In this document: positions 1 to 43,946 of the stretch, one piece after another
Numbering within the stretch: position 1 is the first letter of the stretch
Layout of the letters: each line of letters starts with the position of its first letter
IMG/VR virus record: IMGVR_UViG_3300045988_019467
Direction: 5' to 3' (one strand)
From: a virus
Taxonomy: Duplodnaviria; Heunggongvirae; Uroviricota; Caudoviricetes
Length of the DNA: 43,946 nucleotides
The notes under the pieces: model-generated
The model's database searches: none
Seen by the model: only the letters and a program-made list of their open reading frames with translations
What the model was told of the DNA's origin: nothing
Made by a program: the position numbers and the translations under genes

Positions 1-1145
1 CCCGCGCGGCCACTATGCGTCTCCTGTATCTCATGTTGCGCGAGCGCGGGATAAACACCCTATACACCATGCCTACGTATGACCTGTTGAAGCTGCGCGC
101 CATCCCTGGTGTGGTTGATGACCTGAATATGATGGGGCTTAAGTATGACCTCAACAAATCGGAATACAGTATCCACGTTAAGGGGTACGGTACTATGTTT
201 TTCAGGTCCTATGACAACCCGAACCGTCTAATCGCTTTTGAAGTAGCCCATTCTGTCGCCGATGAACTTGACGTTCTTACTAAAGAACAGGCGTCTCTGG
301 TGTGGCGTAAAATTTCAGAGCGTACCCGACAGCCTTGCAGAGGGGGTAACAGTATTGCTGCTGTGACCACACCTGACCAGGGATTCTCTGGATTTGTGTA
401 TGACTATTGGGTTACTAACGCTGACAGTTCTACGGAACTGATTAAGGCGTCTACATTGTCGAACCCATATTTACCTGAAGGCTACGTCGAACAGATACGC
501 AGGAACTACGACGCGGCTTTGGCTGATATGTATATCAACGGTGAATTTGTCAGTTTGACGGCCAATAAGGTGTATCACTATTTCAAACGAAGCACACATG
601 ACTCCACTCGCACCCTGCAGAATGAAGACGCTCTGCACATAGGGCTGGACTTTAATATAGGCGGATGCTGCGCCACTGTGAGCATTATCGAAGACGGCAA
701 CCCGACGGTTGTTGATGAGTTTGTCAGCCATAATACCGACGACTTCGTCAATAATGTCAGGATACGGTATCCGGGCCATACGGTTACGGTTTACCCTGAC
801 GCCTCTGGTCGCTCAGGCCACACTAACGCATCATTATCCGACATAGGTATCATCGAAAAAGCCGGCTTGCGTGTTAACGCTCCAAGTAAGAACCCATTCG
901 TTAAAGACAGAATAAACGCGGTTAACGCTCTTTTGTCACATAGCCGTTTGAGGGTTAACACTTCAAAATGCCCTAAATTAACACAGTCACTGGAAACGCA
1001 GGGGTATAACGATAATGGTGAGCCGGAGAAGTTTAAAACTCACCCGGCTATTGACGACTGGAACGACAGTTTAGGTTATTGTATGCATAGGTTGTTCCCT
1101 GTCGTCCGCCCGGTTATCAGCACTCCTGTCAGATTCGCACTTTAA
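1..1145 (+). CDS. terL: terminase large subunit, C-terminal part (N-terminal part is 43757..43946 across the circular junction)
   Basis: Frame open from window start and in frame with the ATG at 43757, whose N-terminus has a Walker A P-loop (GLGAGKS); lies between the putative terS and a portal-sized ORF; bases 1..99 duplicate 43848..43946. Confidence 0.8.
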   Translation, partial: RAATMRLLYLMLRERGINTLYTMPTYDLLKLRAIPGVVDDLNMMGLKYDLNKSEYSIHVKGYGTMFFRSYDNPNRLIAFEVAHSVADELDVLTKEQASLVWRKISERTRQPCRGGNSIAAVTTPDQGFSGFVYDYWVTNADSSTELIKASTLSNPYLPEGYVEQIRRNYDAALADMYINGEFVSLTANKVYHYFKRSTHDSTRTLQNEDALHIGLDFNIGGCCATVSIIEDGNPTVVDEFVSHNTDDFVNNVRIRYPGHTVTVYPDASGRSGHTNASLSDIGIIEKAGLRVNAPSKNPFVKDRINAVNALLSHSRLRVNTSKCPKLTQSLETQGYNDNGEPEKFKTHPAIDDWNDSLGYCMHRLFPVVRPVISTPVRFAL

Positions 1146-1157
1146 GAGGATTATTCA

Positions 1158-2651
1158 ATGTTAACTATGAACGGTCAGAATCAGGGTGTTAAGACAAAAC
1201 ACTGGGAATGGCTGCATCACTTTAGTAAATGGCAGAAGGTCCGCCACGCTCTGGAAGGCGACCTTATTCGCTATCTGCGCAACGTCGGGAAGAACGAGCC
1301 TGACCCTACCTACGCGGCACAGCGCCAGGAAGAATACGAGAACGGCGCCATCTGCTACAACTTCACCAAGAGAACGCTGGCAGGGATGGTCGGCAGTGTC
1401 ATGCGCAAAGACCCTGAGCAGATTATCCCGCCTGAGCTTGAGTACCTGTTACGTAATGCAGACGGTTCCGGTGTCGGGCTGTGGCAGCACGCGCAGGACA
1501 CTTTGATGGAGATTGACTCGGTAGGCCGTGGCGGGTTGCTGGTGGACGCGCCAGAGACAGCCGCGGCAACGGCAGCCGAACAGAACGCGGGATTATTAAA
1601 CCCGGTCATTGCATTCTACACTGCTGAGAACATCATCAACTGGCGATTGACTCGCGTCGGTTCGGTTAACCGGGTGACAATGGTAGTGTTGCGTGAGGTA
1701 TGGGAATACTCGGAACCGGGTGCAGAGTTCGAAACAAAGTTCGGTGAGCAATACCGCGTTCTCGATTTGATTGACGGGCGCTACCGCCAGCGCATTTACC
1801 GCTTCGATGCCGAAGGTGGTGCTCAGGGTGAAGTAATCGAAATATTCCCGGAACTTGGCGAACAGTTGCGCGGCAAAATCCCGTTCACGTTCATTGGCGC
1901 AAGCAACAACGATGCAACCATCGACGATGCGCCTTTGCTACCGTTGGCTGAGCTCAATATCGGACATTTCCGCAACAGCGCTGACAATGAGGAATCCAGC
2001 TTCGTTGTAGGCCAGCCTACTTTGTTCATCGCCCCCGGTGAGAACATGAGCATGGAGCAGTGGAAAGAGGTTAACCCTCACGGCGTTCGTATGGGGTCGC
2101 GTTCAGGCCATAATATCGGTTACGGCGGCAACGCGTTTCTGGTTCAGGCAGGAGAGAACAACCTCGCCAAACAGAATATGCTGGATAAAGAGAACCAGGC
2201 CATCCAGATTGGCGCACAGCTTATCACCCCGACGCAGCAAATCACCGCCGAATCAGCCCGTCTGCAACGCGGCGCTGATACGTCCGTTATGGCGACAATC
2301 GCACGTAACGTAAGCATGGCTTATACAGATGCATTGCGCTGGGTAGCCGCGATGTTAGGGCTGCGTGAAGGCACAGAGATTGAGTTCAAACTGAATATGG
2401 AGTTCTTCCTGCAACCGATGACCGCGCAGGACCGTGCACAGTGGATGGCAGACATTAACGCTGGTCTGTTACCGGCTACTGCTTACTATGCTGCGTTGCG
2501 TAAAGCGGGTGTAACTGACTGGACTGACGAGGATATTCAGAACGCTATTGAAGATGCGCCGCTGCCATTAGGTGCTGTTGCTCAGGTACAGGGGGAAATT
2601 CCTGCTACAGCAAGACAGGAACAATCCCCGCAAGACCAACAGCAGCTATAA
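1158..2651 (+). CDS. portal protein (putative)
   Basis: 497-aa ORF directly after terL with RBS AAGAGGA 7 nt upstream; size and position typical of portal genes; no motif directly recognised. Confidence 0.65.
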   Translation: MLTMNGQNQGVKTKHWEWLHHFSKWQKVRHALEGDLIRYLRNVGKNEPDPTYAAQRQEEYENGAICYNFTKRTLAGMVGSVMRKDPEQIIPPELEYLLRNADGSGVGLWQHAQDTLMEIDSVGRGGLLVDAPETAAATAAEQNAGLLNPVIAFYTAENIINWRLTRVGSVNRVTMVVLREVWEYSEPGAEFETKFGEQYRVLDLIDGRYRQRIYRFDAEGGAQGEVIEIFPELGEQLRGKIPFTFIGASNNDATIDDAPLLPLAELNIGHFRNSADNEESSFVVGQPTLFIAPGENMSMEQWKEVNPHGVRMGSRSGHNIGYGGNAFLVQAGENNLAKQNMLDKENQAIQIGAQLITPTQQITAESARLQRGADTSVMATIARNVSMAYTDALRWVAAMLGLREGTEIEFKLNMEFFLQPMTAQDRAQWMADINAGLLPATAYYAALRKAGVTDWTDEDIQNAIEDAPLPLGAVAQVQGEIPATARQEQSPQDQQQL

Positions 2652-2654
2652 GAA

Positions 2655-2674
2655 AAGGCCCCGAAAGGGGCCTT
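2655..2674. terminator. bidirectional intrinsic terminator hairpin (AAGGCCCC-GAAA-GGGGCCTT)
   Basis: Perfect 8-bp GC-rich stem with GAAA loop, flanked by an A-run upstream and T-rich run downstream; sits between convergent genes; identical 20-mer at 12429..12448. Confidence 0.6.
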
Positions 2675-2678
2675 AATT

Positions 2679-2999
2679 TTATAGCTTAAGTTCTTCCGGC
2701 ACATCCGGCACGGCGTTATATTCCCACCATTCAGAACCATCGTATTCTCCGCGAGAAGACCATGTACCATCTTCGTACCAAATTACCCCGAAGAAGTTTT
2801 GACCGCCATAACCGTTGTGATATTCAAAATCAAGTGCGACCATTAGGCTTTCCCATTCTCCGCGGGAGTAATTCTCCCGCAGGATCCATTTACTCCCCTC
2901 AACGAAACCGTAATCCGCGTCATAGTCTGCAAACCAGGCGCATTTAACTACATCTTTACCATCCAGATGGGCGAGCAACTCTTCTTTAGCATTAATCAT
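2679..2999 (-). CDS. hypothetical small acidic, aromatic-rich protein (moron)
   Basis: 106-aa minus-strand ORF inside the plus-strand head module; strong RBS AAGAGGAAG upstream of ATG 2999; about 22 D/E versus about 8 K/R with many W/Y/F. Confidence 0.55.
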   Translation of the reverse strand: MINAKEELLAHLDGKDVVKCAWFADYDADYGFVEGSKWILRENYSRGEWESLMVALDFEYHNGYGGQNFFGVIWYEDGTWSSRGEYDGSEWWEYNAVPDVPEELKL

Positions 3000-3024
3000 G
3001 TTTTCTTCCTCTTTGCCGTTTAAC

Positions 3025-3056
3025 TGAATAGTACCCTATTATATTGGTGTCTGCAA
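3025..3056 (-). promoter_or_regulatory. class-1 promoter-like element, copy 1 (on minus strand: TTGCAG-N7-TATAAT-AGGGTACTATTCA)
   Basis: Perfect TATAAT on the minus strand about 40 nt upstream of ATG 2999; conserved about 30-bp motif repeated at 5180, 15061, 37806 and 39002, each oriented toward the adjacent operon. Confidence 0.5.
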
Positions 3057-3100
3057 ATATTATTTTTATGCGTTACACTGGCGATACTACAGGAGGGCAC

Positions 3101-4144
3101 ATGAGCTTACTTACATCCCTAATCAGCCACCAGATATGGCTGCAACGCGCCGCATCCGGTGAGGTGAAAGACCTTGCACCGTTTCTTCAGGAAATGCGGG
3201 ACGAAATCAAACGGCAGGTCCTGTTATTCGGCGACGACAGGCGAAGCACCGCGCGACTGAATAAACTGTTACGTGACCTTGAAGAAGCATTAACCGGACT
3301 TACGGGTGACTGGCGGACAAAGCTGACAGAAGACCTTAAGGAACTGGCGGCGTATGAGGCCGAGTGGAACGTAAAGACACTTACCGCCAACGTAGACGCG
3401 GAATTTGTTACGCCTACCGCCGAACAGGTGTGGGCCGCTGCCGAGTTTCAGCCCTTATCGTTAAGCGACAAGCCCGTCGATTTCACGAAACTTATGGAAG
3501 GCTGGGGTGAAACAGAAGTATCACGCCTCGTTACCGGCGTTAAGATGGGCTTTGTCCAGGGCCAGACGACACGGCAGATTATCAAGAGCGTGGTCGGCTC
3601 TGGCGGACTGGCGGACATCTCGGAACGCAATGCAGCTACCGTAATCCGCACTGCGCTGTCTCACGTGTCCAACGAAGCACGCAACGAGACGTACCGCCAG
3701 AACTACGACATCATCGAGAAATACGAATGGGTGTCAACGCTGGACAGCCGTACCAGTACGATTTGCAGAGCCAGAGACGGAATGACGTGGGAAATTGGTA
3801 AAGGGCCGATGCCTCCGGCCCATTTTGGGTGCAGAAGTACCACGGCCCCGGTAATTAGTTCCGAGTTTGACTTCCTCGATAAAGGCGCAAAACGAGCGGC
3901 TAAGGGCGCGGACGGCGGCACTCAGGTAAGCGAAGACACCACTTATTACGAGTTCCTCAAACAACAACCGGCATGGTTTCAGGACCAAGCGCTCGGGCCG
4001 ACCCGCGGTAAGATTTTCCGTAACAGCGGTATATCGCCGGAGGAGTTTCGCGTAATATCTGTAGATGGTTTCGGGAATCCGCTCACGCTTAAGCAGATGG
4101 CGGAACTCGATAAACGTGTTGCCGATTATCTGAAAGGGGAATAA
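3101..4144 (+). CDS. head morphogenesis protein (putative, Mu F / SPP1 gp7-like by position)
   Basis: ORF downstream of portal; start chosen at ATG 3101 with RBS AGGAGGG at 3091..3097; assignment is by synteny and size, not a recognised motif. Confidence 0.5.
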   Translation: MSLLTSLISHQIWLQRAASGEVKDLAPFLQEMRDEIKRQVLLFGDDRRSTARLNKLLRDLEEALTGLTGDWRTKLTEDLKELAAYEAEWNVKTLTANVDAEFVTPTAEQVWAAAEFQPLSLSDKPVDFTKLMEGWGETEVSRLVTGVKMGFVQGQTTRQIIKSVVGSGGLADISERNAATVIRTALSHVSNEARNETYRQNYDIIEKYEWVSTLDSRTSTICRARDGMTWEIGKGPMPPAHFGCRSTTAPVISSEFDFLDKGAKRAAKGADGGTQVSEDTTYYEFLKQQPAWFQDQALGPTRGKIFRNSGISPEEFRVISVDGFGNPLTLKQMAELDKRVADYLKGE

Positions 4145-4146
4145 TT

Positions 4147-4605
4147 ATGGGCTTTTTCAAAGTAACTGATGTGCCGTCGCGCCGTGTCGTCCAGTACGCT
4201 CGCGTGTCTGGCTCCGGGGAGAGCGTGGTGTTTATTGAAGATGAAAGTGTGCTCGGTACACCCGTAGACGATATGCCGTTTGCGGATAAAACCGGTATTG
4301 CGCTGCCAGCGGCGGGCATGCTTTACGAGATTCCGTATCTGGCCGATGCTGGTGATGTGTATTTCTCTATGCAACCGAAAGACACTGAATTGGTGGACGG
4401 CAGCGCAACTATCACTGTCGAAGTTAAGGCAGGCAAAGCGCCGTATGTTCTGACCTGGTACAAAGATGGTAAGGAAGTAGTAAACGCCCCGGAAGAGGCT
4501 TTGTCTCTGACGGTTAACGCGGTGGGTGAATACTTCGTTAAAGTTACTGATGCCGATGGTGTAGAGGCCGTCAGTAAAGCGGCGAAGGTCACCAAACCAG
4601 AATGA
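4147..4605 (+). CDS. Ig-like domain protein (possible capsid decoration or accessory structural protein)
   Basis: C-terminal region has an Ig-like beta-sandwich sequence pattern (TITVEVKAGKAPYVLTWYKDGKEV...GEYFVKVTDADG); a similar pattern recurs in 8306..8647. Confidence 0.5.
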   Translation: MGFFKVTDVPSRRVVQYARVSGSGESVVFIEDESVLGTPVDDMPFADKTGIALPAAGMLYEIPYLADAGDVYFSMQPKDTELVDGSATITVEVKAGKAPYVLTWYKDGKEVVNAPEEALSLTVNAVGEYFVKVTDADGVEAVSKAAKVTKPE

Positions 4606-4608
4606 TAT

Positions 4609-4629
4609 AAGGCCCCTTAACGGGGCCTT
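4609..4629. terminator. bidirectional intrinsic terminator hairpin (AAGGCCCC-TTAAC-GGGGCCTT)
   Basis: GC stem followed by TTAGTTTTATTT; between convergent genes 4147..4605 (+) and 4634..5155 (-); same stem sequence as 2655, 12429 and 24233. Confidence 0.6.
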
Positions 4630-4633
4630 AGTT

Positions 4634-5155
4634 TTATTTAAATCGCGCAGGCATTAACACCATAAAGGCCGTGTTTGAAAATGATATTTTGCATCCTCTG
4701 GTTTGGTCCTGGAAATCGAAACGAGAAATTTCATTTTTGTACGCCTTAGAAATCTTGTACGCGTCTGCCAAATAACGCAGAGTGAACCCTATACTATCGA
4801 CAACACCCGGTGTGATGTGCGCCACGCGTTTCCAGTCAGGAAAGTTTCCTTCTACAACATCTACCGGAAGTGTACATATAAGCGCGCGACTATCGTCATA
4901 GAAAGAAACACTGCCGTTGTCGTGGTCTACCTCTGCGTAGTTAAATTTAGAAGGCTCTCTCCCTTTGATATCAATGAGAACCCCTTTCTCAACGTTTGTC
5001 TTCACATTGTCGCAGAACAATCTATGCCCATTCGTAGACACTATCAACCCCTCAGGTTCTATGTAAAAAGCGTTCAAATAGTAGCGCACATCGTTTTTAG
5101 CCCTGCAGATTTTCGCCCCTACATACGCAGGGAAAGTAATTACCGTAGTAACCAT
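4634..5155 (-). CDS. hypothetical protein (moron, unknown function)
   Basis: 173-aa minus-strand ORF with RBS AGGAGATG before ATG 5155; own promoter-like element and terminator; no motif recognised. Confidence 0.55.
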   Translation of the reverse strand: MVTTVITFPAYVGAKICRAKNDVRYYLNAFYIEPEGLIVSTNGHRLFCDNVKTNVEKGVLIDIKGREPSKFNYAEVDHDNGSVSFYDDSRALICTLPVDVVEGNFPDWKRVAHITPGVVDSIGFTLRYLADAYKISKAYKNEISRFDFQDQTRGCKISFSNTAFMVLMPARFK

Positions 5156-5179
5156 TTCTCATCTCCTGTTTAAGTTAAC

Positions 5180-5211
5180 TGAATAGTACCCTATTATATT
5201 GGAGTATGCAA
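5180..5211 (-). promoter_or_regulatory. class-1 promoter-like element, copy 2 (on minus strand: TTGCAT-N7-TATAAT-AGGGTACTATTCA)
   Basis: Same motif as 3025..3056; TATAAT on the minus strand about 40 nt upstream of ATG 5155. Confidence 0.5.
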
Positions 5212-5263
5212 ACTATTTGTTTACGCATTCCAGTTATTACACTCAATTGTAAATGTTGGAATA

Positions 5264-5306
5264 AACTATTCGAATAGTTGACTTTTCACTAAAAATATGC
5301 TAAGCT
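5264..5306 (+). promoter_or_regulatory. 16-bp perfect palindrome AACTATTCGAATAGTT overlapping a sigma70-like promoter (TTGACT-17-TAAGCT)
   Basis: Perfect palindrome at 5264..5279 built from the same CTATTC/GAATAG half-sites as the repeated operator; TTGACT at 5278..5283 and TAAGCT at 5301..5306. Confidence 0.35.
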
Positions 5307-5487
5307 CCACCTGAGCTTGTGAAGTATGAACAAGCGACCGCGTCGCGGGCAGGTAACGGAGCTGGACGTAAGTCCTGAGTGTAGTTACGCTGACGCGTCC
5401 GGAAGGGCCATACTCTATTGCTTGTGTAAAAAAGTAACTGATTTACTGAGATTACGCCGTTTCTGTGTTTAAATGATAAGGACTAGC

Positions 5488-5512
5488 GCCCCGCTTTAAG
5501 GCGGGGCTTTAC
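5488..5512 (+). terminator. intrinsic terminator or attenuator hairpin just upstream of the spanin genes
   Basis: GCCCCGC-TTTAAG-GCGGGGC stem-loop followed by TTTACTT; lies 20 nt before the i-spanin RBS. Confidence 0.4.
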
Positions 5513-5531
5513 TTATCGAGAAAGGAGAAAC

Positions 5532-5918
5532 ATGAATCTTAAAGCAACTGTCGTAGCGGGAGCATGTTTCATCATCCTGGCTTACGCACACGGCATCTAC
5601 CAGTACCACAGCGGCTGGAACGAAGGCCGGGCGAATCTCGTTTCGCAGCAACAGCAGAAAGCACAGGCTGAGTTAGCGAAGAAAACACAACGGCAGCAGC
5701 AAGATGAATCGAAGGCCGCAGCCGCCGACAACGAAGGCAAGACGAAATCAGAGGTGATTACCCGTGAAGTCGTTAAGTACATTAAAACGCCTGGCCGCAG
5801 CGTGTGCACTTTCGACGATGCTCGCGTCCTGCTCAAGTCCCGCGCCGTCGCAAACGCCAATTCCATCCCCGGATACGACAATGATGCAGCCTCCGTGCAA
5901 ACTGGCGCCGCCAAGTAG
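5532..5918 (+). CDS. i-spanin (Rz-like inner-membrane spanin)
   Basis: N-terminal transmembrane helix (VVAGACFIILAYAHGIY) followed by a Q/A/K-rich coiled-coil-like region; an o-spanin-like lipoprotein ORF overlaps its 3' end in another frame; RBS AAAGGAGA. Confidence 0.65.
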   Translation: MNLKATVVAGACFIILAYAHGIYQYHSGWNEGRANLVSQQQQKAQAELAKKTQRQQQDESKAAAADNEGKTKSEVITREVVKYIKTPGRSVCTFDDARVLLKSRAVANANSIPGYDNDAASVQTGAAK

Positions 5919-6027
5919 CGACGCTGACGAGGATTTAGCTATCGACGTCCAGAACGCCGAATGCGTACGGCAGCTGAGGCTGAAAGTGTTCATGTTGCAG
6001 GATTACGTGAGGAATATTCTGGAATAG
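5764..6027 (+). CDS. o-spanin (Rz1-like outer-membrane lipoprotein), overlapping the i-spanin gene
   Basis: Signal peptide with lipobox L-A-S-C, proline-rich mature region; GTG start with RBS GAGGTGA; begins inside the i-spanin gene in a different frame and extends past it. Confidence 0.65.
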   Translation: MKSLSTLKRLAAACALSTMLASCSSPAPSQTPIPSPDTTMMQPPCKLAPPSSDADEDLAIDVQNAECVRQLRLKVFMLQDYVRNILE

Positions 6028-6109
6028 TTGCCTTGCATGTTGGAATAATTTATTCTTGACATGTAAATCCGGGTGGCCCGGGTTCCAACGTCCAGGGGAC
6101 ATACTGACT

Positions 6110-6811
6110 ATGAATCGTTTTTTACGTTATCCGTTCCAGGAAGAAGCTGGGGCAGAAGATAAAGCTGGTGGCGGTGACGCGCCAAAAATGTTCACAGCCG
6201 AAGAAGTTCAGGCGCTGATTGAGAAAGAAGTCGCCGGTCTTAAGGCTAATCAGGAAGCATTGCTGGCGGAGAAGAAAGAAGCCGCTCGTAAAGCAAAAGA
6301 GGCCGAAGAAGAACGGCAGCGCGCGCACCAGGAGGCACTAAAAGCCGCCGGTAAGATGGACGAGTTCGAAAAGACGATTCGTAGCCAGTATGACCCGGTG
6401 TTAGCCGAGAAAGATGGTCGCATCTCCAAAATGGCGGAGCGCATCCTCGGCAGCGAACGTAAAGCGGTGTTAGGCTCTTTCGCAGGTGACTTCATCACCC
6501 CGGAAGCAGTGGACATTCTTGCACCGTTCGTTAAGACTGAGTTCGAAGGCGATGATGTGGTTACTAAGTTTGTTGGCGCAGATGGCAACGTAATCACGAC
6601 TGACCCTGAACAGTTCCGCAAATACCTGCGCGAACATAAAGCGTTTTCGCATTTGATTAAAGCAAATGCAGCTTCCGGCGGCGGGGCTTCCGGTGGCAAA
6701 GGCGGCGGGGCCGCACCAGCGTTTAAAGACATGAGTGAATCGGAGCGTTTAGCTCTGTATAAATCGAACCCTGCCGAATTTGAACGGCAACTTAAAGCCC
6801 TGAGGAAATAA
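6110..6811 (+). CDS. capsid scaffolding protein (putative)
   Basis: Highly charged, Ala/Glu/Lys-rich, coiled-coil-like protein immediately upstream of the major capsid gene; start taken at ATG 6110. Confidence 0.55.
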   Translation: MNRFLRYPFQEEAGAEDKAGGGDAPKMFTAEEVQALIEKEVAGLKANQEALLAEKKEAARKAKEAEEERQRAHQEALKAAGKMDEFEKTIRSQYDPVLAEKDGRISKMAERILGSERKAVLGSFAGDFITPEAVDILAPFVKTEFEGDDVVTKFVGADGNVITTDPEQFRKYLREHKAFSHLIKANAASGGGASGGKGGGAAPAFKDMSESERLALYKSNPAEFERQLKALRK

Positions 6812-6813
6812 TA

Positions 6814-7863
6814 ATGGCAATTACCACTATCGGCGATATCGTAACTGGCAACATCCCGGTCCTGGCGTCTTATATGACCGAGGACCCGGTGGAAAAAACC
6901 GCGTTCTTTCAGTCCGGTATTCTGACCCCGACTCCGTACGCTGCCGAGATTGCTCGCGGCCCGTCCAACATCGCCAACATTCCTTTCTGGAAAGCGATTG
7001 ATACTTCTATCGAGCCTAACTACTCGAACGATGTGTACCAGGACATTGCAACCCCGCGCAACGTGCAAACCGGCGAGATGATGGCCCGTGTTGCGTACCT
7101 GAACGAAGGTTTTGGTCAGGCGGACCTGACTGTTGAACTTACCAGCCAGAATCCGCTGCAATCCGTGGCTTCTCGTCTGGATAACTTCTGGCAGCGCCAG
7201 GCACAACGCCGTCTGATCGCTACCGCGCTCGGTCTGTACAACGACAACGTAGCCGCTACCGACGCGTACCACGAGCAGAACGACATGGTTGTAGACGTGT
7301 CCGCTACTCTGGGCTTCGATGCTGGCGCGTTCATCGACGCTACCCAGACTATGGGTGATGCACTGATGGGTAACGGTGGTGAAGTGCTGGGCGCTATCGC
7401 TATGCACAGCTTCGTATACGCGCAGGCGCGTAAGCAGCAGCTCATTGACTTCATCAAAGACGCTGACAACGACACCCTGTTTGCCACCTACCAGGGCTAC
7501 CGTGTGATTGTTGACGACAGCATGACCGTAGTCGGCACCGGCGGCAGCCGTAAGTTCATCTCCATCATCTTCGGCAACGGCGCTATCGGTTATGGAGAAG
7601 GTAACCCGACCAATCCGCTGGCATATGAGCGCGAAGAGTCCCGCGGCAACGGCGGTGGCGTCGAAACCCTGTGGACCCGTAAGACATGGTTGCTGCACCC
7701 GTTTGGTTACAGCTTCACCAGCGCGGTGATCACCGGCAACGGCACCGAGACTGTTGCACGCTCCGCTTCCTGGCAGGACCTGGCGAACGCATCCAACTGG
7801 AACCGTGTTGTTGAGCGTAAGCACGTACCGATTGCCTTCCTGGTAACTGGTGTAGGGGCTTAA
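6814..7863 (+). CDS. major capsid protein (putative)
   Basis: 349-aa ORF right after the scaffold-like gene and followed by a terminator hairpin; assignment by synteny and size. Confidence 0.65.
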   Translation: MAITTIGDIVTGNIPVLASYMTEDPVEKTAFFQSGILTPTPYAAEIARGPSNIANIPFWKAIDTSIEPNYSNDVYQDIATPRNVQTGEMMARVAYLNEGFGQADLTVELTSQNPLQSVASRLDNFWQRQAQRRLIATALGLYNDNVAATDAYHEQNDMVVDVSATLGFDAGAFIDATQTMGDALMGNGGEVLGAIAMHSFVYAQARKQQLIDFIKDADNDTLFATYQGYRVIVDDSMTVVGTGGSRKFISIIFGNGAIGYGEGNPTNPLAYEREESRGNGGGVETLWTRKTWLLHPFGYSFTSAVITGNGTETVARSASWQDLANASNWNRVVERKHVPIAFLVTGVGA

Positions 7864-7879
7864 GGTTAAGCTATAATCG

Positions 7880-7907
7880 AGAGGGACTTCGGTCCCTCTT
7901 TTCATTT
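7880..7907 (+). terminator. intrinsic terminator after the capsid gene
   Basis: AGAGGGAC-TTCG-GTCCCTCT stem-loop followed by TTTCATTT. Confidence 0.55.
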
Positions 7908-7922
7908 ACTAAGAGGTGAATT

Positions 7923-8294
7923 ATGGCTAAGACCGGAAAAGGCTTGCCGCGCAGCCTTCAGAATGTCGACTTCGGCGACCTGGACATCAGCGTAGGCTGG
8001 GGAGAAGTAACAGGTAAACCGGCGGTAATCGCGGCGGGGGCGACCCAAGAGGCGGCACGTACCGCTATTGGTGCAGGTACGTCAAGCCTTGCGATCGGAA
8101 CAACTTCGACTACCGCGATGGCGGGAAATAAGTTCGTTCAGGGTGCTGCGGTTACAGACGTCGGCACGCAGACCGTTACGGGTGAAGAGGCTGCCGCGGT
8201 TGCTACGTCCGCACAGACTGCGGTTAACGCGGTAGGCACTCAACTTAACGCCTTACTGGCACAACTTCGTGCCGCTAAAATCATCGCATCCTGA
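7923..8294 (+). CDS. hypothetical Ala/Thr-rich structural protein
   Basis: 123-aa ORF with RBS-like AAGAGGTG upstream; inside the head gene block. Confidence 0.45.
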   Translation: MAKTGKGLPRSLQNVDFGDLDISVGWGEVTGKPAVIAAGATQEAARTAIGAGTSSLAIGTTSTTAMAGNKFVQGAAVTDVGTQTVTGEEAAAVATSAQTAVNAVGTQLNALLAQLRAAKIIAS

Positions 8295-8305
8295 GGAGCT
8301 TAAAA

Positions 8306-8647
8306 ATGGTTGATGTAATTAAACGTCGTATTACTGGTGTGTCCGCCGATACCGTGGGTGCTAAAATCGATATGGCAAATATCTCGCCAGCGTCTTTCTC
8401 TTCCGCGCTGGCGGCTACTACCTCCGTTACCGCAGGTGGAACCATGACACTGACCGTAACCGTAACGGGCGGTCTGGAGCCGTATTCCTACCAGTGGTAC
8501 AAGAACAACAACGCTATCGCCGGGGCGAACGCTGCTTCCTATGTGAAGGCGTCCACTACTACCGCAGATTCCGGTACGTATAAAGTGGTTGTTCGCGATG
8601 TGTATGGTAATATTATCTCCAGCAGCACTGTAGCAACTGTGTCTTAA
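8306..8647 (+). CDS. Ig-like domain protein
   Basis: Ig-like pattern (TMTLTVTVTGGLEPYSYQWYKNN...SGTYKVVVRDVYG) similar to 4147..4605; RBS GAGGAG. Confidence 0.5.
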   Translation: MVDVIKRRITGVSADTVGAKIDMANISPASFSSALAATTSVTAGGTMTLTVTVTGGLEPYSYQWYKNNNAIAGANAASYVKASTTTADSGTYKVVVRDVYGNIISSSTVATVS

Positions 8648-8683
8648 TGCGACGGCCCTTCGGGGCCGTAATAAGGAAAGGTC

Positions 8684-8863
8684 ATGGCAGATAATTATGT
8701 AATCCGCGAAAAATACACCCACGTTGATGTTGTTGACGGTCAGGTGATACCAGTTCGCGGTGTTGTAGAAGCGGACGAGCTGGTTGCAACCCAACCGGAC
8801 AGCGAAGAAGCGCACAACAACGGCGGCGGTACTAAGCGTCGTCGCCGTAAGTCAGAGGAATAA
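8684..8863 (+). CDS. small hypothetical protein with basic C-terminus (KRRRRK)
   Basis: 59-codon ORF with RBS AAGGAAAGG; fills the gap between neighbouring + genes; preceded by a GC hairpin at 8652..8669. Confidence 0.35.
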   Translation: MADNYVIREKYTHVDVVDGQVIPVRGVVEADELVATQPDSEEAHNNGGGTKRRRRKSEE

Positions 8864-8866
8864 TTT

Positions 8867-9379
8867 ATGCCGCTAATCGTGGAAACGGGAGAAATCGTAC
8901 CTGGCGCGGACAGTTACATTAGCCTGGCTGACGCCTGCGCGTTAGCGGCTAATTATGGCCTTGAGCTACCGGAAGACGATACCGCAGCAGAGGTGGCCTT
9001 GCGCAACGGCGCTACTTATGTCGGGCTTGCAGAACCGCAGATGTGCGGTAGACGCGTGTCGGCAGAACAGTCTCTTGCGTATCCTCGCACCGGCGTAACG
9101 TTAAATGGCTTCCCTGTAGCGAACAGTGTTATCCCGAAACAGATAATTCTTGCGCAGGTAATCGCCGCAGTTACGTATGGCGCAGGCACCGAAGTGCGGG
9201 CTAACTCAGACGGCCGTTCCGTGCAGACTGAGCGTGTCGAGGGTGCAGTGACAGTGACCTACTTCAACAACGGCAACAGTGGCGCTACGACCGCGATTAC
9301 GGCTGCGGACGACGCCTTACGCCCGTTACTGTGCGGCGGTCTTAACAATGGCTTCTCGTTTAACGTGTACCGGGGTTAA
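8867..9379 (+). CDS. head-tail connector / head completion protein (putative)
   Basis: Position between capsid and tail genes; no specific motif recognised. Confidence 0.4.
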   Translation: MPLIVETGEIVPGADSYISLADACALAANYGLELPEDDTAAEVALRNGATYVGLAEPQMCGRRVSAEQSLAYPRTGVTLNGFPVANSVIPKQIILAQVIAAVTYGAGTEVRANSDGRSVQTERVEGAVTVTYFNNGNSGATTAITAADDALRPLLCGGLNNGFSFNVYRG

Positions 9380-9381
9380 AA

Positions 9382-9996
9382 ATGGCGAATACTAAAACAG
9401 AGATATTCACGCTAATCGGTTCCGAGCTACCAGACAACACGACCGGACTTATCACGCCAGCGAAGCTGCGCGAGGTATTAACCCAGATGGCGGACTCACC
9501 TATTTACGCCACTCCCGGTGTTAAAGAGGTTGAAGTTCTCCGCGCAGCGTCAACAGTAGCGCAAGCGCCCGCCGCAGTAGATACAGCATTGCAGTTAACT
9601 TTCGGCTCTGCTCAGGGTAGCGCATCTGACCCGGTAATGCTTAATGCTGCGGGGCTGGTTACGTTCAACACCGCGGGTAATTATGCCGTCCGCATCAAGT
9701 TACAGGCGGGGCGCACTGGAGCGAGCGGTACATCTATCCTGTTATCGCGCATCCTCATCAACGGTGCTCAGTACGGCTCTCCCGCTGCCACAAAAATAGT
9801 CAGCGCCGACATAACAATTCCTATTGAGTCCCGCGTCGTTATTAACCCAACCGCAGGCCAGACGTTTGCCGTTCAGATTATGCGGGATAGCGCCGGGGCC
9901 AACTTCGGCGGTGTATACCCACAAGCGGCTACAGTAACCTCATGGGGCACGGCACCGTCGGCGCTACTGGTTATCTCGAGACTGGAGGCCGCTTGA
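9382..9996 (+). CDS. hypothetical structural protein
   Basis: 204-aa ORF tightly spaced within the structural block. Confidence 0.4.
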   Translation: MANTKTEIFTLIGSELPDNTTGLITPAKLREVLTQMADSPIYATPGVKEVEVLRAASTVAQAPAAVDTALQLTFGSAQGSASDPVMLNAAGLVTFNTAGNYAVRIKLQAGRTGASGTSILLSRILINGAQYGSPAATKIVSADITIPIESRVVINPTAGQTFAVQIMRDSAGANFGGVYPQAATVTSWGTAPSALLVISRLEAA

Positions 9997-10090
9997 TGAA
10001 TAAGTTCGCATGTGGTTTAGTTTTTGGTTTTCTTACCGCGGTAGTCTTGCACAGTTACGGTGTTCTTTTGACGCTGCAAGAGGTGTTAAA

Positions 10091-10450
10091 ATGAGCACCG
10101 CTTTCAGTAAACGTATGCAAGGCGTGGGTACACGTCTGCTAACCAAATTCGGTAGCACGGTATCTCTGGTTCGTGCTGGCTCGAAAGTGTGGGATGAAGT
10201 TCTCGGTGAGTACGTCTGGTCTGCGGATGAAGTGTTGCCGTTGAAGGCGGTTCCGGTTCCGGTAAACGCGGGACTGGTAAACGGTACGACGATTCAGGCT
10301 GGCGACATGATTGTTAAAGCGGATTGCAGTGTTGTACCGAAGATGGAAGACAAGGTGCAATTCGGCGGCGAGCAATGGTCTGTCGTAGCCATTGAGAAGA
10401 AGATGGTTAACGATGATGTCGTGGCATACTTTATCCAGGTGAGAAAATGA
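10091..10450 (+). CDS. head-tail adaptor protein (putative)
   Basis: Start chosen at ATG 10091 with RBS AAGAGGTG; neck-module position. Confidence 0.4.
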   Translation: MSTAFSKRMQGVGTRLLTKFGSTVSLVRAGSKVWDEVLGEYVWSADEVLPLKAVPVPVNAGLVNGTTIQAGDMIVKADCSVVPKMEDKVQFGGEQWSVVAIEKKMVNDDVVAYFIQVRK

Positions 10451-10842
10451 GTTTCGCGCTTGATGTCTCTAAGTTCGTGGAAAAGGCGAAGAAGAATCCT
10501 GAGAAGGTGATGCGTCAGGTGTCTATCAAGCTGTTTTCCGCTATTATAAAGGCGAGTCCGGTAGATACAGGCCGATTTCGTATGAACTGGATGGCATCTG
10601 GCGGTACTCCTGCTTCCGGGATTACGGACGCTACGGATAAATCAGGAAACATAGCAATCGGAAACGCTACAGGTTTCGTACTGAAAGCCACCGACTGGCG
10701 CGAGTTCACGCTGACAAATAATCTGCCGTATGCACAACGACTGGAGTATGGTTGGTCGCAGCAAGCGCCCGCCGGGATGGTCAGGACTAACGTGTCTCGC
10801 TTCCAGCAACTCATTAATGAAGAAGCCAACAAGGTGAAATAA
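10447..10842 (+). CDS. neck / tail completion protein, HK97 gp10-like (putative)
   Basis: Overlapping start and stop with neighbours; size and VDTGRFR-type motif consistent with gp10-like neck proteins. Confidence 0.45.
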   Translation: MSFALDVSKFVEKAKKNPEKVMRQVSIKLFSAIIKASPVDTGRFRMNWMASGGTPASGITDATDKSGNIAIGNATGFVLKATDWREFTLTNNLPYAQRLEYGWSQQAPAGMVRTNVSRFQQLINEEANKVK

Positions 10843-11255
10843 TGGGCTACTTTGAGGACTTAACCAAAGCGTTTGATGTGCCGTTGGTAGCCTTCGGGAA
10901 CGCAAACGGCATCAAGGTTGCGCTTGAAAACATCGACGCGCCGACGTCAACAGATACGCCGTATCTGGCGAGTTACATGTTGCTGGCGGATACGGAACAG
11001 GCGGATTTGTTCTTCACCGAGCAACGCTCTGGTATCTATCAGGTCGACATTAACTACGCATCGGTGAAAGGTAGCGCGCCAATCAATAAAATGGCAGACT
11101 TACTTAACACGGCGTTTAAAGCAGGTAAGTCATTTTCACGTAACGACATCTGCGCCGAGGTTCAATCGGTTAGCCTGGGGCCGCTGATTGTAGAAAACGG
11201 ATGGGCCAAACGACCATTGTCAATTAACTTTATTGCATTCACCAAGAGGCTGTGA
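10842..11255 (+). CDS. tail terminator / tail completion protein (putative)
   Basis: 137-aa ORF immediately upstream of the tail-tube-sized gene. Confidence 0.4.
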   Translation: MGYFEDLTKAFDVPLVAFGNANGIKVALENIDAPTSTDTPYLASYMLLADTEQADLFFTEQRSGIYQVDINYASVKGSAPINKMADLLNTAFKAGKSFSRNDICAEVQSVSLGPLIVENGWAKRPLSINFIAFTKRL

Positions 11256-12424
11256 ATATGGCTACAACTCCTTTTAAGGGCGCGACTACCGCGCAATTCT
11301 ATGTGGCGGAAACTACCCCTGGCGTAACACCGACTAACCCGGTATGGTCGCCGTTGCGTAACACAGGTGGCGTTCCTGCTATTACCCGTGACACGCTGAC
11401 CTCCAACGAACTGGACGGCAGCCGTGAAACTACATCCATCCGAACCGGTAACAAACAGGTTAGCGGTGAATACGCGGTCGAGCTTAGCTCTAAAAGCCAG
11501 GACGACTGGCTGGCGGGTGCTTTAGGCTCTACGTGGCAATCCGGTGTTTCTCTGTCGGGGCTGTCGATTACCGTCGCACCGGTGGGCAAGACGTTCACCC
11601 GTGCCGAAGGTAGCTTTATTACTGACGGTGTGGAAGTAGGCGACCTGATTGCGTTTACTGACTTAACCGGCGATAACGCTAAACCGTTTATTGTTACTGC
11701 GGTAGAGGCACTGGTGGTAACTGGTGCGGGTATTCAACACACTCTGATCGCCGAGACTGCTACTACCGCGGCTAAGACCGGCGACAAACTGGAAACCGGC
11801 AGCCAGTGTAAGACGTTCTCTATTCTCACCTGGTACAAGGGCCAGTGCGGCGGGACAGACGCGTACACGCTTACCAAAGGCGTGGAAGTTTCTGGTTTCA
11901 CTGTTGAACAGGCCGTTAACGCGATGGTGACGGGCAGCTTCCCGTTCATCGGGCGCAGCCAGGAGATTCTTACCGCGGCGCCGTCTGGTTCCGACTTCTC
12001 CTCTGTTACGTTTGGTGACGAGCCGTTCTCCTCGGTTGACGTTTCCGTGTTCGATGGTTCTACGCCGTTGCGTTGCGACAGCCTGACCATCACCAACGAC
12101 AACAGCGCGTCCGCACAGTTCGAACTCGGCAACACTAACGTTGCATTTGTTGAGCGTAGCCGCGCGGCTAACACCTTCTCTATCTCTGGCAAGCTGTACG
12201 ACATGGCGATGATTCAGAAGTTTATCAACGAACAGCAGGTAGAGATTAACTCTATTCTGGCTGGGGTAAACGGGGCTATGTCTTTCAGTTTGAAACGTGC
12301 AGAACTCACGGCGGTCACACCGGAGATTGGCGGACCTGAGTCAATCACTCAGTCTATTGAAGGCCAGGCTACTGGCAACCAGTACCAGTCGTCTATTGTT
12401 ATCCAGCGTATCACCTACGCATAA
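11252..12424 (+). CDS. major tail (tube) protein (putative)
   Basis: 390-aa Thr/Ser/Gly-rich ORF between neck genes and the tail chaperone/tape measure genes; followed by a strong terminator. Confidence 0.5.
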   Translation: MNMATTPFKGATTAQFYVAETTPGVTPTNPVWSPLRNTGGVPAITRDTLTSNELDGSRETTSIRTGNKQVSGEYAVELSSKSQDDWLAGALGSTWQSGVSLSGLSITVAPVGKTFTRAEGSFITDGVEVGDLIAFTDLTGDNAKPFIVTAVEALVVTGAGIQHTLIAETATTAAKTGDKLETGSQCKTFSILTWYKGQCGGTDAYTLTKGVEVSGFTVEQAVNAMVTGSFPFIGRSQEILTAAPSGSDFSSVTFGDEPFSSVDVSVFDGSTPLRCDSLTITNDNSASAQFELGNTNVAFVERSRAANTFSISGKLYDMAMIQKFINEQQVEINSILAGVNGAMSFSLKRAELTAVTPEIGGPESITQSIEGQATGNQYQSSIVIQRITYA

Positions 12425-12428
12425 AACT

Positions 12429-12454
12429 AAGGCCCCGAAAGGGGCCTTTTTCTT
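12429..12454. terminator. bidirectional intrinsic terminator (AAGGCCCC-GAAA-GGGGCCTT + TTTTTCTT)
   Basis: 20-mer identical to 2655..2674 followed by a T-run; separates the tail tube gene from the convergent moron operon. Confidence 0.65.
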
Positions 12455-12629
12455 ACTCACTTTTGAATGCCATTTCGTAGAAGTTAGTTAACTGACCTCT
12501 GTCACTCCGTTCTGTCATCTCTTTTGCGGCCTCTTCCTTGCTACCTACGGCGTAAATATCAACCCACTCATCCCATTCTTCGTCATATACGCGGATAACG
12601 TATATTGTTCCCATTGTGCCTTCACGCAT
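12453..12629 (-). CDS. hypothetical small acidic protein (last gene of moron operon; start uncertain)
   Basis: ORF in frame to 12659; start placed at the internal ATG 12629 to limit overlap with the upstream gene. Confidence 0.35.
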   Translation of the reverse strand: MREGTMGTIYVIRVYDEEWDEWVDIYAVGSKEEAAKEMTERSDRGQLTNFYEMAFKSE

Positions 12630-13191
12630 TTGGGTAAATCCCCAGGATTCTATTAGCAATCGCGGCCGCTGTTAATGTAATCTCGCCTGGGATGACCACA
12701 ACGTCATGACATACCGCACCATCAATACCGTACAGGTAACCACGACTATCCCCGTCAAACGTATAGCCGTCTCTGCGCAAGCGAACGATTTTTACGTCAT
12801 GCCCTGCGGCGACGATAGGGGACACTTCACTGGCGAATCCACCGTCTGACACTACAAAAACGTCATCGCCGTCGGGCAAGTTTTCAGCAAGATACTTACC
12901 GAAATAATCGCCGCCGAGAACCGGTTTAATGAATTGCTCAGAAATGGCAATCATGAACTGACGACGAGACAAACCATTAAGGAAACCCTCTGGCTTTTCT
13001 TTCCGCGCCCGGTCGTCGTAGCCGTCGAGAAACTCGTGGTACGCATCCGGACCTAACGCTGCCAGAGCAATATTGAACATTGGATTTTTGAAACTGGTAG
13101 CACCCTTCGCAAAGCCCATTTCTACCAGCGCCATAGCAAGTGTGTCTTTCCCACAACCCGCCGGGCCATTAAGAATAATTACCTTAGCCAT
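12622..13191 (-). CDS. P-loop kinase (dNMP kinase-like or polynucleotide 5'-kinase-like)
   Basis: N-terminal Walker A GPAGCGKDT resembling phage dNMP kinase and PNK P-loops; translationally coupled to the upstream HAD gene. Confidence 0.55.
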   Translation of the reverse strand: MAKVIILNGPAGCGKDTLAMALVEMGFAKGATSFKNPMFNIALAALGPDAYHEFLDGYDDRARKEKPEGFLNGLSRRQFMIAISEQFIKPVLGGDYFGKYLAENLPDGDDVFVVSDGGFASEVSPIVAAGHDVKIVRLRRDGYTFDGDSRGYLYGIDGAVCHDVVVIPGEITLTAAAIANRILGIYPNA

Positions 13192-13676
13192 TATTTATCG
13201 CTCCCGTGTGATTTTAAGTGTGTAGAATTCCCGTTACAGTCGTATTCAGTAACCGCGTGAGTGGTTATACCGAGTCCGCGGAAATGCTTTATTACCGCCG
13301 GAGAGTCGTCGAATGCGCACAATATTCTTTCCAGCCCGATAGCACGTAACACCTCTTCTTTAATTACGATGTCTTTTCTGTTGTCGTGTTTGCTGCGCAT
13401 GATTAACTGATAAAATTCGACGCGGTGGCGCTGCAACCACATTCTGGTTTCTTTTTCTGCATCATCACTGCGACCAGTTAAAATAATAACGGCGTAGCGA
13501 CGATTAAGGGCGTTACACAGTTCGATGTTATCTCTAATTGGTTCATCATCTTTGCACGCCATGTTAAAGGGTTTCCACGCCCATGTTTCGTTGTAGTTAT
13601 CTTTCGGCAGCAGGTGTAAACGATGTGTACCATCTGCCAATGTTCCATCTAAATCGAAAATTACAATATCTTTCAT
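13191..13676 (-). CDS. HAD-superfamily phosphatase (T4 Pnkp phosphatase-like motif I)
   Basis: N-terminal IVIFDLDGTL (DxDGT catalytic motif I of HAD phosphatases, as in the T4 Pnkp 3'-phosphatase domain). Confidence 0.6.
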   Translation of the reverse strand: MKDIVIFDLDGTLADGTHRLHLLPKDNYNETWAWKPFNMACKDDEPIRDNIELCNALNRRYAVIILTGRSDDAEKETRMWLQRHRVEFYQLIMRSKHDNRKDIVIKEEVLRAIGLERILCAFDDSPAVIKHFRGLGITTHAVTEYDCNGNSTHLKSHGSDK

Positions 13677-14803
13677 CCCAGCATCTCCGGTGAAATAGTT
13701 AAACGTGCGACCTCGCCGTATTCGGCGCTATAAGTAATTACATTTGCACTGCGTCCTGACATCCATCCGCCGCGAGAGGCGTAGGCGTCTTTCGCCGCTA
13801 AGGTGCGGTGTTGCTCAACAATCATGTTACGGCTTTCTACAATCTTCTGGTGGTGCAGGTGGCCTACGTGGGCGTAGCTGTACACGCTTTCGCCAAATGC
13901 TTTGCGGAACTTGGCAATCATAACCGGTTCGATAGCGTCGAATCGTGCTTTATGCCCGTGGTGAAAGAACAACGTCGTTTTGCCGTGTTGCACCATCTTG
14001 TAAACATCCGGCGACGTATCGACGAACACACGCGGCTCATTGTCGTACAGCGTGTTGAACATCTCAGCCAGCCAAATCATACCCGATTCGTCGTGGTTCC
14101 CTTGCACGATAAGCAAGCGAACGGTTTTATGTTTAACAAGCGCCATATCAACAACACGGCGCACCATACGAATCATGTAGCGAACCAGTTTCTGATAGCG
14201 AGTATCGGCGTCCAACACATGGCGCGACTCAGGTGTAACGGCGTCCAGGCTATCGAAGTGAGCAAAGTCACCCAGCAGGTTAATAACCCCGGTTCCCGCA
14301 TCTGGTGCTTTCTGAAACGCCGCATCGAACCAGCGAGAAAACAGGTCTTCCGCAATCTTCATATCCCAGTCGTCGCCGCTCTCGTCAGCCCAGGCCAGCA
14401 TACCGAGATGGAAATCAGATACCGTGTAAAGATTGAGCAGCTTGTCGTCGCGTTTGGTGCGGGCGGCTTTAACAGGCGCAACTGGAGTAATCTCTGACTT
14501 CATGCCCTCGATTACGGCTTTCATCAATTCGACCTGACGTTCGGCATCGGTATCGGTCTTAACCCATTGCAACTTAGTGTTGCCGAACTCGTCCACAAGT
14601 GACGATGTTCCTTTAATCTTGTAGCCGTCCGGCACAAGGTGGCTAACGTCACGCCCATGACCCACGCCTTTCTTCGCCAGCTTCGCTTTACGGATACGAA
14701 TAACGCGGTCTGAGATTCCGTACTTACGTGCGATATCAATAATCTTCATTCCGGCGTTCAATTCTTCCTGTAACTGTTCGTCGGTTATTTTCTTCTGGGC
14801 CAT
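13673..14803 (-). CDS. calcineurin-like metallophosphoesterase with N-terminal HTH domain
   Basis: MPE motifs D-x-H (VSDFHLG), GDxxH (LLGDFAHFD), GNHD (VQGNHDES), HHGH and GHLHH; N-terminal HTH-like segment (IARKYGISDRVIRIRKA); start at ATG 14803 with RBS GAGGAAG. Confidence 0.6.
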   Translation of the reverse strand: MAQKKITDEQLQEELNAGMKIIDIARKYGISDRVIRIRKAKLAKKGVGHGRDVSHLVPDGYKIKGTSSLVDEFGNTKLQWVKTDTDAERQVELMKAVIEGMKSEITPVAPVKAARTKRDDKLLNLYTVSDFHLGMLAWADESGDDWDMKIAEDLFSRWFDAAFQKAPDAGTGVINLLGDFAHFDSLDAVTPESRHVLDADTRYQKLVRYMIRMVRRVVDMALVKHKTVRLLIVQGNHDESGMIWLAEMFNTLYDNEPRVFVDTSPDVYKMVQHGKTTLFFHHGHKARFDAIEPVMIAKFRKAFGESVYSYAHVGHLHHQKIVESRNMIVEQHRTLAAKDAYASRGGWMSGRSANVITYSAEYGEVARLTISPEMLG

Positions 14804-14841
14804 GCTTACTTCCTCGTGTTTAGGATTTGTCTTATAGTAGC

Positions 14842-15033
14842 TTACTTCTCTTTCACGTTCGAGTTGCAAGCCCAGATTAAAATAAATACCCACGGCAGCA
14901 GAACCCAACCAAGAAACAGGTTAGCCATGAATATAGCTAACTTCGCTTTATGGTTACGGAAGTACGCAACCAGGAAAGGTGCGAAATAAGCGAGCAGTGC
15001 AAACAGAATTAAGGAAACTGGTAAACTGGACAT
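14842..15033 (-). CDS. small membrane protein (two predicted TM helices), first gene of moron operon
   Basis: Hydrophobic 63-aa ORF; start taken at ATG 15033 preceded by AAGGGG (an upstream ATG at 15048 is also possible). Confidence 0.4.
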   Translation of the reverse strand: MSSLPVSLILFALLAYFAPFLVAYFRNHKAKLAIFMANLFLGWVLLPWVFILIWACNSNVKEK

Positions 15034-15060
15034 TTTAAACCCCTTCATTGTTGGTGTAAG

Positions 15061-15092
15061 TGAATAGTACCCTATTATATTGGGGTGTGCAA
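15061..15092 (-). promoter_or_regulatory. class-1 promoter-like element, copy 3 (on minus strand: TTGCAC-N7-TATAAT-AGGGTACTATTCA)
   Basis: Same conserved motif; TATAAT on the minus strand about 40 nt upstream of ATG 15033. Confidence 0.5.
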
Positions 15093-15199
15093 GTAATATG
15101 GTAGAATAATTTTGCGCCTAGTGTCGCACACGAAAAGCGGGTGGTTCCCGTCTGGCGCATTTCCTTTAACCAGTAACCTCTTAACCAAAGGATTAAAGA

Positions 15200-15616
15200 A
15201 TGAAACTTTCTGATTTTTATTACGAAGCTGAAGCCGAAAAGGGTGCGCGTATGCCGATACCGTTAAAAGACGGTACCGATTCTGGGGAATGGCTTAATGT
15301 TGTTTCTCCTGAGGCAGACGTTGCCGTTAAGGCTATGCGCGCGTTCACCCTTGCATACCGGGCAGTGTTAGGGAAATTAAAACCGCTTCGTGATAAGTGC
15401 GAAGAGATGAAAGATTTCTCTGAATACAACCTGAAGATGGAAGATGCGGCCACGGACCTTAACCGACAGTTAGCAATTGAATTGATTAACGGGTGGAGCC
15501 TGGACGACGAATTCAATAAAGAGAATCTGAACACACTCCTGACGCAATATAAACGACTCGCGGAACTTGTTGTTGTGTTTCATAACGAACAACTGCGCCA
15601 GTTACAGGAAAAGTAG
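15200..15616 (+). CDS. tail assembly chaperone (gpG-like, putative)
   Basis: 138-aa acidic ORF immediately upstream of the tape measure gene; a -1 frame ORF overlaps its end. Confidence 0.5.
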   Translation: MKLSDFYYEAEAEKGARMPIPLKDGTDSGEWLNVVSPEADVAVKAMRAFTLAYRAVLGKLKPLRDKCEEMKDFSEYNLKMEDAATDLNRQLAIELINGWSLDDEFNKENLNTLLTQYKRLAELVVVFHNEQLRQLQEK

Positions 15617-15981
15617 ACGCGTTGCTCCAGTTCGCTCGTTGGAACTTCATAACCCGCCACAAACGGCGGGAATTTGACAGTATCGCCGACGGGCATAAAG
15701 CCGCGCTAATTGCTATGGGGGTTATGCAAGACGCGCCGGAAGCAACGCAGGACACCGGGCCGGAATGTCCCCCTGAGCTATTAACCACCTTCGAGAAGTA
15801 CCGGGAAATCAAATTTACCCGCCGAGTAGATGACGACGACATCAAGATGTACCCGCGAGAACAGTTACGATGGTCGGATTTAGTGGCGTACAGCACCGTT
15901 TCGGGCCAGAATATAGGCATGTTTGAATCTGACATCATCATGAGCTTAGACGCTATTTTCGAGGGTAGAAACGATGGCTGA
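15586..15981 (+). CDS. candidate -1 frameshift extension of the tail chaperone (gpGT-like)
   Basis: -1 frame is open from 15586 through 15981 and overlaps the chaperone stop; near-canonical slippery heptamer GGAAAAG at 15607..15613 (lambda uses GGGAAAG). Confidence 0.3.
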   Translation, partial: RTTAPVTGKVDALLQFARWNFITRHKRREFDSIADGHKAALIAMGVMQDAPEATQDTGPECPPELLTTFEKYREIKFTRRVDDDDIKMYPREQLRWSDLVAYSTVSGQNIGMFESDIIMSLDAIFEGRNDG

Positions 15982-18313
15982 TGTAGCTAGTTTAGTCGTA
16001 AAAGTATCAGAGCAAGGCGCGAAAGCCACGTCAGACCGTCTTGACAACCTTTCAAAGTCCGCAAAAGTAGCGGGGGCCGCTGTAGCAGGCCTTGCTTCTA
16101 TCGTAGCGGCTACCGCATATAAAGCCGCGCAAGAACTGGTTGACTCACAGCGGCAACTGGACAAGATGTCCGCTAGTTTGAAGACCTTAACCGGAAGTAC
16201 CCAGGGCGCTAAACAGGCGCTTAGTATCCTGCAAGATTTTGCGCGCGACACCCCATACGGGCTTGAGCAGGCGGTGGAAGGCTTCCGTAAGCTGGTGGCT
16301 CTGGGCCTTACCCCATCCGAGGAGGCGTTGCGGTCCTACGGCAATACCGCATCGGCTATGGGTAAGGACCTTAATCAGATGATTGAGGCGGTAGCCGACG
16401 CCAGTACGTTCGAGTTCGAACGCCTCAAAGAATTCGGCATCAAAGCCAAGCAGAACAAAAACGACGTAGAGTTTACGTTCCAGGGAACGACAACGGTAGT
16501 TAAGAAAAGCGCTGCCGATATCGAGCAGTATTTACTCAATATTGGTAACGTAAATTTTGCGGGGGCTATGGCGGACCAAGCCAACACCCTTAATGGCGCT
16601 ATCGCGAGTGCCAGTGACTCATGGTCGCAGCTAAAAATGACGCTTGCCACCGGTCTTGATGTTGGCGCACTTGCTGAACCTATCAGGTATATCGATGACT
16701 TGATTCAGGAATTAAACGCGTCTGTTGCTTCCGGTGAATTAGCCGCTGAAATGCAGATGTGGGGCGACATCGCGTCGGAAGTAGGAAGCGCTATCGAGAT
16801 GTCATTCGACGCTGCGTTTGGCTTTGTCGGCGACGCCATCAACGGGCTTAATGAACTGTGGGATTTCAGCAGCAAGAGTATTACCGATAGCGGAGAACAA
16901 ACAGCTACCACCATCGCGGAATCCGCTGCCGATGCGCTTGACTTCATCGCGGAAGAGTTCACCGCGATGGAGAGATTCTTTGAAGATATGGTTAAAGGTG
17001 CGCAGGACGCGGGCCGTCTTGTACGAGCCGCTTTCACCCCCGGGGAATCAGTAGACGTAGCTAAAAATATCAACTTCCAGCTTGGCTTGGCTTTGGATAC
17101 CCAGCGCGATGTCGCCGACGTTACGCGTAAAAGTTTCCGCGAACAGGTAGAAGCTCAACAGGATATTGTAGCGTTAAAACGCGCGGCATATGACATCGAT
17201 AAGGAATCCGCAAAAGCTGAGGGGTTAAACAAATTTAAGGTAACCGGAACTGGTGGCGGTTCTGACGATGACGGGTCCTCCGCAAAAGCCGCTAAGAAAG
17301 CAGCGGACGCGTTCGAGCGCCAGAAAAAAGCGGCGGAAGACTTCTACTATCAGTCAATCCATCTTAATGATGACGTATTCCAGAAAATAGAAGCTAACCA
17401 GGAAGAGCAACTGTCTAAGTTGCAGGATTTCTATAGCAATAAGCTTCTTAGCGACCAGCAATACGAAAACGCCAAGACGCAGATTATGTTATCCGCTGAG
17501 CAGGCCCGCCAGGAAGAACTGGACAAGAAAAGGAAGGAGGCCCAGGAAAAGCAACAGAAAGGTGACGATTTCATGGCTCAGATTATGGGCCAGAATGCCA
17601 CCGAGCTTGAGCTTCTGGATATTCAGGAACAGCAGAAACTGGCGGTAGCGGATAAGTACCGGGAACAGGGTCTTATTAATGAAGAACAATACCAGGCTGC
17701 GCTTAACGCCATCAACGAACAGTACGCAACCAAGCGTGCTGACGCAACGGCAACAGCTTTTGGCAATATGGCATCCAACATTGGGTCCGCGTTAGGTGAA
17801 GCATCTGGCGCTTATAAAGCGTTCGCTATCGTACAAGCCACTATCGCTACGTACACCGCAGCTATTGAGGCATATAAGTCAACTGCTGCTATCCCGGTTG
17901 TCGGACCGTTCCTTGCACCGGTAGCTGCTGCTGCTGCCGTTGGGGCAGGTATGGCGCAGGTTTCCGCTATCAGGTCTGCGCGTGAACAGGGTGGTCAGTT
18001 ATCCGCAGGGCAGGCTTCCACCATCGCAGAACGTGGTAAACCCGAAGTTATCATGCCAGCTGGCGCATCGCGTGTTCGCACCGCGCAGCAGATGAAAGAA
18101 ATTATGGGGCAAAACGGGTCTTCTTCCGGCCCGTCTAATGTTACTATCGTAAACAACACATCGAGTCAGATTGGCAATGTATCCACTGAGCAGGATGACG
18201 AAGGCCGCTTACGCATCATCATCGAAGAGCAAGTGGCAGCCTCTTTGCAGAACAGCAACAGTAAGATTAGCAAGGCCCGCAAGGCCACAAGAAACGCGCC
18301 GGGGTTCAAATAA
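15974..18313 (+). CDS. tail tape measure protein
   Basis: 779-aa Ala/Gln/Glu-rich, coiled-coil-like protein with a hydrophobic Gly/Ala segment near the C-terminus; canonical position after the chaperone pair. Confidence 0.8.
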   Translation: MADVASLVVKVSEQGAKATSDRLDNLSKSAKVAGAAVAGLASIVAATAYKAAQELVDSQRQLDKMSASLKTLTGSTQGAKQALSILQDFARDTPYGLEQAVEGFRKLVALGLTPSEEALRSYGNTASAMGKDLNQMIEAVADASTFEFERLKEFGIKAKQNKNDVEFTFQGTTTVVKKSAADIEQYLLNIGNVNFAGAMADQANTLNGAIASASDSWSQLKMTLATGLDVGALAEPIRYIDDLIQELNASVASGELAAEMQMWGDIASEVGSAIEMSFDAAFGFVGDAINGLNELWDFSSKSITDSGEQTATTIAESAADALDFIAEEFTAMERFFEDMVKGAQDAGRLVRAAFTPGESVDVAKNINFQLGLALDTQRDVADVTRKSFREQVEAQQDIVALKRAAYDIDKESAKAEGLNKFKVTGTGGGSDDDGSSAKAAKKAADAFERQKKAAEDFYYQSIHLNDDVFQKIEANQEEQLSKLQDFYSNKLLSDQQYENAKTQIMLSAEQARQEELDKKRKEAQEKQQKGDDFMAQIMGQNATELELLDIQEQQKLAVADKYREQGLINEEQYQAALNAINEQYATKRADATATAFGNMASNIGSALGEASGAYKAFAIVQATIATYTAAIEAYKSTAAIPVVGPFLAPVAAAAAVGAGMAQVSAIRSAREQGGQLSAGQASTIAERGKPEVIMPAGASRVRTAQQMKEIMGQNGSSSGPSNVTIVNNTSSQIGNVSTEQDDEGRLRIIIEEQVAASLQNSNSKISKARKATRNAPGFK

Positions 18314-18813
18314 TGAGCGACTTATATTTCCCACGTAGCCTTAAGCCTATTGTGTCGAAAGGCTACTCAATGACCAGGCGCAACAACGTCTGGAGCGTTG
18401 ATTTAGCCGGTGGAGGTGTGCGTCAGGGGCGAGACACGTATTATGACGTGTTCCCGATAAGCGTAACCCTGATTACATCTGCACTAGGGCGGCAGGCGTT
18501 TCTGTCGTTCCTTGAGAAAGTCGACGGCGGTGCGTCAAGTTTCTGGATGGCGCATGACTTCGGAATGGGTATTGAGGATTATCAGGTAACAATCACGTCA
18601 ACCATCGCCGAGTCCACCGAAGACGGGGTCAACTGGACTATTACTTTTACGGCAACCGCAGAGAAATCGCCGTTCCAGAACCTTGAGAACCAGTGCCTTG
18701 TTAACAATCTGCCGGACTTGTATGGTTGCTATGGTGATGGGCTGGGATGTTTCCTTAAAGCCTACGGAACCGCGCAATCAACGTTTCCACGAATTTGGGA
18801 CCCGATGCAATGA
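18313..18813 (+). CDS. minor tail protein (lambda gpM-like position)
   Basis: Start overlaps the tape measure stop; first of the tail-tip gene series. Confidence 0.45.
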   Translation: MSDLYFPRSLKPIVSKGYSMTRRNNVWSVDLAGGGVRQGRDTYYDVFPISVTLITSALGRQAFLSFLEKVDGGASSFWMAHDFGMGIEDYQVTITSTIAESTEDGVNWTITFTATAEKSPFQNLENQCLVNNLPDLYGCYGDGLGCFLKAYGTAQSTFPRIWDPMQ

Positions 18814-19325
18814 GCCAGGAATCAGTAGAAGCCTCCTATCGCCGTAAGCTGGCCTCAAATCCCGACGGCGAGATGGACTACATCACGTTGCAAGTCAGCC
18901 ACCCGTTGCTGTCAAAGACGTACTATCTTGTGCGCGGACTGCAGGAACTTACGGCAACGCTGGAGACAGGCGAAACAATCACGTTCGAACCAACCCCGAT
19001 GGAGGCGTCGGGGGCTGCTAACAATAACGACATGGACCAGACGACGACGTTTACCCTTCCTGACGTCGGAAATTTACTGGACGATGAGCTGGATAATATT
19101 CCGATGGATAGCACTGAGTTGCCGAAGTTCATATTTCGCCGTTATGTCAGCACCGACCTGTCATACCCGGCAGATGGCCCCGTGGTATATGAGGCGCAGA
19201 CCATAGCTCAGGACAAGGGGCGGTTCTCTGCTAATTTAGGGACGCCTATGCTGAACCAACGAAGCACTGGTATACTTATGACACCTAAAGAGATACCGTT
19301 ATTACGCGGTCTGTTAATCACATGA
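18810..19325 (+). CDS. minor tail protein (lambda gpL-like position)
   Basis: ATGA start/stop overlap with the preceding gene; synteny only. Confidence 0.4.
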   Translation: MSQESVEASYRRKLASNPDGEMDYITLQVSHPLLSKTYYLVRGLQELTATLETGETITFEPTPMEASGAANNNDMDQTTTFTLPDVGNLLDDELDNIPMDSTELPKFIFRRYVSTDLSYPADGPVVYEAQTIAQDKGRFSANLGTPMLNQRSTGILMTPKEIPLLRGLLIT

Positions 19326-19687
19326 ACATTAACGACTACACGGGAATACCTTACGACTTTCGCAAACGCAATTGCTGGCATCATGTGCGTATTGTCCGTG
19401 CGGATGCCGGGTTAGCAACCCCGGCGTTCGACGCTACAAGCCCAACGGCAATTAACGAAGCGTTTGATGAAGGTCATCGTGACACGAAGGGGCTTACGAA
19501 AATTGATAAGCCTGAAAACTTGTGCGCGGTTCTTATGGGTAGGCGCCGCGGCGGCAGAATCGTGTGGCACGCCGGGGTCTACTTTGACGGAATGGTGAGT
19601 CATTGCGAAATGGCCTCCCGTCAGGTACGGCTTGACAGGCTTGTTGACCTAAGAGACTTGTACACGGAGATTGAATTTTGGCGATAA
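19322..19687 (+). CDS. tail assembly protein K-like (NlpC/P60-type fold)
   Basis: Cys/His pattern (NCWHHV ... VWHAGVYFDGMVSHCE) resembling NlpC/P60 catalytic residues found in gpK; position before the I/J-like gene. Confidence 0.5.
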   Translation: MNINDYTGIPYDFRKRNCWHHVRIVRADAGLATPAFDATSPTAINEAFDEGHRDTKGLTKIDKPENLCAVLMGRRRGGRIVWHAGVYFDGMVSHCEMASRQVRLDRLVDLRDLYTEIEFWR

Positions 19688-22224
19688 TCCTGCACTACAC
19701 GCGAAATGCTAACGGTGTTTTCGACCGTACAAAACACGTCGGGATGCCAATGGAGTTTGTTGTTAACCATATCCCTGACGGCGTTCCTGTGCGCGTATAT
19801 CTCGGTGAGATTGGTGACGACACCGATATCACTGACGACTTCGACGCGCTTAAAGACGAAGACGCGGTGTATCACATAGTAGAAGGAGCTGGTGGAGGTG
19901 CGCTTGTAGTAGGTGCGCTTGTTGCTTTGGTCGTCGTTGCGGCTACGGTTTTACTAACTAAGAAACCGAGTCTGGCGGTAACAGCGACAAATAACCAAGC
20001 AAAATCCGCTAATAACAGCCTAACAGACCGCTCCAACAAGCCGCGTCCTTACGAGCGCTCTTATGACATATGCGGGACTGTGCAGACAATCCCTAACGAC
20101 CTTATGCAGACGTACAAGGCGTTCAACTCCACTGGTGCTTTGCTGGAGTATTCGTACTATGACGCTGGTCGCGGGCATCTGCATATTGAGGCTGATGGCG
20201 TCACGGAAGGCGACACCCTGATAAGCGACATCACAGGTTCTTCTGTTGCCGTGTACGCCCCCTATACATCACCAAACAATACAACTACCCCGCAACTACA
20301 AATCGGCGACGTCATTGACCAGAAACTCTATGTGACGTACTCCAACGACGACGTTGACGGTATTGTACTGAAAGCACCGAACGATATCGGGGCCAACCCA
20401 AGCGCCGACGGCACCGCTAAACGTATTTCAAACACCGGCTACATCTATGACCCGTCAGGAGACTCTGCTTTTTCTGAGTTTCTTAGCGTCGGTGATGTGG
20501 CGGTGCTGAGCAACTTTGACGTTGCGGATGTCACTAACCTGAACGGCTCGTTTGAGGTTTTATACGTTGACGACTTCGAAGTAAGATTAGCCGTAAACGG
20601 TGCGTCTAACTGGGCCGCGTTGACCAGCGGACAGACGTACACGCTAACAGAGCGTTCAGATACGTTTATCGGCCCGAGCAACACATATGACGTATCTCTT
20701 ACGGACTGGTATTACATGGTACGCGGAGAAGTTGACCGGGTACTTGCTAACGTTGCCGGGCAGAACGGCCTCTACAAATACGACGGCGGCTATAACCGTA
20801 CCAGCGTAACCGTAGAACTCCAGTATCAGATGATTGACTCTCAGCGTAACCCGTTGGGCGATATTTACACGGTACAGGCTACAATTACAGGCAACAATAC
20901 GGATTACGTCGGTACGTCTATCTATGGCCAATTGCCGACAGCGTCTCGTTTCCGTGCCCGCATGCGCCGCGTAACGAATTTCGACAAGGACTACGACGGG
21001 ACGGTAAGTGACGAGATAACCTTCATCAACCTGTACGGGCAGTCACTGGACACAACCCCACACTACGGCAACCGAACTACCGTACATTGTGCCCGTAAAC
21101 AGACGCCGCGCGCTGCCAGTATTGATAACCCTGAACTGCGCATGATCGCGACCGAGATGTGCTACAAATACTTAGGCAATGGGGTATTCGATACGGTAAT
21201 GACACCAAACACTCAGGCCGTGCAGTCGCTAATCAGGCTGGCGCGCGACCCGGCGGTGGGTAATCTGGAACTGACAACGGCAAACATGGATAAGTTACTA
21301 TCCGTGCAGGAAGAAATAGAGTCCTATTTCGGAAGTGAATTAGCGGGGCAGTTCTGCTACACGTTCGACGACTACGACACCACGATGCAGGACATCGTTC
21401 AGACCATAGCGGAAGCCGTGTTCTGTACTGCGTACCGTAAAGGCGCGGATATTATGCTGCGATTCGACCGTCCTGTCGCGGGGCCTGAAATGGTATTCAC
21501 ACACCGCAGTAAGACAACTGGTACGGAGAAATGGACCCGCACGTTCAACGATTCGACAACCTACGATAGCCTGTCGTTCTCGTACATTGACCCTGATACT
21601 AACGTACAGGAAACGATTTATATCCCGGAAGAACTCGGCGCAAACACCGAGGAGTACGAATCGAAGGGGGTGCGCAACTACCAGCAGGCGTACTGGCTGG
21701 CGTGGCGCCGCTACCAGCGCAACACGTTAAGTAAAGTTGTCGTAGAGTTTGAAGCTACGGAAGAAGGTGCGCTCGCCACCCCCGGCGGGGTAATCAGCGT
21801 TGTTAAAGGCTCTCGCATTGCGCCGCAAGATGGTTATGTTGTTGCCGTTAATGGGCTTACACTGACATTGTCCCAGCCTGTTACGTTTACCCCCGGAGAC
21901 GACCACTCCATCATTCTTAAGAAGCGCGACGGCTCCGTACAGAGTATCTCCGTTATCAAAGGAAGTCATGACCGCGAAGTGGTTATGCTCTCCGCGCCGG
22001 AGGAGGCAATCTACACGGGGAATAGCGCGCTAAAAACTGAGTTTTCATTCGGCAACGAAGCAAGGCATAATGCTCAGAAGATAGTTGTTTCTTCAATAGA
22101 CCCGGGCGATGACCGCACGGTCAAGATTACTGGCTACAACTATGACGACGGATTCTATAAATACGACGGCGTCGCACCTTTAGGCCGCGGTTTCTCCGAC
22201 GGATTCAGCAATGGTTTTAATTAA
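19678..22224 (+). CDS. tail tip protein: gpI-like N-terminal segment fused to a host-specificity gpJ-like region
   Basis: N-terminal region ends in a Gly-rich hydrophobic stretch (GAGGGALVVGALVALVVVAATVLL); downstream RARMRRVT resembles the lambda J IRMRRMT motif; start uncertain (TTG 19678 or ATG 19744). Confidence 0.55.
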   Translation: MAIILHYTRNANGVFDRTKHVGMPMEFVVNHIPDGVPVRVYLGEIGDDTDITDDFDALKDEDAVYHIVEGAGGGALVVGALVALVVVAATVLLTKKPSLAVTATNNQAKSANNSLTDRSNKPRPYERSYDICGTVQTIPNDLMQTYKAFNSTGALLEYSYYDAGRGHLHIEADGVTEGDTLISDITGSSVAVYAPYTSPNNTTTPQLQIGDVIDQKLYVTYSNDDVDGIVLKAPNDIGANPSADGTAKRISNTGYIYDPSGDSAFSEFLSVGDVAVLSNFDVADVTNLNGSFEVLYVDDFEVRLAVNGASNWAALTSGQTYTLTERSDTFIGPSNTYDVSLTDWYYMVRGEVDRVLANVAGQNGLYKYDGGYNRTSVTVELQYQMIDSQRNPLGDIYTVQATITGNNTDYVGTSIYGQLPTASRFRARMRRVTNFDKDYDGTVSDEITFINLYGQSLDTTPHYGNRTTVHCARKQTPRAASIDNPELRMIATEMCYKYLGNGVFDTVMTPNTQAVQSLIRLARDPAVGNLELTTANMDKLLSVQEEIESYFGSELAGQFCYTFDDYDTTMQDIVQTIAEAVFCTAYRKGADIMLRFDRPVAGPEMVFTHRSKTTGTEKWTRTFNDSTTYDSLSFSYIDPDTNVQETIYIPEELGANTEEYESKGVRNYQQAYWLAWRRYQRNTLSKVVVEFEATEEGALATPGGVISVVKGSRIAPQDGYVVAVNGLTLTLSQPVTFTPGDDHSIILKKRDGSVQSISVIKGSHDREVVMLSAPEEAIYTGNSALKTEFSFGNEARHNAQKIVVSSIDPGDDRTVKITGYNYDDGFYKYDGVAPLGRGFSDGFSNGFN

Positions 22225-22236
22225 AGAGGACTCTAT

Positions 22237-24228
22237 ATGTCAAGCGGATGCGGTGATGTTTTAAGCCTGGCGGATTTACAAACCGCCAAGAAACACCAGA
22301 TTTTCGAAGCAGAGGTAATTACCGGTAAATCTGGCGGAGTAGCCGGGGGTGCAGATATTGATTACTCCACCAATCAGGTTACTGGACAGACCCAGAAGAC
22401 GTTACCTGCCGTGTTGCGCAGCCTGGGTCTAGCCCCTGCATCTTTCGATTTCACATCTGGGGGTACTTTAACTACTGACGACAGGAACAAGGCCGTGTTA
22501 TGGCCCTCTACGGACGGCGGCGACGGGGACTGGTACTATTGGGCAGGTAGTTTGCCGAAGACTATACCGGCATCATCTACACCCGCATCTTCCGGCGGTG
22601 TAGGGGGAGGCGCATGGTTGTCTGTTGGGGGGGTTATTTTACGACAGGACCTGGCTGCTTTTGGTGGAGCATCATTGATTGGTCCAGGTGTAATGTCCCG
22701 CGGAAACGATAAGTTTTCTATCATGCAAGGGAGAACCGGGGAGTATCAAAACGATGGTATGACATACGGGATAGGAGTTATCCTTACGGACCCTATCACT
22801 GGCACTATACCCAACGCCAGCACTGCAAAATTTAACTACCTTGCTATCATAGACGACCAGGTTAATGCTGTTGACGATTTAACGGCCGGGACAAAAGTTG
22901 ACGGGCTACAGGTAAACCATGTTTTCGGCGGCACCGCAGCCAAAGGTGGCAGGCACGCGGCAGAATTTGTATCTACCCATAAATCACCTACCAGTGTCGA
23001 CAACCCGGACCGTAACTATGTGGGTGTGGTTGGGTTGGCAGTGTCGCAAAATGGCGACGGAGGGGCAGTATCAACGTCCCCGAGCACATTCAAAGGTGGG
23101 TACTTTGGCGGGAATATGTACGGTAGTTTGAGCCCATCCGCCGTTGGTGTATATAACGTGACCGCATGTGAGTTTAACACAGTAGCCTCCGAAGGGTCGT
23201 CTGTATGGTATAGGTCAGGGATTCAGGTCATTGGTGGTGGGGCCGTACAAGGAAGCGCCGTAGACGTTGGGGTTGCCTTGTCGAATCTTTCGACAGCTAC
23301 GGTCCGATGGAGAAACGCCTTTCGTATAGGGAACATGAATGGGGGGCACGCGTTAGCATCGGACAGCAAAATACTTGTAGCGTTTACCGATGTGACGTCG
23401 ATCGCATCTGGGTTCGAGATACCAAAGTGCTCAACTACTATTTTAACATCCGGAGACGTTAATTTACAGAACGATAAATTAATCATGAGCGCTTCTGGGT
23501 CTGCTATTGAACTGGGAAGCACCACAGCCCCAGGTACGGCATACATAGACTTTCACTCAAGCGGAAACCCTAACGATTATGATGCAAGGGTTGTGGTTAG
23601 TGGCGGGGCGTCGTCTTCCGGGCAAGGCACTTATGGGGTTAACGCGGGTGTTATTCAGCTTAATGCTTCTACTGAAGTCATAGCCGCCGCCAACATAAGA
23701 CCCTCTACGGACAATACCATATCGAATGGCACCGCGTCTAGACGGTGGTCTGTGGTATACGCGGGAACCGGGACGATAAACACATCAAATGAAGACCTCA
23801 AAGTACGGGATAAGATACTTGAAGCCGAACGTGCCGCGGCCCTGGAAATAAAGAATGACATATGGAAATTTAGATTCAAAGATGCTATCGCCGAGAAAGG
23901 CAACGGTGCCAGGTATCACTTTGGCGTAGGTGCGCAATCTATAGGTAAAATTTTGCGTAAGCATGGACTGGACCCTGAAATGTACGCTTTCTACTGCCAC
24001 GATACCTGGGACGCGGAGTATGAGCCAATCATGGCTAAGCGTACCGTACTTAAGGACCAAGAAGTAACGGAAATAGACGACCTAACCGGCAAAACTATTA
24101 CTACCACTAAGACGATTGAAGTCGAGGAAGAGTACGACACCGGGGAAAAGAGATGCACCTTAGAGGCAGGTGAAAACTTCGGCGTTCGCTATGAGGAACT
24201 TCTTTGTTTTATTATGGCGGCCCTGTAA
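22237..24228 (+). CDS. tail fibre with C-terminal intramolecular chaperone (peptidase S74-like) domain
   Basis: C-terminal region (...RAAALEIKNDIWKFRFKD...YHFGVGAQSIGKILRKHGLDPEMYAFYCHDTWDAEY...) matches the self-cleaving chaperone domain of endosialidase and L-shaped tail fibres; Gly-rich central region. Confidence 0.65.
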   Translation: MSSGCGDVLSLADLQTAKKHQIFEAEVITGKSGGVAGGADIDYSTNQVTGQTQKTLPAVLRSLGLAPASFDFTSGGTLTTDDRNKAVLWPSTDGGDGDWYYWAGSLPKTIPASSTPASSGGVGGGAWLSVGGVILRQDLAAFGGASLIGPGVMSRGNDKFSIMQGRTGEYQNDGMTYGIGVILTDPITGTIPNASTAKFNYLAIIDDQVNAVDDLTAGTKVDGLQVNHVFGGTAAKGGRHAAEFVSTHKSPTSVDNPDRNYVGVVGLAVSQNGDGGAVSTSPSTFKGGYFGGNMYGSLSPSAVGVYNVTACEFNTVASEGSSVWYRSGIQVIGGGAVQGSAVDVGVALSNLSTATVRWRNAFRIGNMNGGHALASDSKILVAFTDVTSIASGFEIPKCSTTILTSGDVNLQNDKLIMSASGSAIELGSTTAPGTAYIDFHSSGNPNDYDARVVVSGGASSSGQGTYGVNAGVIQLNASTEVIAAANIRPSTDNTISNGTASRRWSVVYAGTGTINTSNEDLKVRDKILEAERAAALEIKNDIWKFRFKDAIAEKGNGARYHFGVGAQSIGKILRKHGLDPEMYAFYCHDTWDAEYEPIMAKRTVLKDQEVTEIDDLTGKTITTTKTIEVEEEYDTGEKRCTLEAGENFGVRYEELLCFIMAAL

Positions 24229-24232
24229 AACT

Positions 24233-24258
24233 AAGGCCCCAAACGGGGCCTTTTCTCT
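24233..24258. terminator. bidirectional intrinsic terminator (AAGGCCCC-AAAC-GGGGCCTT + TTCTCT)
   Basis: Same stem as 2655, 4609 and 12429; between the tail fibre gene and the convergent minus-strand replication module. Confidence 0.6.
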
Positions 24259-24394
24259 ACTCTTCTGATAACTTCTCCAGTACAAACTCCAGTTGCGCAT
24301 TAGCGGCATCTCTCTGTTGCCGTAGTCGTAGAACCTCCTCCTCAAGTTCCTTGATACGTTTTTGCAATGCCGGAATCGGGGCTATGATGTTCAT
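24257..24394 (-). CDS. small coiled-coil-like hypothetical protein
   Basis: 45-aa ORF whose ATG overlaps the stop of the upstream Toprim gene (ATGA); ends at the terminator. Confidence 0.3.
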   Translation of the reverse strand: MNIIAPIPALQKRIKELEEEVLRLRQQRDAANAQLEFVLEKLSEE

Positions 24395-24906
24395 CTGGTA
24401 AATTTCCTCGCAAGATACGTTATTTCTTCTTCACAAAGTTCATCAAGGTCGTTAGATACAAATCCTCTGGTGAATGTTTTGCGGAACTTTAATCCAGCTT
24501 TATCATTGTCACCAGCGCACACCCAGTCATACGGCAAAAGTGACATTTGCTGCCGTAGGTCGGTTGATATATTTGACCCCAACGCGCTAACTGCATTAAA
24601 CCCGCAATTCATCAAAGCAACAGCTTTAAATATGCTTTCGGTAACAAATACCACCCCGCTACTTGGCAAATACTCAAGCCCCCATAAACACGGCCTTGTT
24701 GTTCGGGTAAAGTACCGCGCGTCTTTAGGGTTTTTACAGTTCTTTTCTGCGTGTGGTTTGTAGTGCTGGTATCCGCGTAGCTTACCGTCAAAACCCCACA
24801 GGTAAAACGTAGCTACTCCAGCGCCTAAGACTACACGTAAACGGTCGGCGTCAAAACCACGCGACAGCAGATGCGCCTTAAGTAGAAGCTCCTCACCATT
24901 CATCAT
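24391..24906 (-). CDS. Toprim-domain protein (primase-like)
   Basis: Toprim signature: conserved Glu (VFVTESIF) and DxD (CAGDNDKAG). Confidence 0.5.
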   Translation of the reverse strand: MMNGEELLLKAHLLSRGFDADRLRVVLGAGVATFYLWGFDGKLRGYQHYKPHAEKNCKNPKDARYFTRTTRPCLWGLEYLPSSGVVFVTESIFKAVALMNCGFNAVSALGSNISTDLRQQMSLLPYDWVCAGDNDKAGLKFRKTFTRGFVSNDLDELCEEEITYLARKFTR

Positions 24907-26327
24907 TTCTTACCTCTGCGCTTCATATAATTAAGTAGTTCGTCCTGTACAGACCTTTTCTCGTCTGTACGCGCGGCGACAACTTCATCAAGAGTATCTC
25001 TGGCTATTATTTGATAAATGAATACAGACCGTTTGTATCCAGATTGCATCTGCCTTACCGGGCCTATGCGCTCGATAACCTGCAGATAATGCTCCAGGTT
25101 CCACCCCTGACTCATAAATGCCATGTGGTGTCCGCCGTGTTGTAGCGACAGCCCGTGACCCGCGGAGGCCGGGTGTATCAGGAGCATAGGTATTTCACCG
25201 CGGTTCCATGCTTCCATCTGCTTATTACCCTTAGCACCTTTGGCAAACGCCTGCGCCTGAGGGAATCGCTTAAGGATGCGCTCCAGTTCGTGCTTGAACT
25301 GATAGGCCACCAGCAACGGCGCGCCCTGTAACTCCTCTACAATGGACTCGAGCGCATCAAGTTTCGTGTCGTGCACTTTTTCCCAATCTTTGGTTGCTTC
25401 GCCGTCGGGGCCCGACACATATACGGCACCGGATGCAATCTGCAAGCACTTCGACGTCTTCGCCGCGGCGTTAGCCGCTTCAACTTCCCCACTTTCCAGT
25501 TCTGCGAATAGCTTCTCCTCCATATCTATGTACGCCTGACGCGCTTTCTTCGGCAGGTCAATTTCCACCGGCACGATAATAGGTGCTTCACAACCAAACC
25601 ACTCGGCAGCGTCAATCGTGAGACTAATGTCCTTCATCTTCTGGTGAATCTCGTTATCTGCTCCCGGGCGGGCATGGTACTCGCGTGCCATCGCTGATTT
25701 GCCTTTCTGTACCGAGTTAAACCATCTGTCGGTGAATGCCGTGTACGAGGAACCCAGGCGCTCACCTGCGTCGATAAACCAGTTCTGACCCCACAAGTCC
25801 TTGAGGCCGTTTGGCGAGGGCGTACCGGTCAGGTTGATAAAACGCTTAACCTTTCCGAATGCCACTTTACTAAGTGCCTTTGCCCTCTTGCTACCACCTG
25901 AACGGCTGCGGAACGATTTCAGCTTCGTGCTCTCATCAGCAACGATAACCGTAAAAGGCCAGTCGTCTTTGCCGTAGTAGTCAATCAGCCACTCTATTAC
26001 CTCGTAGTTGATACAAATCACATTGGCGTCTGACTCCAGCGCCGCGATGCGGCGCTTCTCTGAACCAGTTGCATCGGCGACACGCAGACAAGGGAATTTC
26101 CATTTCTCTTGTTCCGCGGGCCACGTACCCGACGCAACGCGTAAAGGGGCAAGAATTAACACTCGGTCGTCGTCATTAAGTTGCCCATTACGGAACAGGC
26201 GGTTTAAAGTCCACAAGACGCTGCCCGTCTTCCCGGCGCCCATGCTTGCCCATATGTTGCAGCGATGGTGCCGCAACATGAACGAAGTCATTAGCTTCTG
26301 GTACTCGCGCCTTTGAAACTTACTCAT
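24903..26327 (-). CDS. SNF2 / DEAD-DEAH-type superfamily 2 helicase
   Basis: Walker A SMGAGKTGS, DExx-like box VIVADEST, and C-terminal helicase-domain-like region. Confidence 0.65.
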   Translation of the reverse strand: MSKFQRREYQKLMTSFMLRHHRCNIWASMGAGKTGSVLWTLNRLFRNGQLNDDDRVLILAPLRVASGTWPAEQEKWKFPCLRVADATGSEKRRIAALESDANVICINYEVIEWLIDYYGKDDWPFTVIVADESTKLKSFRSRSGGSKRAKALSKVAFGKVKRFINLTGTPSPNGLKDLWGQNWFIDAGERLGSSYTAFTDRWFNSVQKGKSAMAREYHARPGADNEIHQKMKDISLTIDAAEWFGCEAPIIVPVEIDLPKKARQAYIDMEEKLFAELESGEVEAANAAAKTSKCLQIASGAVYVSGPDGEATKDWEKVHDTKLDALESIVEELQGAPLLVAYQFKHELERILKRFPQAQAFAKGAKGNKQMEAWNRGEIPMLLIHPASAGHGLSLQHGGHHMAFMSQGWNLEHYLQVIERIGPVRQMQSGYKRSVFIYQIIARDTLDEVVAARTDEKRSVQDELLNYMKRRGKK

Positions 26328-27117
26328 TTACGGCCCCCATGAACGCCTTTATAAATTCAGCGGCTACTTGCGGGACGATAGCATTGCCGTAACCGCGCAG
26401 GCGCCCCACTCTGGCGGGAACCCCATTATCTGACGAGCCATAATCGGGTGGAATGATTCGAGTTTTACCATCTGCTCCTTTGTCGGTTTTCCATTCGGAC
26501 CAAAAGTGTGTAGCCACATCTGGCGATATAGCGTGTCGTTTCTCATCCTCCCATCGTTTCTCATGAATGACCGACTTAAATCCCCTGAATCCCTGTGTGA
26601 CCGTGTTGTAGCGGTAGCCCAGGGTTGCCCCAAAGAAGAGTCTTTCTCTTTTGTGCGGTGCGCCGACGCTACAAGCTGGGAGTACGGCAAACCCGACGGC
26701 GTAGTCTTCTCCTTCCAGGTGAGTTTGTAAATCGCACATCCACGATTTTGCAATTGCTGGCGCAACCTGCTCCCCAAAGAGGACTGGAGGGTGGCACTCG
26801 CTGATGAGGTCGAGGAAGACTGGCGCGAGGTGTCTCGGGTCGAACTGTCCGAGTTGTTTTCCTGCCGCGCTAAACGGTTGGCAAGGCGGGCTTCCCGTCC
26901 AGAGAGGCGTATCTTCCGAAACTCCCGCAAGTCTGAGCGCGAGAGGCCAGCCGCCGATACCAGCGAAAAAATGACACTGGGTGAATCCGTCAAGGTCTTC
27001 TGGTCTAATTTCGGTAATGCTTCTTTCATCTACAACTCCAAAGGGTATTTGACCCTGTTTTATTAATTCACGCAGCCACGCGGCGGCGCCTTTATCCCAT
27101 TCATTGTAATAGTTCAT
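26320..27117 (-). CDS. DNA (cytosine-5) methyltransferase, orphan
   Basis: C5-MTase motif I FFAGIGG, motif IV GSPPCQPFSAAGK (catalytic PCQ), ENV-like GEQV, C-terminal GYGNAIVPQV; no adjacent restriction endonuclease. Confidence 0.7.
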   Translation of the reverse strand: MNYYNEWDKGAAAWLRELIKQGQIPFGVVDERSITEIRPEDLDGFTQCHFFAGIGGWPLALRLAGVSEDTPLWTGSPPCQPFSAAGKQLGQFDPRHLAPVFLDLISECHPPVLFGEQVAPAIAKSWMCDLQTHLEGEDYAVGFAVLPACSVGAPHKRERLFFGATLGYRYNTVTQGFRGFKSVIHEKRWEDEKRHAISPDVATHFWSEWKTDKGADGKTRIIPPDYGSSDNGVPARVGRLRGYGNAIVPQVAAEFIKAFMGAVNE

Positions 27118-27305
27118 TTCGCCACCAGAACTAACTCTTTACGCCCGAACGCCGTAACGTTACCCGTTACATCTTCGATAACCAGTTTCCCGTTCGACTC
27201 GACGAACACCGTATCAACGGCAACAGGACGACGTGTCTTAACGTTGAAAATCATGTCACCCGGTACGATGTCACGTGCTGGTTTGCGGTCATATTCGTGT
27301 TTCAT
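27114..27305 (-). CDS. hypothetical protein
   Basis: 63-aa ORF with start overlapping the downstream MTase gene. Confidence 0.4.
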   Translation of the reverse strand: MKHEYDRKPARDIVPGDMIFNVKTRRPVAVDTVFVESNGKLVIEDVTGNVTAFGRKELVLVAK

Positions 27306-27323
27306 TTCTCAATTCCTTATAGT

Positions 27324-27340
27324 TAAGGCCCCGAAGGGCC
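27324..27340 (-). other. intergenic GC hairpin (AGGCCC-CGAA-GGGCCT), possible attenuator or RNA stability element
   Basis: Stem-loop between two co-oriented genes, without a clear U-tract. Confidence 0.3.
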
Positions 27341-27344
27341 TGTA

Positions 27345-27599
27345 TTAGTTAGATAATTCGGCTTGAACTTGCTTAATAAGTTCTCCAGCCGTTGTGAAAT
27401 CTACAGACAGCCCTTTAGCGACGTCTTCCGCAAGCACCTTGCGGCCAACTGACCCGAAACCGAGAATACGGTTTACTTCCGAAACCTTCATAGACCATGA
27501 GTAATTAGCTGACGCTCCTGTGTATTTACAGATACGAACAGATGAATCGATTGAACCCATAACCATGGTGTTTACTGACAGTTGAAGTTCGATAGCCAT
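27345..27599 (-). CDS. hypothetical protein
   Basis: 84-aa ORF with RBS AAGGAA, downstream of class-2 promoter copy 7. Confidence 0.4.
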   Translation of the reverse strand: MAIELQLSVNTMVMGSIDSSVRICKYTGASANYSWSMKVSEVNRILGFGSVGRKVLAEDVAKGLSVDFTTAGELIKQVQAELSN

Positions 27600-27600
27600 T

Positions 27601-27918
27601 TTATAATTCCTTATATTGTTGGGGTATGTGCTTACTATAATAGTTCGCTATTAGGGTGTCAACCTGTTTTATCGAACCAACGACAAAAACATTTGCACCG
27701 CGTTTACGCATACGCTCATGCTCTCGTAACTGGTGGGGGTCTGGCTTCGTGTTTTCGTCTTTCTTAACCTCGACGAACCAGACGATGCTGTAGGGGAGAA
27801 TTACCAGCAGGTCAGGAGCGCCCACTCTATTTTCGTAGGAAAGTTTACGAACGAGGCCCCCCAGGGCCTCGAATCGCTCTTTTGCGTATTTCTGCACGCG
27901 CCCCTCAGGCGTACTCAT
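27601..27918 (-). CDS. VRR-NUC domain nuclease (PD-(D/E)xK fold)
   Basis: PD...(D/E)xK-like signature (GAPDLLVIL ... VEVKK) in an approximately 105-aa protein; start taken at ATG 27918. Confidence 0.55.
   Translation of the reverse strand: MSTPEGRVQKYAKERFEALGGLVRKLSYENRVGAPDLLVILPYSIVWFVEVKKDENTKPDPHQLREHERMRKRGANVFVVGSIKQVDTLIANYYSKHIPQQYKEL
27623..27662 (-). promoter_or_regulatory. class-2 promoter, copy 7 (minus strand: TTGACACC-N12-TATTATAGT), inside the 3' end of the VRR-NUC CDS
   Basis: Minus-strand TTGACA (plus 27657..27662) and TATAGT (plus 27634..27639) with about 18-bp spacer; near-identical elements at 31214..31242 and 34199..34228. Confidence 0.5.
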
Positions 27919-27994
27919 AATACACACCCCTCACGTTTCGTATGTTCAATCCCGCAGCGCGGACAGATTCGACAGTCTTCTTCGTAGAACCAAT

Positions 27995-28132
27995 AAATTT
28001 TCACTCCATCACCCACAGATAAATTGCGATGAACATGCCCAATACAGCAACCATCATGCTGTATTGACTCTCGTGACAGTAGACACCGGCGGCGAATCCC
28101 GCCAGTACCGCAATAATCAGTTTACTTGGCAT
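27995..28132 (-). CDS. small hydrophobic protein (putative, very short)
   Basis: 45-aa ORF with two hydrophobic segments between the DNA polymerase and VRR-NUC genes; too short for confident calling. Confidence 0.2.
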
Positions 28133-30323
28133 AGCGTTTTAACTCCTGACCTTCTGCTACAAGAGGGAACCCTTCAGCCCACTCAGGCAACGCGCACATT
28201 AATTTTTCCAGTTCAGCCACCGTGTACTCGGGGGTGTCCGGAGTTTCACATACCAGTTCATCGTGTACCGAAAGCACGATGGGGTACCCGCCGCCCTCAA
28301 CATTAATCATCGCATATGCGAGTAAATCACGGCACAGCGCCTGAACAATGTTTTCGCAGGCTTTGCCGCCGTGGGTGTACAGGGTAGTCCATTGACGGGT
28401 TAACTGGTTTTCGCCCTGATACTTGATTCGCACATTCGTATTCACCCGTCCATCTTCATCTGTTTCCTTTGTCACACTAACGCCGATTCCCGGATACGAG
28501 AGGACGCGACCTGACGGCAACTCCATGCATAACCACCAACCAGGAACCTTCCTGCCGGATGAATCAAATTCTACCGTACGCCATATGCGGATAGCCCTTC
28601 CCCCCTTCCTGCGCAAGTGTGCTCCCGCCCAAAATTCACGACCAGGATTACGAACAGCGGCTAAAATTCCGTCTTTAAGGTCGCGCCAGAACGCTACTGT
28701 TTCCGGGTGTGACTCGCGCCACATACGCTTGATTGCGTCGCAGGTACGCCACACCTTCTTGTCCAGAATATACGACGGTCGGTCGTCCTTTTCACCAGGA
28801 TGTGGTGGTCGCTTTGCTTCCTGGATACGCGCCCATTCATAACCACGTGCAGTAGCCGCCCATATATGATCAGGGAAAGTCCCGTCCATTGTTTTTGCCA
28901 TCTCAATAAGGTCAAGACCTAAATTTTTAGCGAACGTAACGAACGCTCCGACGCCCCCCTCGTAGCCGAGGCCAAGCTCGCAGGCCTTGCCTATCTGTCT
29001 GATTTCCTTGAAGTTTTTCTTAATATCATCTGGGTCCATGCCGAACATCTTACCCGCGGTTACACAGTAAATATCAAGGCCGGCGCGGAACGTATCGAGC
29101 GCGGTTTCTTCACCGGCTAGCCACGCTAAACCGCGACCTTCGACGTTAGAATAATCGGCAACAACAAACTTATGTCCTGCTTCCGGTATGATGCAGCTAC
29201 GCACTGTCGACGCCGTTAGCTTGGCTACGTCGAAACGGCGATGAGCACGACCCTTAAGTAACGCAGAAATGCCTTTATCCAGTTCATCATCGTGATAGTA
29301 ACCGCGCGCCAGGTTCTGTGGCTGGAAGCCTTTACCTGCCCATCGCAGGGTACGTTTTGCTCCGCCGTACTGTAAGCAACCGCGGCGTCGGTCGTCCGAA
29401 GAGCGACCCAACAGCAGCGGGTTATATTTCGTTGATGCGGTGGACGCAGCCCCGAGGCGCATTTCGATAATCGCGCGGGCGTCGTCCGGTAAATCGTCGT
29501 TGGCAAGCAGGTCGTTAAGCGTTGACTTCTGCGCGTTGTGGATTCGGTGTGCTGGTGCGAGTTCCCGCAAAATAGGCAGAAAGTCCTTTCCAGTAAGCGA
29601 GCCGCCGTATTTGCGCTGTGCTTCTTCCTGTAACTGCGCTTTGTGTTTCTCCACGGCTTCAATCGCGGCTTCCGCCAGTGCGACGTCAACCTTAAAGCCT
29701 CGGTCGTTGATTAACTGGTCCAGTTCCAGCACACGGTCCTCAAACTCGGAGTTACCCCAACGCGGCAGCTTATGGAAGACTTCACGCATTGCGGTGATGT
29801 CGCTAACGGCGTACTTGATGAACAGCGCCCACTCGTCTGGGTGCGTTTCTGCGGTGTAACGGCGGATTTTGTAGTTCTTCGGTGTTGGTTTAGAGAAACG
29901 CTGAATCAGCGCCTTACCGCGTTTGTCTTTTGCATTGTCCGCGGATACGCCAAGCACTTCGCACAAGGCATCAAGAGAACCCGGCAGCGCGTGACGAAAC
30001 GCCCAAATCATCGTATCAATGGTGTTGCTCACCGGAATATCAAAGTCCCAACAGTGCTTCATGATGAGCCTGTCGAACATTGATCCGTTGTGCCACACCA
30101 TCTTGATACGGCTGTTCGGCTTAACCAGGCGGCGTAGAGCGCGGTGCAAATCCCCCGGCATGTCGCTGCCATCGGTGCAATCCCACACCTGCACAGGCTC
30201 GTCATCGAAAGCATAGGTACAGATTAGCACTTCGGTAGTTGGGTGTTCTGCGTAAGCATAGGAACCGACTTTCTTTAAATCGGCTTCGGAGAATGTTTCA
30301 AAGTCCAGGTATAAGTAGCTCAT
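28122..30323 (-). CDS. DNA polymerase, family A (Pol I-like) with N-terminal 3'-5' exonuclease domain
   Basis: N-terminal exonuclease motif LYLDFETFS (DxE); C-terminal polymerase motif C (VLSVHDELVCE); 733 aa. Confidence 0.8.
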   Translation of the reverse strand: MSYLYLDFETFSEADLKKVGSYAYAEHPTTEVLICTYAFDDEPVQVWDCTDGSDMPGDLHRALRRLVKPNSRIKMVWHNGSMFDRLIMKHCWDFDIPVSNTIDTMIWAFRHALPGSLDALCEVLGVSADNAKDKRGKALIQRFSKPTPKNYKIRRYTAETHPDEWALFIKYAVSDITAMREVFHKLPRWGNSEFEDRVLELDQLINDRGFKVDVALAEAAIEAVEKHKAQLQEEAQRKYGGSLTGKDFLPILRELAPAHRIHNAQKSTLNDLLANDDLPDDARAIIEMRLGAASTASTKYNPLLLGRSSDDRRRGCLQYGGAKRTLRWAGKGFQPQNLARGYYHDDELDKGISALLKGRAHRRFDVAKLTASTVRSCIIPEAGHKFVVADYSNVEGRGLAWLAGEETALDTFRAGLDIYCVTAGKMFGMDPDDIKKNFKEIRQIGKACELGLGYEGGVGAFVTFAKNLGLDLIEMAKTMDGTFPDHIWAATARGYEWARIQEAKRPPHPGEKDDRPSYILDKKVWRTCDAIKRMWRESHPETVAFWRDLKDGILAAVRNPGREFWAGAHLRRKGGRAIRIWRTVEFDSSGRKVPGWWLCMELPSGRVLSYPGIGVSVTKETDEDGRVNTNVRIKYQGENQLTRQWTTLYTHGGKACENIVQALCRDLLAYAMINVEGGGYPIVLSVHDELVCETPDTPEYTVAELEKLMCALPEWAEGFPLVAEGQELKRYAK

Positions 30324-30475
30324 TTCTTTTTCCTTAAATCCAGTGCCTTCGTTTCACTTAATCTTATTTTCATACAATCACGGCAAATCCACACATGCCT
30401 GTACCCGGCCCGGTACTCATCTGCGTACCACGGAAGCGGTTTCATATAGCGGTATACGTGCTTACAGAAAATCAT
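30320..30475 (-). CDS. small Cys-containing (zinc-ribbon-like) hypothetical protein
   Basis: 51-aa ORF whose stop overlaps the DNA polymerase ATG (ATGA); contains C-x25-C-x2-C. Confidence 0.3.
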   Translation of the reverse strand: MIFCKHVYRYMKPLPWYADEYRAGYRHVWICRDCMKIRLSETKALDLRKKK

Positions 30476-30495
30476 TATTTTCGACCCTTAGTAAA

Positions 30496-30515
30496 AAGGC
30501 CCAATGAAGGGCCTT
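30496..30515 (-). terminator. intrinsic terminator-like hairpin after the SSB-like gene
   Basis: AAGGCCC/GGGCCTT stem followed on the minus strand by TTTTTAC. Confidence 0.4.
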
Positions 30516-30534
30516 AGTTAAATTGATTCAGATA

Positions 30535-31161
30535 TTAACGGCGACGACGTTCACGGCGTGGTGCTCCATCTTCTTCGTCGTCTTCCAGGTCGTCGACACT
30601 TGCGGCGACTTTAGAGCCGCCGAACGCTTTACCTTCGCCGACGTATTTAATGGCCAGCAGGTTAACGCCGAGAACTTTGTATTTCTGGCTAAACCAGATT
30701 TCAACGCTTACGTTGGCAACACAGCCACTGTAAACCTGTTCGCCTTCAATCTGTTCTCCGTCTACATTAAAGTCCTGCTCTACCTGAGTCTCACCTTTTT
30801 TAGAGGTTACAATCAGTGGCTGTTTCTGTGCCTTCGCTTTGAAGTAGAATCCTTCCGGGAAATCTTCAAACGGATTGTCGCGCTCAGCAATATCTTTAAT
30901 CGCACATTTATCCATGTGCTTACCCTCGCCGTAGTTGGATTTCATCCATTTCTCGGCAGCGGCTGCGCCTAACGCTTCTTCAACTACGGCGTAAACAGTG
31001 TCGTAGAGCGCATCGATTTGAGCATGGTCAGACGGCAGGATAATAGTCGCGCTGTACTGGCCTTTAGTGATTGAGCCATCATCGTTTTCACGGTCTTTTT
31101 CGCGTTCGAATACGTTAACCCATGCAGTGTTTACTTTACGCAGATTCAGTTTCAGTCCCAT
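30535..31161 (-). CDS. single-stranded DNA-binding protein, T7 gp2.5-like (putative)
   Basis: Size, position upstream of the DNA polymerase, and an FGG-plus-acidic stretch (AFGGSKVAASVDDLEDDEEDG) recalled as similar to the gp2.5 C-terminal region; basic extreme C-terminus is atypical. Confidence 0.4.
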   Translation of the reverse strand: MGLKLNLRKVNTAWVNVFEREKDRENDDGSITKGQYSATIILPSDHAQIDALYDTVYAVVEEALGAAAAEKWMKSNYGEGKHMDKCAIKDIAERDNPFEDFPEGFYFKAKAQKQPLIVTSKKGETQVEQDFNVDGEQIEGEQVYSGCVANVSVEIWFSQKYKVLGVNLLAIKYVGEGKAFGGSKVAASVDDLEDDEEDGAPRRERRRR

Positions 31162-31213
31162 TTGATTTCTCGCTTTTAAGTTTACTCCGGGAGCTGCCCG
31201 GCCAGTGATTAGA

Positions 31214-31242
31214 ACTATAATAGCTAACTATTCAGGTGTCAA
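31214..31242 (-). promoter_or_regulatory. class-2 promoter, copy 8 (minus strand: TTGACACC-N12-TATTATAGT)
   Basis: Minus-strand TTGACA (plus 31237..31242) and TATAGT (plus 31214..31219); about 50 nt upstream of the SSB-like ATG at 31161. Confidence 0.5.
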
Positions 31243-31397
31243 CGCTTAATTTTAGAAACTTTCTCACACCAAAGAAAATAGCGCTCGATTGACTCACTAT
31301 CGCGAAGTTTACGGTCTACCCACGCGATAGACGAAGTGAACGCGCCTATTACTATAAAAGGAGAAACAAGCGCCCAATACTTAATTTTACGAATCAT
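31239..31397 (-). CDS. small membrane protein (one TM helix)
   Basis: 52-aa ORF with hydrophobic core (YWALVSPFIVIGAFTSSIAWV); ATG overlaps the stop of the upstream gene (ATGA). Confidence 0.35.
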   Translation of the reverse strand: MIRKIKYWALVSPFIVIGAFTSSIAWVDRKLRDSESIERYFLWCEKVSKIKR

Positions 31398-32644
31398 TCT
31401 AAATCCTCCTCTGTTACCTGATTCCACTCAGGCCGTTTGTCGTCTGCCGCTGCAACACATGGTGCCCCCGGCTTGCGTGTGATAAATGGCTCAAGCGCAG
31501 CCATCTCGTCCGCCGACAGAACTTTGGCGGCTTCTGTTGGTGACATCAAAACCTCTTTTTTGAGGATATCGCCGTGTGAAACTTCAATCGCGTCCGCGTC
31601 TTTCCACGCACGATTACCAGGGCGACCCTCAACCAGCTTGTACCCCGGCACTTTCTTGCCGGAATGCAACGCGGCAGACATCGCTTTCTCAACCTTGTCG
31701 ATGTGCTGGCGCAACAACGGCAGCTTCTCATACTCAGTTACGAGTTGCTCCGGTGTCAGTTCCGGCGCAAAGTCGTCTTCAAGTTCTTCCGCCAGCACCG
31801 CGTTAACGGTTTTTGTACGCGCAGCACACTGTTCAGAGAACCGGCACCACTGACAACCACCGACAGACGGCCTGAAGTCAGACGCTTTCAGATTCTTCTT
31901 GCCACGGAAATACGCATCAAGAGCCAACAGTGCACGTTTCTGCGCAAACTTAGCGAACAGTTCCAGACCTTCAACCGAGATGTCCCACTCCGACGCACCG
32001 CCAGCATACGGCTGGAAGATGACCAGACGAACCACGGTGATGTTATAACGCCTCTTTAGTCGGCGATAAACACCGAGAGCGTAAAGCATAAGCTGCTTGT
32101 TTTCTTTCGCTTCGACACGATGCCGCCCGGTTTTCAGGTCGCCGACGGTAAGCATGTGCTCGTCAGTGTTAGCCAATTCCTGAACGGCAACAAGGTCAGC
32201 GGTTCCGAACGTCTCAACGCCTTCGTAACCGGGATGCAATACCTCAGTAAGATTGACACGCATTTCCAGCTTGGCGTAAGTCGCTACATCGATAATCGCT
32301 TTGCAGTAGTCGGTATACTTGCGTACCTGCTCAATCATATCAGCCGTAATCAGTACCGCGCCTTTCATCGGACTGATTAGCGCCTTAATCTGGCCTTTAC
32401 CCTCATCCAGCACATAAGCACCGACTTCACGCTCTAACGGCAACGCAGTACCTTTGATGTACTGATTTAAATGGACCTCGGCTATGGTGTGACACGCGGT
32501 CCCTGTAACGGCAGCTTTACCAGACGTGTTAGGAATATCTTTTTCACAGGCCAGTGATGCACTGCACGTCAGCCACTTCTTAGCACCTGACGGCGATAAT
32601 AAGGCGTGCACATCGTTATTGCCACCGCGTTCTTTTAGAATCAT
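31394..32644 (-). CDS. PD-(D/E)xK exonuclease, Cas4-like (DUF2800-type) with C-terminal Cys cluster
   Basis: N-terminal HALLSPSGAKKWLTCSASL signature; C-terminal Cys cluster (GGCQWCRFSEQC) as in Cas4/AddB-type Fe-S nucleases. Confidence 0.6.
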   Translation of the reverse strand: MILKERGGNNDVHALLSPSGAKKWLTCSASLACEKDIPNTSGKAAVTGTACHTIAEVHLNQYIKGTALPLEREVGAYVLDEGKGQIKALISPMKGAVLITADMIEQVRKYTDYCKAIIDVATYAKLEMRVNLTEVLHPGYEGVETFGTADLVAVQELANTDEHMLTVGDLKTGRHRVEAKENKQLMLYALGVYRRLKRRYNITVVRLVIFQPYAGGASEWDISVEGLELFAKFAQKRALLALDAYFRGKKNLKASDFRPSVGGCQWCRFSEQCAARTKTVNAVLAEELEDDFAPELTPEQLVTEYEKLPLLRQHIDKVEKAMSAALHSGKKVPGYKLVEGRPGNRAWKDADAIEVSHGDILKKEVLMSPTEAAKVLSADEMAALEPFITRKPGAPCVAAADDKRPEWNQVTEEDLE

Positions 32645-33153
32645 TTCTCAGCCCCGTTAACTGTAAACCCATATTTAATCTCGGCTTGCCTACGAGCCTT
32701 AGCCGCGTTCTCTAACTTATCGTAGGCCCCTAAATAAATCGGCCTGCCGTCTACATAAATTCTCGCGACCCACTTACCGTAGCGTTTATGAAACCCAACA
32801 CCTTTAACCCCTGAAGTATTGTCCGTCCGTATGTTGGTGCCGTGTGCGATACTACCTCGGCGCATTTTTATAAGATTTTCTATTCTGTTATCAGTTCTAT
32901 CTTTATTTTTATGACGAATTACTTCCCCCGGCGCTATCGGCCCGTTAAACATCTCCCAAACTACGTGGTGGATAAGTTTAGTAGTCCCGTTAAAACGTAG
33001 TATTTTAAATTCACTCCCGTCGTTGTCCTCCCTCGTACTGCCAGCTTCTTGCCCTATTTTTACAGATTTTGACGGACTTATTTTCCAAAATAATTTACCG
33101 GTATCAGGGTCATAGTCAAAAACTTCATGCCAATTCATACTCTGCTCTCCCAC
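32641..33153 (-). CDS. HNH homing endonuclease with AP2-type DNA-binding domain
   Basis: HNH-like motif (IRHKNKDRTDNRIENL) and AP2-like segment (GVKGVGFHKRYGKWVARIYVDGRPIYLGAY). Confidence 0.65.
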   Translation of the reverse strand: MGEQSMNWHEVFDYDPDTGKLFWKISPSKSVKIGQEAGSTREDNDGSEFKILRFNGTTKLIHHVVWEMFNGPIAPGEVIRHKNKDRTDNRIENLIKMRRGSIAHGTNIRTDNTSGVKGVGFHKRYGKWVARIYVDGRPIYLGAYDKLENAAKARRQAEIKYGFTVNGAEK

Positions 33154-33407
33154 TGGTCAATTAAATGTCGTGTCTGGTGGTGGCAATGCATCGCCCATCC
33201 ATACATCGACTCGAAGACATAAAAGTCAGGTTTGGCGAAAGTCGTGCGCTTAATCTGCGACACGTGACGGCCTATATCTTTAGGCCGTGGTACTTTGCCT
33301 AAGTACGCCATCTCTTCCATCTGGTGCGCACCGGACGGCGCGCGCAACAGCCATAACGCCTCTGTGTTATCCCGCCGGTCAACGGCGCGGTAGAGTTGGT
33401 AAATCAT
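33135..33407 (-). CDS. hypothetical protein
   Basis: Start set at internal ATG 33407 (RBS GAGGG) to avoid overlap with the upstream gene; His/Cys-containing C-terminus. Confidence 0.35.
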   Translation of the reverse strand: MIYQLYRAVDRRDNTEALWLLRAPSGAHQMEEMAYLGKVPRPKDIGRHVSQIKRTTFAKPDFYVFESMYGWAMHCHHQTRHLIDQWESRV

Positions 33408-33419
33408 AATTCTGACCCT

Positions 33420-33443
33420 CAGTTTGGTGCCCTCAATAGCGAG
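33420..33443 (-). other. perfect 9-bp stem hairpin (GGTGCCCTC-N6-GAGGGCACC) in intergenic spacer
   Basis: Perfect inverted repeat between two co-oriented minus-strand genes; no U-tract. Confidence 0.35.
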
Positions 33444-33462
33444 GGCACCATAAGTTAAGTAG

Positions 33463-33990
33463 TTATTCTTCTTCGAAATACTTGTTCTTGATTGCCGTGA
33501 GGCGTTCCAGATATTCAGCCAGGTCTTCGTCTTTAATCGCGGCAATCTTCATTTTCTTACCGGTGAACTCTTCCAGTATTTCATCGGAATCGTCGCACGC
33601 GGCATCGCTCGGACCTTCGTTAATCGCATCGTCGATAGCCTGAATCTGGTCACGCAGAGACTGGTAATCGACTTCTTCTTCCGGCTCCGGTGTTGGTTCC
33701 TCTACAGGTTTAGGGGCTGGTTTTGATTTGCCAGGCTTGCGTTTCGGCTTCTCATCTTCTGCCGGTTTAGTGTCAACGACGTCTTCACCTTCAACCGGGA
33801 TTTCTTTCGCCTTCTCGACTTCTTCAAGTGCTTTAGCCAGTTCTTTTTTAACTGTCTCTACCCCCGTTACCGCGACGTCAACAGTCAATTCACCTACAGA
33901 TTTATTAGTCGGTTGTTTCACACTGTTCGCAGCAATCAGTTCATGCGCAACTACGAAACGTTCCAGTAATACTAAGAATTTCTCTAACAT
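33463..33990 (-). CDS. hypothetical acidic, Pro/Glu/Lys-rich protein
   Basis: 175-aa ORF with low-complexity PKPx/EEE region; stop and start coupled to neighbours. Confidence 0.45.
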   Translation of the reverse strand: MLEKFLVLLERFVVAHELIAANSVKQPTNKSVGELTVDVAVTGVETVKKELAKALEEVEKAKEIPVEGEDVVDTKPAEDEKPKRKPGKSKPAPKPVEEPTPEPEEEVDYQSLRDQIQAIDDAINEGPSDAACDDSDEILEEFTGKKMKIAAIKDEDLAEYLERLTAIKNKYFEEE

Positions 33991-34166
33991 TATTTGTTCT
34001 CCTGTTCGGCGATATTGTTAAGTTCTTTAAGAATGTCTTTCTGCATGTTTTCGGGTAAGAAACGGAATGCCTGAGTAATCATACCTTCAACATCCCCACG
34101 TCCTTCTAGGATGACGTTGGGAAACCACACTTTCCAGTTAGCATCATAATCTTTACGTTTAGCCAT
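33990..34166 (-). CDS. small hypothetical protein (first gene of leftward operon)
   Basis: 58-aa ORF with RBS GAGAGGAAAG downstream of class-2 promoter copy 6; stop overlaps the next ATG (TAATG). Confidence 0.4.
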   Translation of the reverse strand: MAKRKDYDANWKVWFPNVILEGRGDVEGMITQAFRFLPENMQKDILKELNNIAEQENK

Positions 34167-34187
34167 TTTGTTTCTTTCCTCTCGTTT

Positions 34188-34228
34188 GGTATGTGCTAAC
34201 TATAATAGCGAACTATTCATGGTGTCAA
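34188..34228 (-). promoter_or_regulatory. class-2 promoter, copy 6 (minus strand: TTGACACC-N13-TATTATAGT)
   Basis: Minus-strand TTGACA (plus 34223..34228) and TATAGT (plus 34199..34204); divergent from the Cro-like gene. Confidence 0.5.
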
Positions 34229-34292
34229 TGGGCTTTTCTAAAATAATTAATATGGTACTATTCACATATCAACTGACTAAGGAGTAATTGAC

Positions 34293-34508
34293 ATGCAACC
34301 ATCTGAACTAGGCATCCGTGTAGAACAACGCCGTAAAGAACTCGGTATCTCCCAGCGCCGTCTGGCTGTCCTGACCGGCGTTTCTCAGGGCGCGATTAAC
34401 CAACTGGCACTTGGGGTAACTCAGGACGTCCGCCCGGCGACGCTGTTTAAACTGGCGGAAGTGCTGGAAGTAGACGCTAAGTGGCTGGCGTTCGGTGAAG
34501 GGGCTTAA
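34293..34508 (+). CDS. XRE-family HTH transcriptional regulator (Cro/CI-like)
   Basis: Classic HTH_XRE pattern (ELGISQRRLAVLTGVSQGAINQLALG); RBS AAGGAG; transcribed opposite to the surrounding replication operon. Confidence 0.7.
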   Translation: MQPSELGIRVEQRRKELGISQRRLAVLTGVSQGAINQLALGVTQDVRPATLFKLAEVLEVDAKWLAFGEGA

Positions 34509-34524
34509 TGCCCCTTTCTTTTTA
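34498..34524 (+). terminator. intrinsic terminator of the Cro-like gene
   Basis: AAGGGGC-TTAAT-GCCCCTT stem overlapping the stop codon, followed by TCTTTTTA. Confidence 0.5.
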
Positions 34525-34525
34525 C

Positions 34526-36808
34526 CTACTCCAAATCTTCCTCTGTCACCACCAGCATTTCATTCGGTTCGTATATTGTCTTCGGCCTTAATCTATCCCC
34601 TATTCTTTCAGGTATACGATATGTTCTCGGTACTACTTCGCCGTTTGCATCGCAGCCAAGCATTAGTTCACCATCTTTCAACATTTTATCAAGATGGGTG
34701 TTAGTCACAGAGAAGTCACCAGAACGGGCCACTATCTGCTGCTGAGTAAAACCGCGTCCGGTGTCATCAGACTGTTGCAGGTCTTCCAGCGCCGAAAGTA
34801 TTGACTCCTTCCTTCCTTCATCCCTGCCGCGTTTAACCTCTTCCTTTACTTTTTCTTTACCTTTATCAGATAGCCCTTCTTCCCGCTCTTTCTCCTCGTC
34901 AGTTTTGAACGGCTCGAAGCCCCACGGCATCAACACAAGCGCCTTGTGTGGCTCTGGCAGGTCGAGGTTAACGATTGTGCCGTATTCCTCGGTGCTACCC
35001 AGGAACTCAACTGCGCGGTATTCTTTCGGCGGTGGCGCTTCACGGAACTGTACCGACTCCAGAACCATGCCAACCGTCTTCTGTTGAGGCCCGTGCTTAA
35101 ATTTAGAGTGGTATACGTTTATCTGACGGTCTGTAGCGCGTTCGATTGTCAGTTCCACGTCGACACCGGCATACAATGCCCCACTGCCACGGGCTTTCTT
35201 TCCGCCCTTCGGTGTATGGTGGACGACGCCCACCGCGGCTTTAGTTGCGTCACGTACTTCTTTCAGGATGGCGATAACTTTACCCATGCCGATTGCCGTT
35301 GATGAACTGTTCTCGTCGAACTTATCAATCGTCAGTGCCAGCGTCTGGTTGAGGGTGTCGAACGCCACCATGCCGATTGGCTCGCCCTCCGCAGTTTCGC
35401 GCATTAACTTAATCAGGTTTTTCAGTTTTCCGACTTCACCCATGTCGATGACATGTACATAATCTTTACCTTCCTCGCCATATTTAGCCGCGAGTGCGTC
35501 GATACGTGTGCGCGTAGCTGCGCCACCCTCACCGTCGATATAGAAATGGTGGCAACGCTGGGTGTCTGCCCCTGCAAACCGATATCCGGCGGCGCTGAGG
35601 TACATCATCCCCAGCGTATAGAACGACTTGTACGTACCAGACTCACCGACAATATCCCATATGCAATCTGACGGCATATACCCTTCGACGACGAAATCAG
35701 CCTTTACCGGTGCCGGTAACTCATCCTCCTCTGAGTCCTCATCGTCTTCCAGGTCGTCGAGGCTGCATGAAACAGATTCACGCGCACCCCAGCCGATAGC
35801 CTCTGCGACTTCACTGAACGGCAGGCCAGTCGCATCGCACGCATATTTCCACACCTCTTTCGGCGACATGCCTTCGGTTGCCGTAATGTCGGTGTTGTGA
35901 ATCATGGTTACGTTCGGCGCTTCATATCCTTCACGCGGGAAACACAGCAGGAAGTCGTCAGGACGCGGCGTCGGGTCGCTGTAGTTTTCTGCATGCTCTG
36001 GTGTGGCTGGCATCTTAAGGCCGCGCGGCGTCATGATGCCGCCGTACTCGAACGCCAGTGCCTCGAACGCATCAGTAAACGCGGTGCGCAGTTCTTCCGG
36101 TATCTGGTAATCCGATGCGCCGCTAACGTCAACGGCGGGGATGCCTTCCAGCAACTCGTCCGGGTCAATCAGGTCGTTGCGGCGCGACCAGATAACCTGC
36201 GAGCCGACCGGCGGCAGGTACATAGGCTGGGACAGAGTGAACCCGCTGCGGTCAGCACCCATGCCCTTAAAGAAATGCTCCAGCAACCCGTGGCGAACAC
36301 GGATGACGTCACCACCCTCAACCGGGCGGGCCAGTGGCATGACGACGCGAAAGCGCGGTGATTCATCGGTATGGGATGCCGTGGTGTAAATGCACATCGC
36401 CAGGCGGCTGCGCTTAACCAGGCGCACAGCTTCCTGGTACTCTTCCGGTGTTGCACTGTCGAAGTCCAGATACGCCAGCGACGATTTGCTTACAGACGCG
36501 TCACAGCGGTAAAAGAAGCCTTTACGCGCTTGCTTAAAGTCGCCTGTTTCCGGGTCTTTTACGGTGCTGCGTGTCGAGTCGCACGCGGCTGTGATATAGC
36601 CGGGCGCTGTCTTCGGGTTAATTCCATCACGAACAGCATCGAGCGGCTGGATTAACTCTTTCAGGTCGTCCAGTGTTGCCGTGTGTGTGGTTCTGACGTT
36701 TATATCCTTTTTCTCTGCCCGCGCGTTGCGACGGGACCAAGAGTAGGATAAAATTACATCGGACATGTTGTATATTCCTTCAGCAAGTAATTTGGCCTCG
36801 GCGTTCAC
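34526..36808 (-). CDS. DNA primase/helicase (RecA-like ATPase domain)
   Basis: 760-aa protein with Walker A-like GESGTYKS in the C-terminal half; calling the N-terminal half a primase domain is by analogy with P4-type replicases, not a recognised motif. Confidence 0.55.
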   Translation of the reverse strand: MNAEAKLLAEGIYNMSDVILSYSWSRRNARAEKKDINVRTTHTATLDDLKELIQPLDAVRDGINPKTAPGYITAACDSTRSTVKDPETGDFKQARKGFFYRCDASVSKSSLAYLDFDSATPEEYQEAVRLVKRSRLAMCIYTTASHTDESPRFRVVMPLARPVEGGDVIRVRHGLLEHFFKGMGADRSGFTLSQPMYLPPVGSQVIWSRRNDLIDPDELLEGIPAVDVSGASDYQIPEELRTAFTDAFEALAFEYGGIMTPRGLKMPATPEHAENYSDPTPRPDDFLLCFPREGYEAPNVTMIHNTDITATEGMSPKEVWKYACDATGLPFSEVAEAIGWGARESVSCSLDDLEDDEDSEEDELPAPVKADFVVEGYMPSDCIWDIVGESGTYKSFYTLGMMYLSAAGYRFAGADTQRCHHFYIDGEGGAATRTRIDALAAKYGEEGKDYVHVIDMGEVGKLKNLIKLMRETAEGEPIGMVAFDTLNQTLALTIDKFDENSSSTAIGMGKVIAILKEVRDATKAAVGVVHHTPKGGKKARGSGALYAGVDVELTIERATDRQINVYHSKFKHGPQQKTVGMVLESVQFREAPPPKEYRAVEFLGSTEEYGTIVNLDLPEPHKALVLMPWGFEPFKTDEEKEREEGLSDKGKEKVKEEVKRGRDEGRKESILSALEDLQQSDDTGRGFTQQQIVARSGDFSVTNTHLDKMLKDGELMLGCDANGEVVPRTYRIPERIGDRLRPKTIYEPNEMLVVTEEDLE

Positions 36809-36825
36809 CGCGTCGGGGCTTTCTT

Positions 36826-37059
36826 TTATTCCAGGTCTTCTAAAGTAGCGGTCATTCCGCGAACTTCGGCAACGGCACTATATTTCCCGCCAACATTTTT
36901 CACGACACCGGATTTAACCAGTACACGTAACGACCCTTCAATAATGGCTGAACTATAGTACTTAAAATAACTACGGCGCAAGTCCATAACGCTGCACGAC
37001 CTTTTTTTACGGGTTAATGAAACGACCGCCGTAAATACGCGTGACTGGAACTCTGTCAT
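36826..37059 (-). CDS. hypothetical protein (C-terminal ...TLEDLE)
   Basis: 77-aa ORF; ATG overlaps the stop of the upstream gene (ATGA). Confidence 0.4.
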   Translation of the reverse strand: MTEFQSRVFTAVVSLTRKKRSCSVMDLRRSYFKYYSSAIIEGSLRVLVKSGVVKNVGGKYSAVAEVRGMTATLEDLE

Positions 37060-37226
37060 TTCACATTCTCCTTAATCCAGGCTTCCACTTTCTCCGGGTC
37101 AAACGTACCGGGCTGACGACGACCCATAATACGGATACAGCAATCAGGGAACTTCCCACTCTTTAACCAGTTATTCAGCGTGCGACGAGTAACCCCGATA
37201 CGCTCAGCTACTTCATTCTGCGTCAT
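37056..37226 (-). CDS. small HTH DNA-binding protein (AlpA/excisionase-like fold, putative regulator)
   Basis: 56-aa ORF with HTH-like segment (QNEVAERIGVTRRTLNNWLKSGKFP). Confidence 0.4.
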   Translation of the reverse strand: MTQNEVAERIGVTRRTLNNWLKSGKFPDCCIRIMGRRQPGTFDPEKVEAWIKENVK

Positions 37227-37365
37227 CTTTAATCTCCTTAATTACTTCCCGTGCGAACGCTGTAGCTGTGCCGTATTTATTAGGGCAGTATCTGCTCTCG
37301 TCATGCCCGTTAAACCACGCCTCTATCAGCAACTCTTTCAACTGTTCTTCTGTCAAAGTAACCAT
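37213..37365 (-). CDS. small hypothetical protein (first gene after the leftward early promoter)
   Basis: Start taken at ATG 37365 with RBS GAGGGT. Confidence 0.3.
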   Translation of the reverse strand: MVTLTEEQLKELLIEAWFNGHDESRYCPNKYGTATAFAREVIKEIKDDAE

Positions 37366-37397
37366 TCTCAAACCCTCATTATCAGTTAACGAAACCA

Positions 37398-37426
37398 AGT
37401 ATACATTGCGAATAATGGGAAATCAA
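37398..37426 (-). promoter_or_regulatory. sigma70-like promoter for the leftward operon (TTGATT-17-TATACT on minus strand)
   Basis: Minus-strand TTGATT (plus 37421..37426) and TATACT (plus 37398..37403) with 17-bp spacer, about 30 nt upstream of ATG 37365. Confidence 0.4.
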
Positions 37427-37703
37427 ACATAATCGCACCTATTGACATTATGAAAATCTTCGTTTAAGGTGCTTCTATATCTTAGTTACTTTGATTCCTG
37501 TTCACCTTGTAAGAATGTTTAACCCGTGCGTCAAGCAAAGGGTTAAACACAGGCTTACTGAACACAAGAATTATCGTAACTTTCCTTCCTTAGTATCTCC
37601 GGTTGCCCTGGGCAAGCTCTATTCTCATCAGCGGCATATCTCTTAAGTATCTGATTTTCTTAATGTGCCGTAGATTCGCAACCGTAAAAATGTAACGATT
37701 ATT

Positions 37704-37724
37704 GGGCAGGCTTAAGGCCTGCCC
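37704..37724. other. GC-rich hairpin (GGGCAGG-CTTAAGG-CCTGCCC) in the large intergenic control region
   Basis: Inverted repeat around a CTTAAG core, with only a short T-tract after it. Confidence 0.3.
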
Positions 37725-37805
37725 TTTAGTTACCAAGTAACAAGAATAAAGGCACAACCTTTCCTGAAGAATCACAACGGCAACGTAACCATTTTCAATG
37801 AATCT

Positions 37806-37838
37806 CTTGCGCACCCCAACATAATAGGATACTATTCA
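37806..37838 (+). promoter_or_regulatory. class-1 promoter-like element, copy 4 (TTGCGC-N7-CATAAT-AGGATACTATTCA)
   Basis: Same motif as the minus-strand copies, here on the + strand about 45 nt upstream of ATG 37870. Confidence 0.5.
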
Positions 37839-37869
37839 CTTATCGAAACGAGACAGAGGAGTGAGGGTT

Positions 37870-38061
37870 ATGTTTAAGAAGGGTCAGTTGGTTAAATACT
37901 CCGACGATAAACACGGCATAATTGAATTAAAATCTGCTTTATTTCCAGGAAAGTACGTAGTTACCGTGCAAAATGTGAGAGGAGTAAATTCACAAATATA
38001 CGTAGCGGAGGAGAACTTAAAACTAATCGGCAACAATTTTAAATTCAAAGAGGCGAAGTGA
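37870..38061 (+). CDS. hypothetical small protein
   Basis: RBS GAGGAG 9 nt upstream of ATG 37870; first gene of the rightward block. Confidence 0.45.
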   Translation: MFKKGQLVKYSDDKHGIIELKSALFPGKYVVTVQNVRGVNSQIYVAEENLKLIGNNFKFKEAK

Positions 38062-38267
38062 TGGAAGAATTATTTGAAGAACTGAAACACCATAAACTGG
38101 AAGAAGTGCATTCCATAATTACCCAGTACAGGGTTACTTTATTAGACGGTCCAACTATTTCTTCCGGGTCATGCGAGGATTCGCGGAAATTTTTACGTTT
38201 ACTACGAACGGCATCGAATCATGGTGCCAGTGCCGACGACTCTGAGGGAGGTTGCCGTGTTAAGTAA
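38058..38267 (+). CDS. hypothetical small protein
   Basis: ATGA start/stop overlap with the preceding gene. Confidence 0.4.
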   Translation: MMEELFEELKHHKLEEVHSIITQYRVTLLDGPTISSGSCEDSRKFLRLLRTASNHGASADDSEGGCRVK

Positions 38268-38466
38268 ATACCGCATAGTTAGTGTAGAGTGGGTTACCGC
38301 CTTCGGTGAGAAACGAATTACACCCGCCGTGCAGGTGCGGGTTGGCTTTTTCTGGTGGGTTACTCTGACCCATTGCGAAAGCGTCAAGCAGGCGCGTTAC
38401 TACATCGAACACGGTTGCACCCGGCGCGAGAAATCTAAAGTTATCGGAGTTATTAGTTATGAATAG
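38221..38466 (+). CDS. hypothetical small protein (start uncertain)
   Basis: ORF overlaps the previous gene by 47 nt; the true start may be downstream. Confidence 0.3.
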   Translation: MVPVPTTLREVAVLSKYRIVSVEWVTAFGEKRITPAVQVRVGFFWWVTLTHCESVKQARYYIEHGCTRREKSKVIGVISYE

Positions 38467-38635
38467 CCGCACCTTTATTTTGAGAGAAGCGTTCGAACGG
38501 TGGGCCGTCGTTGAGGGTCTGCCGGTTAACAAGGGTTCAAAGAAAGAGTACCTGAACGTTAAGACGCGTCTCGCGTGGCGGGCGTGGAAAGCTGGTGTGC
38601 AATCCTTGATTGAAAGAGGTGTGAGATATGGGTAA
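38459..38635 (+). CDS. hypothetical small protein
   Basis: 58-aa ORF overlapping both neighbours at start and stop. Confidence 0.3.
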   Translation: MNSRTFILREAFERWAVVEGLPVNKGSKKEYLNVKTRLAWRAWKAGVQSLIERGVRYG

Positions 38636-38840
38636 GTGGATTAAGTGTAGTGAGCGGATGCCGCCGAAAATGACAGGCGTTCTTGTAGCTACAGAGTTTG
38701 GACATAAAGGCGATTGGCGGATGAAGTGGGCTACTTATATCCCCGGTCATCCTGACGCTGATGATGGGTGGCTAATTCCTGGGGCTTCCTGGAAACCGTC
38801 ACACTGGATGCCGCTACCTGAGCCACCTTCGCTGGTATAA
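38628..38840 (+). CDS. DUF551-like small protein
   Basis: Pattern W-x-C-SERMP...GVLVAT...W...P...WMPLPEPP, recalled as typical of the phage DUF551 family. Confidence 0.45.
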   Translation: MGKWIKCSERMPPKMTGVLVATEFGHKGDWRMKWATYIPGHPDADDGWLIPGASWKPSHWMPLPEPPSLV

Positions 38841-38885
38841 CAGGTGGTGTAACAGGTCAATAGCTTACTATTTTACTGAGTGACT

Positions 38886-38925
38886 TACGCTGCTACACAG
38901 CAGCGTATCATTTTTCTCATTTTTG
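38886..38925 (+). terminator. intrinsic terminator (TACGCTGCT-ACAC-AGCAGCGTA + T-rich tail)
   Basis: 9-bp perfect stem followed by TCATTTTTCTCATTTTTG. Confidence 0.6.
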
Positions 38926-39001
38926 TTCTATTTCACCAAACGCAACAATCGAAGCGACTATTGCAGGAGATGCAACAATATAACACACCAATAAAATTTA
39001 C

Positions 39002-39033
39002 TTGCACACTGGGATAGAATAGGCTACTATTCA
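39002..39033 (+). promoter_or_regulatory. class-1 promoter-like element, copy 5 (TTGCAC-N7-TAGAAT-AGGCTACTATTCA)
   Basis: Same motif; + strand, about 45 nt upstream of ATG 39062 and just after the terminator. Confidence 0.5.
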
Positions 39034-39061
39034 TTTACACAAACGAGAGGAGAGACGGAAG

Positions 39062-39181
39062 ATGTATAAGTATCTGACGGTTGAGAAACTGGAACAGCTT
39101 TATGCTGAGTTGCGAGTTTGCAGTGTATGCAGCGGCGACAACGAGCATGTTTACGGCGAACTGGAGGTAGCTGATGAGTAA
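39062..39181 (+). CDS. very small hypothetical protein (CxxC-containing)
   Basis: 39-aa ORF with RBS GAGAGGAGAG; overlaps the next gene start. Confidence 0.25.
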   Translation: MYKYLTVEKLEQLYAELRVCSVCSGDNEHVYGELEVADE

Positions 39182-39599
39182 CAAAAACGAAGTATTCGAG
39201 TACCTGATTGACCAGCTACGGCAGCAGGTGAACAACAGCCCGTACAAGCAACAGTGCGAAGACCTGGCGCACGAGGTGTTGTCACTCAAGAATCAGTTAC
39301 GTGATGCTTCGGCGCAGATTAAGGAGTTGCATCTGGCTCTGGCCCAAGCTACGGGTGACGTGGAGGCGTATAAACTTATCCGCAAAGGTGGGTACGTTTC
39401 CGCAGGCCAGCGCTACGTGGTTGGCGAACATGCGCCAGGGCCAACGGTAAATTGTCGGTGCACACAGACGCCTGTACCGCCGGAGCAATCTGGTTGCCGT
39501 AAGGAAGATACGCAGGAGTGCCGCCACGACTTTGAATACATATACCCTGAAAGCGGGGTGCACCGTCATTGTATTAAATGTGGATGGATAACCGAATGA
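39174..39599 (+). CDS. hypothetical Cys-rich protein
   Basis: 141-aa ORF; coiled-coil-like N-terminus, Cys/His-rich C-terminus (CRC...CRKE...CRHD...HRHCIKCGW). Confidence 0.45.
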   Translation: MSNKNEVFEYLIDQLRQQVNNSPYKQQCEDLAHEVLSLKNQLRDASAQIKELHLALAQATGDVEAYKLIRKGGYVSAGQRYVVGEHAPGPTVNCRCTQTPVPPEQSGCRKEDTQECRHDFEYIYPESGVHRHCIKCGWITE

Positions 39600-39799
39600 C
39601 CAGCATCTTATTTATCTGGGTACTGTCTGCGGGCCAGATGCACCTGGCGGCATCGGAAACGTTTTACTCGATGGAGGCGTGCCAGTCAGCGGCACGCGCC
39701 GCAGAGAACGCGCACTTCCTGTTTCAGGGCGACAAGCCCAACGATTCAGAGGTACGCGCTATCTGCTCACCTAAGCGACTTGGTAAACAGGAGAAGTGA
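39596..39799 (+). CDS. small protein with N-terminal signal-like hydrophobic segment
   Basis: ATGA overlap with the previous stop; N-terminus MTSILFIWVLSAGQMHLAAS followed by a polar Cys-containing region. Confidence 0.35.
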   Translation: MTSILFIWVLSAGQMHLAASETFYSMEACQSAARAAENAHFLFQGDKPNDSEVRAICSPKRLGKQEK

Positions 39800-40092
39800 T
39801 GTCTCTTGCAACTGACATCCTGAAACGAAGCGGCCTTGCGCCGCTGTCGCCGAGGGCAAACACACGGATATACAAGCGCCGCCGTAATGCGCTGTACCCA
39901 GAGATTCAGGCCAGACGCAAAGCTATCCGCGCCTGTGGATTCCAGAACGGTAAGGCCGTGAACCTCGGTGAGTTTAAAACACAGGAACGTGCGGCTATCG
40001 CTAATCGGCTATTTAATTACTGGAAATCGCTGGGGTACGAGGATATTCCGACGAAACCGCAGAGACGACAATACATCTGGAGACACAAATAA
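39796..40092 (+). CDS. hypothetical basic protein
   Basis: 98-aa ORF with ATGA overlap to the previous gene. Confidence 0.4.
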   Translation: MMSLATDILKRSGLAPLSPRANTRIYKRRRNALYPEIQARRKAIRACGFQNGKAVNLGEFKTQERAAIANRLFNYWKSLGYEDIPTKPQRRQYIWRHK

Positions 40093-40167
40093 ACTGTTAT
40101 TAAGATAATTCCTACCCGTGCTATCCTCCAGTTACTGCATACTTAATACGCACCTGGAGGATTCATC

Positions 40168-40476
40168 TTGGATAAATTTACTGAAACAGTGACAGGCTGG
40201 CTTCTGGCTGCCGCGCTAGCCGGAGGGGTCATCGGACTACGACAACATAAGTCCGTTATTTCTGGCCCTATCGACGGCTTCTGCTTTATTGCTACCGGCT
40301 TCACTTGCGCCGTATTTGGCGCACCTCTCGCGGCTCAATGGTTTGGCATTACCGGTGAGCGTGAGATAGCTGGCCTCGGATTCATCATTGCCATTCTCTG
40401 GATGCCCATCTATTCCCGCCTATCCGGTATCGTCGCCGGAGAATACATCGCACGTCGAGGAGGCACAGATGAATGA
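40168..40476 (+). CDS. holin (three predicted TM helices; TTG start)
   Basis: Three hydrophobic helices and a charged C-terminus; RBS GGAGG 7 nt upstream of TTG; immediately upstream of a second membrane protein and the endolysin. Confidence 0.5.
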   Translation: MDKFTETVTGWLLAAALAGGVIGLRQHKSVISGPIDGFCFIATGFTCAVFGAPLAAQWFGITGEREIAGLGFIIAILWMPIYSRLSGIVAGEYIARRGGTDE

Positions 40477-40741
40477 GTTATTCTGGTTCGGTGGTATGCT
40501 GGCAATCGGAGGCGCATCGCTGTTTAATGTGTATCACCCCCGCGTGGACGACGGACTATTTGGCCGGGTGCTCTATATCCTGACTGCTATTGTCTGCGCC
40601 GCCGGAGGCATTCACCTGTTACAGGGCAGCATGTCGCCCACGTTGCCTGAGACCTTAATCACATTAGTTGCGCTGCGTCAGATTCGTCAGGCGTGGCTGT
40701 CGTACGGAGGGCATAAGCGTGTCTCGAAACATTTCAGATAA
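40469..40741 (+). CDS. second holin-like membrane protein (holin or antiholin; two predicted TM helices)
   Basis: RBS GAGGAGG; two hydrophobic segments; overlaps the holin 3' end and the endolysin 5' end. Confidence 0.4.
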   Translation: MNELFWFGGMLAIGGASLFNVYHPRVDDGLFGRVLYILTAIVCAAGGIHLLQGSMSPTLPETLITLVALRQIRQAWLSYGGHKRVSKHFR

Positions 40742-41207
40742 TGGATTGCATTTTACCGCTGCGTTTGAGGGATTCCGTGGAACTGCGTATCGCGCTACGC
40801 CGAATGAGAAGTACCTGACTATTGGGTATGGAAGCTATGGCCCTCATGTGTATGAAGGGCAGAAGATTACGAAGGGGCAAGGCCTCCTGTTACTGAATCG
40901 TGATATGGCTAAGGCCGTAGCCGCGGTTGACGCCGCAGCGCACCATTCACTGACACAATCACAGTTCGACGCTGTGTGTGACCTGGTCTACAACGCGGGA
41001 GCTGGTGTGATTGCCGCAACTACCGGCACAGGTAAAGCGCTGCGTTCTGGCGATATTGCTACGCTGCGGGCTAAGCTGGCGCTGTTCATCAACCAGAACG
41101 GCAAACCGTTACTCGGCCTGCGTCGCCGCACTGCGGGACGTCTGGCCTTGTTCGACGGTAAACCGTGGCAGGAGGCTGAGGCTATTGGGCGCGCGGTGAA
41201 AGGTTGA
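40719..41207 (+). CDS. endolysin, lysozyme-like (GH24-type)
   Basis: N-terminal motif GLHFTAAFEGFRGTAYRA...TIGYG typical of phage lysozymes; GTG start with RBS GGAGGG 8 nt upstream (the frame is open from 40668). Confidence 0.65.
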   Translation: MSRNISDNGLHFTAAFEGFRGTAYRATPNEKYLTIGYGSYGPHVYEGQKITKGQGLLLLNRDMAKAVAAVDAAAHHSLTQSQFDAVCDLVYNAGAGVIAATTGTGKALRSGDIATLRAKLALFINQNGKPLLGLRRRTAGRLALFDGKPWQEAEAIGRAVKG

Positions 41208-41273
41208 CACCTAAGACTAATCCGCCGATACTTAAATCACCTCCTGTTCCATCCCTCTGCTCTCCAGTTTTAT

Positions 41274-41303
41274 CCCGGCCCTGACCCAGCCGGGATTTTT
41301 TTT
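41274..41303 (+). terminator. intrinsic terminator after the lysis cassette
   Basis: CCCGGC-N9-GCCGGG stem followed by a run of eight T. Confidence 0.7.
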
Positions 41304-41324
41304 ATCTATTTTCTGCTATGACTA

Positions 41325-41353
41325 GTTGACTAATACCATCGACCCTATTATAT
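41325..41353 (+). promoter_or_regulatory. sigma70-like promoter (TTGACT-17-TATATT) containing the CCCTATTATATT half-motif
   Basis: TTGACT at 41325..41330 and TATATT at 41348..41353; shares CCCTATTATATT with the class-1 elements. Confidence 0.4.
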
Positions 41354-41387
41354 TTACTCCATCGACAACGAGAACGGAGTAGAGAAG

Positions 41388-41585
41388 ATGAGTAACGTAT
41401 CGACGATAGAAATAACCGAGGAACTTGAAGCTAAATGCATCGCGTCTGCTATGGGTGGGGATTCGGTGGAAAAACTACAGATGAGGGCCGCTGCGGGCTA
41501 CATACGCAGAGCTAATTCCGCGATGACTGATGTTTTACGTAAACGTTACCTCGTGAAAGCGTTAGAAATCCTGGAGAATAACTAA
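41388..41585 (+). CDS. hypothetical small protein
   Basis: 65-aa ORF with RBS-like GGAGTAGAGAAG; first gene after the promoter. Confidence 0.4.
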   Translation: MSNVSTIEITEELEAKCIASAMGGDSVEKLQMRAAAGYIRRANSAMTDVLRKRYLVKALEILENN

Positions 41586-41734
41586 TGAAAATCACAGATA
41601 TTGAAGCATTCGAAGACGCGCAACTGATGGCACGCATCGCCGTTAGTAACCTGAGCAACAGCATTCCGGCTGACGCGTTCTGGTTCGCCGCAATGCAGAC
41701 ACTTAAAGCAGCTTATGCAGGAGAGAAGAAATGA
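41585..41734 (+). CDS. hypothetical small protein
   Basis: 49-aa ORF with TAATG coupling to the preceding gene. Confidence 0.3.
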   Translation: MKITDIEAFEDAQLMARIAVSNLSNSIPADAFWFAAMQTLKAAYAGEKK

Positions 41735-41892
41735 GCGAACAAGGTCAAGTAAGTCAACCCTTACGAGTAGGCCGTAAAGTCAGTCACACCCCGTTCCCGA
41801 CACGTGAGGAACTGATGAAACGTAACAGTTTCCCGGGGCCGGACAAGAACAAGTATCTCAATCGCATGTGGGGAGAGCGTAAAAATGACTGA
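41731..41892 (+). CDS. hypothetical small protein
   Basis: 53-aa ORF with ATGA coupling. Confidence 0.3.
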   Translation: MSEQGQVSQPLRVGRKVSHTPFPTREELMKRNSFPGPDKNKYLNRMWGERKND

Positions 41893-42070
41893 CCGTGAAT
41901 ATGAAAAGATGATGGTAGAGGCCGTTAACAGTGGCGTAGACATCGGTCACGTGATGCACGTCCTGAATACTAAAATCGCGGTAGCCGAGCAAATGGTTGA
42001 GTCACTTTACGAGACGCGCCGTGAACTGATTAATCGCTTCAACCTGAACAAAGGTGACACCAATGCCTAA
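41885..42070 (+). CDS. hypothetical small protein
   Basis: 61-aa ORF overlapping its neighbours. Confidence 0.35.
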   Translation: MTDREYEKMMVEAVNSGVDIGHVMHVLNTKIAVAEQMVESLYETRRELINRFNLNKGDTNA

Positions 42071-42311
42071 AATCACAATCGCATCACTTGAGCGCCGTAT
42101 TCTGGTGCTCGAGTCAGAGAAACAGACGTTAGGTGGGCAACTGTCGATTAACGGTGAGTACCAGTTAGCCGCATTTAAGGTTCTTCTCATGTTGTTGAGA
42201 GGAGAAGAGGAAAAGATGAACGCCTGCGAGCATGATTACCGCCTGCATTTAGTTGATGGGGTGCATCGAGTCACATGCTTAAAATGCGGTAAAGCGTATG
42301 AAGTCGCCTGA
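42063..42311 (+). CDS. hypothetical small protein with C-terminal Cys/His cluster
   Basis: 82-aa ORF; coiled-coil-like N-terminus and CEHDYRLH...CLKCGK. Confidence 0.35.
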   Translation: MPKITIASLERRILVLESEKQTLGGQLSINGEYQLAAFKVLLMLLRGEEEKMNACEHDYRLHLVDGVHRVTCLKCGKAYEVA

Positions 42312-42480
42312 ACCAGTAGTTATAGATGGCGTCCTGTGGAAACCTTACTCGGTTAACCACATCGACGCCGACGGGAAGAAGTTCAGCTTCTACATTTTTG
42401 CAATTAGCCGTGAGCACGCCGCCTGTGTGGTAGACGATATACGAGAAACGGCGTGGCTCGGTGATGAGATAGTGGGGTGA
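42298..42480 (+). CDS. hypothetical small protein
   Basis: 60-aa ORF overlapping the previous stop. Confidence 0.35.
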   Translation: MKSPEPVVIDGVLWKPYSVNHIDADGKKFSFYIFAISREHAACVVDDIRETAWLGDEIVG

Positions 42481-42484
42481 GAGT

Positions 42485-42568
42485 ATGAGTCTGGAGGTGG
42501 TTATCGGTCTGGTTGGCCTTAGTTACTTCATTGGGTTGTTGGTTGGCCTTCTGTGGGGTAGATACTAA
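42485..42568 (+). CDS. 27-aa hydrophobic peptide (putative)
   Basis: Short ORF encoding a single TM-like helix; TAATG-coupled to the next gene; very short. Confidence 0.2.
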   Translation: MSLEVVIGLVGLSYFIGLLVGLLWGRY

Positions 42569-42738
42569 TGTTCAGTGACATTAACGCGGCAATCGAAGAA
42601 GCAATCTGGCGGCGCTACAACGGCGAGCAGCAGCGGCACTTCTGCCTCGTACAACGAGGTAACATGATTGCCGTAGTGCAGGACCGCGATAACAAATATC
42701 CGAATGCGATGTGGACAACGAGGAATTTCTTAGGATGA
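42568..42738 (+). CDS. hypothetical small protein
   Basis: 56-aa ORF coupled to its neighbours. Confidence 0.3.
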   Translation: MFSDINAAIEEAIWRRYNGEQQRHFCLVQRGNMIAVVQDRDNKYPNAMWTTRNFLG

Positions 42739-42971
42739 TTACCAGCATTCCGAACCTGATTAAAGAATACGGCACGATGGCTGAGACATGCCGACAAACC
42801 GGCATCAATGAAATGACTATTGCGAAGTACAGCAAAGACGTTGATTGCGAACGCCACGTAATTTATAACAACCGTCTGATGACGCACGTTAAGACAAGCC
42901 CGGTGTTATTCACGCGCCGGGGTATCACTAAAACTGAGCAACGTATTGCTAAAGAGGAGAGTGGGAAATGA
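42735..42971 (+). CDS. hypothetical small protein
   Basis: ATGA overlap; 78-aa ORF. Confidence 0.35.
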   Translation: MITSIPNLIKEYGTMAETCRQTGINEMTIAKYSKDVDCERHVIYNNRLMTHVKTSPVLFTRRGITKTEQRIAKEESGK

Positions 42972-43117
42972 TTGAATTCGATGATGTTTCATTCACGGAG
43001 AACGTAGACAGGGTTGTTTTAATTGTTTCCTGGGGTTATTACGTGAAAGCGTTCGAAGGTTACACGAAAGCCGATTGCGTAAATCAATTACTGCAATGGG
43101 TGTCAAGCCGGAAATAA
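42968..43117 (+). CDS. hypothetical small protein
   Basis: 49-aa ORF with ATGA overlap; followed by a terminator. Confidence 0.3.
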   Translation: MIEFDDVSFTENVDRVVLIVSWGYYVKAFEGYTKADCVNQLLQWVSSRK

Positions 43118-43127
43118 CCAACCAACA

Positions 43128-43151
43128 AGCCCTCTACGGAGGGCTTTTCTG
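43128..43151 (+). terminator. intrinsic terminator (AGCCCTC-TACG-GAGGGCT + TTTCTG)
   Basis: 7-bp GC-rich stem followed by a T-rich tract; separates the small-gene block from the terminase genes. Confidence 0.55.
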
Positions 43152-43173
43152 TACATCCCGCCCAATCCCCTTA

Positions 43174-43204
43174 TATAATCCCTTTAGACGCGTAGGGCGC
43201 GTCT
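43174..43204 (+). promoter_or_regulatory. TATAAT box followed by inverted repeat AGACGCG-N5-CGCGTCT upstream of terS
   Basis: TATAAT at 43174..43179 with no good -35; perfect 7-bp inverted repeat at 43186..43204; AGACGC recurs at 43222. Confidence 0.3.
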
Positions 43205-43244
43205 GGTGCGCTCTGATGGTCAGACGCATATGCAAGGGGATTCT

Positions 43245-43757
43245 ATGAAGCTGAAACTTAAGCAGCCATCGCCAGAGGTGGTGCAAGCTGCACATGAAGA
43301 AGCTGTTAGCGCAAACCGTCGCCGTAAACGGCCGCGCGGTAAACAGAGCCTTTATCAATCATCCCGTAATTCCGCTGCGTTGTGGGACCCGGACTATTGC
43401 GACGAATTAATCGAGTTCTTCGACAGAACGTCGTGGGAGCTTGTGCCCACATCTAAGGGTGATGAACGCCCGCTGATTCAGGATAAACCACCGTCACTGG
43501 CTCGCTTTGCCTTACACATCGGCGTCACTATCCCGATTATTAAGCTGTGGCTGCGCGAGATTCCTGCATTTGCAGAAGCATACGAAACGGCGCTGGCGCT
43601 GGAAGAGGCGTACTTCACTGAGACAGGGGCTGCAGGTATCTCTGCTACGTTTGCTGCTGCTAAACTGGGACTGAATAAGAAAGAAGAATCGACTGGCGAG
43701 GGTTCTGAACCTATAGAGATTCGTTTCGTTAAGGCTGTTAAACCGGAGGGCGAGTAA
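43245..43757 (+). CDS. terS: terminase small subunit (putative)
   Basis: 170-aa ORF immediately upstream of and translationally coupled (TAATG) to the Walker-A-bearing terL; basic N-terminal region; start at ATG 43245 with RBS AAGGGGA. Confidence 0.55.
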   Translation: MKLKLKQPSPEVVQAAHEEAVSANRRRKRPRGKQSLYQSSRNSAALWDPDYCDELIEFFDRTSWELVPTSKGDERPLIQDKPPSLARFALHIGVTIPIIKLWLREIPAFAEAYETALALEEAYFTETGAAGISATFAAAKLGLNKKEESTGEGSEPIEIRFVKAVKPEGE

Positions 43758-43946
43758 TGGATATCCCATTAACAGAACCCCAACAGGATTTTGTATTCAG
43801 TACAAAGACACATCCAGCTATTGTCGCGGGACTGGGGGCAGGCAAGTCCCGCGCGGCCACTATGCGTCTCCTGTATCTCATGTTGCGCGAGCGCGGGATA
43901 AACACCCTATACACCATGCCTACGTATGACCTGTTGAAGCTGCGCG
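43757..43946 (+). CDS. terL: terminase large subunit, N-terminal part (continues at window start)
   Basis: ATG 43757 overlapping the terS stop; Walker A GLGAGKS; frame continues into 1..1145 through the duplicated 99 bp. Confidence 0.8.
   Translation, partial: MDIPLTEPQQDFVFSTKTHPAIVAGLGAGKSRAATMRLLYLMLRERGINTLYTMPTYDLLKLR
43848..43946. repeat. 99-bp exact duplicate of window bases 1..99 (circular-closure overlap)
   Basis: Direct comparison: the last 99 nt equal the first 99 nt, and the duplication lies inside the terL coding sequence. Confidence 0.9.

Follow-up and report, generated by a model that had tools for sequence, protein, structure and literature searches.

In this study, we analyzed a family of short hairpins in a window of 43,946 nucleotides (the whole stretch of DNA under analysis), which is the complete genome of a Kagunavirus (Guernseyvirinae), a phage of E. 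coli. The pattern AAGGCCCC-N3-8-GGGGCCTT matched the window at exactly four sites (Table 1), and none of 100 dinucleotide-preserving shuffles contained a match. This confirmed the four same-stem hairpins reported by the first-pass annotation, including the identity of copies 1 and 3, which are the same 20-mer, AAGGCCCCGAAAGGGGCCTT. As had also been described, all four copies lie between convergent ORFs. Both stop codons stand 3–4 nt off the stem.

Three of these junctions open onto minus-strand cassettes, the GC content of which (0.435–0.48) is below that of the flanking late genes (0.52–0.54). The ORF of cassette 1 is missing in most relatives, and in cassette 3 the variable genes are the terminator-proximal and the promoter-proximal ones. 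At the fourth junction, the 45-aa ORF and its hairpin form a conserved island between two variable regions. All three cassettes are headed by a promoter-like repeat (TTGCAn-17-TACTAT, followed by a short leader and an RBS), a second conserved cassette end that was absent from the first-pass annotation. An int-alpA-like element stands at 15111–15175. The repeat agrees with the PHIRE 'phage promoter' consensus published for a Kagunavirus and matches the sigma-70 consensus moderately (3–4 of 6 positions per hexamer); we infer that it may act as an early-type promoter.

Table 1. Coordinates of the hairpins, promoter-like repeats and cassettes in the window.
Feature	Position	Strand	Description
Hairpin copy 1	2655..2674	both	AAGGCCCC-GAAA-GGGGCCTT; portal 1158-2651(+) vs 106-aa cassette ORF 2679-2999(-)
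Hairpin copy 2	4609..4629	both	AAGGCCCC-TTAAC-GGGGCCTT; Hoc-like decoration gene 4147-4605(+) vs 173-aa ORF 4634-5155(-)
Hairpin copy 3	12429..12448	both	major tail protein 11252-12424(+) vs 12453-12659(-), in nucleotide-metabolism/Imm cassette
Hairpin copy 4	24233..24252	both	AAGGCCCC-AAAC-GGGGCCTT; tailspike 22237-24228(+) vs 24257-24394(-), last gene of replication operon
Related 6-bp hairpin	27326..27341	-	AGGCCC-CGAA-GGGCCT; between two minus-strand genes; no clear T-tract
Related 7-bp hairpin	30496..30515	-	AAGGCCC-AATGAA-GGGCCTT; between DUF2815 gene and DNA polymerase gene (both minus); T-tail on minus strand only
Fifth convergent junction hairpin	34497..34517	+	AAGGGGC-TTAAT-GCCCCTT; junction 34508/34526; cro-like HTH gene vs helicase-primase; T-tail on plus strand only
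Promoter-like repeat, cassette 1	3020..3077	-	TTGCAg-17-TACTAT
Promoter-like repeat, cassette 2	5175..5232	-	heads cassette 2
Promoter-like repeat, cassette 3	15056..15113	-	heads cassette 3
Promoter-like repeat before plus-strand early genes	37806..37842	+	copy of the same repeat
Weaker promoter-like copies	38998-39044, 34248-34268		repeat search
Cassette 1 ORF	2679..2999	-	106 aa, PHROG 3972, GC 0.46
Cassette 2 ORF	4634..5155	-	173 aa, PHROG 3007 labelled 'RusA-like', 0 Pfam hits, GC 0.435
Cassette 3	12453..15048	-	small ORF, dNMP kinase, PNKP-type phosphatase, metallophosphoesterase, Imm superinfection-immunity gene
45-aa ORF	24257..24394	-	ends 4 nt from hairpin copy 4

The first-pass annotation had placed one stem at every strand switch and had listed two related stems. 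The former statement was too broad, as the stem occurs at four of the five convergent junctions in the window and at none of the divergent ones; the fifth convergent junction has a hairpin with a different stem, and at divergent junctions the promoter-like repeat is present and hairpins are absent. The two related stems do exist, with small offsets (27326–27341 and 30496–30515), but they lie between co-directional minus-strand genes and not at strand switches. The first of them is not a canonical terminator. The second is kept in Kagunavirus and some Jerseyvirus loci, and another genus has AAGGCCCGC-GAAA-GCGGGCTT at this place.

Anatomy of the hairpins as predicted terminators

The stem of the four hairpins comprises 8 bp, including 6 GC pairs, and the folding energy ranges from −14.8 to −15.8 kcal/mol on either strand (−15.8 for the plus strand of copy 1 and −14.9 for its minus strand, both tails being T-rich). 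A-rich sequence precedes each of the four copies and T-rich sequence follows it (TAAAACT/TTTTCTTAC or the inverse), and either strand would read as a hairpin with a U-tract after it. These tracts are short and interrupted (UUAGUUUUA, UUUUCUUAC): 4–5 T occur in the first 8 nt 3' of the stem, or 6–7 in 10 when the terminal TT of the stem is counted. A simple terminator scan flagged both strands of copies 1 and 3 but, for copy 2, the plus strand only; copy 4 went unflagged. No Rfam family matched the hairpins or the conserved leader at 5233–5531. The four hairpins are most likely ordinary bidirectional intrinsic (Rho-independent) terminators. The earlier description of them as such is supported by their anatomy (about −15 kcal/mol on either strand, A/T-rich flanks and convergent stops) and by the putative terminators annotated at the orthologous junctions of phage Ent1.

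According to the account in PMC13500782, a SEnd-seq study (Ju et al., 2019) described bidirectional intrinsic terminators between convergent genes across the whole E. coli genome. The phage hairpins, which are predicted to terminate both transcripts, share with them a GC-rich palindrome, A-rich and T-rich flanks, and a position between two convergent stops. However, the phage U-tracts are short and partly made of stop codons, and here one sequence occurs four times in 44 kb and is conserved across two phage genera.

In the mechanism that we propose, the four compact terminators would sit at the junctions between a plus-strand late gene and a minus-strand unit (the three cassettes and, at the tailspike, the end of the replication operon). 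RNA from either strand would contain the same 8-bp stem and then a U-rich tract, which would include the complement of the TAA/TAG stop of the opposing gene. Minus-strand transcripts begun at TTGCAn-17-TACTAT would end at the hairpin, and no antisense RNA would then reach the portal, decoration and major tail genes. Late transcripts from the plus strand would be ended or attenuated after the portal, decoration protein, major tail protein and tailspike. Since the late genes further downstream lack an obvious promoter, termination on the plus strand is probably partial or overridden; what counts against efficient termination on this strand is that the late operon would fall into pieces. No Q-like antiterminator was found by a Pfam scan of ten small early/regulatory proteins, which returned only HTH, DUF551 and NinH matches, and our literature search found no Guernseyvirinae transcriptome or termination assay.

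The imperfect U-tracts, the read-through needed by the downstream late genes, and the GC hairpins without T-tails between co-directional genes (8652–8669 and 27326–27341) would agree with another role, in which the hairpins are mainly stabilisers of mRNA 3' ends or processing signals and not stop sites of RNA polymerase. We consider this improbable, since all four copies, like the unrelated ones, have A-rich and T-rich flanks on both sides, and a location at convergent junctions, which require insulation, is in keeping with terminators. The stabiliser and terminator roles are, moreover, compatible with each other.

The stem in related and unrelated viruses

Cassettes and breakpoints were compared across about 130 related loci. 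Salmonella phage Ent1 (vB_SenS-Ent1, HE775250, Jerseyvirus; ∼69% nucleotide identity) carries the identical 8-bp stem at the same four junctions, i.e., after the portal, decoration protein, major tail protein and tailspike, but with different loops. Its annotation lists paired plus- and minus-strand putative rho-independent terminators at three of these junctions and, at the remaining one, where Ent1 has no cassette, a plus-strand terminator only; the decoration-protein slot of Ent1 is without a cassette yet has the hairpin. Of 58 related loci, 40 have the exact stem no more than 45 nt from the stop of the major tail protein gene, and about 50 loci have it after the tailspike. The stem is constant across two genera, the loops vary freely, and loop inversions are common among the related loci.

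In distant relatives, the hairpin at the major-tail-protein junction is kept with other stems (AAAGGGCC, AAAGGGGC, GGGGCC/GGCCCC or AAAGCCCC); as read from the raw orthologous sequences, the conservation at this junction is one of structure rather than of sequence. A AAAAGGGCC/GGCCCTTTT stem follows the tailspike in locus L190. Co-variation of all hairpins within a genome was not found in the distant relatives, where stems differ from site to site. The orthologue of copy 1 is present only in relatives with a cassette at the portal slot; empty slots have a shorter one-way hairpin with an AAGCCCC or AGCCCC stem, and one-sided or hybrid stems occur in three loci (L152, L144 and L145). Only the Kagunavirus and Jerseyvirus genomes, which have the cassette slots, were seen to reuse one stem at several sites, and the distant relatives examined have different stems at their other terminators. 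A single shared cassette has different stems according to slot (AAAGCCCC in L151 and AAGGCCCC in L132), and therefore the hairpin is not always inherited along with the ORF.

The stem motif was also scanned over IMG/VR viral contigs, the counts referring to the matches listed. It is present in at least 120 IMG/VR stretches, of which at least 114 are unrelated to the window, and a lineage-specific motif was rejected on these numbers. Among the matches listed, 98 of 116 copies follow a long ORF at a distance of at most 40 nt, and 28 stand between ORFs that converge; the flanks of the listed copies contain on average 4.5 A in the upstream 8 nt and 4.4 T in the downstream 8 nt. The hairpin is a predicted terminator of generic shape. 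In one unrelated contig (L023), an AT-rich gene was observed between two identical hairpin copies with the same TAAAACT and TAAGAAA flanks.

The first-pass annotation had offered recognition of the stem by a specific factor as one explanation of its reuse, a suggestion that our comparison left unsupported. The stem would in that case be the recognition site of a phage or host factor (an antiterminator, a processing nuclease or an RNA-binding regulator), hence the identical copies, and its invariance over two genera with loops free to vary fits this. We nevertheless judge it very improbable: many unrelated phages have the same stem, the major-tail-protein hairpin of distant relatives has other stems, with no parallel change in their remaining terminators, the stems of empty slots are AAGCCCC or AGCCCC, and the proteins scanned included no candidate. 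The need for strict pairing in the two transcripts would already account for slow drift of the stem.

Cassette slots, breakpoints and stem uniformity

The earlier proposal that the hairpins are boundaries of cassettes and modules was upheld by the synteny-breakpoint comparison of the related loci, in which homology breaks off within 20 nt of the hairpins. At cassette 2, the left breakpoints of 27 relatives fall at 4629–4647 and the right breakpoints at 5147–5180, and in relatives with other cassettes at slot 1 homology resumes at 3020. On the side of copy 3, homology breaks at 12448–12460, and a variable block (14835–15060) abuts the promoter-like repeat at 15056; tailspike homology is lost past 22400–22640 and is back at 24224–24233. 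By this comparison, the hairpins are mosaic boundaries, i.e., the edges of exchangeable cassettes and modules in the relatives.

The slots of cassettes 1, 2 and 3 hold 13, 11 and 12 distinct sequence clusters, respectively. In addition, the unit at 4609–5232 is 90.6% identical to the portal-slot cassette of locus L124, i.e., to a cassette in a different slot, and the junctions of this unit fall within the 20-nt hairpin and within the 23-nt promoter core, the shared part ending at 5232. The comparison showed the hairpin and the promoter/leader as the two conserved ends of putative 'expression slots', in which unrelated ORFs were swapped and between which one unit was moved.

Our analyses suggested, with a probability of roughly 0.7 for the explanation as a whole, that the hairpins are bidirectional intrinsic terminators doubling as ends of gene-swap slots that resemble the PeSL (promoter-early stem-loop) of T4-like phages. 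Two causes could underlie the uniformity of the stems. First, a G·U wobble on one transcript of a two-way terminator would be a C·A mismatch on the other, and therefore the stems could not drift. Second, homologous recombination at repeats of 20–37 nt during co-infection may take part, as proposed for the PeSL motifs. The identical copies probably reflect a strong pairing constraint and recombination combined. What counts against a role of the hairpins in recombination is that gene-end breakpoints are also expected from random recombination plus selection.

Convergence without any such role is an explanation that we regard as unlikely. It would require a near-optimal compact terminator to have arisen or been kept independently at each junction, with the breakpoints as surviving between-gene products of illegitimate recombination and selection. 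The similarity between the copies, however, runs past the stem (37 nt at 86% for copies 3 and 4, and inverted matches of 34–45 nt for the others), the opposite cassette end is likewise a repeat, and the translocated unit has its junctions within the hairpin and the promoter core. Among the genomes examined, a stem recurring at several sites was confined to slot-bearing Kagunavirus and Jerseyvirus, and two motif copies occurred in just 2 of 114 unrelated loci among the matches listed. These observations have to be set against the wide occurrence of the stem in unrelated phages, as a single copy right after ORF ends, the variation of stems among sites in more distant relatives, and the one cassette with different hairpin stems (L151 and L132), all of which agree with convergence.

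A further idea, which appears far-fetched to us, is that the hairpin is a structure-specific site, extruded or single-stranded in replication, and that a phage nuclease or resolvase cuts it, mobilising ORF cassettes between slots and even between unrelated phages in an integrase-free, integron-like manner. The junctions in the hairpin, the frequent loop inversions, the L023 gene and the RusA-like PHROG of the cassette 2 ORF are hints of such active mobilisation, none of them decisive.

Comparison with known systems and implications

In T4-like phages, PeSL combine a repeated early-type promoter with a terminator stem-loop around non-essential ORFs in hyperplastic regions (Arbiol et al., 2010, PMC2839356; Comeau et al., 2014, PMC4122927). 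Where close relatives differ by an insertion, a deletion or a replacement, these motifs mark the site, and the differences were attributed to homologous recombination between them; their promoter activity, terminator activity and mini-circles have been demonstrated (PMC2839356, PMC4122927). Repeated motifs at the ends of indels and replacements were also found here, at the breakpoints and in the L124 unit. In contrast, the contiguous terminator and sigma-70-like promoter of PeSL, placed between co-directional myovirus genes, do not recur in our phage: the hairpin is two-way, it stands 350–2600 nt from the promoter at the opposite end of an ORF inverted in a siphovirus late operon, and both the promoter and terminator roles are predicted.

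A moron, in the sense of Hendrix and co-workers, is a gene with its own promoter and terminator between the genes of an operon in lambdoid phages. The concept has been applied to phage eta (PMC3918226). The cassettes resemble morons in being accessory ORFs with a promoter-like repeat and a putative terminator hairpin, in their patchy presence or replacement, and in an atypical GC content below that of their neighbours. Classical morons are usually regarded as individual insertions with their own signals, whereas here the same promoter and terminator recur at several slots and the ORF between them is exchanged. The attC site of integrons is an imperfect palindrome of ∼57–141 nt with R and L boxes and extrahelical bases, and it is recognised by the integron integrase. 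The phage element is likewise a palindrome at the 3' end of an exchangeable ORF cassette, but it is a perfect hairpin of 20–21 nt with terminator flanks. A scan of the cassette and small-protein ORFs revealed no integrase, and none is annotated in two close relatives; an integron reading was rejected on element size and on this search.

As predicted terminators, these hairpins are routine and already annotated in relatives, and the slot-end pattern is already known in T4-like phages. Our literature search turned up no paper in which the hairpins are described as members of a repeat family or as ends of slots, and the GenBank entry of Ent1 lists individual terminators. The added value is modest and comparative, and it lies in three defined slots in the structural-gene region with a large and rapidly exchanged set of accessory ORFs. 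Kagunavirus and Jerseyvirus phages are widely isolated as therapeutic agents against E. coli and Salmonella, and the same hairpin bounds the swapped C-terminal part of the tailspike, presumably a determinant of host specificity. The fixed ends (a 20-nt hairpin and a promoter/leader of ∼23–58 nt) would explain the sites of recombination and suggest ready-made sites at which engineered insertions could be placed. The view of regulatory motifs as portable homology, developed for PeSL, would in this way be extended from T4-like myoviruses to a siphovirus subfamily.

Hairpins at the convergent junctions

The window, a circularly closed assembly, holds a complete phage genome of about 43,847 bp and has an exact 99-nt terminal duplication (bases 1-99 equal 43848-43946). 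Megablast placed it in Kagunavirus (Guernseyvirinae), with Escherichia phage EcoPhCCP1 as the closest record (95% identity over 89% of the first 25 kb) and hundreds of further matches among its E. coli and Salmonella relatives. The annotated genomes of Golestan, EcoPhCCP1 and Salmonella phage Ent1 supplied the gene map, and gene products at the junctions were named from protein family matches.

The pattern AAGGCCCC-N3-8-GGGGCCTT had exactly four matches in the window and none in any of 100 shuffles. Convergent ORFs flank each match, with stop codons 3-4 nt from the stem, and copies 1 and 3 are identical 20-mers. These results confirmed the four same-stem hairpins of the first-pass annotation, positions included. 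Its wording that one stem is reused at every strand switch was too strong, because the fifth convergent junction uses a different stem with a T-tail on one strand only, so that transcripts of the minus-strand helicase-primase gene would continue, antisense, into the cro-like gene, the TAA stop of which sits within the hairpin loop. The two related stems that it had listed both exist, but they are only 6 and 7 bp long and lie between co-directional minus-strand genes.

Positions of the hairpins and promoter-like repeats
Feature	Position	Context	Remark
Copy 1	2655-2674	portal gene / 106-aa ORF	convergent
Copy 2	4609-4629	Hoc-like decoration protein gene / 173-aa ORF	convergent
Copy 3	12429-12448	major tail protein gene / minus-strand block: dNMP kinase, PNKP-type phosphatase, metallophosphoesterase, Imm	convergent
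Copy 4	24233-24252	tailspike gene / 45-aa ORF ending minus-strand replication operon	convergent
Hairpin GAAGGGGC-TTAAT-GCCCCTT	34497-34517	fifth convergent junction, cro-like HTH gene / helicase-primase	T-tail on plus strand only
Related stems	27326-27341, 30496-30515		
Loop reverse complements among close relatives	12437-12440, 24241-24244 (window)	also L125, L131, L172, L183 and other database loci	identical flanks
Promoter-like repeat, 37-58 nt	3020-3077, 5175-5232, 15056-15113	heads the three minus-strand cassettes	
Promoter-like repeat, inverted copies	37806-37842, 38998-39044, 34248-34268		

The same 8-bp stem forms in RNA from either strand (-14.8 to -15.8 kcal/mol), flanked by an A-rich side and a T-rich side, and the tract is partly built from the stop codon of the opposing gene (TAAAACT-stem-loop-stem-TTTTCTTA). 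A terminator consensus scan flagged both strands of copies 1 and 3 and, for copy 2, the plus strand; with the full 8-bp stem, copy 4 fell narrowly below the T-count. The orthologous hairpins of Ent1 have stems identical to those of the window; after the portal, major tail protein and tailspike genes they are annotated as overlapping plus/minus "putative rho-independent terminators", and at the decoration-gene junction, which lacks a cassette in Ent1, there is a plus-strand annotation only. Kagunavirus genome papers reported terminators as predictions without experiments (13 in Golestan, 23 in fBC-Eco01), and two-way terminators between opposing genes are established as widespread in E. coli (PMC13500782). 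As terminators, the hairpins are nothing unusual, and a relative already carries the annotation. A further hairpin, ACGGCCC-TTCG-GGGCCGT at 8652-8669, follows the second Hoc-like gene and has a T-tract on neither strand; it is kept in relatives (L001 at 7975, L159 at 6025, L156 at 7403), and an RNA-stabilising or processing role is more likely for it than termination.

The stem in relatives and in unrelated viruses

The comparison took in the surroundings of the major tail protein gene (59 loci) and of the helicase gene (73 loci). Of 58 loci, 40 have the exact stem after the major tail protein, with protein identities as low as about 68-75%. The exact stem also follows the tailspike in about 50 loci, and a fully compensated variant, AAAAGGGCC/GGCCCTTTT, stands after the tailspike of locus L190. 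Relatives at a greater distance still have a hairpin after the major tail protein, formed by other paired stems (AAAGGGCC, AAAGGGGC, GGGGCC/GGCCCC, AAAGCCCC), and the same genomes have yet other stems at their other terminators. The stem had also been proposed to be recognised by a specific factor. A dedicated binding factor would impose genome-wide co-variation of stems, and none was seen in the distant relatives with an altered major-tail-protein hairpin, where stems differ from site to site; this leaves the proposal unsupported. One reason for the stability of the stem may be that a G.U wobble on one transcript of a two-way terminator is a C.A mismatch on the other, which would block single-step drift. 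Loops vary freely and are often reverse complements (GAAA/TTTC, AAAC/GTTT) in otherwise identical contexts, a pattern that points to recurrent inversion across the palindromic stem or to conversion between oppositely oriented copies.

A scan of IMG/VR found the stem in at least 120 stretches, at least 114 of them without similarity to the window and ranging from 30% to 67% GC. In the unrelated stretches listed, the 8 nt before the hairpin contain 4.5 A on average and the 8 nt after it 4.4 T. The commonest loops among these listed matches are GAAA, TTTC, CGAA and TTCG; a long ORF ends no more than 40 nt away from 98 of 116 copies, and 28 of 116 have convergent ORFs on their two sides. Such spread, flanks and ORF-end position in unrelated viral stretches mark the hairpin as what appears to be a common terminator design and no signature of the window's lineage. 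The unusual feature of the window is multiple use of the stem; two copies occur in only 2 of 114 unrelated loci among the matches listed. In L023 (IMGVR_UViG_3300000553_000395), a contig without detectable similarity to the window, two identical copies of AAGGCCCCGAAAGGGGCCTT (7490-7509 and 8250-8269) enclose an AT-rich gene of about 230 codons; they have TAAAACT and TAAGAAA flanks as at copies 3 and 1 of the window.

Slot boundaries and exchanged units

Alignment of each relative's junction regions to the window bore out the proposal that the hairpins bound cassettes and modules, as homology breaks at or near all four. At the portal slot it resumes at 3020 in cassette-bearing relatives and at 3101 in empty ones. 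At the decoration-protein slot, late-gene homology ends at 4629-4647 (the hairpin ends at 4629) and resumes at 5147-5180 with another cassette or 5227 without one. At the major-tail-protein slot it ends at 12448-12460, with a second variable block at 14835-15060. Tailspike homology is lost past the N-terminal anchor (22400-22640), is back at 24224-24233, the stop codon and hairpin, and is lost again after 24362/24394. The hairpin-proximal 220 nt form 13 clusters in the 15 cassette-bearing loci of the portal slot, 11 in the 26 of the decoration slot and 12 in the 45 of the tail slot, and cassette ORFs have a GC content of 0.435-0.48 against 0.52-0.54 in late-gene neighbours. Empty portal and decoration slots carry shorter one-way hairpins (TATAGCCCC-GAAA-GGGGCT and AAGCCCC-GAAA-GGGGCTT, respectively), and several genomes (L152, L144, L145, L001) have one-sided or hybrid stems.

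At the other cassette end, the promoter-like repeat, read towards the genes, gives TTGCAn-17 nt-TACTAT with an AGGAG-type ribosome-binding site about 20 nt further, and it matches tgAATAGTa-ccTATTat-T, the consensus of a repeat that PHIRE gave as a "phage promoter" in Kagunavirus fBC-Eco01. Since the same repeat stands at cassettes and early genes, the three minus-strand cassettes would share their promoter element with the plus-strand early genes. Judged by sequence, each cassette has a full moron anatomy of putative promoter, ORF(s) and predicted terminator. Within the repeat lies a palindrome, AATAG-N4-CTATT, that overlaps the -10-like TACTAT and may double as an operator for a phage HTH protein (34293-34508 or 37056-37226). 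The replication region also holds three near-consensus minus-strand sigma-70 promoters, TTGACA-17/18-TATAGT (11/12 matches; 27634-27662, 31214-31242, 34199-34228), two of which have a further 22-nt repeat in common.

The unit 4609-5232, which takes in all of hairpin 2 at one end and all of the promoter repeat at the other, has 90.6% identity over 625 nt with the portal-slot cassette of locus L124, whose decoration slot is empty. L124 is of portal-slot type left of the hairpin and right of a 23-nt core, TGAATAGTACCCTATTATATTGG, and of decoration-slot type everywhere between. A second pair, the L151 portal slot and the L132 decoration slot, has 268 nt in common at 88%. These data show hairpin and promoter core to be the ends of the exchanged units; recombination likely uses them as short homology, as against selection keeping only such junctions.

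Transcription and comparison with known systems

The best-supported reading has three parts. The hairpins would stop minus-strand cassette transcripts before these run antisense into essential late genes; they would end or attenuate late transcripts after the portal, decoration protein, major tail protein and tailspike genes; and the repeated hairpin and promoter would offer portable homology for ORF swapping, analogous to the promoter-early stem-loop (PeSL) motifs of T4-like phages (PMC2839356, PMC4122927). Efficient plus-strand termination would put the expression of downstream late genes in question. The search found no plus-strand promoter shared by the three divergent regions in the window, and no Q-like protein in a Pfam scan of ten small early/regulatory proteins; partial termination on the plus strand, or an unrecognised antitermination device, is implied for late genes downstream of cassettes.

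Two further plus-strand elements were noted. An Rfam int-alpA RNA match (RF02996) at 15111-15175 (36.6 bits, gathering threshold 35.8, E = 4.6e-4) directly follows the repeat at 15056-15113 and precedes the tail assembly chaperone gene, which begins at 15200; it might have a part in late-gene read-through. The non-coding stretch 5233-5531, about 300 nt between the cassette-2 promoter-like repeat and an Rz-like gene, has no Rfam match and a fold z of -2.6; parts of it align at 72-74% even in Ent1, and it has a conserved promoter-like site (TTGACT-17-TAAGCT) and ends in a strong hairpin with a T-tail (5488-5507). With a promoter-like site, a structured leader and a terminator-like hairpin ahead of late genes, it may resemble lambda PR'/6S/tR'.

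The hairpins were judged not to be attC sites, and a strict PeSL was rejected since the contiguous composite motif is absent in the window. The layout also sets them apart from PeSL: here an inverted ORF separates the two motifs, one at either end, and termination is predicted to be two-way. As conserved ends of gene-swap slots, the hairpins are a fresh example of a known principle, that of morons and PeSL-mediated shuffling.

Follow-up and report, generated by a model that had tools for sequence, protein, structure and literature searches.

A known relative of the gene reported here is T5.067 (T5p065; YP_006895.1) of bacteriophage T5, a small stand-alone gene for an acidic protein that is embedded in the tRNA cluster of the T5 early region. 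In T5-family phages, a deleted region of ~8 kb has been identified experimentally as an anti-defence island carrying tRNA-Tyr and the anti-retron Rad (Azam et al., bioRxiv 10.1101/2023.03.15.532788). T5.067 lies outside the T5 island examined in that work and is kept in the st0 mutant (T5st0, AY692264, locus L149, 9209-9684; T5, locus L001, 4001-4348), with the st0 deletion junction ~120 bp away. We infer that the st0 deletion is the published island region, because the difference of 121,750 minus 113,238 amounts to 8,512 bp and the deleted content includes tRNA-Tyr and the Toprim gene T5.076. T5st0 was rejected as proof that T5.067 is dispensable, since the gene is kept and the deletion begins just beside it. 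No publication on any member of the family came up when the literature was searched for its locus tag, accession or PHROG identifier; a DruSM1 knockout screen was set aside, as it concerns an unrelated phage.

Other described systems resemble the locus in composition or in arrangement. The DNA mimics Ocr, ArdA, Arn, Ugi, gp5.9 and AcrIIA4 are small, strongly acidic, cytoplasmic products of accessory phage genes, for which early expression is expected. They share neither sequence nor structural similarity with the 106-aa protein considered here, whose family differs from them in its Arg/Trp/Tyr-dominated conservation and in its absence from plasmids, where ArdA- or KlcA-type anti-restriction genes are found. 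Tad1, Tad2, Acb2, Gad1 and anti-CRISPRs with solved structures likewise showed no fold or sequence similarity to the protein. Morons, a concept said to go back to Juhala et al. in 2000, are promoter-gene-terminator units that sit between conserved genes, show presence/absence polymorphism and deviate in GC content, all of which the present locus shares; classical morons are expressed from prophages, whereas the present phage is taken to be virulent (see below). The promoter of this cassette also belongs to the phage's own repeated class. Accessory genes of phages have been the subject of dedicated screens (Silas et al., bioRxiv 10.1101/2023.04.06.535777).

The stretch of DNA analyzed (43,946 nucleotides, hereafter the window) is, as read from its sequence, a Kagunavirus-like (Guernseyvirinae) genome from gut metagenomes, and on either side of the gene under study it matches Kagunavirus genomes at 90-95%. 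A perfect 99-nt direct repeat (1-99 = 43848-43946) probably reflects end overlap from circular assembly, the complete genome then measuring ~43.85 kb. From Kagunaviruses in general, we take the phage to be virulent. The gene under study opens with ATG on the minus strand and encodes a protein of 106 aa and 12.4 kDa (Table 1), with 22 D+E residues (21%) against 8 K+R, a net charge of -14 and a pI of 4.22. Its 20 aromatic residues comprise 7 Trp, 8 Tyr and 5 Phe. Among 67 non-overlapping, greedily chosen ORFs of the window, it ranks first for low pI, for negative charge per residue and for aromatic fraction. The high negative charge and pI of about 4 that characterize DNA mimics are thus present, and these values (pI 4.2, charge -14, 21% D/E) are presumably similar to those of the small mimics Ugi and AcrIIA4. 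GC content falls from ~0.54 in the flanks to 0.45-0.48 over the gene and its upstream region. The gene is a real, horizontally exchanged accessory gene of a Kagunavirus-like siphophage; that it is real follows from hundreds to thousands of homologues in which the start and a sequence motif are conserved.

Table 1. Coordinates of the 106-aa gene, its expression signals and the genes bounding its slot (positions in the window).
Feature	Position	Strand	Basis or remark
106-aa acidic, aromatic-rich protein, CDS	2679..2999 (stop codon included)	-	ORF list, composition, phrog_3972 match
Shine-Dalgarno-like AGAGGA	3007..3012	-	8 nt 5' of ATG, read from sequence
Promoter-like cassette	3020..3077 (58 nt)	-	repeat family D2; further minus-strand copies 5175-5232, 15056-15113
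TATAATAG-N4-CTATTCA copies, minus strand	3025-3043, 5180-5198, 15061-15079, 38857-38875	-	motif count
TATAATAG-N4-CTATTCA copies, plus strand	27636-27654, 31216-31234, 34201-34219, 37820-37838, 39015-39033	+	motif count
Bidirectional intrinsic-terminator-like hairpin AAGGCCCC-GAAA-GGGGCCTT	2655..2674	both	terminator scan
Portal gene, left slot boundary, conserved	1158..2651	+	phrog_145, E=1e-148; Pfam DUF4055 on identical contig
Mu-F-type head-morphogenesis gene, right slot boundary, conserved	3044..4144	+	phrog_241, E=3e-152; Phage_Mu_F

The gene occupies a slot between two conserved virion genes, and the content of this slot varies among relatives. In fBC-Eco01, phage 26 and SHAK7693 it holds a gene for a 173-aa clamp-like protein, and in the Kagunavirus LM08P1 an unrelated 94-aa ORF. 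Comparison with fBC-Eco01 and LM08P1 showed that the promoter region is kept ahead of all three cargoes (106, 173 and 94 aa). Because slot content differs between relatives while the promoter region is retained, the 106-aa gene is best regarded as exchangeable accessory cargo; this replacement polymorphism among close relatives accompanies the deviant GC content. The 94-aa ORF of LM08P1 (locus L132, 565-849, minus strand) matches phrog_1273 and stands behind the same promoter region. The identical 106-aa protein is encoded on four independent metagenomic contigs of ~43.9 kb from human gut, and a 93%-identical version fills the same portal/head slot in another set of ~44-kb contigs. No deposited phage matching the window covers the gene itself. 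Among ~100 related deposited Guernseyvirinae/Kagunavirus genomes, Salmonella phage Shemara is the only carrier of a homologue (77% identity), which occupies a different antisense slot, flanked by spanin and scaffold genes. One further contig (L136; JGI 3300008270, 2692 nt), which places the gene beside ABC-transporter genes, was rejected as most likely a chimeric assembly, because its bases 2137-2692 are 100% identical to 3218-2663 of the window while the remainder is unrelated and the break falls inside the head-morphogenesis gene.

Several side observations concern the surroundings of the slot. The head-morphogenesis gene was called as 347 aa on contig L134, with a Phage_Mu_F match, and its true start is probably the ATG at 3101. 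In close relatives of the window phage (contigs L138-L143), terminase and portal genes are separated by an inserted HNH endonuclease gene, and the head-morphogenesis gene is called at 645 aa against ~347-366 aa in the window. Three antisense units lie within the plus-strand virion-assembly module of the window and share one promoter cassette: 2679-2999, 4634-5155 and 12453-14908, all on the minus strand. The 173-aa clamp-like gene found in the slot of relatives is present here in the second of these (4634-5155); database labels call its product 'DNA polymerase III sliding clamp' or 'RusA-like resolvase', and it matches phrog_3007 and, weakly, the processivity factor phrog_947, without a Pfam domain. 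Three of the four products of the third unit (12453-14908) match phrog_704 (metallophosphoesterase, 'DNA repair exonuclease'), phrog_415 (PNKP-type HAD phosphatase) and phrog_139 (dNMP-kinase-like P-loop protein); the fourth comes from a 68-aa ORF that ranks second in the window for acidity and aromatic content.

The gene is framed by expression signals of its own. The terminator-like hairpin at its 3' end is common to the portal gene on the plus strand and the 106-aa gene on the minus strand. A GC-rich hairpin of the form AAGGCCCC(G/A)AA(A/C)GGGGCCTT (family D3) has three copies in the window (2648-2684, 12422-12458 and 24226-24262), and the both-strand result of the terminator scan refers to the copy at 2655-2674. 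Upstream, the 58-nt cassette contains TTGCAG (3056-3051), an exact TATAAT (3043-3038), TACTAT (3033-3028) and a palindrome-like TAATAG-N4-CTATT. Each of its three copies precedes a minus-strand unit, and a 28-mer within it occurs three times against an expectation of 0. Nine copies of the core TATAATAG-N4-CTATTCA were counted in the window against 0.02 expected; six of them fall between 27.6 and 39.0 kb, and in five of the nine a TTGCAN-17-TACTAT can also be read. The motif has the appearance of a promoter class used throughout the phage genome, perhaps combined with an operator to which a phage regulator binds. The cassette ahead of the 106-aa gene is therefore a member of a repeated class of putative promoters. 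At the sequence level, the gene has its own promoter-like element and terminator, although a generic sigma-70 scan made no minus-strand call at the scan threshold. An Rfam search over 2000-5600 detected no RNA family; a match to Atu_C8 at 2640-2750 was discarded, as it is below the Rfam threshold and overlaps the terminator hairpin.

Most of what the preliminary description had said about the locus holds up. The ORF list agrees with its position, strand and 106-aa size, and the PHROG and Pfam matches of the flanking genes place it between portal and head-morphogenesis genes as described. The counts of 22 D/E and 8 K/R are reproduced, with 20 aromatic residues in place of the 21 given. Of the signals it listed, the strong ribosome-binding site corresponds to AGAGGA 8 nt ahead of the ATG, the bidirectional terminator to the hairpin scored on both strands, and the class-1 promoter-like element to a genuine repeated element with nine core copies and a presumed promoter activity. 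The designation as a moron or accessory gene fits an autonomous cassette in a variable slot for which relatives carry other cargo.

The protein belongs to phrog_3972, a very large, uncharacterised family that is restricted to phages and prophages. Its match to the profile is full-length (E=6e-24, residues 1-105), and a tblastn match in T5 (33247-33552) covers 99% of the query at 46.7% identity. Homologues are present in at least 200 T5-like genomes. A word-indexed search returned 424 family clusters, and an exhaustive profile search 2462 representatives at 50% identity. A divergent Firmicutes branch, with at least 7463 clusters at 90% identity, includes members from Streptococcus prophages, Lactococcus phage 4268 (orf17) and Skunavirus ASCC397; hhalign gave a probability of 99.4% that the two branches are homologous. 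Hosts of the family include Proteobacteria, Bacteroidota, Bacillota, Actinomycetota, Campylobacter and candidate-phylum bins, and a search of 72,556 plasmids found no homologue. The T5 protein shares with the window protein full-length homology at ~47% identity, the length class and the invariant motif; its gene is co-directional with early genes, whereas the window copy is antisense in a virion-assembly module. Members of the Firmicutes branch (4268 orf17, ASCC397 gp36 and the Streptococcus 'Prophage Pi3 protein') have the same predicted fold and the N3/E7/Y/G/R-x-EYDGSEWW pattern, and their genes are located in early or replication-proximal regions. They differ in overall identity (~30%), in the lack of conservation of W74 and Q67, and in a C-terminal helical extension of ~20-30 aa.

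Conservation across 378 representatives from both branches is concentrated in a mixed set of residues. N3, E7, F52, Y60, G65, G78, W80, R83 and E85, together with Y86, D87, G88, E90, W91, W92 and P98, are 91-100% conserved. The signature N3, E7, Y60, G65, R83-x-EYDGSEWW, P98 is complete in the window protein and is 88-100% conserved in the same set, S89 being the lowest, and homologues share the start MxNAKxE. About nine positions carry an acidic residue in 70% or more of these members. With family medians of -10 for net charge, 4.5 for pI and 17 for aromatic residues, acidity and aromatic (Trp/Tyr) richness are family-wide properties.

Searches for a characterized relative were negative. Pfam and NCBIfam searches of the 106-aa protein gave no match at E<=1, Ocr, ArdA and KlcA/ArdB included, neither library has a model of the family, and ten longer family members carry heterogeneous extensions without a Pfam domain. 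PADLOC yielded no significant match, the hit to PglX (E=0.009) being treated as noise, and a match to the phrog_16544 'excisionase' was not meaningful, as it covers only 16 motif residues. Reading GYGGQ as a GGQ release-factor-like motif or as a P-loop was rejected, because G66 varies and members of the Firmicutes branch often have another residue in place of Q67. Identity with SaV (p2 ORF26, AbiV sensitivity) was rejected after comparison of the family HMM with the p2 early proteins (SaV, E=0.67). A link to lactococcal Abi-sensitivity genes was likewise dropped, since SaV is a different protein and p2, bIL170 and P008 all lack the family.

The product is predicted to be a soluble, compact alpha/beta protein of ~12 kDa. 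An AlphaFold2 model built from a 49-sequence input (pLDDT 88.9, pTM 0.79) shows a helix-strand-strand-helix arrangement followed by a four-stranded sheet, with helix 4-12, strands 18-25 and 37-40, helix 46-55 and strands ~59-60, 69-75, 80-86 and 89-95. An independent AlphaFold2 model of a Streptococcus prophage member, computed from its own alignment, has the same topology plus a C-terminal helix (pLDDT 83.6). Strand periodicity would put R83, E85, E90 and W92 on a single face of the C-terminal hairpin, which turns at the invariant D87-G88. Sequence searches of the PDB with the single protein and with the family profile returned nothing significant. Fold searches against solved structures found no close match and no solved inhibitor, sponge or DNA mimic, and those against BFVD retrieved uncharacterised phage proteins only. 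The 'GG-domain' fold of ILEI, FAM3 and the POMGnT1 stem is alike in size (~100 aa) and mixed alpha/beta content; its scores are below the usual significance, with 6-12% identity and without sequence-profile support, and we regard the resemblance as a lead, not as a classification.

Gene neighbourhoods were compared around 113 family members, where 819 neighbouring ORFs fell into 643 clusters without a recurrent partner gene. Pfam domains of the neighbours are of early-region type, with replication, recombination and nin-region functions (DnaB/Toprim, DNA polymerase A, SSB, RecT, Rad52-like, NinB and NinG), with methylases, HNH, YopX and metallophosphoesterases also represented. The occasional fusions of family members are heterogeneous. 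Gad2 is encoded one or three called genes downstream of a family member in two independent metagenomic phages, and no enrichment near known anti-defence genes was found past these two contexts. A tRNA gene lies within 5 kb at ~15 of 110 non-T5-like loci, with tRNA-Arg(UCU) recurring, which we treat as a weak lead. In six non-T5 environmental contigs (L052, L054, L073, L090, L104 and L110), tRNA-Arg(UCU) is ~1-3 kb from the family member.

These data bear unequally on the possible explanations of the gene. That it is a spurious or decaying, functionless ORF is suggested by its small size and antisense position and by nothing further; thousands of homologues with conserved start, length and motif, a confident fold prediction, dedicated expression signals and the identical protein on four independent contigs speak against it, and with the conservation data this reading is effectively refuted, its chance being close to nil. 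A classical DNA mimic, the suggestion of the preliminary description, would imitate the phosphate backbone of double-stranded DNA with an acidic surface and so block a DNA-binding defence enzyme, the targets being, for example, type I restriction-modification, BREX, RecBCD or uracil-DNA glycosylase, on the model of Ocr, ArdA, Arn, Ugi and gp5.9. The composition of the protein and its accessory position in a variable slot agree with this, as does the acidity of its relatives, and since known mimics share no common fold, the missing fold match is not decisive. However, no Pfam match to Ocr, ArdA or KlcA and no structural match to solved mimics was obtained. The most strongly conserved residues include Arg, Trp, Tyr, Asn and Gly besides carboxylates, proteins from enterobacterial and environmental phages share 50% identity, which we find unusually high for mimics, and the family is missing from plasmids, a usual home of anti-restriction mimics. 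A mixed polar and aromatic motif conserved at 91-100% from enterobacterial to Firmicutes phages suggests one specific site and not a generic carboxylate array, and we consider a classical mimic quite unlikely.

Alternatively, the invariant Asn, Glu, Arg, Glu, Asp and Glu with stacked Trp/Tyr could form a pocket by which a small-molecule sponge or mini-enzyme sequesters or converts a nucleotide-type molecule such as an immune signal, as Tad1, Tad2 and Acb2 do. Near-invariant polar and aromatic residues across distant hosts would be expected for a universal small-molecule ligand, the stand-alone format of ~100 aa resembles that of known sponges, and nucleotide-metabolism and phosphoesterase genes are among the neighbours. 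Against these points, neither fold nor sequence matched Tad1, Tad2, Acb1, Acb2 or PDB entries of any nucleotide-binding protein, neither a GGQ nor a P-loop is conserved in the Gly-rich loop GYGGQ, and the strong negative charge disfavours binding of an anionic nucleotide; we regard this possibility as unlikely. Likewise unlikely, if slightly less so, is a helper role within the phage itself, in DNA replication, recombination or nucleotide/RNA metabolism; the protein would then be a useful but dispensable auxiliary subunit or regulator of a phage enzyme, not directed at the host. Such a role would accord with the mostly co-directional position of family genes among those for DnaB/primase, DNA polymerase A, SSB, RecT, Rad52-like, NinB, NinG, methylase and HNH proteins, with the early location of the T5 copy and with conservation in the T5-like genomes. 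Yet there is no conserved partner gene, carriers include phages whose replication machineries are unrelated, members of the same genus often differ in whether they have the gene (besides p2, bIL170 and P008, nearly all Kagunaviruses lack it), and the window copy lies away from replication genes, in a cargo slot.

The explanation we favour, tentatively and at somewhat less than an even chance, is a counter-defence or host-takeover protein that acts on a host or defence component through the invariant motif. Under this explanation, the 106-aa protein would probably be made early, as the shared promoter motif suggests, together with the other units of the same promoter class. It would probably act alone, since no partner recurs among the 643 neighbour clusters, and stoichiometrically. 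It would bind and block a component conserved across bacterial phyla, such a conserved target being suggested by the breadth of the family (2462 representatives at 50% identity, at least 7463 clusters at 90% identity for the Firmicutes branch, and hosts of several phyla). The target would most likely be a basic, nucleic-acid-handling host or defence protein, contacted through N3 and E7 in helix 1 and through the invariant face that R83, E85, E90 and W92 would form on the C-terminal beta-hairpin. The protein would then act as a specific protein decoy or inhibitor, unlike a generic mimic that copies the rod shape of double-stranded DNA. So many invariant polar residues would fit a small enzyme or a ligand binder just as well.

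Of what the preliminary description put forward, the accessory cassette and the acidic, aromatic composition, which is conserved family-wide, are supported; the anti-defence function itself is something we infer. Clear homology to a structural or housekeeping protein, which would speak against the candidacy, was looked for and none was found. The position of T5.067 beside the T5 anti-defence island adds slight, circumstantial support, and the two contexts with Gad2 downstream are a circumstantial link of the same kind. Taken at this strength, the 106-aa protein is a reasonable, as yet unproven counter-defence candidate.

The gene adds one member to a family that is catalogued yet uncharacterised, and in itself the finding is modest. 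What makes the family worth pursuing is its size, a near-invariant motif, the lack of annotation and a T5 homologue that lies beside a proven anti-defence island. With the genetic tools of T5, it offers a cheap and well-defined target for functional screening, and a positive functional result would annotate thousands of phage genes together. Swappable antisense slots with a shared promoter are also where other accessory functions of Guernseyvirinae may be sought. It is possible, though doubtful, that the T5.067/EYDGSEWW family represents a phage-wide inhibitor with a new fold, directed at one bacterial component conserved from Proteobacteria to Firmicutes; the target might be, for example, a defence nuclease of wide occurrence or an enzyme central to nucleic-acid handling. 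If so, these proteins would be among the most widely distributed, and overlooked, counter-defence or host-takeover proteins of phages.

Follow-up and report, generated by a model that had tools for sequence, protein, structure and literature searches.

The operators of phage 434 are 14 bp long, with conserved outer bases. In phage P1 (the C1 operators) and mycobacteriophage L5 (the gp71 'stoperators'), one repressor acts at many sites across the genome, located at or near promoters; these sites are asymmetric and maintain lysogeny. In T4-type phages, the promoter-early stem-loop (PeSL), attributed to Arbiol et al. in 2010, reportedly forms a conserved boundary of variable small gene cassettes.

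The stretch of DNA analysed here (hereafter the window, 43,946 nt) is the complete genome of a Kagunavirus-type siphophage (subfamily Guernseyvirinae), in which five copies of a 32-nt element, termed class 1, share a 14-bp palindrome with several other sites. Like the 434 operators, the palindrome is dyad-symmetric over 14 bp, keeps its outer bases while the centre is free, and overlaps core promoter elements. At 71 aa, the candidate regulator matches 434 Cro in length; it also has 434 Cro as its best solved relative (E 2e-6) and, as in 434, is encoded at a divergent promoter pair. Unlike 434, the window phage is a virulent phage of E. coli with no integrase or CI annotated, its sites are single and dispersed over approximately ten promoters rather than arranged as three adjacent cooperative operators, and its putative half-site is AATAG, not ACAA. 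One site, at 38859, lies at an operon end and is reminiscent of the L5 stoperators; the window sites differ from those of P1 C1 and L5 gp71 in being symmetric and in belonging to a phage with no lysogeny module. As described for PeSL, a repeated early promoter sequence borders cassettes with differing cargo, whereas the 3' boundary in the window is an ordinary intrinsic terminator, no stem-loop is attached to the promoter, and recombination would seem to occur at the element.

Elements of this kind have appeared in earlier genome papers. Seven 'phage RNAP promoters' are given in the fBC-Eco01 paper; they occupy homologous genome positions, and their consensus, tgAATAGTa-ccTATTat-T, is the reverse complement of the class-1 element. 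The Golestan paper lists seven PHIRE promoters, unspecified, and the paper on the Jerseyvirus SGP-C gives TAATAGTACCCTATTATGTT as a conserved regulatory element. The fBC-Eco01 and SGP-C papers treat the element as a 20-nt repeat and do not mention the class-2 sites described below; none of the three papers points out a -35/-10 pair, a dyad or a regulator. Our search of the literature on Guernseyvirinae repressors, promoters and transcriptomes found no functional study; the only RNA-seq for a kagunavirus, that of K1B4, followed an asynchronous infection, sorted genes into coarse classes and mapped no starts. The element is already known descriptively from these genome papers, and the mechanism considered here, a Cro-like repressor acting over a promoter, is textbook. 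The value of the present analysis lies in the correction of an annotation (the 'phage RNAP promoter' label in at least one genome paper) and in usable parts, not in a new principle.

The first 25 kb of the window match Escherichia phage EcoPhCCP1 with 95% identity over 89%, and a similarity search returned matches to several hundred Escherichia and Salmonella phages. The genome layout was taken from the annotation of three relatives (EcoPhCCP1, fPoEco01 and EC3-1, one of which was annotated with structure-based searches). Late structural genes run rightward, the replication module leftward and the small early genes rightward, with several short gene cassettes reversed among the late genes (n = 3). 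None of the three annotations includes a phage RNA polymerase or sigma factor, and the window ORFs longer than 650 aa are all assigned (tail, tape-measure, helicase-primase, DNA polymerase and tailspike). A scan of the window showed that the genome is rich in terminators.

The original prediction, made from the letters of the window alone, listed five oriented copies of a promoter-like element, and all five are present. A search of the whole window with the pattern TTGC-N13-ATAGGNTACTATTCA, allowing up to three mismatches, returned exactly five sites, each with no mismatches (0.04 expected from dinucleotide shuffles); the fourth starts at 37807, not at 37806 as had been given, and its other coordinates stand (Table 1). 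Under a weight matrix made from 100 unique instances in relatives, the five sites scored 44 to 59 bits and all other positions in the window scored 5 bits or less. Two stretches that had been listed as degenerate copies, at 5247-5270 and 6033-6051, scored -23 and -25 bits and are not copies. They share only a GAATAG/GGAATA half-site, a hexamer that shows no enrichment across the genome (21 observed, 18.6 expected). The copies are indeed aimed at downstream operons, at a distance for which the proposed 35-45 nt is approximate only: the ATG lies 24-31 nt past the 3' end of the element. The downstream gene has a Shine-Dalgarno sequence and an ATG in all five cases. The view that these are promoter elements is supported by their placement directly 5' of a Shine-Dalgarno sequence and ATG, both in the five copies and in 114 instances in related contigs. 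Related phages have the element in promoter contexts only, which is not the pattern of a mobile repeat.

Table 1. Class-1 copies, class-2 promoters, further palindrome sites and candidate regulator genes in the window. Palindromes are exact matches to AATAG-N4-CTATT unless stated; downstream genes are predicted targets.
Feature	Position	Strand	Promoter elements	Palindrome	Genes and remarks
Class-1 copy 1	3025..3056	-	-35 TTGCAG 3056-3051; -10 TACTAT 3033-3028	3027-3040	Predicted start near 3021; predicted to drive 106-aa gene 2679-2999; cassette ends at terminator 2674-2655
Class-1 copy 2	5180..5211	-	-35 TTGCAT 5211-5206; -10 TACTAT 5188-5183	5182-5195	Predicted to drive 173-aa clamp-like gene 4634-5155
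Class-1 copy 3	15061..15092	-	-35 TTGCAC 15092-15087; -10 TACTAT 15069-15064	15063-15076	Predicted to drive four genes down to terminator 12448-12429: superinfection immunity, DNA repair exonuclease, polynucleotide kinase, dNMP kinase
Class-1 copy 4	37807..37838	+	-35 TTGCGC; -10 TACTAT 37830-37835	37823-37836	Predicted to drive small-gene operon 37870 to 38840
Class-1 copy 5	39002..39033	+	-35 TTGCAC; -10 TACTAT 39025-39030	39018-39031	Predicted to drive small-gene operon starting 39062
Class-2 promoter	34199..34228	-	TTGACA-18-TATAGT	34204-34217, in spacer (AATAGTTCGCTATT)	Heads leftward replication operon
Class-2 promoter	31214..31242	-	TTGACA-17-TATAGT	31219-31232, in spacer	Heads DUF2815/DNA polymerase operon
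Class-2 promoter	27634..27662	-	TTGACA-17-TATAGT	27639-27652, in spacer	Heads resolvase/methylase/helicase operon
Class-1-like element (AATTAATATGGTACTATTCA)	34245..34264	+	No -35	34249-34262, one mismatch	
Orphan palindrome (AATAGCTTACTATT)	38859..38872	.	No promoter around	38859-38872	Between gene end 38840 and terminator 38886-38907
Palindrome in tail gene	21315..21328	.		21315-21328	Inside tail gene 19678-22224; absent from closest relative
71-aa XRE/HTH_3 gene	34293..34508	+			HTH_3 match E 2e-12; PHROG 'transcriptional repressor'
56-aa HTH_17 (Xis/MerR-like) gene	37056..37226	-			Second candidate regulator

The original prediction took a TATAAT box as the -10, with TTGCA 7 bp upstream of it, and held that this is not a standard sigma-70 promoter. 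We arrive at a different pairing. In all five copies TTGCAN is followed, after exactly 17 nt (the standard sigma-70 spacing), by an invariant TACTAT, and the two form the best forward sigma-70 pair in each copy. This pair scores 9.4 bits, at about the 95th percentile of genome windows, against 5.4-7.7 bits for the TATAAT-type box combined with any -35, both in a log-odds scan whose sigma-70 hexamer weights are approximate. The TATAAT motif itself holds in three of the five copies only, being CATAAT in copy 4 and TAGAAT in copy 5. The earlier box assignment is probably wrong, and its TATAAT would fall within the spacer. TACTAT carries the A at position 2 and the T at position 6. Across the 100 unique instances, the -35 bases T, T, G and C are conserved at 100, 100, 98 and 99%, and an A seven nt after TACTAT at 86%, in each case at positions that were free in the search pattern; the eight positions directly upstream of the -35 (-11 to -4) are A/T-rich. 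The conserved A, at a distance expected of a start site, is the likely transcription start. Class 1 matches the sigma-70 consensus at only 7 of 12 positions, and for this reason a consensus promoter scan of the window did not call the class-1 sites; as predicted sigma-70 promoters they are moderate, not strong.

Homologous promoters in Jerseyvirus and Cornellvirus have a -10 that tracks the -35, not the palindrome. In Jerseyvirus SE2, such promoters read TTGACG-18-TACTAT and TTGCAT-17-TATTAT. A cassette promoter in Cornellvirus TS6 that carries the leader of window copy 2 (AACTTAAACAGGAG) reads TTGACA-17-TAATAT, and this leader block begins 7 nt past the TS6 -10, compared with 6 nt past TACTAT in the window. 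The TS6 and window positions were read directly from the sequences; a MAFFT alignment failed to align the -35 elements.

The feature common to all copies is the 14-bp palindrome AATAG-N4-CTATT, which looks like the binding site of a phage regulator. A conserved operator-like site in each copy bears out one part of the original prediction, namely that these promoters might depend on a dedicated factor. The window contains 10 exact palindromes (0.04 expected) and 13 when one mismatch is allowed (1.2 expected), and AATAG-N4-CTATT is by far its commonest 5-N-5 palindrome. Eight of the ten exact palindromes span the spacer and overlap the -10. Outside class 1, the palindrome occurs in three near-consensus sigma-70 promoters, termed class 2, and, with one mismatch, in a class-1-like element directly upstream of the 71-aa regulator gene; this last palindrome is 45 bp, centre to centre, from the site at 34204. 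These two form the closest pair in the window (34204/34249); the sites are otherwise single, and no tandem adjacent operators of the OR1-3 type were found. The palindrome inside the tail gene is probably incidental. Three other kagunaviruses have 7-8 exact palindromes each, Jerseyvirus SE2 has three exact palindromes and four with one mismatch, and a lambdoid control phage has no exact palindrome.

Class-2 promoters in relatives were located by their downstream sequence alone, so that the palindrome was not selected for. The arms AATAG-N4-CTATT are kept exactly in 73 of the 79 unique variants recovered, which between them have 17 different palindrome centres and 22 different linkers of 4-5 nt to the -35. 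The palindrome is fixed relative to the -10 within class 2. Measured from the -35, it lies 4-5 nt away in class 2, whereas the distance is 10 nt for class 1 and 7 nt for SE2 site 33752, and as it shifts, a TAnnnT hexamer is always found 17-18 nt from TTGnnn. Constant arms, a free centre and a sliding position suggest the site of a dimeric DNA-binding protein, and not a single rigid recognition sequence for a polymerase. As a DNA or RNA hairpin the palindrome is negligible (-1.9 kcal/mol, z -0.6).

We consider the chances somewhat better than even that the operator is bound by the Cro-like protein encoded at 34293..34508, a candidate put forward from its sequence relationships and gene position. 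Its gene is the only rightward gene within the leftward replication module, adjoins the sites at 34204 and 34249 and is syntenic in Kagunavirus and Jerseyvirus. Its nearest homologues outside this phage group include the protein in the Cro position of a lambdoid phage. Two other small ORFs were rejected as binders. A 77-aa ORF at 36826-37059 is not conserved among kagunaviruses. A 63-aa ORF at 27114-27305 is 95-98% identical across two genera and absent from Cornellvirus; its model is an SH3/Tudor-like barrel (pLDDT 76) that belongs to no DNA-binding family and had no PDB match at E <= 0.001.

Cornellviruses carry a variant operator, ATTAG-N4-GTAWT, at the same promoter positions as the window palindrome, with five sites in TS6 and four in SP-031 against approximately 0.15 expected; the pattern was derived from one of these two genomes, which are close relatives, and the contrast therefore represents one lineage. 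Four of the five TS6 sites lie in sigma-70 promoter spacers, in both orientations, and the fifth (30990) has no evident promoter. A repeat search of TS6 found no class-1-like 30-nt repeat. The Cro-like gene is kept in cornellviruses at 41-43% identity, it encodes the only HTH domain among ten small TS6 proteins scanned, and it is the sole recognised DNA-binding gene common to cornellviruses and the window phage. The operator changes in the one lineage with the most divergent Cro-like protein and no HTH_17 gene. Jerseyviruses and cornellviruses have the same Salmonella host but different operators, which makes a host factor unlikely as the binder. The recognition helices of the Cro-like protein are SQGAINQ in Kagunavirus, SQSLITH in Jerseyvirus and TQSAISH in Cornellvirus. 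The first two differ though both genera have the AATAG operator, and the Cornellvirus helix resembles that of Jerseyvirus though the operator differs; helix and operator do not correspond in a simple manner.

Our best reading, to which we assign a probability of about 0.55, is that the class-1 elements are sigma-70 promoters at the 5' edge of gene cassettes, with the Cro-like regulator as candidate repressor acting through the shared operator. It builds on the observed sequence architecture, statistics, conservation footprint and gene contexts. Host sigma-70 RNA polymerase would read each copy by way of the A/T-rich upstream tract, the -35 TTGCAN, the 17-nt spacer and the -10 TACTAT, and would start at the conserved A seven nt past the -10 to give a leader of 20-27 nt with a ribosome-binding site. 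AATAG-N4-CTATT, lying across the spacer and the -10, would be the operator of a dimeric phage DNA-binding protein, for which the 71-aa 434-Cro-like protein is the most likely candidate, and a bound dimer would block the polymerase at the -10 and so repress transcription. With the same operator in the three strong leftward replication promoters and beside the regulator gene, one protein could control approximately ten transcription units, and its build-up would turn off early and middle genes, including the reversed DNA-metabolism and superinfection-immunity cassettes. Repression is the default reading, taken from site position only: a site over the spacer and -10, as at eight of the ten exact sites, is in the usual position for a repressor. 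Activation of the MerR type was rejected, as it requires the dyad in a spacer of 19-20 nt and the spacers here are 17-18 nt.

Other explanations differ from this reading in the binder, in the polymerase or in the direction of control. The HTH_17 protein could be the one that binds the palindrome, as a repressor or activator of all the palindrome promoters. Its gene belongs to the first leftward operon and would be expressed from a promoter (37426-37398) that lacks the palindrome. The protein is 80-88% identical across most of the kagunaviruses and jerseyviruses compared, which have the palindrome in common; it is missing from the cornellviruses, which are without the exact palindrome (both are missing from TS6); and an HTH gene inferred to be homologous from gene order is one of the four 'early' genes in the K1B4 RNA-seq. 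Among its IMG/VR relatives, 41 of 42 matches are 79-100% identical and one partial match is 54% identical. This case from presence and absence is weakened because cornellviruses have a homologous operator family without the gene, and because EC3-1 has a divergent copy (71% identical, helix VSTMTLNRW compared with VTRRTLNNW) yet carries the same palindrome eight times. The usual targets of small Xis-type proteins, moreover, are direct repeats and not dyads, and we regard the HTH_17 protein as an unlikely binder, with the remaining chance going to some third factor. It is less probable still that the element is the signal originally proposed, one independent of sigma-70 or dependent on an activator, in which TATAAT is the -10 and TTGCA a special recognition element 7 bp upstream. 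The A at position 2 and the final AAT of that box are conserved, and the whole 32 nt are more conserved than a plain promoter requires. In the 100 unique instances, however, the box is yAkAAT, with T in 70% and C in 30% at position 1 and T in 75% and G in 25% at position 3. None of the five copies has a -35 at 15-19 nt from this box or the TG of an extended -10 before it (the bases are CCAA in copies 1-4 and GGGA in copy 5), and SE2 site 33752 has GTTAAT in place of the box, with a TATTAT at 17 nt from TTGCAT. TTGCA does not qualify as the -12 element of a sigma-54 promoter either, since there is no GG ten nt upstream of its GC and the upstream sequence is A/T-rich. The relatives, as noted, have no phage sigma factor or polymerase annotated. 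The last point bears equally on the statement, made in PHIRE-based genome papers, that these are promoters for a phage-encoded RNA polymerase. The fBC-Eco01 paper gives the same element at homologous places under that name, but with every large ORF of the window otherwise assigned, and with copies on both strands and a dyad inside each, we give this explanation practically no credence.

An element between the -35 and -10 could also be a loading site for an antiterminator, with TACTAT as the sigma-dependent pause signal. Lambda Q loads in this way, its binding site lying between the -35 and -10 and a pause sequence that resembles a -10 being needed downstream. For the antiterminator AlpA, the bound element is likewise situated between the -35 and -10, and a -10-like pause sequence must follow it (PMC9371919). 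A genome rich in terminators would suit such a mechanism. AlpA is, however, a much larger, eight-helix Q-like protein with residues numbered past 140, one molecule of which binds an asymmetric 6-bp element (PMC9371919), whereas the site here is a dyad. None of the window proteins scanned was recognisably Q-like, and read-through of the cassette terminators would produce RNA antisense to late genes; we therefore hold antitermination to be highly improbable. The remaining alternative is an activator site or a two-way switch in place of a simple repressor site: at the three divergent junctions (copies 1-3), protein binding would silence the cassette promoter, which points leftward, and activate a late promoter that overlaps it and points rightward. 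On their reverse strands, which face late genes, copies 1-3 have promoter-like pairs of 9.7-11.2 bits (with TATTAT or TGnTAGAAT); the reverse strands of copies 4 and 5 score 8.9 and 5.4 bits. At copy 3, the rightward pair TTGGGG(15080-85)-16-TGgTAGAAT would start at approximately 15114, close to the start of an Rfam int-alpA RNA match at 15111 (36.6 bits, threshold 35.8), with the palindrome centre about 44 bp upstream. Together these suggest divergent overlapping promoters sharing one operator, and the late genes past each reversed cassette would need a promoter of their own. On the other side, the -35 elements of the reverse strand are poor and show no clear conservation, such a rightward pair is absent at copies 4 and 5 and at class 2, and the class-2 promoters, being near-consensus, need no activator. 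The two-way switch is thus doubtful. We are similarly sceptical of an extended version in which copies 1-3 would form an early-to-late switch, most clearly at copy 3, where an int-alpA-like leader RNA would begin ahead of the tail genes, and the 32-nt element would double as a homology patch for cassette swaps between slots or genomes. The phage is virulent and has no other recognisable late regulator.

Of the phages proposed for therapy and biocontrol of E. coli and Salmonella, kagunaviruses and jerseyviruses are some of the most frequently isolated, and their small genomes are described in one paper as attractive models for synthetic biology. If the elements are read as sigma-70 promoters with a shared operator, a map of the lytic programme follows, with approximately ten controlled units, one operator-free first operon and a candidate regulator.

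The role as cassette edge in the preferred reading, that of sigma-70 promoters under a Cro-like repressor, can be seen in related genomes. The 114 instances in kagunavirus-like IMG/VR contigs occupy the same five genomic slots, and the first gene downstream changes, with at least 6, 11, 4, 3 and 14 different first genes in slots 1 to 5. The same slots with changing cargo indicate that exchangeable cassettes have the element as their constant 5' edge. Class 1 is conserved over its full 32 nt, which is more than a sigma-70 promoter and a 14-bp operator would need; the cassette-edge role may explain this conservation. In the window, the cargo includes a clamp-like protein, a superinfection-immunity protein, a DNA repair exonuclease, a polynucleotide kinase and a dNMP kinase, that is, early-type functions in terminator-closed cassettes reversed among late genes. 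The genome would offer five natural insertion slots, each with a promoter, a leader and a terminator. Over the five slots our tally reached at least 40 different first genes, and some cargo was found in both slot 1 and slot 2.

The 14-bp palindrome (AATAG-N4-CTATT) of the class-1 elements, the five 32-nt sigma-70-like promoters of this genome, also occurs, in exact or altered form, outside these copies. An exact palindrome lies near the end of the small-gene operon headed by copy 4 and is also kept in phage EC3-1, a kagunavirus relative. No promoter was found near this palindrome, which recalls a roadblock site or a "stoperator". In the promoter at 41326-41354 the sequence CCCTATTATATT matches the class-1 element read on its reverse strand, and a single palindrome arm only is present, an arrangement also seen in the Jerseyvirus SE2 (a Salmonella phage). 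A class-1-like promoter in SE2 has a dyad in which both arms are altered symmetrically.

Promoters, palindromes and terminators identified outside the class-1 copies (window coordinates unless stated)
Feature	Position	Strand	Context
Perfect 16-bp palindrome AACTATTCGAATAGTT	5264-5279		Part of motif in 5247-5290
GGAATA repeats, clustered	5258, 6011, 6021, 6042	+	
Strong terminator	5488-5507		Closes ~200-nt stretch with no convincing ORF, just 5' of spanin gene at 5532
Extended -10 promoter	-35 TTGGGG 15080-85; TGgTAGAAT 15099-15107	+ (rightward)	Immediately upstream of int-alpA match
Exact palindrome	38859-38872		Between end of copy-4 operon's final gene and its terminator
Promoter TTGACT-17-TATATT	41326-41354	+	Precedes small-gene/terminase block
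Class-1-like promoter, dyad AGTAG-N4-CTACT	SE2 12336-12349		
Repeated terminator family AAGGCCCC-N4-GGGGCCTT	2655-2674, 12429-12448, ~24232-24251, 4608-4630		

Two (+)-strand regions (5247-5290 and 6011-6055) take in what had been proposed as degenerate class-1 copies, but these are a different motif. The palindrome and GGAATA repeats found there precede the genes for spanin and scaffold, and may mark a late-gene control region. The adjoining stretch without a convincing ORF (5290-5530, (+) strand) could be a small RNA or leader.

The leader of the tail-gene block contains a match to the Rfam int-alpA RNA (RF02996; 15111-15175, (+) strand), with a bit score of 36.6 where the gathering score is 35.8. 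The -35 box of the rightward promoter preceding it overlaps, on the opposite strand, the spacer of class-1 copy 3. Members of the terminator family end both the backward cassettes (short leftward gene groups among the rightward late genes) and late blocks, and two of the four, at 2655-2674 and at 12429-12448, give a terminator score in either orientation.

A 63-aa ORF (27114-27305, (-) strand) is 95-98% identical across Kagunavirus and Jerseyvirus, far exceeding the genome average, and has no counterpart in Cornellvirus. Modelling predicts an SH3/Tudor-like barrel for its product, for which neither structure nor family comparisons gave a significant match. The large terminase ORF (15-1145, (+) strand) has only ~39% identity to its counterparts in all six compared relatives, and the helicase-primase (34526-36808, (-) strand) is 32% identical to that of the closest genome relative and 85% identical to that of another kagunavirus. 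Both look like module replacements.

Follow-up and report, generated by a model that had tools for sequence, protein, structure and literature searches.

A truncated beta-sliding-clamp homologue as the sole gene of an accessory cassette in a virulent Kagunavirus

Background

A 173-residue protein encoded in the window (the whole stretch of 43,946 nucleotides of phage DNA that was analysed) is, with near certainty, a truncated homologue of the beta sliding clamp (DnaN) carried in a single-gene accessory cassette. The cleft of the beta clamp is a hub that organises every bacterial polymerase, the clamp loader, mismatch repair and Hda, and is a target of antibiotics. The genome that carries the gene is that of a virulent Kagunavirus and not of a prophage; the closest relatives of the window are Kagunavirus records, and an integrase or other lysogeny-associated genes were undetected in the phage fBC-Eco01 (PMC9825357). 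The protein is hereafter referred to as the mini-clamp, and the features of its cassette are listed in Table 1.

Table 1. Coordinates and basis of assignment of the features in and around the mini-clamp cassette
Feature	Position	Strand	Description and basis
CDS, truncated beta-sliding-clamp homologue (mini-clamp)	4634..5155	-	ORF list, phmmer, family HMM, AF2, Foldseek
Shine-Dalgarno AGGAG	5163..5167	-	7 nt upstream of the ATG (5155-5153); direct sequence reading; RBS annotation in phage Schulenburg
Class-1 promoter-like element TTGCATACTCCAATATAATAGGGTACTATTCA, 32 nt	5180..5211	-	-35-like TTGCAT (5206-5211), 17-nt spacer, -10-like TACTAT (5183-5188); repetition and position
Palindrome AATAG-N4-CTATT	5182..5195		Overlaps the -10-like hexamer; candidate operator
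Second perfect palindrome AACTATTCGAATAGTT	5264..5279		Divergent intergenic region; conserved in Bas70
GC-rich hairpin	4608..4630		Common to the converging Ig-like gene (+) and the mini-clamp gene (-); terminator scan, folding

Results and discussion

Identity of the encoded protein

The reading frame agrees exactly, in its limits, ATG start and length, with the one given in a first-pass annotation made from the sequence alone, and its location between the Ig-like gene and the spanins is also borne out by relatives, in which a Hoc-like/Ig capsid decoration protein and an i-/o-spanin are annotated. The frame is kept among homologues at 60-97% identity, and a profile search returned 1,463 cluster representatives (50% identity) of 165-215 aa with the same architecture; the gene is therefore considered to be real.

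The first-pass annotation had recognised no family for the protein, a view that the profile and structure searches overturn in favour of the beta sliding clamp family. Taken singly, the sequence lies far under the curated cut-offs that define DnaN: PF02767 is its sole Pfam match, at 15.9 bits against a cut-off of 27, the models of the N- and C-domains (PF00712 and PF02768) are unmatched, and the TIGR00663 score is 17.5 against a cut-off of 137.65. A phmmer search of the PDB aligned residues 16-112 with positions 144-248, and residues 117-171 with positions 312-365, of the E. coli and Pseudomonas DnaN proteins, and a profile built from 145 family members, 77 of which match PF02767, detected E. 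coli DnaN at 100 bits (database E-value 8e-28). The AF2 model of the protein (pLDDT 97, pTM 0.91) was compared with the PDB using Foldseek, and the best 50 matches were all beta clamps (DnaN), with a probability of 1.0 and a TMq of ~0.69. Many phage proteins of 163-266 aa with the same fold are present in BFVD. The signatures DVRYYLN, TDGHRL, G-FPD-RRV and MP-R are common to the mini-clamp and DnaN. Family members occur in phages of enterobacteria, Pseudomonas, Burkholderia and Gram-positive hosts; word-indexed homologue searches returned close relatives only, and the wider family was obtained from the exhaustive profile search.

Relatives in GenBank are already labelled 'DNA polymerase III sliding clamp' or 'beta clamp domain-containing protein'. 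The PHROG 3007 profile, named 'RusA-like Holliday junction resolvase', matches residues 13-172 with an E-value of 7e-37; identity as a resolvase was rejected, as there is no RusA match in Pfam, the sole Pfam match is to the clamp central domain and the predicted fold is that of a clamp. The family is thus mis-annotated both by the PHROG 3007 label, which is given to it in records annotated through PHROGs, and by those records in which it is named as a complete 'DNA polymerase III sliding clamp'. In the literature surveyed for phage clamps that are truncated or resemble DnaN, there was no functional study and no characterised family member. The protein had earlier been put forward as a candidate host-interaction factor, a proposal that was to lapse if a known structural or metabolic protein of no special interest proved to be a confident homologue; confident homology was indeed found, and a truncated, non-canonical clamp is not a protein of that description. 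A host-interaction role is plausible.

Domain architecture and the loss of the ring interface

The mini-clamp shares a homologous fold, signatures and cleft with E. coli DnaN (366 aa; PDB 2POL, 1MMI), in which three domains comprise six beta-alpha-beta-beta-beta motifs, whereas the mini-clamp has three such motifs in 173 aa. Residues 1-112 correspond to domain II (~129-248) and residues 113-173 to the C-terminal half of domain III (IIIb, ~312-366), and domain I and the first half of domain III (IIIa) are absent. The third motif is closer to half IIIb (32.5 bits) than to half IIIa (4.0 bits); the whole motif, its helix and its last-strand parts all fit IIIb, the short middle part alone being ambiguous. 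A IIIa/IIIb hybrid resulting from an in-register deletion (HMM alignment to DnaN 250-297) was considered for this motif and rejected. The mini-clamp and the enterobacterial members of 170-180 aa also lack the second inner helix of domain II.

The dimer interface of DnaN brings I78 and F106 of domain I together with I272 and L273 of domain III (PMC11139829). Both sides of this ring-closing interface are missing from the mini-clamp, which makes a canonical head-to-tail ring impossible for it. It is nearly certain that the three retained motifs are spatially adjacent in the clamp and together hold the whole cleft for the clamp-binding motif (CBM).

The binding cleft and the search for its ligands

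Eighteen CBM-cleft residues are listed for the clamp (PMC11139829), of which 15 are identical to those of E. coli at the sequence level (R24, L27, T41, G43, H44, R45, L46, P106, R110, V111, Y128, V166, M168, P169 and R171 in the mini-clamp), and two positions of subsite II are changed (N320 to T125 and M364 to A170). Of the 15 positions at which conservation within the family is at least 80%, 10 are cleft residues (hypergeometric p = 2e-8). Judged by sequence, the hydrophobic CBM-binding cleft, with subsites I and II, is present in the mini-clamp. Such conservation is no proof of peptide binding, as the cleft is conserved in every clamp by descent and is partly structural; in E. coli beta the same cleft also binds ssDNA (PMC11139829).

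A regular expression for the CBM applied to ~80 ORFs of the phage gave seven matches, as against ~6 expected by chance in a back-of-envelope estimate; these lie in structural proteins, and no match was obtained in the phage polymerase (PolA) or helicases. No convincing CBM was seen in the neighbouring ParB, Nmad5 and methyltransferase proteins of other phages.

The mini-clamp is a more basic protein than DnaN, with a pI of 8.3 (family median 7.8) compared with 5.2, and Lys or Arg is conserved at the position equivalent to Q149 (74%) and on helix 3 (82% and 66%). Clamp-loader domains were found in none of the ten proteins scanned, mainly from the replication module, and none is annotated in the relatives. 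Clamp homologues that are loader-less and of high pI have been linked by Kazlauskas and Venclovas to direct DNA binding without a ring (PMC3201878), and the mini-clamp may likewise bind DNA directly through its conserved basic, DNA-facing residues.

Regulatory elements of the cassette

The description of the gene as an autonomous minus-strand unit with its own promoter and terminator, and as similar in architecture to the cassette at 2679..2999, holds good: a repeated promoter-like element and a hairpin are recognisable in the sequence, the T-tract on the gene's own strand being weak, and one of the five copies of the element belongs to that cassette. The five copies in the window are invariant at 21 specified bases, with 0 expected from 100 shuffles, a comparison that is partly circular in that the pattern was derived from the same five copies. 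The element is common to the mini-clamp gene and four other units of the window, a gene start lies ~25-35 nt downstream of every copy, all copies are correctly oriented, and the element is 95% conserved in Bas70 despite a different cargo. The upper limit given earlier for the unit, 5211, falls on the base with which the -35-like hexamer begins. A generic sigma70 scan did not call the element, since its -35 hexamer fits the consensus at only three of six positions; its designation as a putative promoter is based on repetition and position and not on consensus strength. A perfect TATAAT inside the element was considered as an alternative -10 and rejected, there being no conserved -35 at a workable distance.

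The palindrome AATAG-N4-CTATT has 32 strand-matches with up to two mismatches against 9.6 expected, a number reached in no shuffle, and its sites are located in promoter-like regions; the one in the mini-clamp unit is possibly an operator. It is uncertain that the second palindrome is part of this unit.

The hairpin downstream of the gene has 9 bp and folding energies of -17.8 kcal/mol on the minus strand and -20.1 kcal/mol on the plus strand (z-scores -3.2 and -5.3, respectively). In phage Schulenburg the annotation gives it as a terminator for both strands, and the terminator scan called it on the plus strand only; its T-tract, too, is good on that strand only. The claim that the terminator is bidirectional is thus supported for the plus strand and only partly so for the minus-strand transcript.

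Mobility and distribution of the cassette

The mini-clamp unit has a G+C content of 43.5%, compared with 50.7% for the window. Homology to Bas70 breaks exactly at the ends of the CDS, at 4635 and 5153, and an unrelated gene of 67 aa occupies the place in that phage. In fBC-Eco01 the mini-clamp gene is found in slot 1, where its chimeric junctions fall within the promoter core and hairpin common to both slots, and the slot 1 stem is near-identical to the hairpin at the mini-clamp slot. Recombination within the promoter and terminator sequences that the two slots have in common appears to carry the gene from one slot to the other. At least three alleles occur at the mini-clamp slot, and the gene is present in about 23 of ~181 Kagunavirus-like records; it is dispensable for the genus. 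The term 'moron', used earlier for this unit, is apt with regard to its own signals, its replacement and its deviant G+C, and applies only loosely because the phage is virulent and the gene is not one expressed from a prophage in the classical sense. None of 5,426 complete E. coli genomes carries the mini-clamp gene or shows DNA similarity to it, and a plasmid search gave only weak partial matches, on large plasmids. In other genera the gene adjoins genes for DNA modification, possibly a sign of another role.

The PeSL cassettes of T4-type phages consist of small accessory genes between repeated promoter/stem-loop recombination sites and undergo modular shuffling (PMC2839356, PMC4122927). The mini-clamp cassette resembles them in having its breakpoints inside a shared promoter core and hairpin, and differs from them in the phage group and the motif, in the orientation of its units opposite to the late operon and in being confined to only two slots in the head module.

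Relation to known clamps and clamp-like proteins

Short phage homologues of polIII-beta that are shorter than DnaN and devoid of domain I were noted in 2011 by Kazlauskas and Venclovas (PMC3201878). The mini-clamp is similar to them in being phage-encoded, in the absence of domain I and of a clamp loader and in its raised pI; they are described there as made up of domains II and III, and of domain III the mini-clamp has half IIIb only. It is therefore an addition to a known but unstudied kind of protein. The E. coli product beta*, described by the Livneh laboratory in 1996 as a UV-induced internal-start product of dnaN with domains II and III, reportedly acts as a clamp; it is N-terminally truncated and starts near the boundary of domains I and II as does the mini-clamp, but retains all of domain III. 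The herpesvirus proteins UL42 and UL44 have the clamp fold, are loader-free, contact DNA through a face rich in basic charge and provide a docking site for a peptide of the polymerase (PMC3201878). Their likeness to the mini-clamp, for which DNA binding is predicted from charge only, is a functional analogy only, and they differ in belonging to the PCNA lineage and in having two full domains.

Some phage proteins are known to exploit the host clamp, such as gp168 of phage Twort (PMC11139829) and MuC of phage Mu, which has a CBM (PMC12867686), and these identify the beta-clamp interaction network as a phage target. They bind the host clamp, whereas the mini-clamp imitates the clamp's docking site.

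Probable function

The mini-clamp is best read, with a probability of about one half, as an early, dispensable, loader-independent and non-ring clamp-cleft module that docks CBM proteins and possibly DNA. Its gene would be transcribed from the sigma70-like promoter against the flow of the late operon, probably early in infection since the same class of promoter precedes the small right-end genes of the phage, a timing that follows from promoter class only. [quoted passage not shown] What such docking would achieve is a matter for tentative suggestion. The mini-clamp might act as a decoy that pulls clients off the host clamp; equally tentatively, it might be a tether comparable to UL42 that holds one client on phage DNA. 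A third suggestion, no firmer than these two, is that it belongs to a new class of factors for host takeover, mimicking the docking cleft of the beta clamp in soluble form and competing with the host clamp for CBM proteins. If so, host replication and repair would be shut down or redirected with the clamp itself left untouched, through targets such as Pol III alpha and delta, Hda, MutS/L and the translesion polymerases. A bolder variant is that subunits of 1.5 domains each assemble into a D2 tetrameric ring of a type not seen before.

Several other explanations were weighed against this cleft module. It is unlikely that the mini-clamp is an accessory subunit of DNA-modification or DNA-marking machinery that places enzymes of the ParB-like, Nmad5 or methyltransferase type on phage DNA as it replicates, the partner in Kagunavirus being the phage C5-methyltransferase encoded elsewhere (26320-27117 in the window). 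Nmad5 (PF18757, E-value 7e-56) adjoins the homologue in Dhillonvirus 'rolling', ParB-like HTH proteins are its neighbours in Skatevirus, a Klebsiella phage and Pseudomonas TC7, and DNA methyltransferases in C130_2 and TC7, an association based on ~10 sampled neighbourhoods; ParB homologues are known to activate phage DNA-modifying dioxygenases (PMC13229309), which also counts in its favour. However, the gene is solitary in the window and in SaI_NFG_5577, the partners vary by genus and are not mutually homologous, and none has a clear CBM.

A genuine processivity clamp, of which several copies form a closed ring that tethers phage PolA or host Pol III, is improbable. The clamp fold with an intact polymerase-docking cleft, the annotation of relatives as sliding clamps and the location of the Hungariovirus C130_2 homologue in the replication module are in keeping with it, and a D2 tetramer, for example, with half-domain-to-half-domain and edge-strand pairings would, by topology, supply the 12 motifs of a beta ring from four chains of three. 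Yet both canonical interface regions are missing, an odd number of motifs should preclude head-to-tail closure, and the enterobacterial members of 170-180 aa are without the second inner helix of domain II. The lack of a detectable clamp loader in the phage and of a CBM in its PolA, and a pI typical of non-ring factors, also speak against it, as does the absence of the gene from most phages of the genus, which nevertheless have the same replication genes.

Still less probable is an anti-defence or anti-toxin decoy, the cleft of which soaks up a host effector that attacks or rides the host clamp, such as a CBM-bearing toxin or nuclease, and not the replication enzymes. A conserved cleft encoded by an accessory cassette of early type that is shuffled horizontally and occupies a variable slot would suit such a role, and in Dhillonvirus escape from the Tmn defence system maps to the neighbouring nmad5 (PMC11846954), which is counted in its support. 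Against it, the argument comes from context only, PADLOC defence models gave no match, no CBM-using defence system is known from the literature consulted, and the published anti-Tmn protein of Dhillonvirus, for which identity with the mini-clamp was considered and rejected, is the product of a different gene, the helical, rod-shaped ORF35. Finally, decay of a captured dnaN gene into a functionless fragment, as might be suggested by the older annotation of the Bcep781 homologue ('DNA Pol III b subunit fragment') and by the dispensability of the gene in the genus, is effectively refuted by family-wide conservation, the same architecture of 165-215 aa recurring in the cluster representatives across many phage groups with specific residues strongly conserved, and is also opposed by the confident fold prediction, the gene's own Shine-Dalgarno sequence, promoter and terminator, and the lack of DNA similarity to E. 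coli genomes.

Conclusion

The mini-clamp belongs to a family of ~1,460 clusters that retains the cleft of the sliding clamp and discards the ring. The cassette in which it is found is a clean example, beyond the T4-like phages, of gene shuffling by means of repeated promoter and terminator sequences. If binding of the CBM holds true, the family would provide natural, minimal and monomer-sized cleft modules, useful as probes or decoys, and a handle on the manipulation of host replication and repair by virulent siphophages.

Identification and family assignment

The 173-residue product of the minus-strand gene between the capsid decoration and spanin genes (hereafter referred to as the mini-clamp) is a truncated homologue of the beta sliding clamp (DnaN). 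The window covers almost the entire genome of a virulent E. coli siphophage of the genus Kagunavirus (Guernseyvirinae). Across 4300-5600 it is 92-94% identical to fEg-Eco19, fPoEco01, Ivi, Schulenburg and Snoke. The ORF was recovered from the ORF list and the sequence on the strand and with the length assigned in the first-pass annotation; it starts with ATG and has a Shine-Dalgarno AGGAG 7 nt ahead of the start codon. Phage Bas70 keeps both the small divergent ORF (48 aa in the ORF list, 36 aa as annotated in the relatives) and AACTATTCGAATAGTT, a perfect palindrome; the two lie in the intergenic stretch between the divergent genes, ahead of the spanins.

Features of the mini-clamp locus and related elements in the window
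Feature	Coordinates	Strand	Source
Slot 1 cassette, 106 aa	2679-2999	-	
32-nt element, slot 1 cassette	3025-3056	-	
Hoc-like/Ig capsid decoration gene, convergent with mini-clamp gene	4147-4605	+	Relatives' annotations
Hairpin	4608-4630		
Mini-clamp ORF, ATG start, 173 aa	4634..5155	-	ORF list, sequence
32-nt element, mini-clamp cassette	5180-5211	-	
Perfect palindrome	5264-5279		
Small ORF, divergent from mini-clamp gene	5326-5472	+	ORF list
i-/o-spanin genes, divergent from mini-clamp gene	start 5532		Relatives' annotations
32-nt element	15061-15092	-	
Further palindrome-bearing promoter-like elements	~27639, 31219, 34204	-	
HTH_3 regulator, 71 aa	34293-34508	+	
Replication-module proteins with shared acidic tail	31394-32644, 34526-36808, 36826-37059	-	
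32-nt element	37807-37838	+	
32-nt element	39002-39033	+	

The earlier statement that the protein has no recognisable motif or family is overturned by Pfam, phmmer, profile and Foldseek searches, all of which point to the beta clamp. Pfam gave a single sub-threshold match, to the central domain of DNA polymerase III beta, and phmmer against PDB sequences aligned residues 16-112 with E. coli DnaN 144-248 and residues 117-171 with 312-365. An exhaustive profile search with a threshold of E <= 1e-3 retrieved 1,463 cluster representatives; among the best 150, almost every one is 165-215 aa long. A profile built from 145 of these representatives matched E. coli DnaN with 100 bits (database-level E 8e-28), all 46 of its PDB matches are full-length clamps, and PF02767 was matched individually by 77 of the 145 members. 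An AlphaFold2 model built from the family alignment (pLDDT 97, pTM 0.91) was submitted to Foldseek, as the first-pass annotation had suggested, and the best 50 PDB matches were all beta clamps (TMq ~0.69). BFVD contains many phage proteins of 163-266 aa with this fold, from phages of Serratia, Pantoea, Burkholderia, Rhodococcus, Bacillus and others.

In PHROGs the mini-clamp matched phrog_3007 (E 7e-37) and, more weakly, a processivity-factor family. The name RusA-like Holliday junction resolvase, under which phrog_3007 is listed, misdescribes this clamp-fold family, with no RusA similarity found; it has spread via automated annotation into GenBank records. The mini-clamp is not new in kind: records of relatives already name the gene a sliding clamp, and in 2011 Kazlauskas & Venclovas noted five 'shorter' phage polIII-beta homologues (PMC3201878). 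No solved structure of this type was present among the PDB matches by Foldseek or profile, and literature searches found no functional paper on it.

Domain anatomy and the clamp-binding cleft

Residues 1-112 correspond to DnaN domain II and residues 113-173 to one beta-alpha-beta-beta-beta motif, which matches half IIIb of domain III (32.5 bits) rather than half IIIa (4.0 bits); domain I and half IIIa are absent. In the clamp, I78/F106 from domain I and I272/L273 from domain III form the interface that closes the ring (PMC11139829); all are located in the absent parts, and both sides of that interface are therefore missing. Domain II has also lost its second inner helix in the short enterobacterial members, including the mini-clamp, whose AlphaFold2 model shows coil at residues 64-72; relatives of ~220 aa keep this helix. 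Judging from published cleft and interface residue positions, the spatial order of motifs round the ring would be IIb-IIa-IIIb-IIIa, so that the mini-clamp would retain a contiguous quarter-ring arc.

The pocket that docks clamp-binding motifs (CBMs) comprises subsite I (R152, L155, T172, G174, H175, R176, L177, P242, R246, V247, V360, M362) and subsite II (H175, N320, Y323, V344, M362, P363, M364, R365) (PMC11139829). Every one of these residues falls in IIa, the end of IIb or IIIb, exactly the part retained, and 15 of the 18 are identical between the mini-clamp and E. coli DnaN, the substitutions being N320->T125, V344->T152 and M364->A170. Fifteen family positions are conserved at >=80% (D22, R24, Y26, L27, G29, T41, G43, H44, P68, G103, P106, Y128, M168, P169 and R171), and ten of them are pocket residues (hypergeometric p = 2e-8). 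As the family's most conserved feature, the docking cleft is, at the level of sequence, what selection preserves; that the mini-clamp is a dead fragment is thus highly improbable.

Ring or non-ring architecture

No clamp loader was found among ten phage proteins scanned, mainly of the replication module and including the family-A polymerase, AAA_25 helicase/primase, SNF2 helicase, PD-(D/E)XK nuclease, Enc34-type SSB, C5-methyltransferase and HTH regulator; the annotation of phage Ivi likewise has none. The pI is 8.3 for the mini-clamp and 7.8 for the family median, against 5.2 for DnaN; K/R occupies the equivalent of the DNA-contacting Q149 in 74% of the family, and basic residues on the third helix are conserved in 82% and 66%. 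For clamp homologues with a high pI and no loader, direct DNA binding without a ring has been argued, as for herpesvirus UL42/UL44 (PMC3201878). A true oligomeric clamp is accordingly doubtful: a D2 tetramer is geometrically conceivable, but the failure to find a loader, the high pI and the conserved basic residues argue against a canonical ring, and the odd number of motifs per chain makes head-to-tail closure impossible.

Gene neighbourhoods in other phages

The protein has homologues of 28-41% identity in 224 phage records, their genes often likewise forming a reversed unit within the head module. Among the ~10 neighbourhoods surveyed, the mini-clamp gene accompanies an Nmad5 gene in Dhillonvirus rolling (L003, 5147-5911) and a ParB-like gene with small ORFs in Skatevirus Skate (L004, 4897-5706) and a Klebsiella phage; it lies between two DNA methyltransferase genes, with primase and dUTPase close by, in Hungariovirus C130_2 (L010), between a ParB-like gene and a C5-methyltransferase in Pseudomonas TC7 (L014), and as a lone reversed gene in Burkholderia Bcep781. 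These neighbours may indicate a functional link to DNA modification, and a role as partner of DNA-modification enzymes, though improbable, is the likeliest of the alternatives; the Nmad5, ParB-like and methyltransferase proteins share no homology with one another and carry no convincing CBM.

Escape from Tmn defence maps to the Nmad5 locus, and cloned Nmad5 is toxic (PMC11846954). An anti-defence decoy is a still less likely identity for the mini-clamp than an oligomeric clamp. The mini-clamp was ruled out as the anti-Tmn protein, which is encoded by another gene.

Regulatory elements and mobility of the cassette

The upper boundary of the region first annotated, 5211, is where a 32-nt element, TTGCATACTCCAATATAATAGGGTACTATTCA, begins; five copies of it are present in the window with 21 specified bases invariant (0 expected by chance, the pattern being derived from these copies). 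All five are oriented towards a Shine-Dalgarno and start codon ~25-35 nt downstream. The element is read as a putative weak sigma70-type promoter (TTGCAT, 17 nt, TACTAT) with the palindrome AATAG-N4-CTATT; a generic promoter scan did not call it, and the label follows from its repetition, position and orientation at gene starts. The hairpin is stable (-17.8 and -20.1 kcal/mol), with a proper T-tract on the plus strand only. Thus, of the proposed promoter and bidirectional terminator, the promoter-like element and hairpin stand, and the minus-strand side of the terminator lacks a proper T-tract. The likeness to the slot 1 cassette holds, a copy of the element preceding that gene too; its product had no Pfam match, and its promoter/terminator design is like that of the mini-clamp cassette (slot 2).

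Two promoter-like families built on the palindrome occur in the window, class 1 (TTGCnnAC...AATAGGnTACTATTCA) and class 2 (TTGACAcc..AATAGnnnnCTATTATAGT), the latter preceding replication operons. The motif was called a phage-RNA-polymerase promoter in the fBC-Eco01 paper (PMC9825357), yet no phage RNA polymerase is annotated, and the elements look more like sigma70 promoters sharing an operator. The gene for the HTH_3 (Cro/cI-type) regulator lies between two divergent promoters, at 34204 and 34249, that both bear the palindrome. Its product is a candidate for binding this operator and could in that way regulate the mini-clamp cassette.

The gene is accessory and mobile, with its own signals. 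Region 4300-5600 is fully covered in only 16 of 181 matching records, and tblastn found the protein at >=80% identity in 23. Homology to Bas70 reaches window position 4635 and restarts at 5153, with flanks 88% and 95% identical; stop and terminator, and ATG, Shine-Dalgarno and promoter, are kept, and only the CDS is swapped for an unrelated 67-aa gene. This cargo was found in 20 records; given the few records with either cargo, most relatives carry further alleles. In fBC-Eco01 a 95% identical mini-clamp occupies slot 1, between the portal and MuF-like genes; its upstream region is distally slot-1-like and proximally slot-2-like, switching within the shared promoter core, and its 3' junction falls within the shared AAGGCCCC...GGGGCCTT hairpin. 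The G+C content of the CDS is 43.5%, compared with 50.7% for the window. In its shuffling behaviour the cassette resembles the PeSL promoter/stem-loop cassettes of T4-type phages (PMC2839356, PMC4122927). The term 'moron' is apt for an autonomous, swappable single-gene unit, but only loosely so in a virulent phage, neither integrase nor other lysogeny-associated gene having been detected in the relative fBC-Eco01 (PMC9825357).

None of 5,426 complete E. coli genomes carries the gene. Very large plasmids (Salmonella, 270-290 kb; E. coli, 438 kb; four predicted conjugative) carry weak partial homologues, 30-33% identical over 57% of the protein and annotated as hypothetical proteins.

Proposed function and significance

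We infer that the mini-clamp is an early product and a non-ring cleft module that docks CBM-bearing proteins, most obviously host clamp clients. Its basic inner face may bind DNA, and the outcome would be either sequestration of clients as a decoy or, equally likely, tethering of one client to phage DNA in a UL42-like manner. Against the cleft-docking reading, CBM-like strings are about as common in the phage proteome as expected by chance, with none in the polymerase and no phage-encoded ligand found among them; the cleft residues are partly structural; the same cleft in E. coli beta also binds ssDNA (PMC11139829); and at least two subsite-II residues are changed.

Three replication-module proteins share an acidic C-terminus: ...TEEDLE in both the PD-(D/E)XK/DUF2800 nuclease and the AAA_25 helicase/primase, and ...TLEDLE in a protein of 77 aa. 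The stop codon overlaps the downstream start for only one of the three genes, so translational coupling fails to explain the tails, which may be a docking motif.

What appears under-appreciated is the exact anatomy of the mini-clamp (domain II and half of domain III), a minimal unit holding the entire cleft, together with the size of the family and its two competing mis-annotations. Though no surprise in kind, the mini-clamp gives a testable lead on how phages may manipulate the clamp interaction hub.

Follow-up and report, generated by a model that had tools for sequence, protein, structure and literature searches.

A conserved, structured leader RNA precedes the spanin genes of Kagunavirus- and Jerseyvirus-type phages

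INTRODUCTION

What directs the expression of spanin genes that are located away from the other lysis genes? In the DNA analyzed here, a stretch of 43,946 nucleotides (the window) that is a complete genome of a Kagunavirus-type (Guernseyvirinae) coliphage, the genes for two holins and an endolysin are found at 40168..41207, and the spanin genes are 8.3 kb away on the circular map, in a slot between the head morphogenesis and scaffold genes. A first-pass annotation had drawn attention to this distance and had proposed that a promoter and a structured leader place the last lysis step under independent and possibly attenuated control. The distance is real, but the placement is not unusual: the same slot is used in annotated Kagunavirus and Jerseyvirus genomes, the separation from the cassette is already known and annotated in many relatives, and the layout is standard and published for the Guernseyvirinae.

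RESULTS

The spanin genes are a standard overlapped pair

Comparison with known families shows that 5532..6027 is predicted to encode a standard overlapped two-component spanin of the Jersey/Kaguna-type phages (Table 1), both products matching PHROG families designated "Rz-like spanin." The i-spanin has an N-terminal hydrophobic stretch, the predicted transmembrane (TM) helix, with its best 19-residue Kyte-Doolittle window (1.72) at residues 5 to 23, ahead of a predicted periplasmic portion, and the o-spanin is a predicted lipoprotein with the lipobox LASC at residues 20 to 23 (Cys23) and 9 prolines among 64 mature residues. The o-spanin gene starts inside the i-spanin gene and extends past its end, with an overlap of 155 bp. 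These features bear out the overlapping Rz/Rz1-type pair first proposed for this locus. The i-spanin is annotated as such in phages Ivi and Schulenburg, and the o-spanin is annotated in Ivi with identical extent. The overlapped spanins of the Jersey family were catalogued in 2018, with an overlap of 155 bp in phage Jersey (Kongari et al., PMC6139136). The pair described here has the same N-terminal TM domain in the i-spanin, the same +1-frame o-spanin lipoprotein, the same overlap, and the same gene position; there is no difference of substance, and the pair is a member of this family. In the nearest outgroup, Klebsiella phage VLCpiS6a, the head morphogenesis, scaffold, and capsid genes are adjacent, and both the spanin genes and the leader are absent between them.

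Table 1 Features of the spanin locus and its surroundings in the window
Feature	Position	Strand	Description
Divergent ORF	4634..5155	-	173 aa; predicted to be driven by the early-promoter motif copy at 5175..5212
Early-promoter motif copy	5175..5212	-	TTGCAT, 17 nt, TACTAT; left boundary of the spanin unit, outside the unit
Operator-like inverted repeats	5258..5279		GGAATAAACTATTC (5258-5271) and perfect 16-nt palindrome AACTATTCGAATAGTT (5264-5279)
Sigma-70-type promoter (predicted)	5278..5306	+	-35 TTGACT (5278-5283), 17-nt spacer, extended -10 TGcTAAGCT (5298-5306)
-10-like hexamer repeat at start	5312..5318	+	TGAGCT/GAGCTT; doubles as 5' strand of P0
P0, 5'-terminal hairpin	5315..5335	+	GCUUGU-loop-ACAAGC; at most 1 to 2 nt from predicted 5' end
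Core hairpin	5338..5402	+	65 nt; three helices (P1, P2, P3); covariation
Linker and tail	5403..5460	+	Conserved AAGGGCC, CUAUUG (5415-5420), AAGUAACUGAUUU (5432-5444), GAUUACGCCGU
3' domain	5459..5531	+	Clamp helix, lower stem, GC upper stem (5488-5507), Shine-Dalgarno sequence AAGGAG (5522-5527)
i-spanin gene	5532..5918	+	128 aa; phrog_2536 "Rz-like spanin," E = 6.6e-55, full length
o-spanin gene	5764..6027	+	87 aa; GTG start, +1 frame; phrog_5672 (E = 4.4e-30) and phrog_1267 (E = 2.1e-18)
Second promoter-like element, before scaffold gene	6022..6081	+	GAATAG and TTGCCT (6028-6033), 17 nt, TATTCT (6051-6056)

The leader and the scaffold gene have similar promoter-like elements

The gene upstream of the spanin genes runs in the opposite direction, and a bidirectional terminator (4608..4630) precedes it, in agreement with the proposal that the spanin genes have a promoter of their own; in Jersey-type loci, a strong bidirectional terminator is found immediately upstream of the leader. 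The spanin genes are thus predicted to lack any other promoter. Copies of the early-promoter motif that lies ahead of the divergent gene occur at 3020, 5175, 15061 (+) and 37838, 34264, 39033, 34219 (-), and the same consensus has been published as a predicted "phage promoter" in fBC-Eco01.

The palindrome AACTATTCGAATAGTT abuts the -35 element of the predicted leader promoter. The -35 element, the TG, and the TA..CT of the -10 element are common to Kaguna-type leaders, Jersey-type leaders, and a second copy of the leader found in relatives (see below), so that the palindrome-overlapped promoter assigned earlier to 5264..5306 stands. It was missed by a promoter consensus scan of the window because its -10 element fits at only 3 of 6 positions. 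Transcription would start at about position 5313. The operator-like repeats at 5258..5279 may be bound by a protein. GGAATAAnnTATTC recurs exactly at 6042-6055, ahead of the scaffold gene, and GAATA-N3-TATTC is kept in Jersey-type loci. A third GGAATAAnnTATKC site, at 8857, was discarded as probably just a Shine-Dalgarno (SD) sequence and start codon. The -10-like hexamer repeat at the start site, which is exact in Jersey-type leaders (TACGCT-AAC-TACGCT), is a possible sigma-dependent promoter-proximal pause element. It overlaps P0, and its conservation may come from RNA pairing alone.

The direction of spanin transcription continues into the scaffold and capsid genes, which have a second, similar promoter-like element; a terminator is found 3' of the capsid gene (7879-7900). 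This element (6022..6081) is strongly conserved between Kaguna-type and Jersey-type phages, shares the GAATAGTTGMCT -35 context with the leader promoter, carries the palindrome GGAATAATTTATTC (6042-6055) within its spacer and -10 region, and has a hairpin, CCGGG-UGG-CCCGG, on its 3' side (6069-6081); it presumably acts as a promoter. A search of the literature on the Jerseyvirus transcriptome and promoters found nothing relevant.

The 5' module of the leader is a conserved RNA structure

The noncoding leader is approximately 220 nt in length from the predicted start to the AUG of the i-spanin gene, approximately 175 nt of which precede the GC hairpin, and it folds better than shuffled sequence (z = -2.9). 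A structured untranslated region had been noted before; its given length of about 180 nt comes close to the distance to the hairpin and not to the full length. The 5' two-thirds consists of P0 and the core hairpin. L026 retains P0 in the form GCUUG/CAAGC, and Jersey-type leaders retain it in the form ACGCU-UUC-AGCGU. In the core hairpin, P1 is formed by CCG.GUCGC and GCGUCCGG, P2 by 5350-5357 and 5384-5392, and P3 by 5362-5367 and 5372-5377 with a GUAA loop; the internal loop is asymmetric, with GGAG in its 5' strand and AGUGUA in its 3' strand, and its bases are conserved. A K-turn or loop-E reading of this loop, in which the GUA/GA bases are kept, was considered by eye.

When trained on Kaguna-type sequences only, a covariance model detects Jersey-type leaders at 34 to 36 bits. 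Among 29 distinct sequences, 94.9% of the positions in the core hairpin are paired (29 to 42% in slid controls) and 11 of the 23 pairs have changed on both sides, in alignments that were fitted to the model and drawn from a low-diversity sample of effectively three or four clades. Over all comparisons, the proportion of paired cells in the core hairpin is 92.6 to 94.9%, compared with 25 to 42% in slid controls, double changes are seen in 9 to 11 pairs, and 0 of 500 shuffles matched the observed covariation score or percentage paired. By these comparisons, the 5' module is predicted to be a structure of the + strand RNA that compensatory changes have preserved. An element acting at the DNA level (origin, pac site) was set aside because the helices depend on frequent G-U pairs, which work only in the + strand transcript. 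The leader had no match in Rfam 15 at the gathering threshold; at E <= 10, the only match within it was one of 20 nt between CC0196 and the GC hairpin (14.2 bits, against a gathering threshold of 35).

The 3' domain is conserved in shape but is not a conserved terminator

In the tail, AAGUAACUGAUUU (5432-5444) makes a small hairpin (AGUAA/UUACU). The CUAUUG motif was considered as a boxA and rejected. In the 3' domain, the clamp helix is formed by GUUUCU (5459-5464) and AGAAAC (5526-5531), covering the end of the SD sequence and the SD-AUG spacer, and the lower stem is formed by GAUAAG (5475-5480) and CUUAUC (5512-5517). The 3' domains of Kaguna-type and Jersey-type leaders fold independently to the same shape with compensatory differences (GUAU/AUAC, UAUACG/CGUAUA, and a C-G to G-C exchange in the upper stem). 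The support for the clamp helix is one double change, and the Jersey variant L041 does not fold into the clamp.

The GC hairpin (5488..5507), with an 8-bp stem and the tail TTTACTTATC / UUUACUUAUC, is the top terminator-like match in the window, and the GC stem and U-tract are present in the window and in Kaguna-type leaders. To this extent, the terminator-like hairpin previously placed at 5488..5512 is confirmed. The U-tract, however, is not conserved across leaders: the hairpin is followed by UUAGCGUA in Jersey-type leaders and by ACUGCGUU or ACGUUCGU in the second copy, and the would-be U-tract sits in the covarying lower stem (GAUAAG/CUUAUC versus UAUACG/CGUAUA). The GC hairpin is thus not a conserved intrinsic terminator. 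It does lie close upstream of the spanin genes, as stated, but the distance of 20 nt is that to the AUG, and only about 10 nt separate it from the SD sequence; because this gap is so short, the spanin mRNA must carry the leader. By eye, no antiterminator pairing shared by Kaguna-type and Jersey-type leaders was seen, which gives no support for a classical attenuator. Of the attenuated control that was proposed, what is left is that the 3' hairpin and the helix over the SD-AUG spacer would fit damped expression.

The leader is unlikely to encode a protein

A 48-aa ORF spans 5326..5472, an ORF of 34 to 55 aa is present in every leader, and the translated motif AFGRAxLYC recurs among leaders. The recurrence of this motif arises because the segment overlies the conserved UUCGGAAGGGCC..CUAUUGC. 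Indels of 1 nt break the frame in L004 and L012, the start codon and N terminus vary in L011, L020, L026, and Jersey-type leaders, and the variable sites are spread 5/5/4 across the three codon positions. No SD sequence is seen before the ORF, whose ATG is in the loop of P0, and searches of PHROG and Pfam gave no match. On the frame breaks, differing starts, even spread of sites, and lack of a family match, we rejected a coding ORF; that the leader encodes a small protein is very improbable.

The leader is widespread, and its 5' module also heads early genes

The leader is conserved in every Guernseyvirinae locus retrieved. The Kaguna type is present in approximately 180 deposited genomes, and Jersey-type phages carry the leader too, judging by the loci sampled. 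The Kagunavirus vB_Eco_K1B4 (OQ696342), for which RNA-seq reads are public (PMC12645636), is 93.6% identical at this locus. Between the two types, the leader is approximately 60% identical and the genes are 70 to 79% identical, the leader diverging faster. The idea that the leader is more conserved than the spanin gene was rejected in favor of mosaicism, Kaguna-type leaders being joined to Jersey-like spanins in L034, L035, L037, and L048. For a homologue outside the subfamily, a scan of genome contigs gave only a 738-bp contig. A pattern scan of viral contigs with ACCGCGNNGC..YCGGAAGG was too loose, as nearly all of its 120 stretches were chance matches in GC-rich contigs; it did expose a second copy of the leader (L106).

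This paralogous copy, consisting of promoter, P0, and core hairpin, heads the early rightward genes in Schulenburg and several metagenomic genomes; behind it come a GC hairpin and, ahead of the genes, a separate early promoter, and in Schulenburg, annotated terminators are found further downstream. This second occurrence of the promoter and 5' module, ahead of the early rightward genes, means that the module is not restricted to the spanins, and the suggestion that the leader serves the last lysis step in particular is not supported: the 5' two-thirds is a portable module. The second copy is absent from the window, whose early locus carries a different structured RNA (37600-37680; z = -6.4) with a canonical terminator. 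Conserved copies of that RNA occur in 222 phage records; the 8 records listed carry no annotation there. The motifs AAGUWWCUGAUUU and GCCGU are common to the leader tail, the second copy, and the early-region RNA of the window.

DISCUSSION

Our best reading, to which we assign a probability of about 40%, is that the leader works in cis as an operon-leader RNA and either limits or licenses expression of the spanins and late genes. Host RNA polymerase would start at about 5313, and the leader would affect, in cis, the transcript that carries it. Folding at once behind the polymerase, the 5' module would, in the manner of nut or put, set whether and how far the polymerase proceeds through the hairpin at 5488-5517 and the later terminator at 7879-7900; P0 may also protect the transcript. 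The 3' module would keep spanin output low through partial termination (in Kaguna-type leaders) and an occluded ribosome-binding region. Under this proposal, the spanins would be a minor product of the late structural-gene transcription unit, and not of the holin/endolysin unit.

One known parallel is put RNA, which is defined by protein-independent suppression of terminators that depends on the zinc-binding domain of the RNA polymerase beta' subunit. Paralogous promoter-proximal RNA elements are found at the heads of two operons as nutL/nutR in lambda and putL/putR in HK022, and HK022 putL consists of two irregular stem-loops immediately after its promoter and has a -10-like element early in the transcribed sequence (PMC9378689). 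The leader likewise has two irregular stem-loops behind a sigma-70 promoter and an early -10-like element, paralogous copies in relatives head two long terminator-containing gene arrays, and no dedicated protein factor is recognizable; the pattern of two paralogous promoter-proximal RNAs at two operon heads speaks for a cis-acting leader. There are also differences. The leader has one short hairpin and one 65-nt three-helix hairpin, whereas put has two hairpins of approximately 35 nt; the phage is a virulent siphovirus and not lambdoid, and put-like activity of the leader is putative; and the leader-type RNA at the early locus has an additional promoter between it and the genes. Covariance model R1 gave no match at E <= 10 in HK022 24000-33500, and HK022 putL, located by hand (L172), has a fold that differs from that of the leader. 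This lack of similarity to put RNA counts against a cis-acting leader. We consider it doubtful that P0 and P1-P3 constitute a new class of promoter-proximal, put/nut-like RNA acting on the transcribing polymerase, by which the host polymerase would pass the late hairpin and terminators and, in some relatives, the early rightward ones. The subfamily in question is one of virulent siphoviruses without a recognizable antiterminator protein, none being annotated in two fully annotated relatives.

A layout in which a separate promoter stands between the second copy and the early genes is more easily reconciled with an independent small-RNA gene than with a leader acting in cis, and the different structured RNA, with its canonical terminator, that occupies the early locus of the window also weighs against the cis-acting reading. 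This raises the possibility that the leader is a stand-alone stable small RNA of approximately 195 nt acting in trans on phage or host targets, with the spanins expressed only by read-through. It has its own promoter and a hairpin at both its 5' and 3' ends, the latter terminator-like in the window; the second copy is not attached to an ORF, its hairpin being followed by the separate early promoter; the other RNA (z = -6.4) is found in 222 records; and the linear tail motifs shared among these RNAs could be seeds. However, a U-tract is lacking after the 3' hairpin in Jersey-type leaders and in the second copy, so that these hairpins would make poor intrinsic terminators and poor 3' ends of the Hfq type. 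Within the window, a search for targets gave no complementarity of more than 11 nt, and, whatever else it does, the leader has to function as the 5' untranslated region of the spanin mRNA. An RNA acting in trans is a serious rival, though we consider it less probable than the cis-acting reading. The paralogous copies behind promoters at two loci, the 23 base pairs in total with a conserved asymmetric internal loop, and the location of P0 at the very 5' end would also suit a processing or stability signal (e.g., an RNase III site) that, together with P0, sets the 5' end and half-life of the spanin and late mRNA. The hairpins cut by RNase III in T7 are similar in having approximately 60 nt, an asymmetric internal loop, and paralogous copies behind promoters, and stem-loops at the 5' end reportedly protect Escherichia coli mRNAs (Emory et al., 1992). 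The upper stem of the leader is short, in contrast to that of the T7 hairpins (P3 has only 6 bp), cleavage of the leader is putative and not readable from sequence, and such a signal would not account for the conservation of the single-stranded AAGGGCC and the tail motifs. We regard this function as unlikely, though it too is a serious rival.

The remaining comparison is with the pR'/6S/tR' region of lambda, where promoter, leader of approximately 200 nt, and terminator-like hairpin also lie immediately 5' of the lysis genes of the late operon. By analogy, a constitutive promoter would give a short terminated RNA until read-through into the lysis and late genes is permitted by a Q-like phage protein that is loaded at the promoter while the polymerase pauses in a sigma-dependent manner, and the fold would be incidental. 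The -10-like repeat at the start site and the operator-like repeats at the promoter agree with such a module. Unlike in lambda, however, the leader fold covaries and is under selection, conservation does not extend to the U-tract, and the lysis genes behind the leader are those of the spanins alone, holin and endolysin not being among them. No Q gene is recognizable: a Q-like protein is not annotated in Schulenburg or in the PHROG-annotated vB_VIPECOTPH05A, in which many small ORFs are uncharacterized. The Kaguna-type repeat TGAGCT also lacks the critical A at the second position. We consider a Q-type module improbable.

The layout of the spanin genes is thus nothing new, and what the locus reveals is a widespread, unannotated RNA that is conserved in structure. 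Kagunavirus and Jerseyvirus phages are widely isolated as candidate agents for phage therapy and biocontrol. The late structural transcription unit is predicted to begin with the leader, and in relatives its paralog stands where the early rightward genes begin. These phages time their gene expression without a polymerase of their own. Action in cis on elongation would make the leader only the second type of antitermination by RNA alone known from phages, and action in trans would make it a small RNA conserved among phages. Whichever holds, annotations should drop the small "hypothetical proteins" placed across the leader.

Spanin genes and their genomic setting

The DNA is a complete genome (43,946 bp) of a Kagunavirus-type siphophage (Guernseyvirinae). 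Between positions 4600 and 6900, it shares 93-95% identity with many phages, among them the Escherichia phages fPoEco01, Ivi, and Schulenburg, and 484 phage records in total match this region, the majority being Salmonella and Escherichia phages. The first-pass annotation had described an overlapping Rz/Rz1-type spanin pair about 8 kb from the holin-endolysin cassette, preceded by a promoter with a palindrome and by a terminator-like hairpin near the ribosome-binding site. This observation is confirmed, because the ORFs, cassette, palindrome, promoter, and hairpin are all present, with distances slightly corrected (see the table). In addition to their PHROG matches, the i-spanin has an N-terminal hydrophobic helix (residues 5-23), the o-spanin has the lipobox LASC (Cys23) and a mature part rich in proline, and annotated relatives carry i-spanin and o-spanin labels on the same two ORFs. 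The genes overlap by 155 bp (5764..5918), exactly as in phage Jersey; Kongari et al., surveying spanins, list a "Jersey family" of 28 members, mostly overlapped, and give 155 bp for Jersey itself (PMC6139136). In fBC-Eco01, the spanin genes do not accompany the three remaining lysis genes near the genome end (PMC9825357), and the full annotation of Schulenburg likewise places them remote from the holin and endolysin genes. The distance from the lysis cassette is already known and ordinary in this phage group.

In Klebsiella phage VLCpiS6a, the nearest phage outside the subfamily (capsid protein identity, 44%), neither spanins nor leader interrupt the head morphogenesis, scaffold, and capsid genes, which adjoin one another; the promoter-leader-spanin block is therefore a subfamily-specific insertion in the head gene cluster. 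A mosaic boundary is seen at the leader/spanin junction when related loci are compared with 5227..6631. Loci L034, L035, L037, and L048 combine Kaguna-type leaders (94-96% identity) with Jersey-like spanin and scaffold genes (52-81%), and L026 is the opposite case, with a diverged leader (81%) and near-identical genes (92-96%).

Features of the genome and of second leader copies in related loci
Feature	Position	Strand	Remarks
173-aa ORF	4634..5155	-	Between head genes and leader
Palindrome, 16 nt	5264..5279		Upstream of leader promoter
Leader promoter	5278..5306	+	TTGACT 5278-5283, 17-nt spacer, TGcTAAGCT 5298-5306; read in sequence
i-spanin ORF	5532..5918	+	128 aa; PHROG "Rz-like spanin," E = 6.6e-55
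o-spanin ORF	5764..6027	+	87 aa, GTG start; PHROG "Rz-like spanin," E = 4.4e-30
Scaffold-gene promoter-like element	6022..6056		Similar to leader promoter, same GAATAGTTGMCT context; conserved in Jersey-type loci
Terminator-like sites	7879..7900; 12429..12448		Same strand, downstream; the former after capsid gene
int-alpA RNA (Rfam RF02996)	15111..15175	+	36.6 bits vs gathering score 35.8
Early promoter motif TGAATAGTACCCTATTATATTGG	3020..3057; 5175..5212; 15061..15092	+	Seven copies in all
Early promoter motif, minus copies	37816..37838; 34248..34264; 39018..39033; 34201..34219	-
RNA at early locus	37442..37735	+	Different promoter (TTGACA, 17 nt, TAAGGT); noncoding, ~260 nt
Two holins, lysozyme-family endolysin	40168..41207		8.3 kb from spanins on circular map
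Second copy, Schulenburg (L050)	37877..38130		Early region
Second copy, L106	9562..9860		Early region
Second copy, L208	660..1000		Early region
Further second copies			L177, L181, L183, L195, L204, L193, L209, L210

A conserved RNA fold in the spanin leader

Each of the 46 viral-contig loci recovered via the i-spanin has a leader of one of two sequence classes, Kaguna-type or Jersey-type, except L017, whose contig ends ~60 nt upstream of the i-spanin gene. The two classes are only ~60% identical, yet they can be aligned from the promoter to the AUG, and each variant folded alone gives the same irregular hairpin, consisting of P1, P2, an asymmetric internal loop, and P3. A covariance model trained only on 11 Kaguna-type sequences recognized leaders of the Jersey type, with scores of 34-36 bits and E values of about 1e-5. 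In the initial alignment to the model, paired cells made up 92.6%, versus 25-38% with slid partners, and nine pairs had double-sided changes. With metagenomic sequences added (29 distinct sequences), the values were 94.9% versus 29-42%, 11 of 23 pairs had double-sided changes, and neither the observed covariation score nor the percentage paired was matched in any of 500 shuffles; because the alignments are model-fitted and only three or four clades are represented, these statistics are supportive rather than final. Two G-U pairs of P1, present in 27 of the 29 sequences, would become C-A mismatches on the opposite strand, so that the core fold is that of the + strand transcript. A search of Rfam with the leader returned no matching family. 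On comparative grounds, the leader RNA is both structured and conserved.

The hairpin at the ribosome-binding site

From CGCCGU on, independent folds of Kaguna-type and Jersey-type leaders also give one shape. Its predicted closing helix (GUUUCU/AGAAAC in the former, GUAU/AUAC in the latter) overlies the end of the Shine-Dalgarno sequence as well as the spacer ahead of the i-spanin AUG. The GC hairpin 5488..5507 with its tail UUUACUUAUC looks like a terminator in the window. Its lower stem co-varies between the types (GAUAAG/CUUAUC and UAUACG/CGUAUA, respectively), and the apparent terminator U-tract is therefore one strand of a co-varying stem; the GC upper stem has a C-G versus G-C swap, and the U-tract position is not U-rich in Jersey-type leaders. 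As judged from these folds, what is conserved in the hairpin is an RNA structure adjoining the ribosome-binding site, not an intrinsic terminator. No conserved alternative pairing of the leader hairpin was seen on inspection, and a classical attenuator is therefore not supported. It is plausible, from the modeled folds, that the hairpin and the clamp over the spacer damp i-spanin translation; L041, a Jersey variant, has no clamp in its fold. The proposal of separate, damped spanin control stands in part, but its mechanism, a lysis-specific attenuator based on a terminator, is not supported.

Second copies and RNAs of the early region

A loose pattern scan revealed a different, second copy on the contig of locus L004. 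The covariance model scored this copy and that of Schulenburg at 74 and 29 bits; two minus-strand "hypothetical proteins" (057 and 058) annotated across the latter are probably spurious. A stricter metagenome scan gave 38 matches, with two copies on several contigs; the roughly full-length contigs (about 39-45 kb) resemble genomes of this subfamily, and the remainder are shorter fragments. When one genome per bacterial species was scanned, the sole match was a 738-bp contig (L174; NZ_JACVEL010000048.1). It belongs to an assembly of Taishania pollutisoli (Bacteroidota), has a Jersey-type leader core (33.9 bits), and is most likely phage contamination.

The second copy, which lies in the early region of some Kagunaviruses, and the spanin leader share the promoter, the 5'-terminal hairpin P0, the core hairpin, and AAGGGCC..CUAUUG. 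Downstream of these elements, the second copy continues with its own tail and a GC hairpin that lacks a U-tract; between this hairpin and the first gene of the early rightward array lies a separate early promoter. The core variant of the L004 spanin leader also occurs in some second copies and, being common to both loci, suggests sequence exchange between them. The 5' module of the leader is portable.

A covariance model search found no second copy in the window. The RNA at its early locus, which closely precedes the rightward genes' early promoter, is very strongly structured (z = -6.4), includes an irregular hairpin of ~100 nt, and has at its end the canonical terminator GGGCAGGC-UUAA-GCCUGCCC-UUUAGUU. 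It has in common with the leader only the short tail motifs CUCUAUU, AAGUAUCUGAUUU, and GCCGUAGAUU, and is present in 222 phage records; the 8 matches listed have no annotation there.

Promoters and flanking elements

GAATA/TATTC inverted repeats stand ahead of the leader promoter. The scaffold-gene element (6022..6081 with its 5' hairpin at 6069..6081) overlaps the o-spanin stop codon, and a perfect palindrome, GGAATAATTTATTC, occupies its spacer and -10 region. The GAATA/TATTC repeats are common to both promoters, which suggests a putative shared DNA-binding regulator. The scaffold protein starts at TTG 6056 in the mechanical ORF list and at ATG 6110 according to relatives and a conserved Shine-Dalgarno sequence, GGGGA.

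The motif TGAATAGTACCCTATTATATTGG, which reads TTGCAT, 17 nt, TACTAT on the opposite strand, precedes early genes and minus-strand genes inserted within the late region, and agrees with the published "phage promoter" consensus of fBC-Eco01 (PMC9825357). No RNA polymerase gene was recognizable in phages carrying it. The copy at 5175..5212 is predicted to drive the divergent 173-aa ORF, which has no Pfam match. Relatives name this ORF inconsistently ("DNA polymerase III sliding clamp," "beta clamp domain protein," or "RusA-like resolvase" [phrog_3007]); some Kagunaviruses have other small ORFs instead, others have an HNH endonuclease insertion alongside, and Jersey-type loci lack it. The int-alpA RNA directly follows a promoter-like TTGGGG, 16 nt, TGgTAGAAT, and the tail assembly chaperone gene comes just after it. 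The RNA heads the third rightward block (tail genes), after a minus-strand gene block, a position analogous to that of the spanin leader.

Possible functions of the leader

Our tentative reading, by analogy and with a probability of about 0.4, is that the leader is a bipartite cis-acting RNA. A promoter-proximal module would act, much as nut or put elements do, on the transcript that carries it or on the polymerase making it, and the hairpin and clamp would hold spanin output low. The spanins have no other promoter, and therefore the leader must be their 5' untranslated region. The two-hairpin shape behind the promoter, a repeated -10-like sequence at the start site, and the paralogs at two operon heads fit the nut/put-like part. 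With putL as the comparison system (PMC9378689), the leader resembles the put RNA of HK022 in position and architecture but not in sequence or structure; this is an analogy, not family membership.

A stand-alone trans-acting small RNA is a less probable but serious alternative, which the early-locus layout (RNA, hairpin, other promoter) fits about as well as it fits a cis leader. A role in processing and stability is credible, at a lower probability. A Q-type module is unlikely; the complete annotations of two relatives list no antiterminator of the Q or N type. Least likely is a small protein. The candidate ORF (5326..5472), 48 aa in the window and 36 aa in most relatives, is frame-shifted in loci L004 and L012 and has differing start codons and N termini in L011, L020, L026, and Jersey-type leaders. 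Its variable sites are distributed 5/5/4 over codon positions, and a protein family search with it gave no match. The leader encodes no protein.

The leader represents an RNA family of the Guernseyvirinae that is supported by covariation, had not been described before, and has up to two copies in a genome, and it is this family, rather than the spanin layout, that deserves further attention.

Follow-up and report, generated by a model that had tools for sequence, protein, structure and literature searches.

A stretch of some 200 nucleotides just upstream of the spanin genes of a tailed phage poses a simple question: is it a small RNA, a riboswitch-like attenuator for the spanin genes or a short peptide gene? 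All three had been left open by a sequence-only reading of positions 5307-5512 of the window, by which is meant the entire 43,946-nucleotide stretch of DNA analysed here (IMG/VR record IMGVR_UViG_3300045988_019467). As judged from comparison with related sequences, the stretch is a folded non-coding RNA and holds no small protein gene. The features on which this view is based are collected in Table 1.

Table 1. Features of the spanin leader and its surroundings (positions in the window)
Feature	Position	Strand	Basis
Operator-like repeats ATTCCAGTTATTAC (5227-5240) and palindrome GGAATA-AAC-TATTC (5258-5271)	5227..5271	.	location upstream of the promoter
Predicted sigma-70-type promoter	5278..5306	+	sequence reading; layout conserved in three leader types
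P0 hairpin, GCUUGU / loop GAAGUAUGA / ACAAGC	5315..5335	+	present in the MFE fold; arms replaced by complementary arms elsewhere
Spurious 48-codon ORF (36 codons in most relatives)	5326..5472	+	disrupted in relatives; no codon-position pattern
Core hairpin, 65 nt, 24 bp	5338..5402	+	folding, covariation, strand asymmetry, covariance model R1
Purine-rich CGGAAGGGCC, 3′ foot of core	5400..5409	+	invariance in the alignment
AU-rich linker, ~64 nt, 31% GC	5410..5473	+	alignments, GC content
Extended stem-loop, ~18 bp	5474..5518	+	terminator-like site, fold z, compensatory changes
Shine-Dalgarno sequence AGGAG	5523-5527	+	ORF list and annotation of relatives
i-spanin gene, first gene served by the leader	ATG 5532, end 5918	+	ORF list and annotation of relatives

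Genomic setting and promoter

The window represents a Kagunavirus-like phage (Guernseyvirinae), and the 1.5 kb around the leader are 92-95% identical to Escherichia Kagunavirus phages, the Salmonella Jersey-like phages being more distant. The leader is flanked by a clamp-like ORF on the minus strand (4634-5155) and by the i-spanin gene, in which the o-spanin gene is embedded; the scaffold gene and then the major capsid gene follow downstream. It occupies the point at which rightward late transcription restarts after a terminator (4608-4630) and a variable minus-strand insert. Directly 3′ of the major capsid gene, within the late operon, a strong terminator-like hairpin of 9 pairs followed by TTCATTTACT is found on the plus strand (7879-7900).

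The segment between the terminator, which follows a Hoc-like gene, and the leader promoter (4606-5226) is a hot spot of variable cargo. Here it is occupied by an ORF of 173 aa whose similarity to beta-clamps is faint (Pfam E = 0.016, short of the cut-off), in relatives by other small ORFs or by none, with an HNH endonuclease nearby in some of them. A 23-nt repeat, TGAATAGTACCCTATTATATTGG, is located at 5180-5202 and again at 15061-15083, in each case beside the start of a minus-strand cassette. Since TATAAT is found on its minus strand, preceded at a distance of 17 nt by a TTTGCA/TTGCAT-like box, the repeat is probably a shared promoter of the minus-strand cargo genes. Neither tRNA nor tmRNA was detected by ARAGORN in the window or in nine relatives, and the "tRNA-Ser" of two Jersey records lies on the opposite strand, over the upstream terminator and outside the leader.

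The promoter that had been proposed (TTGACT-17-TAAGCT) is present, about 2 nt away from where it had been placed, with its -35 hexamer at 5278-5283, a 17-nt spacer and the -10 hexamer at 5301-5306, and it possesses in addition an extended -10 TG (5298-5299). A consensus promoter scan does not call it, because TAAGCT fits only three of the six positions of the -10 element. The layout of -35 box, 17 nt, TGn and TA..CT is nevertheless kept in the Jersey type (T[T/A]GACT-17-TGt-TACGCT) and in the Cornellvirus type (TGGACT-17-TGa-TAACCT), and in phage phi135 a promoter is annotated at the equivalent place. From the position of the -10 element, transcription is predicted to start at G5313 or A5314.

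Upstream of the promoter, the pattern GGAATAANNTATTC is matched exactly at just two places in the window, 5258 and 6042, and both times a TTGAC box follows closely; equivalent palindromes are found at the same place in the Jersey type (TGAATACTTTATTCA) and the Cornellvirus type (GGAATAAATTATTCC). The GGAATA-N3-TATTC palindrome is probably an operator for some phage regulator. Its second copy (6042-6055) precedes the scaffold gene and is not followed by a recognisable -10 element; with this promoter-like box (6042-6061), the downstream head genes could be independent of the leader. Candidate regulators for the palindromes are a 56-aa protein of the HTH_17 type (excisionase/MerR-like; 37056-37226, minus strand) and a 71-aa Cro/C1-type HTH protein (34293-34508, plus strand). 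These two (HTH_17 and HTH_3, respectively) gave the only matches in a Pfam/PHROG scan of candidate regulators and early-region proteins, and no PDB relative was found.

Fold of the RNA and fate of the reading frame

The predicted transcript begins with the hairpin P0, whose 6 bp start 1-2 nt after the predicted 5′ end. Its arms differ between phages and still pair with each other, as GCUUGUG/CGCAAGC in the leader type L026 and as (U)ACGCU-UUC-AGCGU(A) in the Jersey type, with a U.G variant in L011 and L037. The core hairpin consists of P1 (CCG/CGG), P2, P3, a 2-bp helix with a 2-nt bulge and P4, which is capped by GUAA (5368-5371). Its MFE of -29.5 kcal/mol accounts for 73% of the ensemble, with z = -2.24; for P0 and core together z is -2.99, and 2 of 200 shuffles fold as well. 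Taken alone, the whole 209 nt do not fold significantly (z = -1.45), and the case for a structured leader rests on covariation.

When the five types (main Kaguna, L004, L020, L026/L183 and Jersey) are folded independently, the same core architecture is obtained for each. In the alignment of 20 distinct sequences, which is model-guided and hence fitted to the model, 97.8% of the cells pair and 11 of the 24 core pairs are changed on both sides, these changes tracing to about five or six sequence types. None of 500 shuffles reaches any of the five measures of covariation employed, and sliding the partners by 1-3 columns as a control lowers core pairing to 24-42%. In L026 the fold is kept at a leader identity of 82%, compared to 92-97% for the flanking genes. 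Loops and the P2/P3 internal loop are not conserved. Four pairs of the core are mostly G.U, and its minus strand folds 8 kcal/mol worse in the window and 4 kcal/mol worse in the Jersey type; the structure therefore belongs to the plus-strand transcript. The covariation, an analysis of which across related phages had been proposed as a check, supports a structured, promoter-proximal regulatory leader.

A long-range pairing of the P0 loop with CAUACU (5409-5414) in the Kaguna type was considered and rejected, as the partner is hypervariable and compensation is not observed. Shortly 3′ of the core, the sequence of the P0 5′ arm and loop (GCUUGUG..AAGUA) is found a second time. This direct repeat (5315-5326 and 5420-5436) evolves in concert: the Jersey type repeats GCUUUCAG instead, and L026 an CUUGUGAGUUAUC-like sequence.

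At the foot of the core, the heptamer CGGAAGG is invariant in all 39 aligned leaders, and even the otherwise rearranged leader of the Cornellvirus type keeps the purine motif as ACCGCGCGGAAGGGUC. Invariant internal-loop residues together with CGGAAGGG would suggest a bound factor, which may be a protein, RNase III or the polymerase. The linker that follows comprises 6-8 hypervariable nucleotides (5410-5415), and the conserved segments UAUUGCUU (5416-5423) and AGAUUACGCCG (5449-5459), the latter with the general form AGAUU(A)CGCCG in the alignments. Of a candidate weak hairpin within it, AGUAA/UUACU (5433-5447), the variants are in part wobble-compatible and in part disruptive.

Two statements about the composition of the stretch have to be corrected. 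It had been called GC-rich; its overall GC content is 50.5% compared to 50.7% for the window, and only the structured 5′ half (5313-5409) is GC-rich, at 60-65%, as opposed to the AU-rich linker. The segment said to occur twice, GACGCGTC, is found once (5392). CGCGTC does occur twice (5339 and 5394), the copies forming opposite strands of the basal helix in a single long hairpin.

As had been stated, ORFs of 60 aa or more are absent: the sole plus-strand ORF, formerly given as 49 codons at 5328..5477, encodes 48 aa and has the limits listed in Table 1. Records of relatives show at this place a "hypothetical protein" of 36-39 codons, and a single additional A in its A-run alone accounts for the greater length of the window's ORF (48 versus 36 codons). 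In many of the 125 related loci collected from IMG/VR and metagenomes, the ORF is found cut to 9 or 17 codons, frameshifted to unrelated 34 aa, or devoid of its ATG, which is missing in the L026 type and in all Jersey-type loci; at least five related lineages have destroyed it, so that it does not form a conserved ORF. The 20 distinct Kaguna-type variants are distributed over codon positions 1, 2 and 3 as 10, 6 and 4, with 16 non-synonymous versus 4 synonymous changes, and 15 of the 20 are found outside the core hairpin, despite its share of 59% of the ORF. The idea of a short peptide gene is thus rejected, the ORF being broken in variants that keep the RNA structure and showing no codon pattern. 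Of the two kinds of constraint which had been named beforehand as decisive, structure-level and codon-level, the former is observed.

The 3′ stem-loop, the sister types and the favoured reading

The hairpin that had been taken for a terminator (5488-5507; 8 pairs, 7 of them G-C, followed by TTTACTTAT) is indeed the top-ranked terminator-like site of the region. This "terminator", i.e. the upper GC stem with UUUACUUAU, is the top of the extended stem-loop, which is composed of a lower stem (UGAUAAG/CUUAUCG), a middle stem (UAG/UUA) and the upper stem with its loop UUAA: the sequence 3′ of the GC stem, UUUACUUAUCG, pairs with the upstream UGAUAAG..UAG. The extended hairpin has a fold z of -3.5, which is matched by 1 of 200 shuffles. 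Compensatory changes occur in the upper stem (C-G to G-C in 8 sequences, also U-A and A-U variants), and the lower stem is formed from other sequences in the Jersey type (UAUACG/CGUAUA), in the Cornellvirus type and in L331 (GUAAUGGUG/CACUGUUAC). The extended stem-loop ends 4 nt before the ribosome-binding site of the spanin gene.

The nucleotides after the GC stem, including the supposed U-tract, thus lie paired within the conserved lower stem. Among the first 8 of them, five are U in the Kaguna type, three in the Jersey type (UUAGCGUA) and three in the Cornellvirus type (UGUUACGA), and a passable U-tract is seen only in the Kaguna type, whereas the stem that consumes it is kept in every type. 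As the lower stem requires RNA past the termination point, selection acts on the read-through transcript, that is, on the spanin mRNA. Together with the degenerate U-tracts of the sister types, the conserved lower stem makes a cis-acting 5′ UTR more likely than a terminated sRNA.

The covariance model R1 detects the leader exactly once in the window and exactly once in the complete genome of a relative. Matches to the leader by blastn in phage records number 181 for the Kaguna type, 269 for the Jersey type and 12-37 for the Cornellvirus type, and the leader of ~215 nt is restricted to the Guernseyvirinae, i.e. to phages of E. coli and Salmonella. A host origin or mimicry of host RNA is rejected, since blastn yields no match in 5,426 complete E. 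coli genomes. Copies in bacterial chromosomes were also considered: the 43 pattern matches in GTDB come from taxa that are unrelated and for the most part environmental, and the 125 leader-like loci include none of them. Rfam 15, applied to the whole window at gathering threshold, leaves the leader unmatched and reports only int-alpA at 15111-15175.

The leader evolves at about the rate of its neighbours, and faster in L026. From the operator-like repeats (5227) to the spanin ATG it moves as a unit in mosaics, in which the spanin is 75-82% identical. The Cornellvirus type rearranges the core, where ACCGCG and CGGAAGGG are kept but adjacent and a different 5′ hairpin is capped by a GNRA loop; the L331 type has a simplified P2-P4 hairpin. 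Some relatives replace the leader entirely. It is consequently dispensable for the spanin as such. Several sister loci (L316, L322 and L323 of the Cornellvirus type, L331, L305/L311/L320 and L318/L329/L330) have rearranged or unrelated leaders before the same spanin, among them the Cornellvirus type with ACCGCGCGGAAGGG and a type with TTGCGAGT repeats.

On balance we favour a non-coding, cis-acting 5′ leader (~215 nt) of the spanin/late mRNA that would both damp and stabilise expression, because selection acts on the read-through mRNA and the U-tracts of the sister types are degenerate. In line with such a leader, relatives that carry a full holin-endolysin-spanin cassette at this place also have it behind a long structured, hairpin-rich leader, albeit another one. 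Rightward late transcription would start at the promoter and continue into the spanin genes, and the nascent RNA would form the 5′-terminal P0 and the 65-nt irregular hairpin, by which the message is capped. There would follow the single-stranded, conserved CGGAAGGG motif, the AU-rich linker and the second long stem-loop, abutting the ribosome-binding site. In the Kaguna type, the upper GC stem and UUUACUU may halt a fraction of the polymerases, leaving an RNA of ~200 nt as a by-product. In the read-through RNA, the 18-bp stem and the 5′ hairpins may tune stability and translation of a spanin/late mRNA made from a near-consensus promoter. Hairpins that act as 5′-terminal stabilisers or are processed by RNase III are known from the ompA 5′ UTR and the T7 R sites. 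The leader resembles these in that its first hairpin begins 1-2 nt after the predicted 5′ end and that an AU-rich single strand separates two irregular stems of considerable length (24 and ~18 bp); in sequence it is unrelated to them.

The same RNA could also act in trans, as a stand-alone sRNA of ~200 nt that ends at the GC hairpin and whose linker pairs with host or phage mRNAs, the spanin being expressed by leak-through. The Kaguna type does combine a near-consensus promoter with a stable hairpin followed by UUUACUU, and 64 nt of single-stranded AU-rich RNA with conserved blocks lie between structured ends. We nonetheless regard this as unlikely: in the Jersey and Cornellvirus types the U-tract is degenerate and the stem that pairs it is conserved, the best duplex of the linker with 51 phage translation-initiation regions is no better than with shuffled linkers (half of which do at least as well), and no similarity exists in E. 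coli genomes.

Comparison with known leaders

The put RNAs of phage HK022 cause a protein-independent read-through of downstream terminators, which is abolished by mutations in the zinc-binding domain of the RNAP beta′ subunit. They are ~70 nt in length, comprise two stem-loops and are located just downstream of PL (PMC9378689). As in HK022, a promoter-proximal RNA with two stem-loops is found here in a phage operon containing terminators, and structure is conserved rather than a protein (PMC9378689). A self-acting, processive antiterminator of this kind, whose two stem-loops would stay on the polymerase and let it pass 5488-5507 as well as later terminators (7879-7900), has therefore to be considered, and we rate it as rather improbable. 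P0 and core (88 nt) directly follow the sigma-70 promoter and head a long late operon with internal terminators, RNA structure and not sequence is what is conserved, and among the candidate proteins scanned a Q-like protein was not found. The two hairpins, at about +2 to +90 of the transcript when counted from the predicted start, are however unlike put in shape: put is a V-shaped pair with a triplex, contrary to the short hairpin and 65-nt irregular hairpin seen here (PMC9378689). Moreover, the loops and the P2/P3 internal loop vary, directly after the leader a real terminator is missing in the sister lineages, and there is a single copy per genome as opposed to the two of HK022 (putL and putR). 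A search of the HK022 immunity region (27500-30200), which covers PL and PR, with model R1 and filters off gives a best E of 3 (5 bits) and hence no detectable similarity to put; the region has no Rfam matches either, because Rfam contains no put model.

At the next restart of the operon (~15.1 kb) a different RNA motif is present, which also speaks against a put-like leader. It is the int-alpA match (RF02996; plus strand, 36.6 bits versus a gathering threshold of 35.8), which precedes the tail assembly chaperone gene (ATG 15200) as part of its 5′ UTR. Within the same genome, this is another 5′ UTR at which rightward late transcription restarts after a minus-strand cassette. The motif has a weak U-run behind its outer GC stem; its sequence and fold are unrelated to those of the spanin leader. 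The leader hairpins might constitute a further class of put-like antiterminator or sensor RNA, structurally unrelated to the first and gating the lysis and head genes, a proposal to which we assign only a small chance of being correct. If true, a put-like leader would be an RNA substitute for the lambdoid Q protein in the virulent Guernseyvirinae.

In the late leader of phage lambda (PR′ - 6S RNA - tR′), a constitutive-looking sigma-70 promoter is followed by a ~200-nt untranslated leader, a terminator, and the lysis and then the head genes. The order of elements at the present locus is the same, with a terminator-like hairpin in the place of tR′; of the lysis genes only the spanins are present, and relatives carry holin, endolysin and spanin. 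It would accordingly be conceivable that a Q- or AlpA-like protein loads at the promoter and that the RNA fold is incidental. The arrangement typical of Q/AlpA-type leaders, a promoter and then an intrinsic terminator before the regulated genes, is found here, the terminator being weak in sister types; in addition, conserved palindromes flank the promoter, and in the Jersey type the -10 hexamer TACGCT is exactly repeated 3 nt downstream, Q and AlpA requiring a -10-like pause element of this sort (PMC9371919). In contrast to lambda, no convincing pause element is found in the present lineage, where the repeat reads TGAGCT (5312-5317) and the critical A2 is missing. No member of the Q/AlpA family was recognised by Pfam/PHROG among seven small or candidate proteins (56-183 aa), Q-like proteins being very diverse. 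A link to AlpA through the 56-aa HTH protein was rejected, as this is a generic HTH_17 match without PDB relative and AlpA is much larger. Again in contrast to lambda, the RNA fold itself is under selection, and its compensatory changes would be left unexplained by a protein acting at the promoter. Such a mechanism is rated as distinctly improbable.

A ligand-sensing riboswitch or attenuator that times spanin expression appears very improbable. The conserved structured domain, with invariant unpaired nucleotides and situated upstream of a terminator-like hairpin, would be in keeping with such an element, but it is a single hairpin domain without a multi-helix pocket, and the terminator is not conserved as a terminator. 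Rfam families are not matched even at E up to 10: for the region 5150-5560 this search returns three weak GC-hairpin matches (10-15 bits versus thresholds of 35-50), and the Jersey, L026 and L004 leaders yield none at E up to 1. No conserved, mutually exclusive terminator/antiterminator pairing was found, nor did inspection of the alignments reveal a conserved sequence with which the 5′ arm of the GC hairpin could pair. The P0 3′ arm can pair with the downstream repeat, the only candidate alternative detected, at a cost of 1.2-1.6 kcal/mol in the Kaguna type and of 4-9 kcal/mol in L026 and Jersey; a two-state switch based on the concerted direct repeat is thus energetically unsupported in two of three lineages.

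Hardly any credence can be given to a short peptide gene (the 48/36-codon ORF) or to a leader peptide (mini-ORF GUG UUU AAA UGA, 5465-5476): three lineages do have an open frame over the core, which is annotated in many records, but its start codon sits in the P0 loop without a proper Shine-Dalgarno sequence, start codons vary by lineage, the encoded amino acids bear no relation to each other over the helices, the frame is often shifted or truncated, 16 changes are non-synonymous versus 4 synonymous, and attenuation by the mini-ORF was rejected because its start is lost in the Jersey-type L041 (AUGAUG to AUAAGG).

In the literature searched, no description of a non-coding RNA at the spanin leader locus was found. 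The searches on transcripts of Guernseyvirinae, Kagunavirus and Jerseyvirus returned only gene-level RNA-seq and routine predictions of promoters and terminators, the sole RNA-seq study of a Kagunavirus being confined to annotated genes. The leader is a new RNA family, though of a familiar general kind, the structured phage leader, and its natural variation is sufficient to model it. Among known systems, the lambda late leader, HK022 put and the int-alpA motif come nearest to it.

The Guernseyvirinae (Kagunavirus, Jerseyvirus, Cornellvirus) rank with the phages isolated most frequently for therapy and biocontrol of E. coli and Salmonella, and the phage collection contains ~450 of their genomes. 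Nearly all of them either leave the leader unannotated or list it as a "hypothetical protein", and its identification as RNA removes a false gene. At the same time, the leader marks the control region of the late/lysis transcription unit in this subfamily. If the RNA acts on the polymerase or on the fate of the mRNA, it would provide a compact regulatory part that is compatible with the host RNAP, and phages Bas70-76 of the BASEL collection, which grow on E. coli K-12, offer a direct experimental setting for it.
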